A stretch of DNA of 59,851 bases, the filler included, from Sluysia triapertura (taxonomy: Eukaryota), in NCBI GenBank assembly GCA_046118255.1. It is 4 parts of 4 records of this genome, joined end to end, with 100 filler letters (N's around TTAATTAATTAA, not from the genome) between each part and the next. Parts side by side here need not be neighbours in the genome. Positions count along the whole stretch, not along the records: positions 1 to 22,539 come from JBJNIA010222909.1; positions 22,640 to 33,670 come from JBJNIA010189875.1; positions 33,771 to 46,266 come from JBJNIA010103765.1; positions 46,367 to 59,851 come from JBJNIA010037703.1. One strand, written 5' to 3'. This document shows positions 1 to 59,851 of the stretch, in pieces. The position numbers were made by a program, and so were the translations under genes. The notes under the pieces are model-generated. The model did no database searches and was not told the origin of the DNA. It was given only the letters and a program-made list of their open reading frames with translations. Each line of letters begins with the position of its first letter. The stretch's first letter is position 1.

Positions 1-549
1 AAAATATACTTAAATTATTGTATAATTTTAGTAAATTTTATTGCATATCTAAAATATAATTGTTGATTAAAATCATTACACATTATTGTAAAGAAATTTA
101 AAGCAATAATCATAATTATATTGTTCGATTATAAACTTTAAACTTGATTTTGATTTCAATTTATAATACTGTAAATTATTATTCATAATTAACCCTTGTT
201 TACGTTACTATTTTTTGTTTGTCTTGACAAATTATATTCCTCGATTTTGAACTTTAAATTTGATTTTGATTTTAACTTACAATACTATACATTACTATTG
301 TAATGATGCAAATATTTTAATTGGTAATTTAAATATAATTAAATAATCATGTAAAATTTTAAATAGCAATATGTAATATTATAAACGTAATATTTTAATT
401 ATGTAAATATATAAAGTAAAAGTTAAGAAAAATAGATGATACTCAATAATATTATTATTGTATTATAATTATTATTATTAAATTATTATTATTTTTAAAA
501 TGAATATCAATTTATTGTATTAAATTATTATTATTGTATTATTCATGAA

Positions 550-610
<61 letters not shown>
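550..610. repeat. (ATT)n microsatellite
   Basis: About 20 perfect ATT units. Similar tracts occur at 20916-20948, 30971-31034, 52928-52992, 54651-54707 and 55417-55469. Confidence 0.95.
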
Positions 611-1630
611 GAAAACTTAGAAAAGTACATTACACTAAAAATAATATCTAGTATCTAAATGTCAGATTGATGAGAAATAAATGTGTAGTTGATATGAATT
701 GTGCGTGGTGAAAATTAACTATAACACTTATTATTTTAAAAAGTTAAAACGTATATTGCAATTATTTTCAACTCATTACTAGAATTTTTGAAAACATAAT
801 TTTACAACTTAACCAAAAAAACTAGTCACCGTGTCAAGAGTCAATTTTCGATTTTAAAAGTTTCAAACAGTAATTGTTGAAGATAAAAAAATTAATGTAA
901 TCGTCTACAAATTCTTTATTATGGCAAATTATTGTTCTAAGATTTATGTTTCATTTTTTCACTTAGGAAAAAATTTATTAACGTTAGTTTATATTATTTA
1001 GTAGAAAATTTTTAAATTTATAGAAATAAAATATACTATAATAGTTTTTTATAAATTGAGGTATATTTTAATTGCATATTTAACTTTCATAAATTTTAAA
1101 GAAAATATTATTATTAGATATAATGATATTAATAAATTTATTATCCATTTTTATAAAATATAAACGTGTAGAGCTAAAAATAAAGTTTATATAGTAAACT
1201 ATCATTGAATAATCGAATTTTTTGTTTTTGTTAATTATTACACATAATTGAATTTTATAAAATTGTAATAAATATTTAATCAGTCTTGTTTTTCTTAAAA
1301 AACGACAATAATGCATCTGAATTGTAGTAAATTATAAATTTTTATCCACAAACTTATTAAAACAACTACTTTAAAAAGAAATAAATATCGTCACTAATTT
1401 TTGCATTTAAGTATTAAAGTAAATCTTCTTGACATACATCGCTAATCAAATTGCATAGTTCCAAGGTTTTTAATAAAATAATAAAAGCATAATAGCATCT
1501 CATAATATTTAACTTAAATTTGATTTATAACATCTTTTAGATCGTATTCAAACTATTTCAAAAAATAACATTGTCATAATTAGCAGAATTAACATTGAAA
1601 ATATTTTCTTTAACCTTCAATTTTCTTAAT

Positions 1631-1688
1631 CTGTCATTTATGCATCGGTTCTTGAATGTGCAAGCCCAGTGTGTCATAGAGGACTCAC
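1631..1688 (-). ncRNA. Hairpin short-intron-like repeat (GTGAGT...AG family), copy 1
   Basis: Minus strand reads GTGAGTCCTCTATGACACACTGGGCTTGCACATTCAAGAACCGATGCATAAATGACAG (58 nt, GT..AG). It aligns by eye with the copies at 3310, 15049 and 35951. Confidence 0.55.
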
Positions 1689-2807
1689 AAATATAAACGT
1701 ATAAATAAAAATATTAAAGTTTTATTTATTTTCTATTTTCCAAACCAAATTCTCACACTATTTATAACTAATCCTTGTTTATATTATGATATTTTATGTG
1801 TTTCTTCACATTATTAAACTTGTAACTGTTAATTGAATTTTATTTAATATAGTTTTTTATGATAAAAGATTTTTTCTTTTATGGCATTAGTTGCATTAAC
1901 GGTTAACGATTAAATTACATAGTCACACTATCAATTCAAAATACACTAATATAATAAATTTTGGTCGATCTGTTCATATTGTTAATGTATAATTTTAAGA
2001 TGTAATAATTTCAAGTTATGCATATATTTTTTAAATAGTTAATATGCTAATAAATAATTGTTATTTTATTGTATTATCATTATTGAACAATTATTATTTA
2101 TTGTATTAATTATAAAATTTATTAAAAGTGTTTATTAATATTATTCTAAGATTAAAATTATTTATTAGTATTAATATAATGTTGCGTATATGTTATGTAA
2201 CAGTTGTAGTATGTCTGTATATCTGTAATCTGGTATTTTATGATCATTTAATTTTTATATATTTAATGATTTTTATTAAATGATTTGTATTAAATTAATT
2301 CTTATTAAATTATTATATTGAATTATTTGTTATATATTTTAATTGTTATTATAATTGCTAAATTATTATAATATTAATATTAATTATCATTTCATTTTAT
2401 AATTCTGTTTTAATATAATAAATTTAAAAAAAGATGGCATTCAATATTATAAATTTAATAAATAGAATAGGTGACATTATTTGATTGGTCAACAAAATCT
2501 ATAAATAAAGACGGTAAATTTCAGATAAGATTAATTAATAATTTTTAGTGAAGAATTAATTAAATCTTTGGAAACTTGAAAAATTAAAATTTTGGAGAAT
2601 TGAGAAATTCGAAGATTAACATTATTTTAAAATTATTTTTGGAAACAATAATAATTAACAATGCATAATCATTAGTTTCTTTTATTATAAAAACAAATTT
2701 AACTACCATACAATATACTTAAATTAAATAAGATCTTGTACAATTTTATATGACATAAATTCATTTCTTTAAAAAAATCAATATTAAAAAAAAATTAATA
2801 TTATAAA

Positions 2808-3214
2808 TTGTACTATCATTATAATTAGCAACAGCAACTTGAATACTTGGGAATTTTGTTAATATTATAAATAAAACTTTAATATTAATTTATTAAAATT
2901 AAGATCATAATTTTATAAAACTAGCGATCAAATACACTATTTTAATACATTTTGTCGGATATAACATTTTTTAATTCAATATTTTTTATTTCATGTATCG
3001 TCTGATTAAGCAACATTAATGTTAACGTTCTTTTAACATTACTTTGTTTTATTTTAATCAACTGTACTATTAAATATTTCTTGATTTATATTATAATCAA
3101 TTACACTATCAATTTATTGTCATAAATCCTTTAATGTCGTTTGATTTTTGTGTAAACAATTATACTATCAATCATTAACATTTACTTTATAATTTTAATA
3201 AAGTGTACCATCAA
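2808..3214. repeat. Spaced array of an AATTRYACTATCAAT-like motif
   Basis: Motif variants at about 2808, 2931, 3062, 3099, 3158 and 3202, separated by unrelated spacers. Also seen at about 1923, 12600 and 14747. Confidence 0.55.
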
Positions 3215-3309
3215 TATTTTCATTTTACGAGTTTTTGTTATTATATTAGTAACAATTGTAATACCTAATTAAGAAATTACACCTCCAGTTTTAATCTCTT
3301 TTCTTGACG

Positions 3310-3366
3310 CTGCAAATCTGTGTGCTGGCCCATCAGTGAGTAAGTCCAGTATCATAGAGAACTCAC
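3310..3366 (-). ncRNA. Hairpin short-intron-like repeat, copy 2
   Basis: Minus strand reads GTGAGTTCTCTATGATACTGGACTTACTCACTGATGGGCCAGCACACAGATTTGCAG (57 nt). It has a 5' splice consensus, a CTGAT branch-like motif and a TTTGCAG acceptor, and folds end-to-end leaving an AG overhang. Confidence 0.65.
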
Positions 3367-4199
3367 TTTAAAATATACAAAAGATCAACAATAAAATAAC
3401 AAATAAAAGAAAATAACATAACATAATATAGTTGGCAAAAATTTTTCAAATATAATAACTAGTAGATAAACATTAACCAATTATAACTAAAGAGAAAGAT
3501 TGTACCACACATTTCAACCTTAACCTATATATAACTAGTGCAAATTATCACAATATTTATAAAATCTAGAGCAAACAAATTATCTAAAAGTACTTATCAT
3601 ATAACTCATTTATATTATTTTTAGCGTTTCAAATTAGTCATAAAGATTAAATGACCTTAAAAGAAGCTCATTTGTCATCTCACATAATTATATAAAGATT
3701 TACAATTTTGAATAATTTAATTGTTTAAACCGCACAATTAATCATATAAAAATTTGCAACTAATTTTTTGAATTGATTGTTTAATCATACGATTTCAAAT
3801 AATTTGATATTTTGAATTTTTGACTAGTTTTTACGTGATTAAAGTTTTATCATTATTGAAAAAATCTTTTGGAAGATAACATTATTAATTTTATAAAATT
3901 CGTTAGTTTTGTTGATTATTAAATAACAAGTTTACAATGAACGATAAAATCACACATAATCTTTAATTAGTAATTATGTAACATTTAATTACTCATAATT
4001 TTGATTTTATAAATTTTCCAAATAAAAACATTATTTTGGCAAATAATATTGTTAATATTCAATATTATTAGAGTAATCGATCTATCTTAATTGATTATTT
4101 ACGATTTGAAAGACAAATCATTACAATTTTATTATTAATCTTTTATGATATTGAATTAGTGTTACATTTAAAATATTACACATGCAAAAAATTATAAAT

Positions 4200-4750
4200 A
4201 ATATTATACCTTTTTATAAAGGTATCGATAGGTATTGCGGTAGGACTGAGACTCCAATATTCTTAACTTTGAAGTTGATGAACCCTTCATGTGAAGGATC
4301 TACAACCACCATTAATTTTAAATGCCTTATATGAATACCTCTCCAATCATAAATCCTTTATTATTGCAGCAGCTAGGGGCACTCTCAAAATCACTCTTTA
4401 TTAATAAGTTACCTCTTCGATATAGATTGCACGGATACTCATCTATGCTAGCTCAGTTTTTAACACGCAATTGCAGAATACAGATTGAAGCAAATGAGTA
4501 TCATTCAACATTTTCCATTTTATTTTCTTTAGATATAAATAAAACCCCCTTTTGTATAAATTTAACCTGACTATAGGCATAATGAAGGCTTGTATTACCC
4601 TATATCATAATAATACGGATGAAAAATTTTATTGAATGCTGCCCACCATCTTAAGGAAATGGTCTCTGACATTCTTAGGTTTTGGTTAGAAGCGTTATAT
4701 AATAAAATACTGGTCTCACCATATCCTAATATTATAATCAATACGTATAA
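4200..4750 (-). mobile_element. Degraded Ty3/Gypsy pol fragment (RT thumb/RNase H)
   Basis: Minus-strand peptides PKPKNVRDHFLKMVG..KF (cf. PxPKNVKELRSFLGMVGYYRKFI) and YSFAS (cf. IAFASR). Multiple stops and deletions. Confidence 0.5.
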
Positions 4751-7700
4751 TAAACTATAATATTTTAACTGTTAATATTATTGAATTTAAGTATTATTAT
4801 TATTATTTAGTATTATTATCTTTATTATTGAATTGTCATTTTCAGTTTAAAATTATTAGAATTCTACAATATATATTGTATCAAAATCAAAGTGCAAGAA
4901 GGTTAATGACCTTATATTCAGAATACGTAAATTAACTATATATATCGTTTGAAAAAACGCTTCATTACATAACAAGTTTACAACGGAAATTATAAGCAAA
5001 ATTTTTACGAATTCTTAATTGAAATTTTTACCCATTGTTAAAACGTATTATTGATCTAATTCGTTATCTCTTAATTGATTAAGGAAGAAATTTATTAAAC
5101 TCGAATTATCATTCATCCTATCCTTTTACAAATTCGTTAGTTTATCAATTTATAACACCATTCATTAAAATACGCTAAAACTTTTATTAAACCTTTAGTA
5201 TTTTTATATAACATGCATAAAATATAATTTTAATATCATTACGAATTATTGTAAAATTAAAACAATAATATTAAAATAATTATAATTAATAAAATTTACA
5301 TTTGTTTTAATATTACTTATTGTGTTTTCAATATTACTGTTTATTAAAATTCATTGTTAAATATAATTTTCTAAATTTACAGATTTTTCATTCGCCAGGG
5401 TATTTAAACAACTTTACGAATATCAATCAAATTATATAGTCATAATATACTTTTAAAATATACGAATTACAATAAATCCTAATCTGGTCATTCATATTAA
5501 TTTAATAAATTCACACCGGATCATTTTAGATCTAGCATAAAATCAGAAAAACCAACTTAGTTATATAGCGGATGTAAATTACTGAAAATAGTGCATTTTA
5601 CTTTGACCTCTATAAAATGTGCAACCGTAACCTTACCCCGGCACCTATGTGTAAGCCCAACATCTTCTGCTACTAATGTATCCAATTCATGCACAAGATT
5701 AATTAAATATGACAAAACTTTAGTTTCATTACTTTCTGATATACTGCCAGACAACTGTATTATATAATGATAAACCTAAGACATACTTTATAAGAATATC
5801 TAATCTTCTAAATACATCATCTTAATATTTTAAAATTTTTTAATATTAACTTACCCTCTTAATATTTAAACAAAAATGTTCATCAATTTAAACAAATAAT
5901 TACAAAATAATTTTTAAAATTCCTCTGTTGTATTTTAACTTATAAATAACTTTGTATAATATTGTAATTATTTATTTTTAAAAAACAATTGGAAAATCAT
6001 TATAAATCATTTCATAAAACAATAAGTATGTAATAGAAATTTAAAAGTAATTTATAAACGTTATTCATAATAATAACGTTTAATAACCTTGAACGCTAAA
6101 GGAAAATGACTATTTTATTACTAATCCTTATATAAAATTATATAAAGAGTGACTTTTTACATTCCAATCGAAATTTAAATTAATTTGTCGAGAAAATCAC
6201 ATGAAACTTCTTTAATATTTATACAAATCAAATAGTTGTAAAATAATTACAGCAAATTGATGTTTGAGTAGCTACACTGATCATGACTTTGACATTTAAT
6301 CGACCCAATCTTTCAAAATTAATCTGTGAACCATCATCACGTAAATCGTTAATAACCTTTTTGACATTAGTGATAAGATTTAGCATTTAGTTTATTTGTC
6401 AGTGTTGGAACAGAATTTACGCTAACATTATTCGTATTGTGCACTGTTAAGGAATACATTATAATTATACATAAATTTGTTACTTCTATGGCTTTCTGAC
6501 ACAAAAATTCTAACTAAAATTTCTACATTACGACGAATATGAAAATTATACAAATAAGATGTGAATTTGGATGAGCAACCAGAGCAAGGATAATAAAATC
6601 TTTTATATTTCAGATATAAAAATATAAAATAAAAAATTGCGAGATAGAAGAGGAAAGTACGTCACAATTAAGACAAGACGACAGTGAGCTTTGTGTTTAA
6701 CAAAAAAGTATTTTATTAAGCATTTAAATTTTTGTACGGATGGGTGGTGTGATGTTGCAAATGATATGGATAAAATTTGTTATAATGTAATTTTTGTGAT
6801 GAGGTTTGTGTACATGATTGTTATAATTTATGTGATGTGTACATAGGTATGGGCCGGACCACCACAGTAATGTTTCAGATTCTGGTTCCGTCTGCAGACG
6901 AGATTAATTAAATTTTTGATCTTATGGTTTAATGAGTTCAATTTCCGTTTAGTACTTCGGTTCTATTTTATTTTAATATTCGGTCTTATATGCCGAAAAT
7001 ATTTGATGTGCTTTTAGCAAGAAATTTATAACTTTATAAGTTAAGGAATTTTGCTAATGATCCACTTTAAAAGGATCAAGAAAAATTTTATAATTTCAGA
7101 TAAATATGAATAAAATCCGAGTTAAAAAATTAGTTATTAAATCACGTAAATTTGACAATATGTTAGATAAATATGATTGTAAAGATACTCGTTTGAGATA
7201 CGCTCACTTATGATTATACTCTTATGATTATAAATAATTATCAAAATATGTAAAATTAATTAAATATAAAATTAAATAATAAAAGTTTAACGAACTTATA
7301 AAAATTCTCAGAATATTAAAATTAACTCAATAATTGTGCTGTGGTTTTTCTTTATTTAATAGATCCTAGCAAATATAATTATATTTTATTCGGATTCGCA
7401 TGAAGTCGGTGATTTATTTGCGAACAAGACACTGCTTTACGATTTTCTCTTATTGAAAAAAAATTATGAAAGATATTCCATACACTTGGAAAATTACTAT
7501 AAATAATATTCAAATTTGATAGAGGGTCATACTTGAATATTTCAATTTAATATCTACTCTGAAATATTACAAATGAAAGTATTCTTTTTTCCTTATTCTT
7601 AACAGTTTACCAAATAACAAATAATATATTTAATTTTGGGCTTTTATAACGTTTATATGGTTCAAGGTTATTTAGATTTTGATTTTAACAATAACATAAA

Positions 7701-8114
7701 TCGCTAATATTAATTTGACTTCAAAAAATAATGACTAGTCAGACAACCATAAAATAACACGATACTCAACAATACCATGTAAAGTACATAAACAACTTTA
7801 TCGTATTTTGAGTTCCTTAAACAACGTGATTTAAGTGCAACTTCATTAATATTTTATGTTATAAAAAAATTAACCAAAACAGCAAATCTATTAATACGTA
7901 TATTTCTATTCTTTCATTTTATTGATACAAGTAAAATCTGTTGTAAAAATTCTTTTGATAAGAATATTGATAAAATTTTTGTAATTAGCATCAATTTTAA
8001 TTCACAATTTACTTATACAAAATTTTATCGACACAATTCAGTACCATGCCGTATTTCAATTGATTTATCTGTGAGAGTGTGAAGTAAAGCAATAGAATAA
8101 AGTAAAAGCTTAAC

Positions 8115-8152
8115 GTGAGTTCACCAGCTATGGCCAGCTGTTGGATTTGTAG
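8115..8152 (+). ncRNA. Hairpin short-intron-like repeat, internally deleted copy
   Basis: GTGAGTTCACCAGCTATGGCCAGCTGTTGGATTTGTAG, preceded by AGAATAAA. Same subfamily as the 33381 copy. Confidence 0.55.
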
Positions 8153-8596
8153 ATAAGAGTAAAAAGAATTTCCTCGAAATGCAACGTTGATTAAAAAGGG
8201 ACTTCTTTATTTATTTTTATTATTACCTTTTGAGATTTTTAGTATTTTAGTATTAATTTTTGAAGGTTTGTAGTCAAAAATTAATTCAATTGATATTTTG
8301 CGTAGATCCTATGAAAAAGATCGTTGATAATTATTTTACGTAGTTAGAATTAAAATCTAACTATGGAAAGCTTTTTCGTAGTACTGATTTTATATTTAAA
8401 ACTATTAATAAGGACTAAAAAATGGTACCAAAAATTTTATTAAAAAATGATTAAAAAGTTTTTTACAAAGTGTAAGTAAAAATAATAATAAAGTTACTAG
8501 AAGTAATTCCAATTTCTATGATATTTTAATACATGATTTTTCGAGGATCGAATATAAGATCTAAAATGTTTATTAGATAGTTTAAGTGGATTTTTC

Positions 8597-8800
8597 GTGC
8601 ATATCCCTAGGATATCTGAACTTATTAAAAATAAACTAACGGATATTTTATTAAATCTGGTCAAAAATCTTTATTTTGATTCTCGATATATCGAAGAAGA
8701 ACCAATAAAAATACACGTTGATCGAATGTACCAAAAATTTATTGTCACGGCTTTATTAAAAATTTTATTATCAAAAAGATTATTGTTGAAAATTGTCTAA
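8597..8800 (+). pseudogene. Unknown ORF family C remnant
   Basis: C-terminus KFIVTALLKILLSKRLLLKIV resembles KFIVQVIFILRRLFLDNLK of ORF 49657-49863 (-). Both lie downstream of the same hairpin module. Confidence 0.35.
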
Positions 8801-9487
8801 TGGTTATTATGAAATTAGAATTTATTAGTTCGTTATTTATATAGGGTTTGTTGACCTAGACCAGATTTGGATTTATTAAAATAAATTTTAAATTTAAAAA
8901 TTAGTTAATATTTAATATTTGCAAAATTAAAATTATTTAAATAACAAAGTTATTATTTAGAATATTTAAAAATAACAAATAACAATAAAACGTACTTTTA
9001 AATAGAAATCCTCAAAAACATTTAAACATTAAAAATAATTAAATAAAAATAATCAATAATTTAGTTCAAAGTAATACCTTTAATAAGTCACATAATATAA
9101 ATAATATAAGACAAGATAATATAACATATCTATTCATGTGTTAAATTAGTAGGGAAAATTAATACGAATTGCTGAAATAAGATTAATTATTAGTCAAGAG
9201 ATAAACCTACAGTGCTTAATTCAATTCCACTGTTTAATAATAAAATCAATCTTTCATTTAATTCATTTAATAAGGGGAAAAATATATAATTAAAATTTAA
9301 AATTAAAATAATTAAATACCTGAAGAAGTTTTAATTCTAAATTATATGTTTGATTATTTATTATTTATTTAAGAAAGTTAAACATAATATTAGACATAAT
9401 AATCTTGAAGTTTTTCTATTATTTATTGTTTATTAAATTTGAAAGATATTGATAAAGCATTTGTTAGATCCAAATAAATCTACTAAA

Positions 9488-9910
9488 CTATAATTGATGA
9501 TAAACTAAATATATTAAATGTTCAGGAAAAGTAGCCGAAATGATAGAATAACTTGCCGTAAGCGATATTAGAATTTCGAATAAATTGAAAATAAGCCTAC
9601 TAGATTTTGTTGAACATAGAACAATCCCGTTTATGTCACTGTTATGAATCATGAGATGAACTTTAACGTTGTATTTGAACTTATACTTATCAACGTGTCT
9701 GTTGATAACCTGATGATGAAGTATTTTAATTATGAACAATTTATAACTATAAGAAAAAGCTAAAATCTTTGTAAGAAATTAGTTTTCTAATCGTATTAAA
9801 AGTATATTCTAAGTGATGTTTTTAATCCATATTCTATCTTTAAATAGACAAATTCTAATAAAATACTTTACAAAATTAACAGTGCATAAAAGTTGGTTAA
9901 GTTTATTTCA
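9488..9910 (-). pseudogene. Unknown ORF family A, degraded copy
   Basis: VLCSTKSSRLIFNLFEILISLTASYSII resembles VQCSNSKNLL..LLDILITLVADISYI at 55.8 kb and FLDMITTVWIT in the 368-aa ORF. Confidence 0.4.
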
Positions 9911-10399
9911 ACCTGAACACAAATTAATTTCAATTCCTACGAACGAATAAGATGAATTTTATAGAATTGTAGAACAATTATATCCTATTTTAAATTTCTT
10001 CATTATGCGAAATAATTCAAATATTCTCTTAAATGTTTCGGGGAAATGATCTACCAATAGATTATGATTAAAAACAAGGCATTTATATATAAAAGCGATA
10101 TTAAACACATGTTTGAGCAAATAATCATAAAGTTCATAAATGCGCGGATGTATAAGGTAATATTCATCAATGAAAATATTGTGAGAATGAGGTTAATCAT
10201 GCAGGATACTAGGCGCCGCAAATACTTAATTACTGACAACATTATTGCAACTAGATCGTAAGTTAAAATATAAGATAGCTTCTTCGTGGTTACCTTAATT
10301 ATCAATATTAACCACTTAATGCTTGGATTATTTTTTACAAAAATTGAATTAATTTTTTATTTAAAAATTATTTGTTTCGTTTTTATCGTACATAAAGAA

Positions 10400-10620
10400 A
10401 ACAAACAAGTCACGTATTCATCGGGCTGGCGAAATCTGATCATTCAAAAACATGAAGTGGTTAATAATATGAACTGGAAAGTAACCTTCACAATCTGGTA
10501 TAGCTTCCAAGGGTTCTGAAACTATATCACATATACTTTCTTCCTTTTGATGTCAAAGAAATGAACTGGTTTCGTGGCGATACGACTAATTCTTTCAAAC
10601 ACAATTAAAATAGCAAAAAT
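10400..10620 (-). mobile_element. Degraded Gypsy integrase C-terminal (GPY/F) region
   Basis: Minus strand VHFFDIKRKK...FQNPWKLYQIVKV resembles the KFxxPWxGPYxIVK motif. Confidence 0.4.
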
Positions 10621-13600
10621 GTGAACACAAATTACATGAAAAAGGAAATTATTCAAGTAAACTAATGTTCAACATAGTGTATCAACATTGAAAATATTAC
10701 TTAATTTAATATAGTACTGAATTCATATAATACGGTATAATATTTTTAGTATAATAAGAATTTTACCACCAATTAATTTTTATTATTTTACAAATACTTT
10801 TTAATTGATGTAAAACAATAATTTGACCACTTATAATTTTTAATAATATTTTATACATTTATATATTTGATAAATTTTTTGTCAATGAAATTTGGATTGC
10901 GATGTTGTAACCAAAACAATGAGCATGATAACGTTGATATTGAATTTAGTAAAATGATAATGAAGTCGTCATGGTAATGGTAGCGGTATTTTGAATGTAT
11001 TTATTCATTTAATTCGTGTGAACTTTTGAGCTGCATAAATTTAAAATTTCATTTTAGATTTTAAATCGCATATCCATCTTTACCAAAGGATACAAGTTGA
11101 ACTAACAGTCAAAGTAGAAGTTACACCAACTACTAGTTGCAGACACGATAACTAGGCAAACAGTAAGACCTAAATAGGCACAACAAAAACACCTTACATA
11201 AACATTAAATCCAAATTTAAGATAACAAACTTCGAAAAACGGAAATTTAAAGAAAACCTATTGTTTAAAAAAATTTATTGTTGTAAAATGTAAAGCAAAT
11301 GAAAGGAAATTCATTATTTTAAGACAAAAAAGATACTTATTGTGATTAAAAGAAAAAAACTTGTTTCCAAATATAATTGAAAATATAAATGAAAATGAGA
11401 TGTACATAAAGAAAATTGATTATTATAACATAACAAGAACTTTGACAAATATAGAGTACGTTTAGATACTAAGAACATAATTAAAATAAGATAGAAAAAA
11501 TATCGTTTAAAATTGAAAATAATCGACGACAAAAGTAAGCTAAGACAGTTAAAAAGGAATTATGCCTCGGCAAAATTTAAAGCATTAATAGTTTCACAAA
11601 CGGTTGCGCTTTGATATCGATAACACTGTAAGACCCTATAGGTCAAGTCAACATTAATAAGGATATGACTCAAAATTTAAAATAAAAATAAGATTCGGAC
11701 ATTACAATTCTTAATACCAAGTTAAAGGATGTATTTATTTTATTTTGTTATATTATTACTAAATAATTTTATTTGTGTATTAGACTAGTAAATACAGTTA
11801 ATAATCCATATATGATAAAATATAATTAAATATGTTAACATTAGATTAGAACATATTTTCATTAATCCATTTAATATTACTTAAGTGTTGGTTTATTAAT
11901 TAGTTTTCAAGACGCAGTAGTAGCTGAAATGATTTTGAATTAATTTATTGAAGTTCTTATAATTATTATTACAAAATAAAAACGTTTAGTTATTTTAAAA
12001 CATTAAAAAAGTTCGTGGCAGTTCAACATAAACATAAAGTGGAAATGTACTTAATGTTAGAACTTCCCAAAGATGTTATTAGAAATTTAATGAGGATTTA
12101 AGGACAAAAGGGAATCAAATTAAAATCTTAAATATTTAAGATACTTCAAACAAGTTATAAAAGTAGCAATTATAAATGAAAAAAAAGAATCTCAATTGTC
12201 AAAGGTTGATACCAAACTTTGATGACAAAATTGTAATCATATTTGAAATTTTGAAGGAGTCTACATAATACATCTTAGATTGTTATTAATAACAAAGCAA
12301 TAACAAGTTCAACTAAAAACGAAATCCCTTTCAATATTGTAACAATAAACAATTACATATTTTGGATCAATAGAACCTTTGTAAAAAGGAAAAAGTTAGA
12401 ATTTCGAGAAAATGAATTTTAAAAATATCAATGTGTTTACATCTAAAATTAAGATAACGATGGAAATTTTATATTCCAACTTAAAATATTAAAAATGAAA
12501 ATATTTAAAAATGAACTAACATCTTTTATAATAAATCCATATCCAATATATTTGGTTTTGTGCGAATCAATAAATGCTGTGCGAAGATAGATTAAATTGA
12601 TACTATCAATTATTTCTATCTAATAATAATAATAATGATAATAATAATAAATAATAATAAAATTTATACAATGTTTTATAAAAATCTAATACTCTAATAA
12701 TTCCGACAAAAATGAAAATGTACAAATATACTTTATTTAAGATATTATGAGGTATAACGATAATAAGATTCTATAACATAATGTTATAATTAATTTGTAA
12801 TTATATTTATTAAACCGTAATTTTATTTAAACCGTAATTATTATTTAAACGATTATATTAATTATTAAAATTAATTATGCTGTACATATAAAGTAATGAC
12901 TACTTATATTTATTATTAGCAAAGAAAATAGAGTTTAAATTATTATGGTACTATATTAACATACATCAATTCACAGAACAAAACAGAGCCATTTTAATGA
13001 CTAAATTATAATTAGAACTATTAATAAATTGTGTTATGAAACTAATATTAGACAAAAATAGTAGAAATGTCAAAGGTCACGAAAAGTATATTGTTTATTG
13101 GATAAAAACGCACGTAATTTGTAGATCACATCGTGCGTTTCAAGTTTTAGCTAATCAAGTTATGAGAATTCAATTCATTCGCGAATTCAGAATTAAAAAA
13201 ATTAATTTATGGTTTTACTAAATAGTGAGTTATGTACATTAATAAGATTAAACTACTTTTACAGTAATTATTTTACGTACTTTATTGGTACGATACACTA
13301 AGAACTAAATTAATACATTAAAAATAAATACAATATTTATTCTAAAAATTTATTGTATCAATATCCGACTGTAGTTTAATTTTGTTTAATAAATAAATCA
13401 ACGATATTAATTATGTTATTTGAAAGTAAAACTTTTCATTCGAAACACAGATATAAAAAACGTATTTTGTCACATGAAAGTAGTTTATTCGCATAAAAAT
13501 AATTCTTAAAAAGGCCAACGTCCAAATTAAATAAATATATCTAAAGGGTGTAATGATCTGTGTTGGTTCACCTCGTAATTTATAAAATTAACATCTTAAC

Positions 13601-15048
13601 TCATAAAATCATTCACAAACAGCCAACATAAACATTTACAACCTTTCTGTTCACAATACACTAATCACATCTTTAAAACATTTATAATAAATTACATCCA
13701 TCAAACAACTTTAATGAAAACACACTTTTAAAACTCAAAATTCTTAATACAAAAGTAGTTGTTTGAATTTTGTCTTCGCCGTCATACAAATTGCAGGGAA
13801 ATCATATCAAAATATCCTTACTTCATCACATAAAACATCACTTACACACAGAACATTAAATAAACTACTAGACTCATTCAATAACAAACATAACTATTGT
13901 ACATAATTATCATGAACTATAGCTATTGTTATTACAAACCCAATCGTATTAAAATATATAATAATTATTAGGATTATTGTCGTATAATATAAATGCCACG
14001 ATTGCCACATAATAACATCAACCATTATTTTAAAACATAATAATTACGTTATTGTTATCATTATTATTTCTTTATCCTTATTATCAACCTTTCTTTTTAT
14101 TCTTTTGTTTTCCAGTTTATATATTTGTAACGTATGTAAATTATATGTATATTCTATTTTGGTATTTTATCTTTAAATATTATTGTTTTTAAATATTATT
14201 CCTTTTTAAATATTATTGATGTTAAATTATTATAATATATTTATTAGAAATATTAAATAATTATTAAATTTAAAATAATTGTTTTAAATAGTAAATATAC
14301 TATTTTATTTGTAGCATCACTAAAAATAGTGTTCCAAAACTTTATAAATATAGTTTCAACCAGTAATACAAAACACAAACAGTAATAAAAGTTTAAAACT
14401 TATTGATTTTAGTCTACTTACAGTTACTTTAAAACATTATTATTTGGAAACAGTTATCAATATTTTATAGTTAATATTTGAAACAGTGGCCAATATTTGA
14501 AAGATTTAGTTAAAGAAGATTAATTGTTCGAATTACCACTATTTAGAAGAATTAACTATTAATATTTGGAAAAATTGATTTATTAACATCTGGAGAATTA
14601 ATTAATCGTTAGTTTCATGTTTTTTAAGTTTGGTTAAGTATTTTTAATACTATAAAAATTCAATTTTTAATATTTAATTACATATTAATTATAAATTAAT
14701 ATTGTGTAATATTTATATAGAAGGATTTTCGAATTTTTGATATTAATTATACTATCAACGAACTTTAACTTTTGTATAGAACTTTTAATTGTGTTTTATG
14801 ATTAACAAATTCTATTGTATAAGTGCTTTAATACTTGTTGTCGTTTTTAATAAATAATTCATAATACATACGAATTTGTAGTTTTTTTGTTTTTAATAAT
14901 TCTTAGCATTTTAGTAAAAATAAATTTGAATTGTCACGGATAATTTTTAATATTGATTATAATAAAATTAACCAAATCGAAGAAACAGGTAGCATCAAAA
15001 TTAAATATCAACATTTGCCTCCAGTTCTTATATTTTTATTCTTAAAAG

Positions 15049-15101
15049 CTGCGAATCTATGTGCTGGCCTTTCAGTAAGTCCAGTATCATAAAGAACGTA
15101 C
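15049..15101 (-). ncRNA. Hairpin short-intron-like repeat, copy 3
   Basis: Minus strand reads GTACGTTCTTTATGATACTGGACTTACTGAAAGGCCAGCACATAGATTCGCAG (53 nt, GT..AG). The downstream flank shares ACTGGAGG with copy 2. Confidence 0.65.
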
Positions 15102-15119
15102 GTTAAGAATAAGACATTT

Positions 15120-15688
15120 AATCTTAATCTCATAACTAATTTAATAACTTCAACATTTCAATTGAACTGTCTCATAGAAAGTCAATTATTCGAATATCAC
15201 GGTCGCAAAAGATATACGTCGGTACTTCCTATGGATAATATTACTTTATTAATTACTGAGAAACAAGATCTAAAACTCAACAGACCACTTTCTATGGTTA
15301 TGCTAGCATCTTAATAATTTGGTAAATCCCATTGCCATATGTACCGATTTTTAGCTAATGAAGAGCGACATATTATTGCGATAATATATGTAGCACCAGC
15401 GAAATTAGAACAATTACATTTTCACTAAAAGGAACCCGAAAATATTTGTCATTATCAGAAATGTTGAGAAACGATCCAGCATTTTTAATATTAATTTTAG
15501 CTGCAATATTATTTATCATCGCTCTATCGATAGTTATACTGGTAATTATTATGTTTATGTCAAATAGATGTAAATATCCGTGTTTACCTCCAAATAATGA
15601 TGACGATGATCGATATAATATCCCACACAGAAATAATCTTCAGCCACCACCAGGATTTCCAATGGCACCACCCCCTGTCTATGAATAA
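15120..15688 (+). pseudogene. Type I membrane protein with Pro-rich tail and PPxY motif (5' part frameshifted)
   Basis: The frame is open upstream of the annotated start (TYYCDNICSTSEIRTITFSLKGTRKYLSLSEMLRNDP). It has a long hydrophobic TM segment and a tail ending QPPPGFPMAPPPVYE*. An upstream frame LNLITNLITSTFQLNCL.. may be the N-terminus. Confidence 0.6.
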
Positions 15689-15712
15689 GCAACGGGAAAT
15701 TATACACCATTA

Positions 15713-16703
15713 ATGTATGGCGGATGGCAAATGACAAGTTTAAAATCAGTTATGATAGCATGTATATGTATGACATGTATAATTAACGTACATACAAAAT
15801 CAATAATTACATACGCAAATATACAAAGTAATATTCCTAAAAACACCAATATTTCCATGAGTTGTTGCTTAGCTAATTGGTGTAAACATGGATTAGATAT
15901 TAGTAAATATATCAGACATTGGGTAATGATGTGTAACGGACTTGTAGAAAATCAATTGTTTAATATTACTTTGGAGTTAGAATTTGAATTTGAACCAAAC
16001 CAAGATTCAGAAATTATATCAATGCATAATTATAGAATTAGAACAAAACCTTATGTTTTTGATCATTTATCAATGTCTATAAAATTTCCAATGTTACTAT
16101 ATAGGGAAAGAAATAATTTTGTAAAAATAACAAACCCATTAACAAAAGTGCTATACTAATTGGTTACGAAATAAACAAAAAGAACCCACCCAAAAAGGAT
16201 TTTGATGAATTATTTGATAAAGAACAGCATTATGAACTAATACTTCCTAAAACTGATATGTATCTATTTTTCGCATTCGAACAAAATCTTACTTTTATCG
16301 AGGTTTGGATTCTACGTCATAAAGAAATTCACAATATACTTGGATTTTGGCCAGAATATAGAGTGTGCGATTTACGTGTGCCAATTTTAGACAAATTAGA
16401 TATTATTCCTACTCCAAAACCAGCCAGCACTACTACTACATTTCGAACAAAGCAAAAGTCATTTATCCCAATACGGCTGTAACTTATTCGGACAATTTAG
16501 ATAAGAATTTAAGTCTACTGAACAAGACTAATTTACAGAAAAATATAACAAATGACAATATACTAGAATTTTACCACGTTATATTGAGTTACTATATCTT
16601 AACTTCATTTCTTTTTCTTATAACAGCAATACACATTATGTTACAGGCTAATAAGTTTTATTTATTTATTAGACATAGGAGTCATCTTTTTATAAAAACA
16701 TAA
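15713..16703 (+). pseudogene. ~325-aa type I membrane glycoprotein split by two frameshifts
   Basis: ORFs 15713-16159, 16258-16482 (frame open from ~16156) and 16365-16703 join into one protein: signal-like MTSLKSVMIACICMTCIINVHT, Cys-containing ectodomain, PTPKPASTTTT stalk, several N-x-S/T sequons, C-terminal TM and short basic tail. Confidence 0.6.
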
Positions 16704-16724
16704 ACTATGAATGAAACATAGAGT

Positions 16725-16775
16725 GTGAGCATTGGTATCGTCTGCTTACTGACCACATGCGACGGCTGTTAACTG
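16725..16775 (+). ncRNA. Divergent hairpin short-intron-like repeat upstream of the RING ORF
   Basis: GTGAGCATTGGTATCGTCTGCTTACTGACCACATGCGACGGCTGTTAACTG has a GTGAG start, a CTTACTGA loop and end-to-end pairing. It is followed by a second donor GTGAGT (16789) and an acceptor TTTTAG (16952). Confidence 0.4.
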
Positions 16776-16952
16776 TCCATTCTCGGTCGTGAGTAGATTG
16801 GTGTTGGGGCTTATACCTTGTTTCACAATTAGTATAACATTTCTATAAATATTGAAATCAATTTATTTAAATTTTATAGTATTTTTCTTTTTAATTAACT
16901 TCGTAACAAATTTTGTATTACATGTATTTATTAATCTATTATATGATTTTAG

Positions 16953-17439
16953 ACAAAATTCATCGTCTTCTCTTCGTTTACCCTATGTTCTGCCTGTAGG
17001 CGTTCTATTCACAGATACTACGCTTTGACTGTTCCTTGTAAACATAGATTTCATTTTCATTGTCTGTATTTCTTGTTTGAGTCTGCTCCAAATCCTTTTC
17101 CTTTTTGTCATGTGTCGTACAACAATTAAGGAATGCGAGATATATTATAAAAGAGTATTTTGTCGTTCGTACAAATTTACTATTGAATATATTACACCTG
17201 GTGCATCTACTGTAGCACAATTTGGACTTCATGAAAATTCTACAGTTGACGTTTTTCGACCTGACAATAATACAAAAGTTTCTGTTTTGTACAATGGTTT
17301 TAAAGTTCCTAAACCTAATTATCCACAAGGACTAACGAAGTCCCAAAAACGTAATTATCGCAGACGACAATTGAGGAAATTTTATAAAACAAATAGATAC
17401 TTAGTTAATAACCCTATTATTAAAAAAGAAAAAATATAG
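16953..17439 (+). pseudogene. RING-H2 finger protein with Arg/Lys-rich C-terminus (one frameshift)
   Basis: Frame from 16986 reads CSACRRSIHRYYALTVPCKHRFHFHCLYFLFESAPNPFPFC, then a frameshift at ~17109 leads into MCRTTIKEC of ORF 17077-17439. This gives a complete C3H2C3 pattern. The tail is GLTKSQKRNYRRRQLRK. Confidence 0.8.
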
Positions 17440-17535
17440 TCACTTCATAAATATCGATAATCATATTATAAATATTAATAACTAGTATTCTTGTAAGTCT
17501 AAATAGAAACTGTATAAATATTATATTTAATTATA

Positions 17536-18361
17536 GTGCTAACTCACAATTATAAAGACAAAATCACTTTTTCATTATTTTTTATGCGTTTCTTTTCTCA
17601 CTCTCACAATTTTAATACAAGAACTTCATCAATCAACAATCTTCAACCAAAAGCAAGAATCATCAACCAACTTAAATCCTTTTACATCTCCGTCGATAAA
17701 TATTGTTCTAATTTATCTGCCCCTGCCTTTTTTCCTGACTACTTTTCAACTGATTGCCAGCTGAAGAGTGAATTAACGTTAAGTGTGGCTACACACCTTT
17801 TTTCCTTAAATCCCGAAAACCCACATATTACGTTACGGGGTTTGTCAAACGCGCTGGATGACTTTGATACCCTTTATATAGCTGTTGTGCGATGGGTAAC
17901 TAAAATAAATCTAACTGTTGGCAGTGCTCCCCTTTTATTGAGAATTGAAGGTCCTTCCACTTTACATCTTTCCGCTCTGACACGTAATTGCGGGATTTTT
18001 ATAGAGGCTCTGGAGTTTCCAACCTCAGCTGCGCTTATTCCCCCACCATTCCTTTCTCCACTTAAAAATCTATTTATAAATGATACGGTCAACATGGGAC
18101 TTCTTTCACCCACATTCCCCCCTTATCAGCTGAAGATGAAGACAGACTTATTTTCGTAGCTTATCACTACGTCCTTGATTTCATAATGAACCCCAAATTA
18201 CTGGTATCGCCTACACCCCGTTGAGTAAACAATTTCATTACGAGGTGCATATTAAGCCACGTGCCCGCATAAAAAATTTCCTAAGGGACACTCAATCGAT
18301 TTCCCCCGAAAATCTGAGAGACCCCAAGGATATCGATAGCGTCAAGCCCTATCACTTTTAA
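17536..18361 (+). pseudogene. Unknown ~270-aa protein, GC-richer than flanks, frameshifted near C-terminus
   Basis: The 207-aa ORF continues after shifts as LSAEDEDRLIFVAYHYVLDF and HNEPQITGIAYTPLSKQFHYEVHIKPRARIKNFLRDTQSISPENLRDPKDIDSVKPYHF*. No motif recognised. Confidence 0.55.
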
Positions 18362-19109
18362 ATATAGTAAACTAAAGTCTTTCAAACCATTATATTCAAC
18401 GCATAAATCGTATTCTTAATTTTAAAACCTAAATAAATCTCAAGAATTTATTCTAACATTCTTCATTTCACTTACAACTTAAATCATTTCTTTTATCTTC
18501 AAAAATAAATTTAATACAGCTTTAAAGAATTCATTTCTTTATGATGAAGCAACAACTATAACTGAAGCATAGTATACCACGTTACCGTTGCTCCTTCACA
18601 TAATAGCAATAGTTCTTATTTCTCAATCAAGATTTAGAAAGAAAAGATCATGTTTTCAAGATTGTTAAGAAATTTTATGTAATTTACTTTTACTTTTACT
18701 TTTAACAATGTTGTTGTTATTATTATTATCAACCATTAAATTATTTTAATTTATTTGATATCAAAACAGTTGCTGCCATTATCAGTATTGACACTTCTGT
18801 TCATGATTTTTATTAATATGCCAATACTGATGATGGTTAACCATCAGAAATCACCACTTTTCAATACCATCCAAGCATGAATGATATTATTCAGCTTAAT
18901 TTTTGTTAGAGTCATGATTGGATGGCCAACCACAAACTACTTTTTGTGATCTAATGTTTCCGTTGAGCTTAGCGAAAGTTTGTGTAAAATTGTTCGTTGT
19001 TTAACAATATGTCGTAAATTCCTAGAGATTTAGGTACCAAATTATGTGATCGGCAAAATATACCAGAAACAATTATATGTGTTAAAGGATCTTTTTTTAT
19101 AATGCATAT

Positions 19110-19640
19110 TTTATTATTACATGAAAAGAAAGTAAATTCGACCCTAATACTTGAAAAGAATTTGATCATAGTTATAAAACTGTTACATCAATGTGAACAA
19201 AGAAGAAGTAAATAATCGACTCTTCTATTTACCACTTACGTTGATGTTAAGTCAGAAAGTTCTTTAATTTATTTAGATAAGAGTCGTTTTATGTATTTGC
19301 TGCCATTATTTAAGAATTCGTTGAAAAGTCTTAGTCGGAGATCAAGTGAATGGTTAGCATTAGAGATAAAAACAGTTATTCAAAAATACTCCACTATATT
19401 ACGAGTTGTAAGGATTGATTTCTTTTTTTTCTGGTAAACAACTAACCATATCAGAGATCGTTGATGAAGGTAATAAAACAATTATTCTTATAATGAATTT
19501 ATGCAGATTAATCAGGAAGATTATTTTTAATAGGGTATCTTATGTAAGATTTAATTTTAAATTTATATTATTTTTTATCTTAGATAACACGTGCAGTAAC
19601 GAACCATTTAAAACTAATGCAAGAGTTAATTGATGAAATT
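19110..19640 (+). pseudogene. Unknown ORF family A, degraded copy
   Basis: TLILEKNLIIVIKLLHQ..LLFTTYVDVKSESSLIYL..SSEWLALEIKTVIQKY..VRIDF aligns with 56022-56204 (LTLSINKKVNFMTILNQ..LLFVDIKSSLIL). Confidence 0.45.
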
Positions 19641-19924
19641 AAATATGTTATTATATGTAATTAAGTTTTTTGTACGAAGTCTTATGTAATTTTCTCAAAC
19701 AAAGATTATGATAATAAAATTTAGTAGTATTTATTAGGAAATTAGCTTATTCTTGTAAAAATCATTATAATGGAATAAATCGGAGACATAAAATTATATT
19801 ATATAAGATCCTCAATAATAATTTTAAATATACTTTTTATATACTTATAAATTTTGAATCTAATGTTTCTAAACTGAAAACTACTTTCCTCATAATATCG
19901 GCAATTAGTACATTTATACTGTTC

Positions 19925-20100
19925 AGACTCAACATGGTTAATTCCTGCATCCATCAGGTCTTTATACTTGATACCTTAATAACTAGTTATAATTCAAATA
20001 TTACACTGAAACCTGGAAGGTTTAAATTAATACTAGAAAATATAAACTATTTTTATTTCTTTAACAATGTTGATCATTTAAAGAACTATCTATTACTTGA
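19925..20100 (+). mobile_element. Degraded Gypsy integrase zinc-binding region
   Basis: WLIPASIRS/ILDTL..PGRFKLILENINYFYFFNNVDHLKNYL resembles LxIPxSLRxxILxxxH..HxGxxKT..FYWxxMxxDV. Confidence 0.4.
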
Positions 20101-20539
20101 AGTTTATAAAATTATAAATCGATATGAACAACTTAAAATCAAACAATTAAAAAGATATTTAGTTCTAGAATTTAAATTCTTAAAATTATCAAACTTCCGC
20201 AATAACAAACCTCCAAAACTTAAAATATGAGAATATAAAATAAATTTGTTTAAATGGGTAATTGTTTTAATTACCTAATTTCATAAACAAAATGGAGGAA
20301 ACAAAAATACTATATAAGGTAAGCTAATTTTTGATAAAAACACAATTAAGGATTAAAAAAATCAAACGATCAAGAAAAACAAGAAAGTGAAAATTCTTCA
20401 AGAATTCATCAAGGAAAAACGTCAAATCGCAAAACAGAGTTCCATGAAAAAGTAATTTCGTTGTTTATAAGTTTCCAGAAGTCTTAATTTTACTAAAATA
20501 GGACATAACTTCTTACTTAAAATATCTAGTATATGTCAA

Positions 20540-20819
20540 ACCGTAAGAAGGCTGACTAAAATCACATTAAAATCTTTTTGAATCTAAGAAAAAGGAAATT
20601 TCCTTAAGATTTTAAATTGAATATCGGTATTATATATATACATGTAAAATTTTTATATTTATGTTCGTTGTAAAATTTTTTGGATTGATCACTGTATGAT
20701 TACTCTATTTTTTGTAGAATAGAATGACTCAATAGTTATGTTAACTTGTGTTATTTAAATTAGCAGTAGTAAAATTTTTAAAAAATTTGAATATTTGACA
20801 GACCGTAAGAAGGCTGACT
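20540..20819 (+). repeat. Perfect 18-bp direct repeat ACCGTAAGAAGGCTGACT (20540-20557, 20802-20819)
   Basis: Identical GC-rich 18-mer 262 bp apart in AT-rich DNA, just upstream of Gypsy pol debris. Confidence 0.8.
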
Positions 20820-20912
20820 CAACTTACGAATTAAATTAATTAAACTAATTCTTGATAAATATTGCTTCCAGTTGTTTGAGAAAAAAATTTAATAAATATT
20901 TGTTATTATAAG

Positions 20913-20949
<37 letters not shown>

Positions 20950-20989
20950 TAACAAATCTAGTTACCAGATATTTAAATTGTTAGGTGCG

Positions 20990-21900
20990 TTAGTATTAAT
21001 AAGGTCATTAGATAAAGTATGGATGTAAATTAATGTCAGTGACCTGGTTTTCAAATTTGATATATAAAGTCATACACATTAATATGAAAACACTATTAAA
21101 AAGTAGTTTTAAAAGTTTTTAACTGCAATTTTTAGAATTACATTTTAAATCAATTTGTGACTTAAAAAATTATACTAGTTGAGACCATTGATTTTTTATT
21201 TGGTTAATATTCAAATTGTTATTCAAGAACGTTCATCGAAAAAATTTGTTACTTTGTTCAAAGGAGTTACCAACAAGAAAAGATTAAAACATATTATCAA
21301 ATATCTAAGAAATTTGTCAGTTTATATTTCAATAAGATACCATTATTATAAAGAAGTAATAAAATTTATTTTTTAACTTCTGTAAACTTTAATTACAAAT
21401 TAACTTCGCGAGAATTTTATTATCTTCAAAGAAAAATAATAGTAAATTGTGTATTATTACTATAACACAATCTTATATATTAGTAGAATTATTCACTTAA
21501 ATTGTTTAAAAGTTCTAAATTATACGAGAAACTAATCAAGGAAATATTTCGTCCGACTACAATTGTTTAATTCAGTAACATCGTTTGGAACAAGTTCCAG
21601 TAATTCGAGTGCAAATATTCAATCACACATTTCATGCGATTGTCGAATGTAGACATCCCCACAATAGCATGTTCATTGTTCACGTAAGAAATTTTTCTCA
21701 TGATTTAGATGTGTATGTATTAAATATTTTCAAGAGCAAGTCAAAGTTTTATATTTGTTATTTATGGACTCGGGTGATCCTTTTGGATTTAGAATAATAA
21801 GCCCCTGACAAACATATTAACATTCCGTCTCCCAAAACAATTTAAACCACCTTATAAATAAGCACATTTGCCTATCATACAAAAAGTCATGAAATCACAA
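20990..21900 (+). mobile_element. Heavily deleted Gypsy pro-RT-RNase H remnant
   Basis: Ordered remnants: INVSDLVFKFDI (protease-like), LFKGV, REFYYL (cf. RExYPLP) and NNKPLTNIL (cf. TDHKPL). Confidence 0.4.
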
Positions 21901-22539
21901 CATTAAATTTGCATTTTACAAAATTGATTTAAACCGAACCTTAAGTCAATGTGTTGAAAAAATACAAAGTTTATTACGAAAAATACAATTTTGAGATAGC
22001 TTAAGTGAGAATTTATAAAGTAATAGTCTCAACAGCATATTGCAATAAATTGTTTAAAACCCTTGAAGATTTATGCAGAACGGTCTATTATGCTGATAAT
22101 GAGAATTAAATTGTGATAATTCTAACTTAATATATAATTTAACATCAAATTCATCGGAATATATTAATAATATTAAATCTCAAAAATAGATCATATCATA
22201 TTACCATATAATTTGTACACAAAATAATTTATAATTTTATTGTAATTTCAGATATTAAATCACTTTATTTTAGTATTGCTGTATTTTTAAGCGTGTAAAG
22301 CAAATTTAATATTTAGAAATAGGTTCGCCTATTCGTCGCACTTAAAATTTTTCTGTAATTATTTCACCTTTTTTATTAAACTTTTACTGATTATAATGTT
22401 TTATTTCAAAATACCTTGTCAATTATACTCTAATTCAAGATTCTCGTTTCAATTAAAATTCTTTAATAATAATTCTGAAAGATTTAAAAAAACAAATGAT
22501 AAAAAACAATAAAATGACAATATTATATATATATATATA

Positions 22540-22639
22540 NNNNNNNNNNNNNNNNNNNNNNNNNNNNNNNNNNNNNNNNNNNNTTAATTAATTAANNNNN
22601 NNNNNNNNNNNNNNNNNNNNNNNNNNNNNNNNNNNNNNN
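22540..22639. other. Assembly gap with TTAATTAATTAA spacer
   Basis: N-run with a central six-frame-stop linker. Identical gaps occur at 33671-33770 and 46267-46366. Confidence 0.97.
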
Positions 22640-22647
22640 AACAAATG

Positions 22648-22714
22648 TCGCCCAATCAGAGTATATTACATCACAAATACTAAACAATTAACTCTTGATA
22701 CTCTGATTGGACGA
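22648..22714. repeat. 17-bp inverted repeat containing CCAAT boxes
   Basis: TCGCCCAATCAGAGTAT (22648-22664) and ATACTCTGATTGGACGA (22698-22714), one mismatch. Confidence 0.75.
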
Positions 22715-23135
22715 AACAAAAATAGTAATAACAATTTGTAGTACAAACTAAAAATTATTACAATCTATTCATTGGAGCCAAAAATAGAGTGGAGTTAAAA
22801 ATTTTAGTGCCACAATTTAAATCCAGATAATATTTTAGACTTATATACCATCCATGCGGATTTCATTATTATCATCTATTTATCAAGCAAATCTCATTCT
22901 CAAAAAATTTGATACTAATTTGTTATATGGAATGTTTGTTAATGTAAAACAGTTACAATTGTAGTAGATCTACAAAAAGTTGCTGTTGATATATTTGGTC
23001 AGTATATCATGAGTACTGGAGAAAGTATGAGTCTTGCTAAACATGTATTAGCAATATGTTTCGTAAATAGTTCATTAAAAAATCCTTTTCAATGTCCACG
23101 AAAATTCACCATTATCTAATTATGAGTCCAAGCGT

Positions 23136-24242
23136 ATGTCTGAAATTACAATTCGTGCTATGAATGAAACTTCTACTAATTTATTGCCCTACCAATTAGA
23201 TAAAATTATTTATTCGTGTATGGATTCTGATAATGTTTTTGAACAAGGGCATTATGCCTCAGAAGGAGATTTCAATACAAGTTTATGGCATCAAACATTG
23301 GATTATGTAAAACAAGTACAACTCCTGAATTCGATCTTAGTAGATTCAAATGTACATGTACACATTAGAAAAGTAACGATAATCTCATATTTTAACGAAA
23401 GAGGATTCGTGATTTTAAACTTTAAAAACAATCCTTCTAAGAAAACTGTTAACGTAACAGATGAAATGGTTTCGGAGTCCGTAACAAGCAAAAGGTTATC
23501 GATTGTCATAGAAATTGCTCAAATGTCAAAGTATAAAACAATTATTGACAATAATGATCACATATTTCTACAAGCAGATTTTGTACAAAATGCACAAGAA
23601 CAAGTTAAAACTCATGGCTCTGCTGATTTTCTAGAAACTCGTAAGATTTCTAAATTTAATTTGTTAAACAACTTTGTAAATTATGATTTTAGTCATTTAT
23701 ATAATTATTTTCTAGATATGATTACAACGGTTTGGATTACACGGCACGCAACGGTCAAATACAGAAATTATAAAGACATCACAAGTACAAATAAAATTCC
23801 ATTGTGTGTAATAGATTTTAATGTTTTTTATTTAGTTTCTTTTATTTTAATTGAAATCTTTTTATTAAATGATAATGAATTAAAAATCGAGATTAGATGT
23901 ATAAATAGCCATTATATAAAATTGCTTAAGTTAAGGAAACAAATATATGCTCATAGATTTACTATTATCAATGATGCTCATAATCGAAATTCGGACACAA
24001 CTCTGGTTCTGCATTTTAATAAAACCTGCAATCAAAAGAATATTGAACAAATTATAAAATTCTTATATCTCATTTTACTACGACATGAATTAAGCTCTTC
24101 ATGTACGTACGTCAATTCTAAATTAATAATATATTCTCTTTATAATACTAATATAAACTTAACGCCCTCAACCATAACTTTATCACAATCTTTTCAACAT
24201 TTCATAACTATAACCCTCCAAAACGTTTATTTTAAAATTTAA
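23136..24242 (+). CDS. 368-aa intronless protein of unknown function (most intact member of family A)
   Basis: Longest ORF in the window, highly unlikely by chance at this AT content. A disrupted coding-like frame extends upstream (~22950-23120). A purine tract AAAAGGGTAGA followed by TGTAAAG at ~24787-24805 resembles a PPT/3' LTR start. Confidence 0.7.
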   Translation: MSEITIRAMNETSTNLLPYQLDKIIYSCMDSDNVFEQGHYASEGDFNTSLWHQTLDYVKQVQLLNSILVDSNVHVHIRKVTIISYFNERGFVILNFKNNPSKKTVNVTDEMVSESVTSKRLSIVIEIAQMSKYKTIIDNNDHIFLQADFVQNAQEQVKTHGSADFLETRKISKFNLLNNFVNYDFSHLYNYFLDMITTVWITRHATVKYRNYKDITSTNKIPLCVIDFNVFYLVSFILIEIFLLNDNELKIEIRCINSHYIKLLKLRKQIYAHRFTIINDAHNRNSDTTLVLHFNKTCNQKNIEQIIKFLYLILLRHELSSSCTYVNSKLIIYSLYNTNINLTPSTITLSQSFQHFITITLQNVYFKI

Positions 24243-25939
24243 ATGTTTATTAAAACGATCTATGAATAACGCTTATTCCTGGTTGTGATTGACGACTAAG
24301 AATAAATAAAAGTACATAATTGGAACCAGTATAAAAATAACATTTTTATGATATCACCTTACAACAAGTGGATATAGAAAAGTCATTTGGAAAAACATTG
24401 TAAAGCGGATAATTCGAGAAACATTCATTTTGTAATTTTGGAAACATTATTATTATCTGGAGGCTGCTGTCATTATAAATTATATCAAATCATTATTAGA
24501 AGTGGTATTTATTGGGAATCATATTGCGGAATTCGTCAAGTTACAAACATAAGTAAGCTAATTCTTGTAAGTGCATTGTTAAACTTTGCATTAAAATCAT
24601 TACGTAAATTTAATTCCGTTTATAACCCAAGAATTAATCCTGGGACAAACTCATTATTAAAATATCACTAAATTGTGTATTTATTTATTATAATTATTTA
24701 TTGATATTTTGATTTTGTTTTTTATGTTAAATACTCTTGTATATTCTTTTGTTAATTAATAAAATTTTGTTTATTAAAACCTTTTAAAAGGGGTAGATTG
24801 TAAAGGAAGACTGTGGTATTAGTTAAAACTATAATTGCTAGAGTCGAATTAGAGCATACTTGAATAGTTTCAGCAACCGAAAAGTTATATTATAGAATTA
24901 AGAAGCTAAACGTAAAGGATATAAGAAAATTATAGAAAATAATCTCAAAAAAATAGCAAACTTAATTAAGAAAGTTATTGACCCTTATATTCATTAAATT
25001 TTTTACTTTGATTAAATCCTGTGAACACATCCGTCGAAGATAAATCGTGTTACACAGGCGGACCCATTTTAAAGTAAATTTGTTTTTTATAATTGTTCCA
25101 AACTAGAAAGCGAACAAGATTAACATATAAGTACAACGTTGATAGATTCTTTGAATTAAAAATAATGTAAATATTTGTACCATTTTTTTAATTAGGTTGC
25201 TTCAATTAAGTGAGAATTGGGAGCTAACATAAACATTTTTCTGAAACATGCATTAAAAGAAGTTCGCACTTTAATAAACCCGATACATAAAACAAATACT
25301 TAGAGAATAAATTTTTGATTAAAATAAACGAAATTATGATTGTCTTATTATAATACACTTTATTTAAGTTAATATTTTACCTTTTCTTCACTCATTGATT
25401 TTAATAATGTTAATTAAATTTAATTCATTATCATATTTAAATTCAATAAGCTTCTTACAACTCATAAAATTATAAAATTAAAATAATTAGACTAAAATAA
25501 AGTTAAATAATTAAACTGACATATTTCTTACAAATTATGCATGTTTATAATATTTATATTTTTGCCTAAACTATAAAAATTACATGTATGTTATTTGTTT
25601 TAATTTTTTTGTAGTTATAGAATAAAAATTTATTTTATTTAAATAAAAAATCAATATTTTCTCATTATAAAAATTAAATTTACTGAAACATTGTTATATA
25701 ATAATATTAAAATGGAAGATTATTATTTTTTATTTATGATGTATTGCATTTATTGTATTTATTTATTTAAAATTTATTTATTTTAAATTTCATTTTTTAA
25801 GAATATTATTATTATTATTATTTATCTCAGAAATATTAGTTTAATATGTATTTTAATTACAAATATTTTAATGTTTTGGTTTTAATTGTTCATTTTAAAT
25901 ACAGTGTTTACAATTTTTTTTAATTTTTCAAATTTTACC

Positions 25940-28900
25940 ATGCTTAAAGCTGAAATAAATTATTTAATTTTACTGTTTGAAAAAAATCCAGAACATAACT
26001 TGTCCATTCCAAAAAAATATCTGTGTCATGCCTGTAACAAATTAATGATCATTTCATATCGATATAATAAGAACAATTTCTGTTGGCGGTGCGCACCGTA
26101 AGTATTTTTGATTTTCATTTTTTTAGTAAAAAACTTTAAAATATTAATTTAACTTAATTTTAAGAGAAAATTTTATTTTTATTATGTTGGAATATTAACT
26201 CATTTATTTATTCTTGTAATATTGTTATAATCTTCATTTTCGACATCTTCATCTATTCTGGATTTAGTTTCTTCGGATTTCATTTTCTTTAATAATCGTT
26301 GGCTCAAGTTTTCATGTTTGACAATGAAGCTATCCTTTAACTCGTACTAGCTTGCTTAAGATTGGTTTTATCACATGTATTTGTAGATCATGGTCGGAAT
26401 TTTGTAACAGTTTTGGGTGACTTTCTTAGCTATTTTTATAATCTTTGTGGTTCGTATGAATCTACACTGAAAATGCATTTTTATAGAATTTTATTCAAAC
26501 GAATTCGAAATAGTTTTAATATTTTTGTGCTATATTAATATCAAGATACAAGACATTCAAACTTTGCCTTATTTAAGAATTCCTATCTGGAAACTTTTCA
26601 CTGCGAAACATTTGTGACATCAAATGATGTGTTTACAAAACCAGATGTCGTTCTCCACAGAAGAGTTACTTAAATTACGTGACAAATTTTTTCTTTTAGA
26701 TAGCAAAACAAGAATTATTCGATCTATTTCACACCAATGTTTTGTCAATTTTTAAAAATTGTGTACGAAAGATGCAGCAGTTTCAAATGGTGCAGGATTT
26801 TATAAACTAATATTACTCATTTATTATTGAAAATGTTTAAGATATTGTGTCAAAAGCAGCAGACATCCAACAAAATAATCACAACACATTTATTCTTAAG
26901 ATAGCTGTGTTTGTGTTGAGTGATAAGCTGGTACACTGGTACGTTGAGATTTTGACAATTGTTGTAAAATAATAACCAAAATAAGCTTTGTGAAAATTGA
27001 ATTATTTTTGATAAGTTCGGTTGGTATTGGATCAATAGAACTCGTATTTGACATTTCCGACAATCTTTATTAAATCGTTTTCATTAATTATCTTAAATTC
27101 AAATTCATTTATGTTTTTATTTTGTAGTTCTAATTTAATATTTAATTTATTAATGCTATTTTGTATATTTTCTACTTAAGTTACAAAAACTTTTTAATAT
27201 TTTATCATTTCCATTTTTTGCCAAATAATTTACTTAGTAATTTATAGATATTTTTAATATTTGATTTATTAATTCTAAATAATAATATTAATGAATAAGA
27301 ATAATAATTTTCCAGGTTTTGTAGTATCATGCAATGTGTTGTATTCTGATCATATATAAAGCTGAATTATACAAAAACATTAAATAAAATAGACAGTTAA
27401 TATAATCAGTTTTAGCCTAAGTGAAGCCAGAAAACGACCACCATCAACAGATAATTGAAAAGAATTTTTACTTGATTCGATATCGGTACAACTGATCAAT
27501 AAAATAACAAAATAAAATTTTCTTAGTAAAGAAATAATTTGAAATAAATTTGTGATTTAAATTAATTAAGAAAAATTTATTTACACCATTAATTCAGTAG
27601 AAAATAACATTTATATTTATGAGAAGGATATGGCACATTTACATGCAACATAGTACAGTAAGTTTACTTATTGATCAGTTATATTAAACTATATTATAGT
27701 TATAACGAGTAATGAATTATACTAATAATCGTCACAATATCATTAGTTAATTTAACACTAGAAGGGCCAGAATTGACGCAAATGCTTGCAATTGGCTGAT
27801 ACTTTCATAAGTGTGTTGGAAGTAAGGTTATGATACCATGGTAATTTTGTTGAGGTAAAAAGGCCTAAGGTGCCATTTGGTAAAATTGACTATAATAAAA
27901 TAAAATCGTTAGACGGGGCTGATACCTCAGTGGTACATCATCGAACTGTGTAGCTAGGGGTCCCGGGTTCAATCCCCGGTCAGTACTTTTTACGATTTTC
28001 CCATGTAAACTCGGTGATGTCATTACTCAAATATGTCATTTGCGTCAATTGACGCATTTGGTCTTTCTAGTGTTAATATATTACCCTTAAAATCTATTCT
28101 ATACTTTCGAAAAGCAATCTTAAGTTTACTTCACATTGTTTTTGTTTAATTAGTTTATTTTATTATTATTTCTTGAACTGTAGAAACAGCTACTTTAAAT
28201 TACAATAACATAATGGAAAATCTTTGTATTACATGAGTGTAATAAAACTGCTTCTATAAAAGTTAAATTAAAATCACATAGTACAGTCAATTACTATGGC
28301 AAACTCATAAAAAAACTAGTAGAATTTGTTTTGATTTTTTATACTTTGATTTAAGTTATTCTACGTTATTTTAATTTAATGTAAATTTCGAAAAGTTCTT
28401 TTAATTTGATTTTGTTTTTGATATATTTTGTGCTTCGAATAATACTTTTATATTACGATTTTCATTTCTCGAAAAATTTGATTTTAAATTTACGATTTAA
28501 TTTTGAATGTTTTTTGTTTGTATATTTTTGTATATGTATTGGAGGTTAATTAAAGTTTATCTTTATGCAAGTTTTCGAACTTATTTCTTGTCTATGTTTA
28601 TTCTTTTTTGATTCCTACTTTTTATAGTTAAATTATGACCTTGAACGTGTTTAAAACAAAAATAAGTAATTATTATTTAATTTATATTTTATAATATTAA
28701 AATTTATTATTCCAATACTCATCAGTTATAATTTTATTATCTTTACAATTAATAAAACATTGAATATAAATAAAACTTTTTTAATAAAACTTGTTAAAAA
28801 TCAATAAAAAATTAACTTACCAAAAATCAGAGAATTTAATAACTTTAACATCGGGTTGAAAATCGATAAATTTATAATTAACAGTATTATTCGTTCGTCT

Positions 28901-30286
28901 ACTTAAACTTTTAGCATTTTGCGCGTATAAGCGGCATTTGCCTTAAATTCATTCCCATGGCTAAAGATATAAATAGATTGATTTGAGCAAATAAACATAA
29001 CTAATTTATGATTATTTTATTACTCATACTACTTATTATTGCCTAAAAAATTTAAAATTCTTTAAAAAGAACATTTTATAATATATGTTTAATTTAAGTT
29101 TATAAAAGCCCTATTTATTAAAATTCCAATGAATTTTTTTAATTAAAACTATATTATTTGTTAAAATAGTACTTCAAACTCATTTTTGTGAAAACTGATA
29201 TTCTATTTCGAGTTATCCTTTATTATTCATTGAAATGTCAATATTTATTTGGCGAATTTTGTTAGATCTAAATTAATTAAAATTAATATCACAAATTTAG
29301 ATAATTCGAAAATATAATAAGAAATTAATATGAATTCAAAGAAAATATGACTAATAAATTAATATTTTGAATAAATTTTTATAAAGAAACAAATTTTAAT
29401 GATTTTATCTTATTTCAGATGTAATGATCCTGTGGAATGCGATGGTTTGTTTTAATTTACTATAATCTACTCAATTTTAGCAAATTTATTTTTAACCTGT
29501 ATTTTTCGGGATCTTTGTGCTCAACCTAAATTTTGTTAAAATTTTATGTGTTTTGAAATTACTTTTAATATTTTGCTGAGATTTTAAGTAATATGGAGTT
29601 TAAGTAATAATTATTTTGTTAAGAACACAGAAGTTTAGAATTTTGTGAGAATAAATTCCTTTAATTTAATTTATTTAAAAATTTTCCAATTTATTTTTTA
29701 TTGAATGTCAAACTTAGACTTATTGATATTATCTTTATTCAGCAAACGCTCATATTAACCTTGAAATACAAGATTTGTTAATACCGTGTTTCAATGATGG
29801 TTGTAAAGAAGAATGTTATTTAAAAAATATGGTTAGCGTTATAAAAAATCTTACAGTTATTTTAATATTAACAAAATATTTAAATTTTTATTTGAAAATT
29901 ATTGTTTTGTATAATTTGAGATTGAACATGAAAAAGTTTGTCCTCATTTAAAAATAATTTGTGATGAACCAGTGTGCAGTGGTATGTATAAACGAAAAGA
30001 TAAAGAAAGACATGAGCTTTTTGATTGTATAAATCGTAATGAAACGGTTCCTATATGTGAATCTGGTGGCATCTCTAATGCCTTAGAAGAAACTTGGGAA
30101 GTCAAATTTGATGATCTTGACTTAGATAAAAATTTATCTATGAAATTTCGAAGTGGATTAATAATATCTCTTCGAATTGAATATGAAGATATAAAATATC
30201 TATCGATGATGTTAAACTATGAAGCTAGATATGAAAGAAATGCACGAATTATTTTGCGGAGTCCAAATAGGATTCCATGTAGTTAG
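25940..30286 (+). CDS. TRAF-like RING/zf-TRAF protein; exons 25940-26097, 29419-29444, 29743-29831, 29921-30286
   Basis: Phase-consistent splicing (2,1,0) gives ..KYLCHACNKLM..FCWRCAPCNDPVECDANAHINLEIQDLLIPCFNDGCKEECYLKNMIEHEKVCPHLKIICDEPVCSGMYKRKDKERHELFDCINR.., the TRAF RING-linker-zinc finger pattern. No MATH domain seen. The last acceptor is GAG. Confidence 0.8.
26840..27050 (-). mobile_element. Non-LTR (L2/CR1-type) reverse transcriptase fragment
   Basis: SIDPIPTELIK, AYHSTQT and IILLD/SAAFDTI match LDPIPTxLLK, AYRxxHSTET and VLLDLSAAFDTV of L2-clade RTs, with large internal deletions. Confidence 0.75.
27756..28072. mobile_element. piggyBac-type MITE (317 bp) with TTAA target duplication
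   Basis: TTAA|CACTAGAAGGGCCAG..AATTGACGCAAATG on the left. The reverse complement of the right end is TTAA|CACTAGAAAGACCAAATGCGTCAATTGACGCAAATG. Confidence 0.85.
27916..27986 (+). tRNA. tRNA-like pseudogene/Pol III cassette (nominal anticodon GTG)
   Basis: A-box TACCTCAGTGG, perfect T-arm CCGGG-TTCAATC-CCCGG, acceptor stem GGGCTGA/TCAGTAC, and a TTTTT terminator at 27987-27991. D and anticodon stems do not pair. Confidence 0.65.
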
Positions 30287-30830
30287 TTTTCGTAATGGAA
30301 TTTAAATTTATTTATTTTTAGAATAATTTAAATTTTGTAATATTTGTATATTTCAACGTTTTTCACTGTTTAATATTACCACATATTCGAATATTTGATA
30401 TTTTTTTTAATTGGTATGTATACTTTAACAATGCATTCTACTAACATTTTACTTCGAATATTTATTTCAATATAAAAAATAGTTATTTACCAAAAATAAC
30501 TACTCAAATAACGCTTACATTAAAACACAGAATAAGATTAAGTCTAAAAATAGATTAACTAAAATCTTAATTAAGAAAAAGTACGTTTTTGTGAATAACT
30601 TTTGAATGCGTCATGCTATGTTGAATTTGAAACTGTGTGTGTTTGTGTTTTGAAAAGACCTTTCGATGAATGTATGGGTTTAACCTTAAGGAAAGACTTA
30701 ATATTGAGCAAAGTCAAATTAAATTTATTATTATTATTATGTCATTAAACCATAAAAATTAACTACTTTCATTTAAATGTATTATTAAATTAATGATTTA
30801 TAATTTGTTATACATTATTAATTATTATTT

Positions 30831-30968
30831 TTATTCGTTTCCAGATTCTATTGAAATACACTTAACAAATCCGCGTAATGAACAATATAATAAATTAATT
30901 TCATTACTGGAATTACATAATGTGATTTGGGATGGATATTTTGCGTTATTGGTGAAAATTGGATAAGG

Positions 30969-31036
<68 letters not shown>

Positions 31037-31644
31037 CAAATGAACTAAAATATTCCATAAAATCTTCTGCTAAAGGATTACGTTGAATTGAATTATGTTA
31101 AGCTAAAGAAGAAGTTCGTTATAATACTGATTTTCAAATGAGTCGTTTAATATATGAAGAGATTTTGAGTACTTAACACAGAAGTTCTAAAGCCGATATA
31201 GTTTAATGATAGTATGTAATGATACTGAATAGTAATGTATGAAATGTGGTGTGGTATAAATGATCTTTTGTAATACAGACGCTATAATTGAATGGATTGG
31301 GACCAAAGTGCTTTAATGAGTAAAACTGTGTGTTAAATAGTTTAGTAAGGTTTCCAACACAGAATTTGTAAATGAATATTCGATGTAAGGGTGTGTATTT
31401 GATGAATTAAATTGTAAAATTAAGGCGTTTGTGGTATATTTTGAGTGATAAAATCCTTCGTTATGAAGTGAGCCACCACATTAACCATTTTGAAGAGGCG
31501 TAGTGCATCTATGTTATATTGGAATAGTGAATCATCATCATACAGTAAATTTGTGTTTTTGTAGTAGTTAGTAGTAGTAGTAGTAGCAGTAGTAATAGTA
31601 GTTGTAGTAGTAGTAGTAGTCACGTTTTTTATTGATCCATTCAT
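30831..31644 (-). pseudogene. Disrupted ORF with poly-Thr N-terminal tract, unknown function
   Basis: ORF 31420-31644 continues after a frameshift through a long frame with several in-frame stops, and is interrupted by an (ATT)n tract. Confidence 0.35.
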
Positions 31645-31957
31645 TTCACATTATTAAGCAATATTGATGAGACTCGATCTATAGTTACAATAAGTGTCGC
31701 CTACTTTTTCGTGTGTTTGTATTAAATATTTGATGGACATTTATCTAAATAATGGTTTCCTCAAAATACACCAAACAAAACTGGCAATTTTATTCCAATT
31801 TATATAAATTTTGATTTTTTAAAATATCAATTATATATTGATTATATGATTTTAAAATTAAATACATTATTATATTAAGGGAACAATGGAACAATTAATG
31901 TTTTGTTGGTGTTATCAAACAATTTACTTTGTACACACTTTATTATTATTATTATTA

Positions 31958-32822
31958 TGAGGTCGTCAGGGATGAAATTTGTAGATAAAAAGCAACGTTG
32001 GTTGATAATTTGCAAATATAAATATTTGTTTTCATTGATATTATCCAGACTTTTTCCATTTAAGACAGGTTATTCGATCGTGGCGGGCGAGAGTCAATGA
32101 ATCCATGACGTAACTAAATTGTTTTCTTATTAAAGGTTATCAATATTGCAGAAGATGTGGTAGTCAGTGGTGAGTGTAGAAGATGAAGTTCATGTAGTTT
32201 CGTCGCAATCATTTGTGCACTGTGTGGTATAGCGTTATCTTGAATAAGATAGGAGTCAATTTGTTTTTATATCATTTTGTCCAGGTAATGGTAAAAAGTA
32301 TCTGTGATCACACTTGCACCAGACTAGTAAGAATCTGTCACCATTTTTTGATGGATATTGCTCATTGGAATGTGTTCTGGTATATTGTGCTGAACGATTG
32401 CCATTGTCGTTAGATACATATCTCATAAGAAGTGACAATTCGATTCAAAAATGGATCAGATTTGTGACGAGAAAGCTTTTGTTTCTTTTTTTCATTTTGT
32501 TCTAACTTTTTACTTTTCAGATTTGAGCTAAATGAATTTTTATTGTTTGTTTGCTATCACCAAACTCCAACGATGATTCACAGACACTCGGAGATAGTTG
32601 GACTAAACAGTGATCTGTTTGATTCTGGGCGAGTTAGTGCCGTAATTCCATATAAAAACTAATACTTCATAATAGTACAAATTTTTTTAGAGCATCTGAT
32701 GACTTTTTTAAACAATTGAGATATGTAATATTCCAATAAATAAAAATATGGTAAAATATTAAGCCAACGTCAAATAAAATAAGTGCTATTTTTAACTACT
32801 AATTTCATCTTTACGAACCTAT
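31958..32822 (-). mobile_element. Mariner (DD34D-type) transposon, deleted, both TIRs present
   Basis: Minus-strand remnants LSRHKSDPFLNRIVTSYE, DNGNRSAQ, QDNAIPHSAQMIATKLHEL and TDYHIFCNIDN. Imperfect ~40-bp TIRs: TGAGGTCGTCAGGGATGAAATTTGTAGATAAAAAGCA versus ATAGGTTCGTAAAGATGAAATTAGTAGTTAAAAATAGCA. Confidence 0.85.
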
Positions 32823-33216
32823 TATTATTATCAAAAATTTCATTTATTATATGCAAGTTAAAATATCAATTAAAATATAATATAATTTAGTTTTAATTTT
32901 AATTAAATTTATAAATAAAATTTATAATTTATTGCTATTACCAAGATAAAGTTAAGAAGTTTAGTAAAATAATTGTAAAGCATCTTCACAACAAAACTTA
33001 TTTAAATAAATTCCCTAAAAAGCAGTTAACCGTAACCCGTATAAACACATAAACAAGCACAAAATATGTGTGGACCGAATAATCTGTTATGGGAATCAGA
33101 TGTGCTTAAATAAAACTAAAATAAATTGTTCGTTAGTTAGTTTCAAGTCCTTGGGAAAAACGTGTTATTACAATATAGATGGTTTTTGATGTAATAATAA
33201 AATGAATTATTTTAAA

Positions 33217-33274
33217 GCAGAGTTCACCTACGATTATAGATTCACGCACTTAAGGGTTTGTTCGTAGGATTTAG
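33217..33274 (+). ncRNA. Hairpin repeat, tandem upstream copy
   Basis: GCAGAGTTCACCTACGATTATAGATTCACGCACTTAAGGGTTTGTTCGTAGGATTTAG, with stem CCTACGA/TCGTAGG. Confidence 0.6.
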
Positions 33275-33380
33275 AAATGTACAATATTTGAAATGTGATC
33301 TGACAAAATGAATTGTAGAATCGGTGTTTTTGCTGTTGTAAGAAAATGTCACGTAAAGTGTGCAGAATAAAAAATAAAAG

Positions 33381-33437
33381 GTGAGTTCACCAACGTATTG
33401 GGCTTACTGAAAAAACGGCCAACCGTTGGATTTATCG
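33381..33437 (+). ncRNA. Hairpin short-intron-like repeat, 57-nt copy
   Basis: GTGAGTTCACCAACGTATTGGGCTTACTGAAAAAACGGCCAACCGTTGGATTTATCG, with stems CCAACG/CGTTGG and TTGG/CCAA. Preceded by AGAATAAA. Confidence 0.65.
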
Positions 33438-33537
33438 TATGAATAATAATGTGAAGCTATCAAAATATCATGGAGGATTTTCTTTGATTTGATATTATTA
33501 TTAATTATTTTTATTTTAATCATATGATATTTTAATT

Positions 33538-33636
33538 CGGTTCTTACTCGGAACCGGTAATGATTTTGATAAGGTTCTTAAATAGAACCTATGAATTTAT
33601 GCAAAATAGTTTGATGAGGTTCTTACGCAGAACCTG
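33538..33636 (+). repeat. Three tandem GGTTC-N7-GAACC stem-loops
   Basis: CGGTTCTTACTCGGAACCG, AGGTTCTTAAATAGAACCT and AGGTTCTTACGCAGAACCT with different spacers. Confidence 0.8.
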
Positions 33637-33802
33637 TTCTTTAATAATTTAGATTTTAGACAAAATAGAANNNNNNNNNNNNNNNNNNNNNNNNNNNNNN
33701 NNNNNNNNNNNNNNTTAATTAATTAANNNNNNNNNNNNNNNNNNNNNNNNNNNNNNNNNNNNNNNNNNNNAATTTTTATTTAATTTCTATTTTCTACAAA
33801 TT

Positions 33803-33837
<35 letters not shown>

Positions 33838-34399
33838 GTACGTTTATCCTCACACAGTAAATGCTTCGGTTTGGCTTTGGAAAATAGAAAAATTGCATCG
33901 AGTATTGCTGATTGTGTTATGTTTCACTCATAAAATGCGTAAAACTTTTTAATAATAATCATGAACATAATTTTCAGATTTTCCTTCAGCACTACAAACT
34001 GCCAATGATGTTCAAAGAAAAAAATCAAGTAATATAATTAATTCATACTACAAATCAAAATCATTGTTAAATTATATTAGATTCTGCAATTGAAAAATTT
34101 AGATCCCCAAGATTATTTGAATGTTATTTTCAACATTACTATGATATTAATACAAGTAGTTGTACAAAAAATTATTATTATTATCACTATCATCATTATT
34201 ATTATTACTATATATACACATACAAAACACAAAGAAATTGAAATAACCTTTGTTAAAGCTTAATTCTTTGTGACTGAAATTAAAATAATAAAAATATTAA
34301 AATAATATTTTGATATAAAAATATTAAAATTAACATCATAACCAATTATACAAAAATATAGTTTAAATTATTCTGATTAGTCATTTCGTAATGTATTTT

Positions 34400-35090
34400 G
34401 TTTATATTTTCAAATATGACCTAGATATTTATTATTACAATGTTTCGATTAGTGTTTATATAAAATTTTATTCAGGTATACATATACATTTAAACGGATA
34501 ACAATTTCGTACTGATTAGTACATATTTTTAAAAATATAATGTGATTATTCTTTCCAAATGTTCTTTAAATTCTAAATTTTGTGTGATGTGACTATTGAT
34601 TATTTGTAATCAAAACAAAGTATTTGGTTATTTATGCGAAAATGAATAAGAAATATTTAATGATTTAATGATTTTCAAGGATGCATTACATCGAGGGGAA
34701 AGTATTGTTTTATATAGGCATATATTTCATGTGATGATTAATAATGTTTCATTACATTATAGTTAAATTTGAAATAAATTCAATAAATATTGATCATAAG
34801 TTGTTATAAATAACAAAATTTTGTGGATAGATTAAATAGAATTTTAAAATTATTACAGTTTAGATCATTATTTGAATCAAAAATTGGAAACATTTATTTT
34901 TGTGGTCATTAATTTGTGAGAATTAATAAATTGAACAGTTTATTATAGGATTTAATATTTCCGATGATTTATTGGTAGAATCAATAATTTGGATAACTTT
35001 TCATCTTGGTCGCAACTAATAATTTAGAGAATTTATTGTCAAATGGTGTGCGATATTGTAAAATTTTAATGCATATAATTAATCTATGTA
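34400..35090 (+). pseudogene. Unknown ORF family B, degraded copy
   Basis: ILCDVTIDYL and ITFHLG resemble FLSDVTIHDM and LYFHLS of ORF 58014-58841. Confidence 0.35.
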
Positions 35091-35950
35091 ATTAATGTAA
35101 ATTGTTTTAATTCATTTTGAAATAGTTATAAAAAATTATTATATTATTAAATTTATATCATTATTGTGTTATTAAATTTGTTATTATTATTTAAATTATT
35201 TTCATTATTTATATAATCATAATTTGTTATAATTTATAAAAGTTAAATGACCTACATTTAGATAAACTAGAAGTTGAAAACATTTATTAAAACATAATTT
35301 AAATGATTTTAAAAATTTTATTTTAATTTTTCTGAAATTATTAATTTGGCTAAAGATTTTATTTTAATTTTTCTGATTTTATTTTATTGATTTGGAAGAA
35401 ATTTTCGAAGAAATAACTTTGTATTGAATTTATAAACGAAATTCTAGAATTAGTAAGTTTATAACGTTAATTAATATAAGAAAATTTTAAAATATTTTTA
35501 TAAAATAAAATCAAAATCTAGTAAACTATAAGGAAAAAGTATTATTATTATTATTATTAAAAATAATAATAATAAATTGATTATTAAGTATTATAACTAT
35601 CTTTTCATAATAACACAGTCTATTCGACTTTATATTTATTGAGTTAATCGTGTATTTATATTTGTTGAATTAATTATAGAATTAAAGTTATTTAATTGAA
35701 TTTTCTGTCTACCTTTTATCTAAATTGTTATCTTTTGTATATTTGTAAGAAAAATAAGAAGGTAACGCAAGCTATATTTTTCTAATATTCAGCATTTCAA
35801 AGTAATTCAATATTTTAACTCGAGCTCAATTTGAGATTTATTTAGATCAAACACAAACTACAAAAAACAAGTAAAGGTACTATAATTAGCAAAATTAAAA
35901 TCAATCAATCAATATCTTTTAATCTCCAGTATTTCCATTTTCTTTTAACA

Positions 35951-36006
35951 TTGACATCTATGTATCGGCCATTCAGTGCGTAAGTGCGGTGTCACAGAGA
36001 ACTCAC
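35951..36006 (-). ncRNA. Hairpin short-intron-like repeat, copy 4
   Basis: Minus strand reads GTGAGTTCTCTGTGACACCGCACTTACGCACTGAATGGCCGATACATAGATGTCAA, followed by the shared ACTGGAG flank. Confidence 0.55.
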
Positions 36007-37454
36007 GAATAAAAAAAAGCACATCAATAAAAGTTTTTTATTAATACTAAATTCTCACAATACTCAAAAATATTTAAAATCACATTTTAATGGATAATAT
36101 TTTAGTGAACAACTAAGAATGATTTCCATTTGTATCACGGTAAATACTAAATTTCCTCACATTTAATTCGACATAGTTTCTTCATTATTTTCCAGCGATA
36201 CATATTTTAGAGTAAATAAAGTAATAACTATAAGTAATAATTTCAGTTATAAAGTCTAAAATTATAAATTCATAAATATTTCGTATACATCAATACAGAA
36301 TGGTCCTATAAACTTATAACTCTTTAATAGCTTTTAAATTCAAAACTCAGGAAAATAAAATTAAGATTGCAAGTAATTAAGATTCTAAGACATAATTTAA
36401 ATGATGCTTGTTCAGTGAAATACTTGTCGAATGTTTTAATCCCTTCATGATCTAGATGGCTTCGACGAATAATTAATATTTTTAAATAGAGCTTGTTGCA
36501 TAGTTTAATGGTGATGTTGAGTACTTATCGAGTAAACCTCAAAACTCAAGGTTTTAATAAATTAATTGTATTTGTGGCACAACACGATGTTTAAGCGAAA
36601 ACAAATTTTATACATGTTATAAAAAAAATTTTGTATATGTTCTTGCGGTGTTTATTTGTTTATTTGTTTGTTTACATAGAAATATTTTACATAGAAATTC
36701 TATTTCCACCTTCAGTGGCTTCAATAACGATTTTATTTAATCCTAACTTACTTATAATCTTATTAGATAAAATTTTTACCAAATTTAGAGTCTGCATAAG
36801 GCCTGGCAAAACGGGTATTTCAAAATTTAACAAGACAAATAAATCAAAACCAATAGAATAAAAACTAAGATTAATTTTATAAAAAAACAATTTGAAATAA
36901 GAATATGTTTTTTAAATGATAGTTCATGTTGAATGATTTGACATAACTTTATATTGAGATCTGGCTGATAATAATTGCTTTAAAACCATTTAAAGTATGA
37001 AAAGCAACATCTAACAATAGTTAACAAATAATAAATTGTTGATTAAGCTCATTATAGAATACCAATTCTAAAAACATCAGGCGAAACATTGTTTAACAAT
37101 TGATTAAAATTAATACCAATTCTGTATTAATAAAGTGGGACTCTATCATCTATAAAAGATTTAGAATATATCGTAGTTAGCGCACGTATCAAATTGTAGT
37201 TTTTAACTGAGCACCGAAGAATTATTTTGTTAAAAGTTTCAGATCTATTGAATAATTCAAAAGATTGTATTGAAGATCTTTCAACGTCAGTTTAAGACTT
37301 AATTTACTTCAATTCGAGCTCCACTTCTCGAGGAAAATTTTGTAAAAGCATTCGCTAGTGTACTTAATTGATAATCACATAATTTGTATACTAATTTTTA
37401 CATACTAATATATGATTATGTTGATTAAAATTTATTAATAATTTATTAATTTTG

Positions 37455-37620
37455 AAAAAATTTTCTAACTATCACGCTCCAAGAGCAATTGGACACTTAA
37501 TTGAGCTATTTCTCGAGTATTTAATTCCAGAGCTGTAACGCATGCTGAAACAATATTAACTCCCTTTTTATTTGTTTTATGGTCGAGAAATAACACATCC
37601 AGTGATATTAAGAACTAACA
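37455..37620 (+). mobile_element. Gypsy integrase core C-terminal fragment
   Basis: HAETILTP/FYLFYGREITHPV matches HxxTGxTPFYLxYGRExxxP. Confidence 0.6.
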
Positions 37621-38403
37621 AAATTATTTACGATAACATAATGATGCCAATAAATATTTTAATATATGTTAGAGAATTGTGAGTGTTTTATATATAAACC
37701 AAACTAAATCTTTAAAATACTTGATTGAAAATTACTTTGACTGAGAATCACACATCTTTTACCAAATCATACGTAAATTATTATTTTACTGTTATTAATG
37801 GTTAGTCATAATAATGAAGAAATTGCACTCCCAAATAATATACACGCATAAGTAAATTAAATATCAACTTTATTTTAAACTGACAGTAACAGGTGAGGTT
37901 ATTATAATCAATCGCTAAACTCAGAAAGAGATTACTAAAATTTTCGATGAAGAAAACATTATGAAAGATTGTAACCAATTGTTTCAAGATGTACACAAAA
38001 ATTTTGAAATAGATTTATCTAATTTTTCGGTAACATTAATTTGAAGTAAACCAATAAATACCATTTTACATATTTGCATTATTTTTATACAAATAACACT
38101 AATAAACTTTGTCATTTTATTTCATTATTAAGATAATTTTCCACTGCGCAAATTGCAGATAAACTTATTGACCTAAAGCGACTGAACAATTTTATTTAAC
38201 TTAATTAATAAATGTAATTTTATATTGTAATTGTATAAATTTTGAAGAAAGTTTTCCAATTGATGTAAATATTTTACCCAAGAAATGTGTACAATTAAAT
38301 TCATCTAATCAATATATTTCGTGTCTTAAGTTTCTACAGTTAAATATAATTTTAAAAACTCAGTTCTTAGAATAAGGTATAATTATGAATAACTTACGTT
38401 CAC

Positions 38404-39817
38404 TCAGCTTAACTCATTAATGCTCCGTAACTCAAGAGAAACAGTAGCACTGATTAATTAAAACTGGCATATACATATTCTCAAAAGATAAAAAAAAATG
38501 TTAGCGTAAAAATGAAGAAAAGTTTATACTTAGCTGTTTGTTTACTTAAATGTCATATCATAGATAATCTGTTGATCAATATAAGTTAATATAAGTGTGT
38601 CCAACATTAACCCATAAGGACCAGATTTTTTTTTCAAAATTTAAAAATCATGACATACATTTATTTATCTTGGTATATCACCTTACATACAAGTTCAAAT
38701 CTTATAAAAACATTTTTTGTGCACGCAACACATACCAATGCAATGATTATGCTAAGAAATTTCATTATTAAAAATATAGTGCAATAAATAAAAAATATAA
38801 ACCGTAAAGTCGTTATTTGACAACCATGGTTGATAATGGGTTAATATTACAGAGTTCATTAGCTAATCACTTACTATTTTATTTTCAATATATTTCTTTC
38901 GCTATTCACCAAACAGATCAAGAAAACTAAATAGTTTTCGAATAAATTTTAGTAAATCGAAAATAACAAATATTTTCATTGAGTCATCTATTTCCATAAT
39001 TTATAAACATTTATTTAGGTAAAATTGTTTATTTGAAATTGTTTATTTGTTTGTTATTTTAATTAAAATAAGTTATTTCTCTCATACTACCACGAACATT
39101 AAGTTTACATATACTAACGAGAACCTGAAAATGACTAACTGGATTTTTGGTCTAAAATTAAAGCAATTCATTCTTTTGAATATTTTCTTTTAGTTTTAAT
39201 ATATTTTTTATATTGCGGCGAAAAAATTTGGTGAGTAAATCGTATAATGACACTAAAATGTTTAATGTATTTTATTATACTAATGAAAATAAACCAACAC
39301 CTTTACTTTAATATTACAAAACTAAACGTTTTCTTGTCAACAGTTTTGAATCGTCTTCAGTTTTTGCAAAATTACTTTTAAATGTACTTAAATTAGCTTT
39401 AGCAAAATTATCATTAATAGCAAAAGGTAAAGTATTTGATGTTGCAGGACTTGGTTTTACAATACCAGTCATTTCATCGCTTTTATTCAACATCAAACTA
39501 TGGCTGGGATTGTTTGTATTAAATATTTCCAGTTTATTTAAAGGATTAAATAAAGTTATCTCATCACTTGGACCTGAAGTTTGCTGAACTGGTTCTTCAG
39601 TTCCTCCTTTTTTCGTCAAATCAGTTTTAGATAAATCATCTAATTTTCTGTTATACGATTCAGATAATTCTGATACTACATCGTCTGATAAAGATGATTC
39701 TTTGTTATTTATAATTACATTTTCTTCGCATTCTTTCTGCTTCTTTTTTCCTAATTTAATACCGATAAATGAAGCAGGCTTAGTGAAAGCATTTGATAAT
39801 TTGAGAAATTTCTTCAT
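38404..39817 (-). CDS. Uncharacterised low-complexity protein; exon 39817-39318 plus putative exon 38449-38404
   Basis: 167-aa ATG-initiated Ser/Asn/Lys-rich ORF. A phase-2 donor TT|GTAAT joins CAG|T GCT ACT.. to give ..RLVFATVSLELRSINELS*. Confidence 0.55.
38611..38840. mobile_element. Possible second piggyBac-type MITE
   Basis: TTAA|CCCATAAGGACCA ... TGGTTGATAATGGG|TTAA: CCCAT termini and TTAA flanks, but short imperfect TIRs. Confidence 0.5.
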
Positions 39818-42800
39818 CTTTCTATATCCAAATAAATGTTTATATAATCAAGAAATGTAAAACGAAAAATAATTCAAAATCAGTATTAATCGAAATGTAA
39901 AAGAAAAATCTAAATTAACAAAAAACCTTTTGGTTTCGTTTTATAAATAAAAAAAAAACAATGAAAATTATACTTTGGAATAATTTCACGTCTTCATAAA
40001 TATTGTTAATAATAACACTGCTTTTTATGACTTTAGGCACACATAATTTGTAAATAGTCGTAAGAAATTCTAGGTAAAACAACCACTCACAAATTACAAT
40101 CGATTATTTTATTTTAACTTAAATAATCCATTAATTACAATAAATTATATAAACAAATGTTAAATTCTACACCTCATATTGTTTAATCATTGATTTCAAA
40201 GCAGACTACTATTGCAAATTCAAATTTAATTCAATAATAAAGTTATTTTTTATATTAATTTGTTACTTTATCAGTCATTTCCTATTCAAATTATACATAG
40301 ATGAAAAATTAAATTGCAAATCAATTATTCAAATATTACCATATGTAATGCGAATTTTATTTCAATCGTCAATCTGACTCAATACAATGAATTTTGAAAA
40401 TTGTTTTAAAGATCAACATGGATATAACTACTTACTTAATAATTTGCATATTAATATTGATTTTTATATTACATTATTCAAAATGAATAAGTAAAAAAGA
40501 AGAAATTATGACTATTAATTATAAAATTAAGATGATTTTGATAGTAATTTGTGCTTTATTTTTTTTCTGTAATATTTGAAATATTTAAATACTTGAATAT
40601 TCGTCAGTCATGTTATACTGTGTATATATTCAAATTAAAATACAAGTACAACAAAATCCTAAATGACACTTTCACAGCTTATTAAAGACTCAATATCTCC
40701 AAATTTTAATTAAACACGACGTTTCAACTGAACTAATTATATCCAGTGTTATGTTACAATTATGTTTTTTAAATAAAATAATACCTACTCATTATCTTGT
40801 GTGTATGTGTGAGTTATTAAGATTATACAATTCTCTTCTCATATATATACATATATATATAAAACACTACCAATAAATTTAAATATTGATTGATAAATTG
40901 TATTAATAATTGTGAACTATGATATACTTGATTTTGAAGTAAAAATTACACTTTGTCTATCATATTTAGATAGGATAGATTGTTTTTAGTATTCGTAATA
41001 GTAAATGGTTATTATTATACGAGATTAAAAGGTTTCTTAAGGTTAGAAGGGTCACAAGCGATACAATAAATAATTTCACAACTAATCGCATTATATTCAA
41101 TAGCACAATATTTTAAATATATTCCACTTACTTAAGTTCATCAATTAAGTTATCATTTCACAAATTTATGTGCATGAACAATACACAATTAATTTTTTAA
41201 ATAAGAGAATTTTTTATTACATTTCTTATGAATGCATTTTTATATGAACAAATGTAACAGTGTTTAATTTTAGTCTAAAATTTATTGAGATTACAATGCT
41301 TTTAAAATGAGATTACATAGAATTAATATTAATTTAAAAATTAGTAACAAATAACAACTAATTTGAGACAGAAAGTATTTAGATAATCATTTTAAAGTGA
41401 GATCCTATAAAGACAATATGAAATTAAAATTTATAAACATCACTATTACAGTCAACAAATCATTTTAAATTAAGAATCAATAACATTAAAAAAACATTAT
41501 AAAATTAAAACTTAATAACATAAAATTGGTTCAAACTCGAAATAATTATTAATATGTCTAACTATATTAATGAAATTAATTTGACCATTAATTACTAGTT
41601 TGTATGTTGGTATTAACTAATATTGTATTGATTCTAATTATATTATTAAAATTATTACCGACTATTAATTCTGGATTAATCAGTTTAATACATAAAATAT
41701 AATATAAAATGAACAAAGAATTCCTTTAAAAACCAACTGTTTTTGAACGTCTACGGATGAATATATCAATCAGTGTAACATAATTCGTTCGGAGATCAAA
41801 GATTTTACTTAATATTGAATTTGGCGAAGGCTGGTCTTTACTATAATCAAGTAATACTTATTTTGAGTTTGAACGTTTTGTAATATAACTATAAATAAAA
41901 TAACTATTTTAATTAAATCATATTATAAGAAATTTTTGTTTTCAAGCTTTATGTTATTATTTTAACCTATTCGAATAAAAATAATTTCGTTTTCTTTTTA
42001 GTTTTATTTAAATAAAAAGAAAGGGGATTGAGGATAAATATCCGGATTCGACAAATACTATAAAATTAAGAATATTATAAATAATATTAAGAAATTTAAA
42101 GACGAATTAAGATTTTACAGAATAAATTAGATTAAAGTTTCTTCCATAATATTAAAATACATACAAAAGAATTATAACTTTGTTAAGCACTTCTATCCTG
42201 AACAACTATGACGAATATACTAATTCATGCTTCCGGATAATTTGTTTAATTAATTAATATAATACTTAAAATTTAAGATTTTAATTAAAAGATATAGATA
42301 ATATACATAAAAATCTTGGATTTAGCGAAAGAGAAACAAATATTATATTAAAGAATCTTAGACTTTGAATTTTACCTTCAGTTAAATCCAAGCAGAAGAG
42401 AATATAATTATTAAAGAAGTTATGCAAGTCAAGAACATTGCATTATTACCTGAAACTAAGAGTGCATTAATAGCATATATGAAAATTATAAAATATAAAC
42501 AGCGTTCAAATATATACGAATCTTATAAAGTATAACTAAAGTAAGGATCCATATTACTTAAGAAATTTAGATTACTACAGAATAAGAACCTATACGAATT
42601 CCATAAGATATAAGATAGTATTCACACACAACTGAATTATATGAATGATACCTATATCATAACTATAACTAAATTTTTACGCAAACATCAAGAATATTCA
42701 CATAGAAATTATAATTGGAGAAATAATTGTTTTAGTTTCGTTTAATATATTTATGGCATATAATTAATACTACATACAATCATTTTTAAAATTGTATGAA

Positions 42801-45800
42801 TTATTGAATTTTACTTTACTTTTCATTAATATTTTATTCTGATATTATTGTCCAATTTTAAGTCTTTTCAATTTCAAACGTTATCAAAGAAAATGTTTTT
42901 GTTGCTTATATTTTTGGAATTAAAATTTAGAGTTTTAAGATGTGAAATAGAAAATATGAATTTGAAATAAATAATGTAGAATATATTATTAATTAAACAG
43001 AACTGAATTGAAATCAAAATTTCAGTAATAAAATGCACAATGATAAAATTAGTTGCATGTGGTAAGATGTTAGATGTTATGAATTAAAAAACGAACACTT
43101 TCTTCATAGAATACATTAGGATTATATGAAGTTGTACATGTTTTATTTATACATAATGAAGTCCAAAAATGTTTATTTATAAAATGAAAACTGATTATAT
43201 TTTAGAAATTTATATTTTAGAGATATCTTTGATGTTACAAAAATATGATTTTTATGAATTCGTAGTTTAGTTCAAGATTGTTCTGTAGAATTATAAGCCA
43301 TTGCCATGTGTTAAAAATATTTACTATTATTCACCTTTTTCACGAGATCCCAGTCCTAAGAATTATCTTTTATTTAAAAGTTATAATAATTCTACAGTTA
43401 TAAATGGCAGAACTATCAATAAATGAATTTTCTCAATTATATTTTCTCAAAACCAGACTTTATCAAAGTAAATAGATATTGTTTAATTGAATTTTTTATA
43501 ATAATTGGATATTAATTTTCGAACAAGTTTATTTAATATATTTTAATCTGTAAAATACACGATTAGTCAAATAAAAAACATTTCGTTTTAATTCATAAAT
43601 GGTAATGCAATGGTAACAAGACTGATAATATAATAATAATAATAATATAATATAATAATAACATAATCATACCTACCTACAAAAGAGGTACTCAAAGGTG
43701 CCTAAAATAAATCATTCACTATAATATTTCTGAGACAGAAATAAATATATCTTTTCTTAAATATTTCATCATCTTCCAGTAGCTGATTGTATATTTTTGA
43801 AACAAACGGTACATAACCTATCACCTAGCTTATTATCACCAAGGATTCTGTAGCACTTATTTAAAGATGAGTTAATGCAAGTGCACAAATTCAAAAGATT
43901 ACATCTAAATGATGCATTATAAAGTCAGTTTAAATAAATAATACTTCGTTTTTAATAAATTTTAAACTTAAAAAATTTAGTATTGTTTAAAAATTTTTTT
44001 GCTTTTATTTTGTCACAAATCTTTCTTTAAAAATTCATTAAGAATTTGTTTTCTTACAATGAATAAGATCTGTGAAGGCACTTTATGTTTCAAAATTTAC
44101 TTTGTACTTTTTTCCTTTGTCTTTCTTTTTTTTTACTTTTTCTACTTTGTCTTTATAATTAATATTCGTATCTATATATAAAATACAACTTTAAAACCAA
44201 TATTTCCTGATAATTTAATGAAAAATATTGTGGACTAAACAGAATTTAATTTTTTAATTTTCGTCGCTTTACAATCTTAATACACAGTACAAATACATTA
44301 TTAAAACTGAAATGAGAAATCTGCCCTGATACAATAAGACCACGTTCAAAATAATTCACTTGTGCATTGCCACAGTAAACACAATAAAGTTGATATCAGT
44401 TTACACAAAGTATTCGCGTAAAATACTAAACTTAAATGAAATAAAATAATCATACTAAAAAGCTGCATATCTAGACTAATATTTAATATTAAACTTCTGA
44501 AATACACTTTCAGTGTCACGGAACTAGATCCTATTGTTACAAACTCAGCTAACAGCCTATATGTAACAATATTAATTATAATTAATTGTTGAAATGATAT
44601 TTATAACTTATACAAGTCAAAATATCAATTGTAGGACGCATATTTCGTCGTATTTTAATAAACCAACAATATTAACTATTATAAGTTAAACAGAACGAAG
44701 CAATTATTTTCAAATATATCTTATTATCAACATTTTAATTCATTTTTTATTTTTTTTAAGTAATAAAAAAAATAGGAAAGAAATTTATTGTACATAAAAT
44801 ATTCTTAATCTGATTTGAAAATTTCAAAGAGAAGATATTTCAACATAATATATTATTTTTATTTGAACTATATTATAATTATAATTATTATTATTAATAA
44901 AATGTTATTGTATTATGTCATTGTTATTTAATCACATATTTCACTAATTTTTATGATATATGCAAAATTAAATATATTAAAATATTAACACTTTTTTCTT
45001 ATTCTATTTCAAGGTGCAACTTTTTAACCAAATTATAATTTTATGCATAAATTTTCTAAACGTAGTAATATTTACACTCAATTATACGCTCAACCTTATT
45101 TACTATTAACAAAAATAAAACTGGCTAATGACGTCAGAAAGAGATAATGTTGTATTAAAAGAAAGCTAATTTCATTAAACTTTAACTAATTGGTTCATTA
45201 ATATTTTAATGTGCCATTTCTTATTTCTTTAAAAGAAATCTGGATTATATATAATTAATAAGCAACATTTTGTAACACAAGTAAACATACTAATCAATGA
45301 TAACTAAATAATAAATTAATAACTGCTTTTATGACAAACAAAGTTTAAAATCATGTTATTTTACAAGTAGGTATTATTAAAATGAAATAATTCAAGATAT
45401 TATATTTTAAAACGAAAAAAAATACCTGAGTTCATTTCTTCAGTTCACAAGTAATATAATTTATAATATTTTCTAGTTTTGAAATAAAATACGCTGGGAA
45501 ATTACTGAAATATTTTAGTTAAACAAAGAAACAAAGATATAAATAAATGCAATAATTTGATTTTTACTTCATTTCTTAATATTTATTTTTATGTTTGCAT
45601 GAAATCTATTTTTATATTACGTTTATTATTGCTCTGAATATAAATACATTGAGAATGTATAATAAAATATTTTTAATTTAAACTAGTTTTTGACTTTATT
45701 GAACATTCAAATGTAATATTAATATATTTGGGTTCTTAAGAGTTGTGTGTAAAAATATTTGGTTAAGGTGAATTAAATTAATAATAAAAATTAATTTAAT

Positions 45801-46849
45801 TACAAAAGTATTATGAAATTAAATTAATTAAAAAAATAATAAAATTTATGAAATTAAAAAAAAATTTTAATAGAAATAATAACCGAAAATTAAAAATTAA
45901 TAAAAATAATTATAGAAATAAATAAAGTAATAATGTAGTAATTATTGTTTAAAAAAATTAAATTAAATTAAGAGTAAAAATTACTTCAATTATTAAAGTA
46001 ATTTAAAGATTAAATTAATAATTATAAAATTTATAAATTTATGAAATTGAAAAAAATTACTAATGGAATTAATAATTGAAAATTAAAAATAGTAATAACA
46101 GTAAATATAGATATAAATAAAATTAATAATAATAGTAATTGTAATATTAATTGTAGTATTGTTAATAATAATAATTATAATGTTAGATTTGCTACGATTC
46201 TGGGTTATACCTAACCTACGATGCAAATAAGCCTAGATGAGTTCGACCTAATAAGAACGACTTAAGNNNNNNNNNNNNNNNNNNNNNNNNNNNNNNNNNN
46301 NNNNNNNNNNTTAATTAATTAANNNNNNNNNNNNNNNNNNNNNNNNNNNNNNNNNNNNNNNNNNNNTTCTTATTTCAACGAAGTTTATAATACTTCATCT
46401 GTTACTTCTCATCAATTCTTTCTTCATTTGTAATTCTATATATTCTTTACTCGTCTCTTAATCTAAAGTTGGGCAATCCCAACAAATTCACATAAAATTC
46501 ATCCACAAATATATTCTAAACATCATCACATGTAATATACATTTCAAAACCTACAATAAATTCGTCAATATACAAATTGTAATAATTAATATCAGGAATG
46601 TTCTTGCCAGTATTGTCTCCCTCACTACACTACGAAGAGCATTGCACTACACTGCATTTTCTTTTTATGTTTACAGATGTGAATTATGCATGTACAAAAT
46701 TTGTCTTTAACTTTTTCATTCAGCTAATTTCATTTTTATAACGATACTGTATTTTTTTAGTTTTTCTTTAAATAATTGAAATTATTGTGACATTTTAAAA
46801 CAGTTTACGTCACCTTCTTATAAAACTTTTAAAAATTATATTTTGAATT

Positions 46850-47290
46850 TACATGACTGCTGAAGGTAGTAAATGTTGTCAGATGAAAGACAGTAACAGA
46901 TTAGCATTTACAGTAAATATGTTGATTTTAACTAAATGTCTGAAGATTTCTGGATCTACAAAATCAGTTGTAGATCTACAAAAATTATTGTCAGAGCATT
47001 CACAACAAAATTTAATGACGTGATACAGTTTTATTATAATACTTGTAATAAGTGTTATAGATTGTGCGTCAAATCAAGCTTTATTTAATCTTTTAACGAT
47101 AAATTGAAATTTTTAACTCTAGTAATAATCTGGAATATGAAATTAAATAGATAATAAAAGCTAATTCAAACATAATGCTTAGTGAACTGATCCAAGAGGT
47201 CAATAAAATTTCGATTAACAGATTTAAATAAAGTTATTATTAAACATTAATAAAGTTTAACTAGAGTTATCATTAAACAGTTACTAAAAT
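46850..47290 (-). pseudogene. Unknown ORF family A, degraded copy
   Basis: ITLFKSVNRNFIDLLDQFTKHYV resembles LTLSINKKVNFMTILNQYLKHLL (56022-56204). Confidence 0.35.
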
Positions 47291-48205
47291 TATTGATTTT
47301 ATTTCGTGTTTTGGATCAATAAATAGAACAAGTTTTTATTTCTGTTTTAGACCTTTAAGAATAATAGGCTTTAAGCCGATTTGTAATTTAAAAAATTTTG
47401 AATTTTATAATACAGAACTGGACCTTACAATTTTGTAAAAATAAAAATATTCTACAAATACTTTAAATCACCAAATAATCAAGTCTCGACTATATCAGTA
47501 ATTATTTTGTATTTTAATATTAAACAAACCAAAACACACCGAATAATCAAATAAATGTGTCATGTTTAAATTCGAAGTCGAATATTTTGTCAAGGTACAA
47601 ATTTGTTAAATTTGTGTAATTTGTATTATAATAATGATAATGTTGAAATGGTGATAATGTGTAATGGCAATAGTGTTTGTAAAATAATAGTAACGATAAT
47701 AATATTGACTTAAAATAGTAATTATAATAATAATTTAAAAAGTATTCTTAAATAAAAGAGTTTAAATTTTTTGAATTAAATTCTATTTGGAATTACAATT
47801 GTAATTAAAAAAGTTTAATTTTAAATTCAATTACTAATTGATTACTACAAGTTTGTCGGTACGATATGTCTAATATTGAATTTATAAAATGTGTAAAATT
47901 TTTATCGTCCTTTGAAAAATCATAGATTTTTTGAGTTATTTATTTTTTAATAACTCAAAAATGGATTTTACTTCATTATTTTTTCTTTCTTTAGATAAGT
48001 TTAGCTGAATGAAATTTAGATTGACCATTAAAATTATTTCGATATTATTTGAGTTTGAGTTTTATTAAGTCGAGTAAAAATAATAGATTATCGACAAATA
48101 CAGATTGAAAAAAGCTCGTAAAGTAAGTGTTACAGTTTTCATTATTATTATTGTTGTTGGTTTCTTCTATTAGATTAATTAACCTTACAGAATAAAAGTA
48201 TATCT

Positions 48206-48259
48206 AGGAGTCCACCGACTTATCTAGGCTTATAGGGTATGGCTAGATGGTCGGATTTT
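48206..48259 (+). ncRNA. Hairpin repeat copy lacking splice dinucleotides
   Basis: GAGTCCACCGACTTATCTAGGCTTATAGGGTATGGCTAGATGGTCGGATTT, with stems CCGAC/GTCGG and ATCTAG/CTAGAT. AGAATAAA lies upstream. Confidence 0.6.
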
Positions 48260-50142
48260 TTATTAAGATAACTAATGGACGTCAACTTCTAAGACGTTTA
48301 AATGAAGGTTCATTTCTTCTATGTAATTTTGCGATTGTGTTATTTAATATTTCTACTTAGATAAACAATATTATTATTGTTAAACAGGAATCTTTTGATA
48401 ATATTTTATAATATTGGAGTCGGAAAACCAACTAAATCAAATGTTTTTAATTATATTAATTTATTTTTATAACGTGGTACTGTAAAACCAACTATGGCAA
48501 TAAGTTAATTTTTTTAGTGTTACTTATATATTATTCAAAAATGCTTTATAACAATTTATATTTTACAAATCCAATAAAAATTTTACACATTCCTTAATGT
48601 ATGTCCTATTATCAATTTATGTCAATAATAATTACACAAAATTAATTTTAATATATTTTCGTAAATAAAATTTAATAAACAAAAAATCTAAAAGATATTA
48701 ATAAACAAAAAATTTTAATGTGTTTGAAAAAAGTTTCAATATTTGAAAATAATTGAAAATAATTATAGCGAAAATAATATATAATTAAATAATTTTAAAA
48801 TTTAAATTAAAATGTTAAAATTTGTTTAAAATATAAATCTCAAGTACAAAACAAAAATATCAGACAGACACATAGAAAATTAGTTTTGTCTCTCGGTATA
48901 TTAAAAAGAATTCACATAATATCAGCTGTTAATTCCTTCTCTGTATATTGGAACAATTCATTTATTTCATTTATATATCAATGATCCAGCTAAAAACTTT
49001 TTAAATATTATTTTTATTATTATTATTATTATCAGTATTATTTTTATTAATATTTTTATTATTTTTCAGATTATTTCTGTTAACATTATTTATTATTATC
49101 ATTAATGTTATTATTACCATCAATATTATTATTACTGTTAGAAAGAATGTGTAAATTATATATTGGCTAATATATTGATTTATATGAATAATTATTATTT
49201 TAAATGTTGATTATTAACATTATCTGTATATTGGAATTGTTTAAATTATTATTGGAAACATTTTAATTGGAATTTTATTTAATTTTAAAATGTAAGTATT
49301 TAATAAATTTTTTAAAATAAAATTTCAATTAAATGTTATTTAATTGATTTTTTAATTTGTTTAATTAAACTAAAGTAAAATTGTTAAGAAAAGGTCAGTA
49401 GTTTTAGTATAAATAGTAATTCTTCAATAAATTTCACTCACAACAATAACACAAGTTTTTCAACATTATTTTAACAATTCAACTAGATCAATTTTAACTC
49501 AAAAAATACAATTTTTGCTGTTTAATTATCGTTAGTTTGATAAGTTGCGCTACATTTTAAGCCGCAACAAAAACTACGCTAAAAATCTTTTTTTAATTTA
49601 AATTTTCAGTTAGCTTTTAAAATGTTAACTAAGAAAAATATCATTTTAATTTTGAATTACTTAAGATTATCAAGGAATAATCTACGTAAAATAAATATTA
49701 CTTGGACTATAAATTTGAATAAGCTTGTATCATATTTTATTATTTGAGTTATGAACTTACCCGTTCTATATTTATTTGCATTTGCATTGATATATTTTCC
49801 TAATTGATTTTTATTTTCGATAACATATAAAGAAAAAAGGTTTACACTAACAAAATTTTTCATAATTGATTTTGGTCCATTTTTTAAACTGTTTTATTTA
49901 AAACCAGAGTAAAACTATATTTAAACGATATTTGAATTTTATATACTTAACGCTTTCTTTTAATTTCGAAACCAAAGAAAAATCTATTGATTTAACCCAA
50001 ATATATTTTAAAATATCGTTTAGGATCCCTTTAAAGAAGATCCTTATCAAAATATTAACTTTGATAATAAGAATACATAAGTTTTCATTACATAATTCCA
50101 TTGAGAAAAATTATTAAAACATCCTTAAGTATTATCTTACTT

Positions 50143-50183
50143 CTAAATCTAAGGGCTAGCCCTAACTCGTAAGACTAACTCAC
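50143..50183 (-). ncRNA. Hairpin repeat, deleted copy
   Basis: Minus strand CAGAATAAA..GTGAGTTAGTCTTACGAGTTAGGGCTAGCCCTTAGATTTAG, followed by an AGGATC..GATCCT hairpin (~50020-50045) and ORF 49863-49657. Confidence 0.5.
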
Positions 50184-51254
50184 ATTTAATTTAAATTTAT
50201 TCTGTCCAAACTTTTCTCGAATTACTATTTGTTAGAAAAATATTACATTTGTGAACTAAAACCTAAACTTGAATTTAAGATCTTAGTTCTCTAAATATCA
50301 CTATCCTGTGTCAAGTCTAAAGTTAATATTACTTTTAATACTTAATATTCTAACACTTAATATAATATACTTGAGGTTACTATTCACTCGTCTCTGACGT
50401 AAGAGATGGAAGTGCAATTTTGTTTGATTAATGTCAAAATTCAAGTTCTTCTCCTTAAAATCAAATAATATAAACTAAACTGACTAAAAATTTATTTATC
50501 AAATTTGAGTAATAAAAATTTAATACAATTGATAAAACAAAACAATTCGAATAATATTCTCAACACAAAATATAAGTTCAAATTTAACACTTTAATTATT
50601 TTAAATGCTATTCTGATAAATATTCAAAGTTAAACATTGAACAATAAAAATAGTTATTGAGGGTCCCGTTGTACTTAGATTATCTTTTATTTCATTGATT
50701 TATAAAGTTCAAAATGTTTTATTGTTTAAAACAAAACATTGTTTAAATTTTTTTTACAGATGTAATTAAATTTCACTTTGTAATTACTCTATGTTTTCAT
50801 TATTTAATTGAAATTAAAAGAAAAAACATGAATATTATGATAAACTATGATAATTTGACAAGTCCAAATATGATATATGTAATGAAAATTATGCATACAA
50901 CGAATTCGTTTTAGATATTTCTAAAATATCTAAATTGTAAACTAATAACAAAATAATATACACTAAGTTATATAAATATTCCCATTTTCAAGCTTAAACA
51001 TTGGATAACTTATAGATTGATAATTTTCAAGATTTAATAATCAAACAATTTTGTTAAACAATTATTTAATTTTAACAAATTTAGAAATATTTAAAGAATA
51101 TGCTTATTATTTATAATTACTGAACTAATTCTAAACTATAATTGAAATAGTATTAAATGATTCAGGTACACATTTACATTTTTTACTAAGATATTTAAGA
51201 GAAAGTATTAAATGCCAAATAATTTAAAAAATTAATAACTTCATCTATAAAATA

Positions 51255-51830
51255 ATAAAGCAATTTTGATTGTCTGAAACGTCCCTGCAAATGTAACAAT
51301 TCACATTGAAGGAAACAGATCAGTGAAAAAATGTATCAAAATAGATCTACGTTACACATTATTGAAATTTTTATTTTATGCATAACAAGTTAACCAATAG
51401 TAAAAGGCATTGAACAAATAATTTATGATCCTGAAGAAGACATAACTGACTATCCAATGGAATTTTTAAATATTCTTTTAAATAGTGGTTTGTCTCCACA
51501 TGAATTTAAGAATTTGTCTCCACATGCTCTTAAGAATTTGGATATCAAAAATAGCCTTACCAATAGAGTTCGTTTTAAAACTATCTGGATTTTGAAGTTG
51601 TTACTGTAAGTTTGCTGGAAAACTTTAAATTTCTATTCTCTTATCTTTCACAATAATAATTAACAAATCTCAAGGAAAAACATTTAACAAAGTTGCAATT
51701 CAAATGGATTCTGCCCTTTTTGCACTTATATGTAGCGTTGTCTCGGGCCACATCAATACATTGGTTAAAGATTTACTTACTTGGAAATACTTCACTCATC
51801 AAAAATATTGTTTATAAAAAGATATTTTAG
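51255..51830 (+). mobile_element. Helitron RepHel PIF1-family helicase C-terminal pseudogene
   Basis: YPMEFLNILLNSGLSPHEFK, NLDIKNSLTNRVR, NKSQGKTFNKVAI..LFAH/LYVALSRATS and KNIVYKKIF* match PIF1/Helitron motifs (YPxEFLNSL.PSGLPPH, NLxxxxGLCNGTR, INKSQGQT, HGQLYVALSR, TxNIVY). Confidence 0.9.
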
Positions 51831-52927
51831 TTTATTTAAATTGTTTGAAGTATTAGTTTAAAATAAAGAATAATATGGAGTGAATTTTAATTTTAAATTA
51901 TTGTTTTAACAATTTTTAATAATTATTTTGTATAGCTTGTTAAAAATACAACCAAAGAATGTAAAAAAAATAATAGAACATTTCAAAATTCAGATGAACT
52001 TTTTCTGATTCGTTACTTTGATTTTGAAGAAGCATAAAAGTTCATTTATTGTACTAAATGGTGGCAATTTGAATTTTTTAAATAATTTATATATTTATAC
52101 TACATTAAAAAGACTAATTCGAAAATAGTATTATTAACTTTAATAAAAAATTGTGCTTTTTTGCCTTGATATATTAGTGGTCGGTCTACTCTATTATATT
52201 TGTCAGAAATAAAAATCTTGATTAAATCTGACATCTAGCATTACATGAAACTATATATTATAAAATTTAAGAAAAAATATACATTTTTGAACTATAATTT
52301 CATATTTATTACGAAAAATAAAACACATGTGTAGTTTCACAATATGTATATAAATTAAATTAATTTATTAATTAATTTATTTATTAATATATTTATAAAT
52401 TTTATATGTTAGTTAAATAAAACAAATTTATCAATAAATATTTACAGAAAATTAAACCCATTACACGATTATTTGTTTTAATTGAGTCTATTGATAAAAT
52501 CAAAATAATCTATACTAATATTATAAAAATATTTGTTTATCCAAAATCAATGTTTTTCAAGCACGCCTTTTAAAAAATATAAAATATTTTAATGATATAT
52601 TTATTTATTTATTTATTCATGATCAACAAATAATAAATTTAGCATTATGCACCAACAAAACATAGTTGCTAATAAGTTGCAAAATATTATTAATAAATTA
52701 ACAAAATTAATGTGAAAATATATTTGTTACCGAAGCAACAGACTTTGTTTTGAGAATCCTAAAAAAATCAAATTACGAAAGAAATTATTTTAATACAAAG
52801 ATACAAATTAGTGCTTCTTTCACGAAGCCTTTTTCATTAACAATATTTTAAAAATCAATAAATATATGAATAGTTTAAACATTTTCTACTGCAATTTTAT
52901 TATCACGGGGTTGTCAAGCCTCAAAAC

Positions 52928-52993
<66 letters not shown>

Positions 52994-53000
52994 TTGGGAT

Positions 53001-53132
53001 ACAGGCCTAAAGCTCCATAGAATAATGATAGTGTAATTGACTATAATAAAACAAAATTATTAAACGGGGTTGATAGCTTAGTGGATAGAACATTGAACTG
53101 CGCAGCGAGAAGGCCCGGTCAGTTCATTTTAT
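53001..53132 (+). repeat. Second copy of the tRNA-like cassette with upstream flank, T-loop deleted
   Basis: AGGCCTAA..ATTGACTATAATAAAA..ACGGGGTTGATAGCTTAGTGGATAGAACATTGAACTGCGCAGCGAGAAGGCCCGGTCAGT aligns with 27861-27986. It sits between two (AAT)n tracts with no TIRs. Confidence 0.75.
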
Positions 53133-54649
53133 GAAGTCTAATAATAATAATAATAATAAATCGTGAGTTATAATGTTTTATTAAAGTTAAGGTTTAATAA
53201 TGTTATTAAATGAAAAAAACTGTTTAAAATTATTCAAGAATTTTATAAATTTGCTATTTAAAAAGTTGATGTTTAGTAATGGAGATAAGGGAATCGATGT
53301 GATGCTATGTAATTGTATGTGTGGAGTAAGTTTTGATATGTGTTCCAGATGAGGTTTTGTGTACATGTGATGTAGGTGATATAATATAATCGTAATTAAA
53401 AGGTTGCATCACCATAAAACCCTTCAATTTATATCCTCGATTAAAAAGGATTTGTAAAATTGGCGCATAAACATTTAATTATTTGGGGTTTTTTAATAAA
53501 ATCAAACAATAATTCCAGTAAATAGAAAATATATCTATTAATAAACAAATTTGTTAATAATATAAAATTTTATTCTAACAATAATGAGAATATTTTATAT
53601 TTAAAGTTTAACTTTAAAGGTTGCTTATAATAATTTTAGTTTAGAAATTGACTTTTTAAAATGTCATTAAAATGTTGGAAGATTTTACATGGTGATTTTG
53701 GTCTAATCAAAAGACAAGACTTATGAGAATAAATATTAATTGAATTGATTATATTTATCCGTTTGATTTTGTCGATTATTTCGTTATTGCCTCAAAAATA
53801 TGTCGAATAAAAATTGAGTTTTTAAATTCGAAAGATACATTAACTGAAAATAATAATCGTTTTAAGCAAAATAACTTTTATAATTTGAGATTTCATTTGG
53901 CAGACAAAATAATTGTAAATTCTTGTTAGATAATTAATGAATGGTTTTTTAAACTCGTTAGACAAAGTATTGACCTCAATAGTCATTCAAAATTTCTGTC
54001 CTAAACTGCGCATTACAACGCTATTTGTACACTATTTAATATGACTTCATAATATCAAACAAATGAATTATCAATAAGTACATAAGCACTCTTTATTTTG
54101 TTATTCTGTATTCTAGGCTATAAAGCCTTATTTTAAGATAATAATTATATTTTGTTATTTTTTTGTATTAAAATTATTATTATTATAATGTATTTTATTA
54201 TATTATTTCTATTATTTGTTTACTTATTATTATTATCATCATTTTCGATGTTGGCTTTATTAGGTTTAATTGTAGATTTCATCCTGACAATAGTATTATT
54301 TATTGTTTTAACTTTTTTTTTGGTAATTTACAAATTCTATTTGAAATCATGTTTTTTGATACGAGTACTGCAGCTTTTATGGTGTCATCTCAAAAAACAA
54401 ACCTTTATTGATTATTCTTGTAATTTCGCATATAGTTCAACAATAAACTATGCTATATGAGTATCAAAAACCACTCGATTACACAATTGATTAATTTTCA
54501 AATCATAAGTTTAATTTATAGTTTTTTGTCTTGTTAAAAGCAAGACTGAAATTCTTTACTTAAAATCAACATTTTTGTAGCTTAATGCCACGAACAAAAT
54601 CACTATTTGATAGTAAAATACACAATTTGATTTTAAGTTTACTTAATAA

Positions 54650-54707
<58 letters not shown>

Positions 54708-55414
54708 TATTAATAATTAATTATTATTAATTATTTTTATTGTATTAATCTTTGATTTTATGTTTATCGACAGGATTTTTGTTTATTATAATTATTTATT
54801 AATTTTAGAATAAATAAAAGTTTTGTCAGAAGTTTTTTCTTTACTGCTATTGTTAATAAATGTTTAGAATAATTTGAAGAGGTTGCTCTTCAATACATTA
54901 TTTCAACAAAATGTATAAAAGTCGTAAGTTTGAAATCCCCGGTTTTAAGTTATTAATCCGGTTTAGTCGTAAAGGCGAGAATATACTTTGACAGAAAATA
55001 AAGTTCTTATAAGTAGACTATAATTCGTAAAGCAGGCAACATAATAACTGAAGTGTAAAATTTGTCGAAATAAATCATACAATGGTGCTTCTAATGAAAT
55101 AACAACATTTTTGTGGGCGATCCCGAAAAATAAAGAATTCACATGTTGCCCAAGTTTTTCAGATAAGGTTAAGTAAAACACTATTTTATTTTATTTTATT
55201 TTAATAAATAAATGCTATTTTATTTATTAACTCAGAATCAGCTAAAAATGAGTAATTTCCATCTTGTGATTTAAATAATGTTATCCAACTTATATCAGAC
55301 AGGATAACTAGTTGACTTGATTTAACGTATCTTAATTTATGGTAGTTTTTCAAAATTCTTCAAAAATATCAGCCAATAGAAATGCCTAAATTTAAATGTA
55401 CCATCATATTATTC

Positions 55415-55469
<55 letters not shown>

Positions 55470-55739
55470 TTATTCTTGCCGCATTTTAAAGCCTTATAAG
55501 TGTCGTTACTTATTATTTTAGCAGTAATGTTTACTATTTTGTAGCGTAGAGAGTCAGATAACCTTTAATATGATTATATTATTAAGAAATACTTAATTTG
55601 TTAATGGTAGTAAAGACAGTCTACTGAAATTGAAAACTGATTAAATTTAATTGTTATAGTTAAATAATGCTTTTATAATTTTTTCTGAATTTTATAGGAT
55701 GAATGCCATTTCCCAATAAATATTTAAAAAATTCACATA

Positions 55740-56210
55740 AATTCTGAAAAAGTACAGGCAATTTTGGTCACATTCTTTTGTTTGAATTATATTTATTACA
55801 TATATAACTAATATCTGCCACTAAAGTGATCAAGATATCTAACAATATTAATTTTTGATTTTATATTCAAGTAATAAATTTTTGAATTGCTACACTGAAC
55901 TTGTTTAAAATCGGTTAAATTCTTATCTTAATAGTATAATATCACTAAACTTTATGCAAGTTCTTTAATTTTATTTAAAAAGTTTATCACCAGCAAACGA
56001 AAGTATTCACTTTTGGTCTGATTAATAATAATTTTTATGAAGGATCAATGAAGATTTAATGTCTACAAATAACAAATGTTTGAGATACTGATTTAGTATA
56101 GTCATGAAATTCACTTTTTTGTTGATTGATAGTGTAAGTCTTTCAAGATATTTGTTGAATAGCTTAATGTAATCATTAAAAAATTGTTCTAAATCCTCGA
56201 ACACAATTCG
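55740..56210 (-). pseudogene. Unknown ORF family A, degraded copy
   Basis: ORF 56022-56204 plus downstream KSEYFRLLVINFLNK..TDFKQVQCSNSK..LLDILITLVADI. Confidence 0.45.
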
Positions 56211-58013
56211 TACAACTTATTCTTAAAAGTTCTTGATTAAGAATTAAATTTATTTAAACCTTTTATTGCAGTGTAATGAAAATTATTGTCTTCCTCTGAT
56301 AATAATAAATTAATATTTATTTCGTTTGCACTTTTACTTCCGCATAATGACAATTATTATTATTATTAATAATACATAGATTTATTTTTAAATTATTTTT
56401 TACACAAATTTCGTTATGCTATAATAGTCTTGGCAAATTGAAAGACGGCAACTTAATTCATCTAAGTATTTTGTGTAAGGACTGACAATATATCTGTGAT
56501 TATTAACTTCATTGTGAATATAAAAAACACAAATTATCAAAATTTCTAACATTAATGACACAAAGTGTAAATCTGAAAATTTGGTTAAAATAAAATATAT
56601 TTCTCAAATTTGGCTAAATTATCCATTGCTTTACTCTGTACAAACTTCAGTTTTTTCATTTATATATTCTGCAACAAAATTTAATAAAGTATTATCGAAT
56701 TTCTTAGTTGGTTTTTTTACATACCACTCTTTAATTTTTCTACCTTTAGAAAACTTAACCCTAATTCCTTAATTATTTATTTTTAATTTTATTTAATTTA
56801 CTTTAAGCATAACTTAAAAGTATAAGAATAGTATAACTTTATAGAAAAAACTGCAAAGTGTGCTGGAAACTCAATGCTACCTACTTAAACCATTTGTATG
56901 AACAATCCTACTGCTATGGGACGATTTTTCATTCATAAAAAATTTTATAAATGTTAGATATCTGACTATTTTTTACCTCATGCACTACTTACTAAATTTT
57001 TTTCATCATTATTATCGTTAGCATCTATATTGTTGATAATCTTATATTTAAAAACGTTAAAAATAAATTTAAATTACGAAGTTTACTTGATTTTTCTTCT
57101 TGGTTTTTTGTTGTATTGTCATCATTTTTAAAAAATCTAAAAATTAAATGAATTTTGAATTTCGAAATGTTTTTTAATTTTTCTGGAAAAATGAAATATG
57201 TGGATTAAATTTGTTTTCAACGAACTCAGTAAAAAGTAAAAGTAAATGTAAATAACAAAACTTAAGTAAAAGATTTGCCCGGAATATGTTTAAATGCTTT
57301 AGTTTATCTAAATAAAAAGTAAAACTGAATAAATAAACTTGACTGAAATGAGTATACTTTGTTATAATCATGAGTTTTTTGATAAAGAAAAAGCAGTAAA
57401 TTACCAAAAAAATACTACCTTATTTTTTTACAATTATGCGCTAATTAATATTTTAAGTAGCATATAATTGATCAAATGAATTTAATTTACAAACACAAAT
57501 AGTATATGTTGCTAAAATTAAAACCCACGATAGTAAAAAAATTAAATATAAAAATCTATTGATACAACACTTAGAAATATTACACAAAATATTTACATGA
57601 TTGTTGTGCCTATGCAAACATAGTGACAACATATTTTAGTTAATATATATTTTAATTAATATTATGATGTAAATACACTTCATAATTTTGGAACTTTTTA
57701 AAAATTATTTCGAAGGCTATTTAGTTCTCATTTGGATTACTCTCTTATTAAAAGTGTTGGAACTTTGTATAAAGAAATGTTTTCTCAGAATATTGTACAG
57801 CTTATTGCTTATACTTTTCACACTCTTAAAGATAAGAACATTTTTATAAAATAGCGTAATTTAAGTCATTGTAATTGCCTCTAAATTTTAATCTTCATCT
57901 TTATATGATATATATCTGTGCGCCATTCAATTATCAAACATCTTATGATCAAATTCTAAATGCGCTGGTAAATTATTTAAGACAACTTTTAGAATAATTT
58001 TATATTTTAATTT

Positions 58014-58841
58014 TCATTTTCGAGATAAATGTAGGTATGGCCGGGGTTTAATATAAAAATTGTAATTATTATAAGTATTTATTATTTTTAGATAATTAAA
58101 ATTTAACATTAAACGATTACTAAAATTTGACAAATGAAAATAAAGATTAGTACTATTATATTTATGCCAAAAATTTATATCAACAACAAAATTATATGTA
58201 AGTCTAATCAAGTATAAACGTTCAATTCGAAGAGATCCACACGTTCTGTCAACATCAGAATTAAAATCGAAAATAGCCACATGGCAAACTGTATGAAGGT
58301 CCATATCATGTATCGTGACATCTGATAAGAATTCCAACTGGATTCTGACCGCCAAATAGTTTGTATCATAAAAATTAAAATCAAAATCGCAAGAATAAAA
58401 TTTAAAATCAAAACATAAGTCATAATAGTCAAAATACGCAAAATAACTTATCAAATTTTGAACAACTTTGAAATCATCACAGTAGATTGCAACTGAAACT
58501 TCTGGTGTAACATCATCTCGGTTGATCATAACATCATCCCGGTTGATCGTAACATCATCTCGGTTGATCGTAACATCATCTCGGTTGATAGTAACATCAT
58601 CTCGGTTGATCATAACATCATCTCGGTTGATGGTAACATCATCTCGGTTAATCGTAACATCATCTGGGTTGATCATAACATCATCTCGGTTGATAGTAAC
58701 ATCATCTCGGTTGATCATAACATCATCTACTAAATCATCTATGCCATCTGTATATGTACCATTATCATCTTCATGTTCATCACAATCTTGTATCATCATC
58801 ACTTTCAACTTAAAAACTTTTGCTGAATACAAAGAGATCAA
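58014..58841 (-). CDS. 275-aa unknown protein (family B) with acidic DDVTINR repeats and Phe/Tyr/Asp-rich domain
   Basis: Long ORF whose non-repetitive part (~165 aa) is also open. First ATG at 58799. Degraded relatives occur elsewhere in the window. Confidence 0.6.
   Translation of the reverse strand: MISLYSAKVFKLKVMMIQDCDEHEDDNGTYTDGIDDLVDDVMINRDDVTINRDDVMINPDDVTINRDDVTINRDDVMINRDDVTINRDDVTINRDDVTINRDDVMINRDDVTPEVSVAIYCDDFKVVQNLISYFAYFDYYDLCFDFKFYSCDFDFNFYDTNYLAVRIQLEFLSDVTIHDMDLHTVCHVAIFDFNSDVDRTCGSLRIERLYLIRLTYNFVVDINFWHKYNSTNLYFHLSNFSNRLMLNFNYLKIINTYNNYNFYIKPRPYLHLSRK
58508..58728. repeat. 21-bp tandem repeat, ~10.5 copies (encodes DDV(T/M)INR)
   Basis: Unit TAACATCATCTCGGTTGATC(A/G), near perfect. 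Confidence 0.95.
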
Positions 58842-59851
58842 AAACTTTCAAATTACTTTCAAATTATTTTAAATTCTAACATAAAACTATTTTTAGAATG
58901 CTAAAAATAGTATGATATGATTGACTGCATTAAAACAAAATAATAAAATAATAATGAAATAATAATACTTATAAAACAAACAATAATAATGATAATAAAT
59001 AAAATTAATAATAAATATAAAAAATAATAATAAAAATAATGATAATAAAATTAAAAAATAAAAATTAATAATAATGCTAATAATAATAATGAATAGAAAA
59101 ATGTAGAATTAAAAAATTAAAGGTATGCTTTAAATTACAATTATTTATGACAATTCTTTCGGACATAATTTAATTAAAGTTTTGAATCACTTTTATGTAA
59201 TTAGTCTCATAAATTCCAAAAACTAATTATAAAGTTAAACCAACTTAAATTTTTTATCACTTAAACTTGTTTTATATTGTTTCTTAATTGTGAAATAATT
59301 ACATAAAATTAATTTTGACTTAAAATAATTGAAAAACATTAATTATGCCTTCAATTATTATTTTAATATTCAAATATATAATATAAAAGATGTACATGAT
59401 TGTAAAATCACATTATTACAATTTTTATGTCTACAGACTGCAACATTATCCAAACTGTACAGTATTTAAAAAATATTGTAAGATATTTATTCAGTACATA
59501 CAAACACAAATCAAATAAATCTAACAAATATAATCAATTTTAATTTTAGATATCTTAAAATAAAAATAACATAAATCTTTCAGACAAGAAATTAATGTGT
59601 ATATATTATAACGGACTTGTGTTCTAATAAGAATAAAAGTAAGAATAATAATGACAAAAAGAAGGGTGTAAAGTTTACACAACGTTGGTAAGGTCGGAGA
59701 AAGTGATTACGGCGGATTCAACGTAATAGTAATAACTTATTGTAATTTTATTGTATTATAATTTATTTAAATTAGTGTATATTACATATATTGTATTTTA
59801 ATAAAATTACTGAAAGAAATATTTTATTTTATTTAGATTATTATATGTTGG

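What the first reader, a model, noticed from the sequence alone, without database searches (positions are those of the whole stretch)
1631..50183. Dispersed family of ~55-nt GTGAGT...AG hairpins with compensatory base changes (mirtron-like introns on a repeat)
Seen: about 10 copies on both strands (1631-, 3310-, 8115+, 15049-, 16725+, 33217+, 33381+, 35951-, 48206+, 50143-). They share GAGTYC at the 5' end, a CTTA(C)-type loop (often CTTACTGA) and GATTT near the 3' end. Stem sequences diverge while pairing is kept: CCAACG/CGTTGG, CCTACG/CGTAGG, CCGAC/GTCGG and TCTATG or TCTGTG/CATAGA for the outer stem; TTGG/CCAA, CTGG/CCAG and CTAG/CTAG for the inner stem. Full-length copies are 51-58 nt, five have exact GT..AG ends, and in copy 3310 the 5' GTGAGT pairs with the 3' ATTTGC leaving a 2-nt AG overhang. 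Established: this is the geometry of canonical mirtrons, short introns that fold into pre-miRNAs after debranching. Inference: a mobile-element family carries a structured short intron in its 5' leader, possibly producing small RNAs or regulating its own splicing; the GGACTTAC segment can also pair with and mask the GTGAGTTC donor. Alternatives are an LTR R/U5 hairpin (AGAATAAA often lies just upstream and TGGAGG about 25-30 nt downstream) or an unclassified ribozyme.
Basis: partly seen in the sequence, partly recalled or inferred. Interest (0 to 1): 0.9.

Follow-up and report, generated by a model that had tools for sequence, protein, structure and literature searches.

The report
Two-state hairpin capping high-copy repeats
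A 57-base hairpin whose paired letters change together between copies occurs ten times in this AT-rich animal DNA, and it is likely the folded RNA start signal of an old, very abundant jumping element rather than a microRNA-producing intron.

Summary
The hairpin family is real: 9 of the 10 listed sites are members, 16725 is not supported, and a tenth copy (25010-25067, minus) was found. Both nested stems covary (permutation P about 0.001). A third pairing, the 5' GTGAGT segment with the loop segment RCTTAC, holds in 44 of 48 cells, with 13 G.U and no A.C pairs; the held-out copy keeps all three helices with new letters. Contigs of one run pile up thousands-fold on the first ~40 bases and drop at the first G. 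The mirtron reading is not supported: only 3 of 8 full-length copies have GT..AG, and the four best-paired copies lack it. No Rfam family fits; hammerhead, HDV-like and Helitron2 features fail. Best reading (0.4): an RNA-level, two-state fold marking the 5' end of an old mobile repeat, possibly self-cleaving. Main rival (0.28): a single-stranded DNA end signal of a Helentron-type element. No RNA data were available. Earlier scan notes describe what is probably the same family elsewhere in this genome; the third helix and the intron test are what this report adds.

The parts
3310..3366 (-). full-length copy, subfamily II (outer stem TCTATG type); closest to the high-copy form; GT..AG, 57 nt
15049..15101 (-). 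full-length copy, subfamily II; 53 nt; GT..AG; 5' segment partly decayed
35951..36006 (-). full-length copy, subfamily II; inner stem decayed; ends AA, not AG
1631..1688 (-). full-length copy, subfamily II, decayed; GT..AG; downstream flank alike to 36006 for about 200 nt
33381..33437 (+). full-length copy, subfamily I (CCAAC/GTTGG); all three helices intact; GT start, no AG end
33218..33274 (+). full-length copy, subfamily I (CCTAC/GTAGG); no GT start; 163 nt before the next copy
48206..48262 (+). full-length copy, subfamily I (CCGAC/GTCGG, CTAG/CTAG); first pair A-T instead of G-C; neither GT nor AG
8115..8152 (+). internally deleted copy (38 nt), subfamily I; loop segment lost; GT..AG
   Evidence: (E 0.006)
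50143..50183 (-). internally deleted copy (41 nt), subfamily I-like; weak model score
   Evidence: E 0.007; E 0.09; E 4.2
33364..33371 (+). AGAATAAA word upstream of subfamily I copies (4 of 10 copies; example shown)
3282..3287 (-). TGGAGG word after an A-rich linker downstream of the hairpin (6 of 10 copies; example shown; also in loose-end consensus of 26 contigs)
33538..33635 (+). three small perfect hairpins (GGTTC..GAACC) 157-254 nt downstream of copy 33381; probable second module of the same element
50022..50044 (-). related small hairpin (GGATC..GATCC, compensated) about 140 nt downstream of copy 50183

Best explanation
This is a real, very high-copy hairpin family that likely folds as RNA in the GTGAG sense and likely marks the 5' end of the transcript of an old mobile repeat, where it would define, possibly by self-cleavage, the point at which copying stops. 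Shown in the sequence: an outer stem B (positions 10-14 with about 45-49), an inner stem C (about 18-21 with 39-42), and a 5' segment A (1-6 or 1-8) complementary to the start of the loop; unpaired GTYC (8 of 8), GG (7 of 8) and AT after the stem (8 of 8) stay fixed while stems change. Inferred from helix geometry, not modelled: A, B and C cannot all form at once because only 1-3 bases link A to B across some 11 base pairs, so the RNA would have two states, an A+B pseudoknot (or A hairpin) and a B+C hairpin. Inferred by analogy with the twister variants at the 5' end of Schistosoma Perere-3: a structure at the RNA 5' end fixes the 5' junction of each new copy, which explains the sharp edge at the first base of helix A. 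Most genomic copies are decayed relics; the compensatory changes likely record divergence of active lineages. Catalysis, transcription and the mobilising enzyme are untested.
For: Stems B and C covary (permutation P 0.0012 and 0.00045). Helix A: 44 of 48 cells paired, 13 G.U, 0 A.C; read on the other strand only 31 of 48. The held-out copy 25067 keeps all three helices with different letters; a strict descriptor gives 2 real hits against a mean of 0.02 in 300 shuffled windows. First pair is G-C in 5 copies and A-T in 2. A-hairpin and B+C folds lie within 2 kcal/mol in 4 of 8 copies (the 33218 row there used wrong offsets, corrected for pair counts). Summed contig depth 65,284 at 3332 against about 7-17 for single-copy contigs, falling to 2,103 at 3378; 64 contigs break exactly at the first G. 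DNA-parameter folds are weak (-1 to -10 kcal/mol). Flatworm precedent: PMC8501958, passages.
Against: Helix A covaries only weakly (permutation P 0.03), so two independently conserved words could mimic it; G.T is also tolerated in single-stranded DNA. For subfamily II the opposite strand folds more stably in 4 of 4 copies. Subfamily I shares AGAATAAA 9-13 nt upstream, so its edge is not at the first G. No reverse transcriptase, 3' tail or target-site duplication was linked (direct repeats in flanks no longer than in cross pairs; Pfam read-through covered only 46367-59851 and gave 0 families). No known catalytic core. Depth is summed over contigs and is no true copy number. Looser descriptors are barely above chance (13 vs mean 7.7; 29 vs 21).
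Confidence: 0.4

Rival explanations
1. Single-stranded DNA end signal of a non-autonomous Helitron2/Helentron (HINE, DINE-1-like) element: helix A is the 5'-terminal hairpin, or, read on the other strand, B+C is the 3' stem-loop, recognised by a RepHel protein during rolling-circle transposition.
For: Sharp edge with a T-rich flank in the high-copy subfamily (64 contigs, agreement 0.56); TTAA at -5/-6 in 6 of 10 (P 2e-6). Helitron2 has a 5' hairpin 0-2 bp from the end, compensatory changes, and a proposed switch between two pairings (PMC3627910, passages); DINE-1 has an inverted repeat 3-22 bp from the 5' subTIR (PMC4067079, passages). Small palindromes downstream of two copies. A Helitron helicase remnant lies in the window (read by eye output, unlinked). 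Earlier AI notes reached this reading; not independent evidence.
Against: No inverted copy of the first 11 bases followed by a hairpin within up to 8 kb downstream of 9 copies (3 hits at 2 mismatches, about 1.8 expected, none before an evident hairpin; some scans cut short by gaps). T at -1 in only 3 of 10. No 11-18 nt terminal inverted repeat (PMC11417382 criterion). Helix A is wobble-rich and DNA folds are weak. Shared sequence continues on both sides in subfamily I.
Confidence: 0.28
2. 3'-end stem-loop of a stringent LINE/SINE family read on the opposite strand (loop GTAAG), bound by the element's reverse transcriptase and followed by an A-rich tail.
For: On the opposite strand subfamily II is followed by A-rich sequence, and depth is highest next to it and falls away from it; that strand folds better in 4 of 4 subfamily II copies.
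Against: Subfamily I has T-rich, conserved sequence there; helix A would break (31 of 48 paired) although it is kept in the held-out copy; no RT remnant seen, though the scan was incomplete.
Confidence: 0.12
3. A short spliceosomal intron in the element's leader, self-masked by helix A, and possibly a mirtron.
For: GTGAGT start and TTTGCAG end in copy 3366; TGCAG kept in the loose-end consensus of 39 contigs; AG in register in 6 of 10 copies; a fold with a 2-nt AG overhang exists.
Against: 3 of 8 full-length copies have both ends; the four best-paired copies lack them; the end pairing is G.U-rich and not the minimum-energy fold in 3366, 1688 or 33381; CTRAY in 1 of 10; no joint skipping the stretch among 15 of 16 joints shown.
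Confidence: 0.08
4. Double-stranded DNA feature: a tiny TTAA-flanked inverted-repeat element (piggyBac- or Kolobok-type MITE) or a symmetric protein-binding site, with arm covariation from co-evolving binding sites.
For: TTAA upstream in 6 of 10 and 1-3 nt after the end in 4 of 9.
Against: The ends are not inverted repeats beyond 2-6 bases; shared sequence (A-rich linker, TGGAGG) continues past the right TTAA; no empty site among the joints shown; strand asymmetry of helix A is unexplained.
Confidence: 0.07

Closest known systems
Twister-variant ribozymes at the 5' end of the non-LTR retrotransposon Perere-3 (Schistosoma mansoni; PMC8501958, passages seen)
   Same: Short structured motif in many copies in an AT-rich flatworm genome, with a sharp 5' edge at the start of the first helix and variable sequence upstream.
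   Different: No twister match in Rfam; different helix order; no APE/RT frame or target-site duplication found; activity untested.
Helitron2 / Helentron / HINE / DINE-1 ends (PMC3627910, PMC4067079, PMC11417382; passages seen)
   Same: 5' hairpin near a T-rich edge, compensatory changes, two alternative pairings, high copy number.
   Different: No 3' inverted repeat plus hairpin found, T at -1 in 3 of 10, wobble-rich helix, three interlocking helices instead of a plain palindrome.
Canonical mirtrons (PMC5953923, passages seen)
   Same: About 55-nt, G+C-richer hairpin; some copies run GT..AG.
   Different: Splice dinucleotides are lost where pairing is best kept; thousands of dispersed copies; ends pair weakly; no host gene shown.
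HDV-like ribozymes of R2/L1Tc-type retroelements (structure recalled; role at the R2 5' junction seen in passages of PMC8501958)
   Same: A 7-bp first helix starting with a purine at the 5' edge, crossed by a second helix.
   Different: Only 5-7 bases lie where P3 and L3 need about 13 (recalled figure); no Rfam match.

Membership tests
canonical mirtron | hairpin ends coincide with GT and AG splice sites | tested here: not met
   3 of 8 full-length copies; 0 of the 4 best-paired
canonical mirtron | whole intron folds into one hairpin with paired ends and a short overhang | tested here: inconclusive
   long hairpin is the minimum-energy fold in 15101, 48206, 33218, not in 3366, 1688, 33381, 36006; overhang fold only under constraint
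canonical mirtron | splice-junction reads and ~22-nt arm reads | not testable with these tools
   no RNA holder listed
Helitron2 / Helentron (HLE2) | 5' inverted repeat 0-2 bp from the end forming a 5' hairpin | tested here: inconclusive
   helix A starts at the sharp edge of subfamily II, but subfamily I shares sequence further upstream
Helitron2 / Helentron (HLE2) | 3' inverted repeat followed by a stem-loop | tested here: not met
   9 copies, up to 8 kb or the next gap, <=2 mismatches in 11 bases; decay could hide it
Helitron2 / Helentron (HLE2) | T at the end and insertion between T and T | tested here: inconclusive
   T at -1 in 3 of 10, TT within 4-6 bases in 6 of 10; no empty site seen
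Helitron2 / Helentron (HLE2) | autonomous RepHel partner with the same ends | not testable with these tools
   no genome held
hammerhead ribozyme | CUGAnGA core (motif recalled) | tested here: not met
   absent on both strands from -80 to +120 around 10 of 10 copies; no Rfam hit
HDV-like ribozyme | P3-L3 element between P2 5' and P1 3' strands (recalled) | tested here: not met
   5-7 bases at that place; no Rfam hit
twister, twister sister, pistol, hatchet, hairpin and other Rfam families | match to the family covariance model | tested here: not met
   5 matches at E<=5 in the window, none at a copy, none at gathering score
any self-cleaving ribozyme | site-specific self-cleavage in vitro | not testable with these tools
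   needs a bench assay
LINE/SINE 3' stem-loop (opposite strand) | A-rich or simple-repeat tail directly after the hairpin | tested here: inconclusive
   A-rich for subfamily II, T-rich for most of subfamily I
TTAA MITE (piggyBac/Kolobok type; features recalled) | terminal inverted repeats inside a TTAA duplication with unrelated flanks | tested here: not met
   shared sequence continues beyond the right TTAA; ends not inverted

The most novel reading that the evidence does not exclude
An undescribed class of small self-cleaving or switching RNA, a pseudoknot whose 5' segment pairs with a splice-donor-complementary loop (ACUUAC), present in thousands of copies, that sets the 5' end of a mobile RNA in this animal lineage and has diversified into at least three stem-sequence lineages.
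Probability: 0.15. Interest if true: 0.85.

Novelty: new variant of a known kind. Interest (0 to 1): 0.5.

Why it matters
Structured ends of mobile elements are a known kind of thing, so the default value is moderate. What lifts it: three interlocking helices with fixed unpaired letters, no Rfam family, a copy number in the thousands, and a held-out copy that keeps all pairings with new letters. That makes it a cheap, direct candidate for a new ribozyme or RNA switch class; one in vitro transcription would decide it. If it is instead a Helentron end, it would show an unusually complex recognition fold. It is unlikely to be a mirtron family.

Tried and rejected
No RNA holder listed for the stretch searched; says nothing on expression. 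No genome held. Rfam: nothing at any copy. Pattern scans: viral contigs 0, 0 and 3 hits; metagenome contigs 24 hits; none matched the model (0 at E<=1 in 24 loci; best 10 bits in 3 loci), so all are treated as chance. Prokaryote genome collection not scanned. Pairing or duplication of flanks: self pairs no better than cross pairs, so a pri-miRNA lower stem and target-site duplications are unsupported. Tandem duplication of a 163-nt unit at 33218/33381: flank similarity not significant (16 of 150 decoys as high). Longer shared flanks: only 1688/36006 clear (z 4.7); 4 of 44 pairs at <=5 of 150 decoys, near chance. Sites 16725, 16789, 46183, 31896, 15171, 7299 and 44349 inspected and rejected as members. 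Ciliate or TGA=W codes give no sign of a gene-dense region. Protein searches to place the organism or fetch more copies found nothing: TRAF-like frame (longer proteins only), 387-aa frame. Pfam read-through of 1-46266 gave no result, so that part was scanned only as 20 chosen frames across the window. Literature searches listed no paper describing this motif (listings only); a 2026 ribozyme preprint has no flatworm, Helitron or pseudoknot term in its main text, and its supplements could not be seen and may bear on novelty.


Full report
Setting. The window is about 23% G+C, consists of four pieces joined by 100-base linkers, has no CpG depletion and few long frames. No genome is held. A weak TRAF zinc-finger match (E 0.0024, below cutoff) fits an animal; earlier scan notes call the genome a flatworm, which I did not verify.

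The family is real. The listed sequences are present. A sequence HMM finds nine sites and nothing else below E 9; left out in turn, 5 of 9 are recovered at E<0.01, two weakly and two not. A covariance model built from seven copies adds 8110-8155 (E 0.006) and an unlisted copy at 25008-25072 on the minus strand (E 0.29); 16725 is not among its 18 matches. So there are ten members in about 59.6 kb: eight full-length (53-58 nt, 40-48% G+C) and two internally deleted. Copies 3366, 15101, 36006 and 1688 form one subfamily, 33381, 33218, 48206, 8115 and probably 50183 a second, and 25067 has a third set of stem letters.

Structure. On the seven-copy alignment 84.5% of cells pair, 0 of 500 shuffles reach that, and slid controls give 23-40% (this shuffle ignores relatedness). 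With hand-set registers on eight copies, outer stem B pairs in 38 of 40 cells and inner stem C in 29 of 32, both far above permuted partners (P 0.0012 and 0.00045). The third helix A, the 5' segment with the start of the loop, pairs in 44 of 48 cells with 13 G.U and no A.C; on the other strand only 31 would pair. Its covariation is weak (P 0.03), but the first pair is G-C in five copies and A-T in two, and the held-out copy keeps it over seven pairs with new letters. A strict three-helix descriptor finds 33381 and 25067 against a mean of 0.02 hits in 300 shuffled windows; looser versions are near chance. Unpaired GTYC, GG and AT are fixed in 8, 7 and 8 of 8 copies. Single copies are not unusually stable. 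The A hairpin and the B+C hairpin are within 2 kcal/mol in 3366, 36006, 1688 and 33381, whereas B+C wins clearly in 15101, 48206 and 25067. From helix geometry (inference) A, B and C cannot form together, so the fold would be an A+B pseudoknot or a B+C hairpin.

Abundance and edges. One public run holds the DNA, type not on record, perhaps the source itself. Its contigs laid at 80% likeness on 1300-3700 give summed depth 65,284 at 3332 and 13,587 at 3320 against about 7-17 for exact single-copy contigs, and 2,103 at 3378. This is no true copy number but indicates thousands of relatives. Ninety percent of the depth at 3320 carries the letter that restores stem B. Sixty-four contigs break exactly at the first G, with a T-rich flank in the GTGAG sense; downstream loose ends keep TGCAG, an A-rich linker and TGGAGG. 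In the window, TTAA sits at -5/-6 in 6 of 10 copies, AGAATAAA upstream in 4 of 10, TG[GA]AG[GA] downstream in 6 of 10. Small compensated palindromes follow 33381 (three) and 50183 (one) at +140 to +250. The hairpin is therefore the best-kept part at or near one end of a longer, old repeat, not a stand-alone 53-mer in every copy.

The mirtron reading. Canonical mirtrons are introns whose ends are the hairpin ends (PMC5953923, passages). GT..AG is present in 5 of 10 copies, but in only 3 of 8 full-length ones, and in none of the four whose stems B and C are fully paired apart from 15101 (33381, 48206, 33218, 25067). Pairing is kept where the splice dinucleotides are lost. CTRAY occurs in 1 of 10 bodies. 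The overhang fold of copy 3310 is 1.9 kcal/mol above its minimum. No joint skipping a GT..AG stretch is among the 15 of 16 joints shown, a weak point as the run may be DNA. The high-copy subfamily does keep GTGAGT and TGCAG, so a splice role in that lineage is not excluded. I put it at 0.08.

What it most likely does. A strand-biased, wobble-rich, two-state fold with fixed unpaired letters and a sharp edge at the first base of its first helix is what a 5'-end RNA structure of a mobile element looks like. In Schistosoma, twister variants sit at the 5' end of Perere-3 next to the target-site duplication and cleave (PMC8501958, passages); hammerheads occur in schistosome repeats (PMC8490949, passages). 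This motif is none of those: no Rfam match, no hammerhead core, no room for HDV P3-L3 (recalled feature). I commit to an RNA-level 5'-end signal (0.4), with self-cleavage at about 0.15 overall. Against it: no RT, tail or duplication was linked, subfamily I shares upstream sequence, and subfamily II folds better on the other strand.

Main rival. Helitron2 ends have a 5' hairpin, compensatory changes and a proposed pairing switch (PMC3627910); HINE/DINE-1 insert in T-rich DNA (PMC4067079; PMC11417382). The edge and T-rich flank fit, but no 3' inverted repeat with stem-loop was found and T precedes the motif in only 3 of 10. It works like such an end in some respects, but membership is not shown (0.28). 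A LINE/SINE 3' stem-loop on the other strand (0.12) and a TTAA MITE (0.07) fit one subfamily or one feature each.

Known or new. Scans of viral and metagenome contigs gave only chance hits. Nine literature searches (listings) showed no description of the motif; PMC6154101 (passages) and a 2026 preprint on about 150 new ribozyme classes (abstract, outline and a term search; supplements not seen) gave no match. Earlier scan notes describe 45-56-nt covarying hairpins with GTAAG in the loop on other pieces of this genome, probably this family read on the other strand; sequence look-ups did not confirm the identity. Verdict: real, new variant of a known kind (structured end of a mobile repeat), interest 0.5.

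Noticed in passing
window 23079-24242 (+): Intact 387-codon frame with no Pfam family and no relatives in three searches; it ends about 770 nt from the intact hairpin copy 25010-25067, which points towards it from the other strand. A link is untested.
   Followed up: partly
window 27884-27966 and 53035-53118 (+): Two copies of a repeat, 80% alike, with a tRNA-like look by eye; probably a SINE. ARAGORN found no tRNA.
   Followed up: no
window about 51300-51830 (+): Broken pieces in three frames resembling the C-terminal part of a Helitron PIF1-type helicase, read by eye (motifs recalled); Pfam gave 0 families.
   Followed up: partly
window 18766-18851: Long, nearly perfect hairpin shaped like a pre-miRNA; weak MIR172 match below threshold.
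   Followed up: no
window 15362-18159 (+): G+C-richer cluster of orphan frames, some with hydrophobic or signal-like stretches, starting about 260 nt upstream of copy 15101 on the opposite strand; no Pfam match above cutoff.
   Followed up: no
   Followed up: partly
window 29915-30283 (+): Frame with a weak TRAF zinc-finger match (E 0.0024); no longer relatives found.
   Followed up: partly
window 58507-58728: 21-base tandem repeat, 10.6 copies, open on both strands.
   Followed up: no
window 22540-22639, 33671-33770, 46267-46366: Identical 100-base linkers (44 N, 12 letters with stops in all frames, 44 N): assembly joins, so distances across them mean nothing.
   Followed up: yes

Follow-up and report, generated by a model that had tools for sequence, protein, structure and literature searches.

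Positions 15120 to 18361 of the window (the whole stretch of 59,851 nucleotides of Sluysia triapertura DNA that was analysed) hold a block of coding pieces on the plus strand: two membrane units, a RING-H2 gene and an orphan gene, separated by short spacers and bordered by repeats (Table 1).

Table 1. Features of the block and of the DNA adjoining it
Feature	Position	Strand	Remark
Abundant repeat module at the end of the single-copy DNA (about 13800-13850)	13770..14100		bin depth 36675 at 13801-14067
Dispersed structured repeat adjoining the truncated start of unit 1	15018..15111	-	
Membrane unit 1	15120..15688	+	5'-truncated, broken ectodomain remnant, TM, Pro-rich tail with PPxY
Unit 1 TM	15494-15550	+	hydropathy, KD19 3.5
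Unit 1 PPxY	15671-15682	+	40 residues past the TM
Membrane unit 2	15689..16703	+	signal-like stretch, Cys-containing ectodomain, TM, short basic tail; three overlapping frames
Unit 2 signal-like hydrophobic stretch	about 15731-15793	+	hydropathy at 15734, 1.7
Unit 2 TM	16581-16637	+	hydropathy 1.9
Long G-U-rich hairpin in the unit 2/gene 3 spacer	16720..16830	+	RNA fold z -2.85 on +, -0.40 on -
TATA-like box upstream of gene 3	16844..16850	+	sequence match only
Gene 3	16943..17439	+	RING-H2 finger, beta-rich middle, Arg/Lys-rich tail
Spacer between genes 3 and 4	17440..17583	+	144 nt, TATAAAT at 17467 and 17513
Gene 4	17584..18361	+	orphan, about 260 codons, GC 40%, broken at 18157
Very abundant repeat module directly 3' of gene 4	18362..18630		depth up to 120870

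Coding content of the block

The block is a real coding region. Its plus strand carries six stop-free stretches of at least 100 codons, which cover 73.5% of its length, and its minus strand one (10% covered), while 500 dinucleotide shuffles of the same interval gave at most two such stretches and at most 24% coverage. The co-oriented coding pieces that an earlier, sequence-only reading had placed here are thus borne out. Codon position 3 is the most AT-rich in eight of the nine block pieces tested. With 31.8% GC, the block is also GC-richer than its left (19.9%) and right (24.1%) flanks, as that reading had stated, and than the rest of the window (22-23%), which as a whole is AT-rich (about 22% GC) with many microsatellites and decayed repeats. 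The genes had further been called intronless. The coding pieces are free of GT(A/G)AG splice donors; three such donors do lie in the two spacers (at 16725, 16789 and 17493), so that short leader introns may occur.

The count of genes needs revision. A TM/PPxY unit, a signal/ectodomain/TM unit, a RING-H2 gene and an orphan are all present as proposed, but units 1 and 2 share one reading frame and are separated by a single stop at 15686, which is absent in one contig and in a loose end of seven contigs, both from other copies; probably, therefore, there are three genes and not four. The damage to the block, described earlier as light frameshifting, is present but heavier in unit 1, which is without a start or a signal peptide and contains two adjacent stops and a frame switch. 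Because unit 1 begins where the dispersed structured repeat ends, it was probably cut at its 5' end, and this repeat is likely a separate insertion. Among the short-read contigs listed, those identical letter for letter to this copy cover 16764-17063, 17335-17965 and 17938-18214, which include the stop of gene 4 and the region where gene 3 lacks an in-frame start. Both defects are therefore genomic.

All calls of TM segments, the signal-like stretch and topology were made by hydropathy (KD19), without SignalP or TMHMM. The topology predicted in this way places the PPxY motif of unit 1 on the cytoplasmic side of the TM. In the other-copy contig that is free of the stop between the two units, the PPxY is kept and the tail is shorter, and in the seven-contig loose end the motif is replaced by other residues; it is thus not invariant across copies. 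Late domains are typically found in Gag or in a matrix protein. The role of a viral late budding domain, previously suggested for this motif, was not borne out: the protein whose tail bears the PPxY is a membrane protein, like the herpesvirus NEDD4 adaptors treated in the cited part of PMC5849660, and by this analogy the motif would fit an adaptor of NEDD4 better than a late domain.

The ectodomain of unit 2 contains Cys residues and N-x-S/T sequons. Of the envelope-type topology once proposed, the signal-like stretch, the sequons and the TM were recovered, but no homology to an envelope or fusion protein was found in Pfam, PHROGs, PDB sequences, phmmer searches or viral contigs. It has been pointed out that TM domains and glycosylation sites alone are no proof of an env (PMC5408684, in the portion cited). 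Pieces of unit 2, compared as single sequences and not profile against profile, showed no match to F-type env, and neither an R-x-x-R site nor a PA domain was seen in this unit. A test of paralogy between units 1 and 2 gave a best z of 3.0 (13 of 1000 shuffles, among 66 pairs), with z of 1.6 or less for the other pieces, so that a common origin of the two units is conceivable but short of significance.

In gene 3, the first six ligands of a RING-H2 finger are in frame at 16986-17063, the sole such match in the window, and the ligand pattern arose in 0 of 2000 shuffles. Together with a Pfam zf-RING_2 match (E 6.7e-5, below the gathering score), this upholds the earlier RING-H2 assignment. The finger is weakly like those of cellular HRD1 and RNF38 (E 0.04-0.06), and gene 3 is predicted to encode a RING E3 ligase. 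In this copy the gene lacks an in-frame start, its frame is broken near 17110 and the last ligand pair of the C3H2C3 pattern is disrupted; a loose end from other copies has that pair in a single frame. Among the 40 best-supported of 222 differences seen in other copies, 6 of 10 in the RING piece are synonymous against 2.9 expected (P 0.03), with the zinc ligands unchanged, which speaks for selection within the family. There is no such excess in the second half of the gene (3 of 8, P 0.38), for which a single-sequence fold reached a pLDDT of 56. A SUMO-like domain was also considered for gene 3 and was not supported by the searches. The corresponding fold of gene 4 had a pLDDT of 33.

Spacers and adjoining repeats

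The spacer between unit 2 and gene 3 (250 nt) contains the long hairpin and a TATA-like box. In another copy, the spacer between genes 3 and 4 is only 21 letters long and retains TATAAAT. In total, three TATA boxes occur in the 396 nt of the two spacers, compared with a window mean of 0.94 per kb. The core of the hairpin (bin 16728-16803) has a depth of 19335 as against 127-508 in the adjacent bins, which makes it about 40-150 times deeper, and has other 5' neighbours in five contigs; several units may use it in common, as a promoter or as the head of a cassette. It had earlier been taken for a copy of the hairpin at 15049, a relationship refuted by a family model (no match at E up to 5) and by alignment scans, neither of which placed it in that family. 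A bacterial contig matching a 20-mer of the hairpin was dismissed as a chance match.

The dispersed repeat next to unit 1 belongs to a structured family of 75 nt, with copies at 3297-3372(-), 15036-15107(-), 33375-33450(+) and 35937-36012(-) and weaker ones at 8109-8165(+) and 1619-1694(-). Of the 10 pairs in its model, 5 show changes in both partners among four copies. The first letters of the repeat form a donor-like word of the GT(G/A) type; the complement of this word comes again about 20 nt further on, and a pseudoknot may therefore form. The repeat is without an Rfam match; the Rfam search returned nothing at the gathering score and weak matches at chance level only.

DNA to the left of about 13850 is single-copy, as shown by an identical contig with a depth of 15.8 over 13000-13849. 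The abundant modules on either side of the block (13770-14060 and 18360-18680) were compared as a candidate LTR pair and found to be dissimilar (z 0.7, 127 of 500 shuffles). The intervals 18340-18500 and 13730-13900 are very abundant in the sequencing run, and their translations resemble what we take to be the C-terminal end of a CR1/L2-type LINE ORF2. Beyond the right-hand module, a strong hairpin (18766-18851, z -4.14) precedes another decayed coding region on the plus strand (18850-20230).

Elsewhere, the window contains an intact orphan frame of 387 codons without a Pfam match (23079-24239, plus strand), a frame of 277 codons with a 7-residue acidic tandem repeat (58017-58847, minus strand), a TRAF-type zinc-finger fragment (29727-30283, plus strand; Pfam E 0.0024) and a weak SUI1/eIF1 fragment (21179-21373, plus strand; Pfam E 0.0029). 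Two tRNA-like repeats at 27884-27966 and 53035-53118 are 80% alike. Fragments at 51390-51830 (plus strand) resemble a Helitron PIF1 helicase; Pfam gave nothing there at E 0.005. Three stretches of N with the same linker lie at 22540, 33671 and 46267, and the order across them holds at scaffold level at most.

Other copies and searches for relatives

Other copies were studied in contigs of one sequencing run, which matched 60% of the words of the stretch. The interval 13000-21000 drew 6199 contigs, 4487 of them less than 95% alike, and the interval 16500-18750 drew 1738, of which 1187 fell below that level. Contigs of a single locus have depths of about 10-35; the bins of the block sum to 285-32048 in the first set and to 126-19335 in the second, a summed depth that is not a copy number. 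The whole block is a multicopy, diverged repeat family. The junction of units 1 and 2 recurs in another copy in a contig over 15485-15797 with 51 differences, that of unit 2 and gene 3 in joints at 16639-16997, 16803-16883 and 16940-17068, and that of gene 3 and the gene 4 spacer in a joint at 17436-17526. No contig of the run spans the whole block, and each junction is represented by one to three contigs, several of which have sides of 22-58 letters and unread middles. Together these junctions support the order 1-2-3-4 in other copies. The coding differences found over 13000-21000 (24 rows, from tables of the 40 best-supported rows each) are mostly non-synonymous, an outcome that private decay of this copy would produce. 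What lies here is a decayed remnant, 3.2 kb long, of a cluster of genes that is found again, in unchanged order, in many diverged copies. This recurrence, and the failure to find a cellular single-copy orthologue, agree with the sequence-only reading.

Apart from a generic RING, no homologue was found for any piece of the block. Word-index protein searches gave nothing for gene 4, for the N-part of unit 2 among longer proteins or for the second half of gene 3. Among 1.84 billion representatives, phmmer detected no orthologue of the unit 1 tail plus the unit 2 N-part; its two matches, to a phage-tail-like protein and to the TM region of a protocadherin, were both repeat-driven and were rejected. 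PHROGs, PDB sequences, viral contigs, metagenome contigs and phage records held no relatives, and the single-sequence folds were poor and without a structural match (best Z 4.4). A paper on this cluster was not found in the literature searched; Repbase entries and Grohme 2018 with its supplements were outside that search and may contain it.

Nature of the carrier

Core genes of a carrier were sought with Pfam in 148 of the 372 stop-free stretches of 40 or more residues in the window, chosen by length and composition. No reverse transcriptase, integrase, gag, capsid or polymerase family was present at E 0.005, nor any ATPase or pPolB family, and the earlier statement that the block itself lacks a recognisable polymerase or capsid was confirmed. 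Between 13700 and 20300 there are no convincing terminal inverted repeats, only AT-rich matches of 70-89% up to 43 nt long. The missing LTR pair limits membership in, but not likeness to, the Burro/Gypsy elements, because this copy looks like a fragment. Of the proposal that the block belongs to an endogenous virus or an env-bearing retroelement, the part that concerns mobile-element cargo is well supported, but no viral or retroelement core gene or terminus was found with it, and 'virus' and 'envelope' are inferred.

That the block is internal accessory cargo, carried by a large mobile element, is in our view likely. That the carrier is a Burro-like giant Gypsy LTR retroelement is a tentative identification, somewhat short of probable. 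The best explanation overall, to which we give roughly balanced confidence, is a piece of a recurring cluster that likely belongs to the internal accessory part of a large, virus-like element, with a giant Gypsy of the Burro kind as the leading candidate. An intact copy would produce units 1 and 2 as a single precursor, and cleavage by signal peptidase would yield two surface proteins that each cross the membrane once. The tail of unit 1, with its PPxY, might then recruit a host NEDD4-family ligase that sorts or removes membrane proteins, be it the element's own or a host receptor, and the RING E3 ligase of gene 3, with its basic tail directed to the nucleus or to nucleic acid, may mark host proteins for degradation. 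The orphan gene 4 is likely expressed from its own TATA-bearing spacer, and the cluster as a whole would spread by means of enzymes that the element itself encodes and that this fragment lacks. It has been suggested that the giant retroelements of planarians are proviruses interfering with ubiquitination in the host (PMC6431247, in the part cited).

This explanation is favoured by the repeat-family status, the kept order, the synonymous excess in the RING piece, the donor-free coding pieces, the lack of a cellular orthologue and the parallels with Burro. It is weakened by the lack of a core gene, an LTR pair, an F-type env likeness and an R-x-x-R site, by thin junctions from a single run, by the absence of the PPxY in the seven-contig group, by the second half of gene 3, which shows no synonymous excess, and by the mostly non-synonymous coding differences over 13000-21000. 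The TATA boxes in both spacers, moreover, would be explained at least equally well by a DNA element in which every gene has its own promoter. An origin as cargo of this kind, with a Maverick/Polinton or some other DNA virus integrated in the genome as the carrier, has to be weighed: the genes are co-oriented, their short spacers contain TATA boxes, of which TATAAAT is kept in the shorter spacer of another copy, and a putative fusogen is found alongside cargo genes in nematode Mavericks according to the cited part of PMC10680173. The window stretches scanned, however, yielded none of the polymerase, integrase, ATPase or capsid families, no convincing long inverted repeat was detected in 13700-20300 and viral contigs offered no relatives, and we regard this origin as unlikely. 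A rather improbable reading is that of the structural and accessory region of an undescribed lineage of enveloped endogenous flatworm virus. Its envelope would be a tandem glycoprotein precursor that signal peptidase cleaves and that is unrelated to known fusion proteins, and the virus would also have a tail acting as NEDD4 adaptor and its own RING ligase.

The unusual depth of the hairpin core and its varied 5' neighbours would be expected of a shared cassette head, and the block could accordingly be a chain of promoter-plus-cargo cassettes of a non-viral gene-capturing element (Helitron-like or hairpin-led) with a RING taken from a host gene, for which the weak resemblance to the HRD1 and RNF38 fingers also speaks. 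Yet apart from the RING no piece matches a known host protein, and the order 1-2-3-4 recurs in other copies; we see only a small chance of this. PA-TM-RING ligases such as RNF13 and GRAIL combine a PA domain, a TM and a RING-H2 in one reading frame. A TM upstream of the RING-H2, with splice signals between unit 2 and the RING (donor GTGAGT at 16789, acceptor TTTTAG at 16952), would be in keeping with a host origin, in which the block is one pseudogenised copy from a multigene cluster restricted to this lineage and units 2 and 3 were possibly spliced into such a signal-ectodomain-TM-RING ligase. Identity with these ligases was rejected, as unit 2 stops at 16701, ahead of either donor, and has no PA match, and a host cluster in general is very unlikely given the lack of an orthologue of the unit 1 tail and unit 2 among 1.84 billion representatives and the fixed order of four unrelated, intron-poor genes amid repeats. 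Finally, some genes are as much as 100-fold deeper than others and the junction evidence is thin, as might be seen if unrelated repeats lay side by side by chance; with all four pieces on one strand and every junction bridged by contigs of other copies, this is hardly credible.

A high-copy family with an orphan tandem membrane precursor, a PPxY tail and a RING ligase would enlarge the range of accessory genes with a new set, and might bring in a surface-protein class that is new as well. Until the carrier is found, the claim is one of a new cargo block and not of a new virus. The block is filed under neither Burro nor Maverick, because the core genes and ends of these elements were not found here.

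Among known systems, Mavericks/Polintons are alike in being virus-like multigene mobile DNA with a fusogen and cargo genes (PMC10680173, cited in part), and differ in their core genes and terminal inverted repeats, neither of which was found in the block. The bdelloid LTR retrotransposons Vesta4, Vesta6c and TelKA resemble it as invertebrate repeats with small orphan membrane ORFs that contain Cys; in the cited part of PMC5408684 they have one ORF3 after pol, whereas the block has three or four genes, a PPxY and a RING and no pol. The herpesvirus NEDD4 adaptors UL56, ORF0, UL42 and U24 are likewise membrane proteins with a cytoplasmic PPxY (PMC5849660, in the section cited); unit 1 differs in its predicted type I topology with an ectodomain, and is likened to them by the placement of the PPxY and not by sequence. 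Planarians have thousands of copies of Burro elements, which carry RING, ubiquitin-like, MATH, BIR and env domains along with accessory ORFs (PMC6431247 and PMC11410931, as far as cited). Their domains lie mostly in one gag-env-pol polyprotein of 4900-5100 aa and their env is F-type, whereas the genes of the block are small and separate, showed no Burro domain but the RING, and were found without gag, pol or LTR (PMC6431247, cited passages). What the block has in common with these Burro/GYPSM1 giant Gypsy elements is high copy number, probably the same host group, a RING, membrane protein genes and accessory ORFs (PMC6431247, same passages), and their trait of many diverged copies is matched in the run, where the block is multicopy and diverged.
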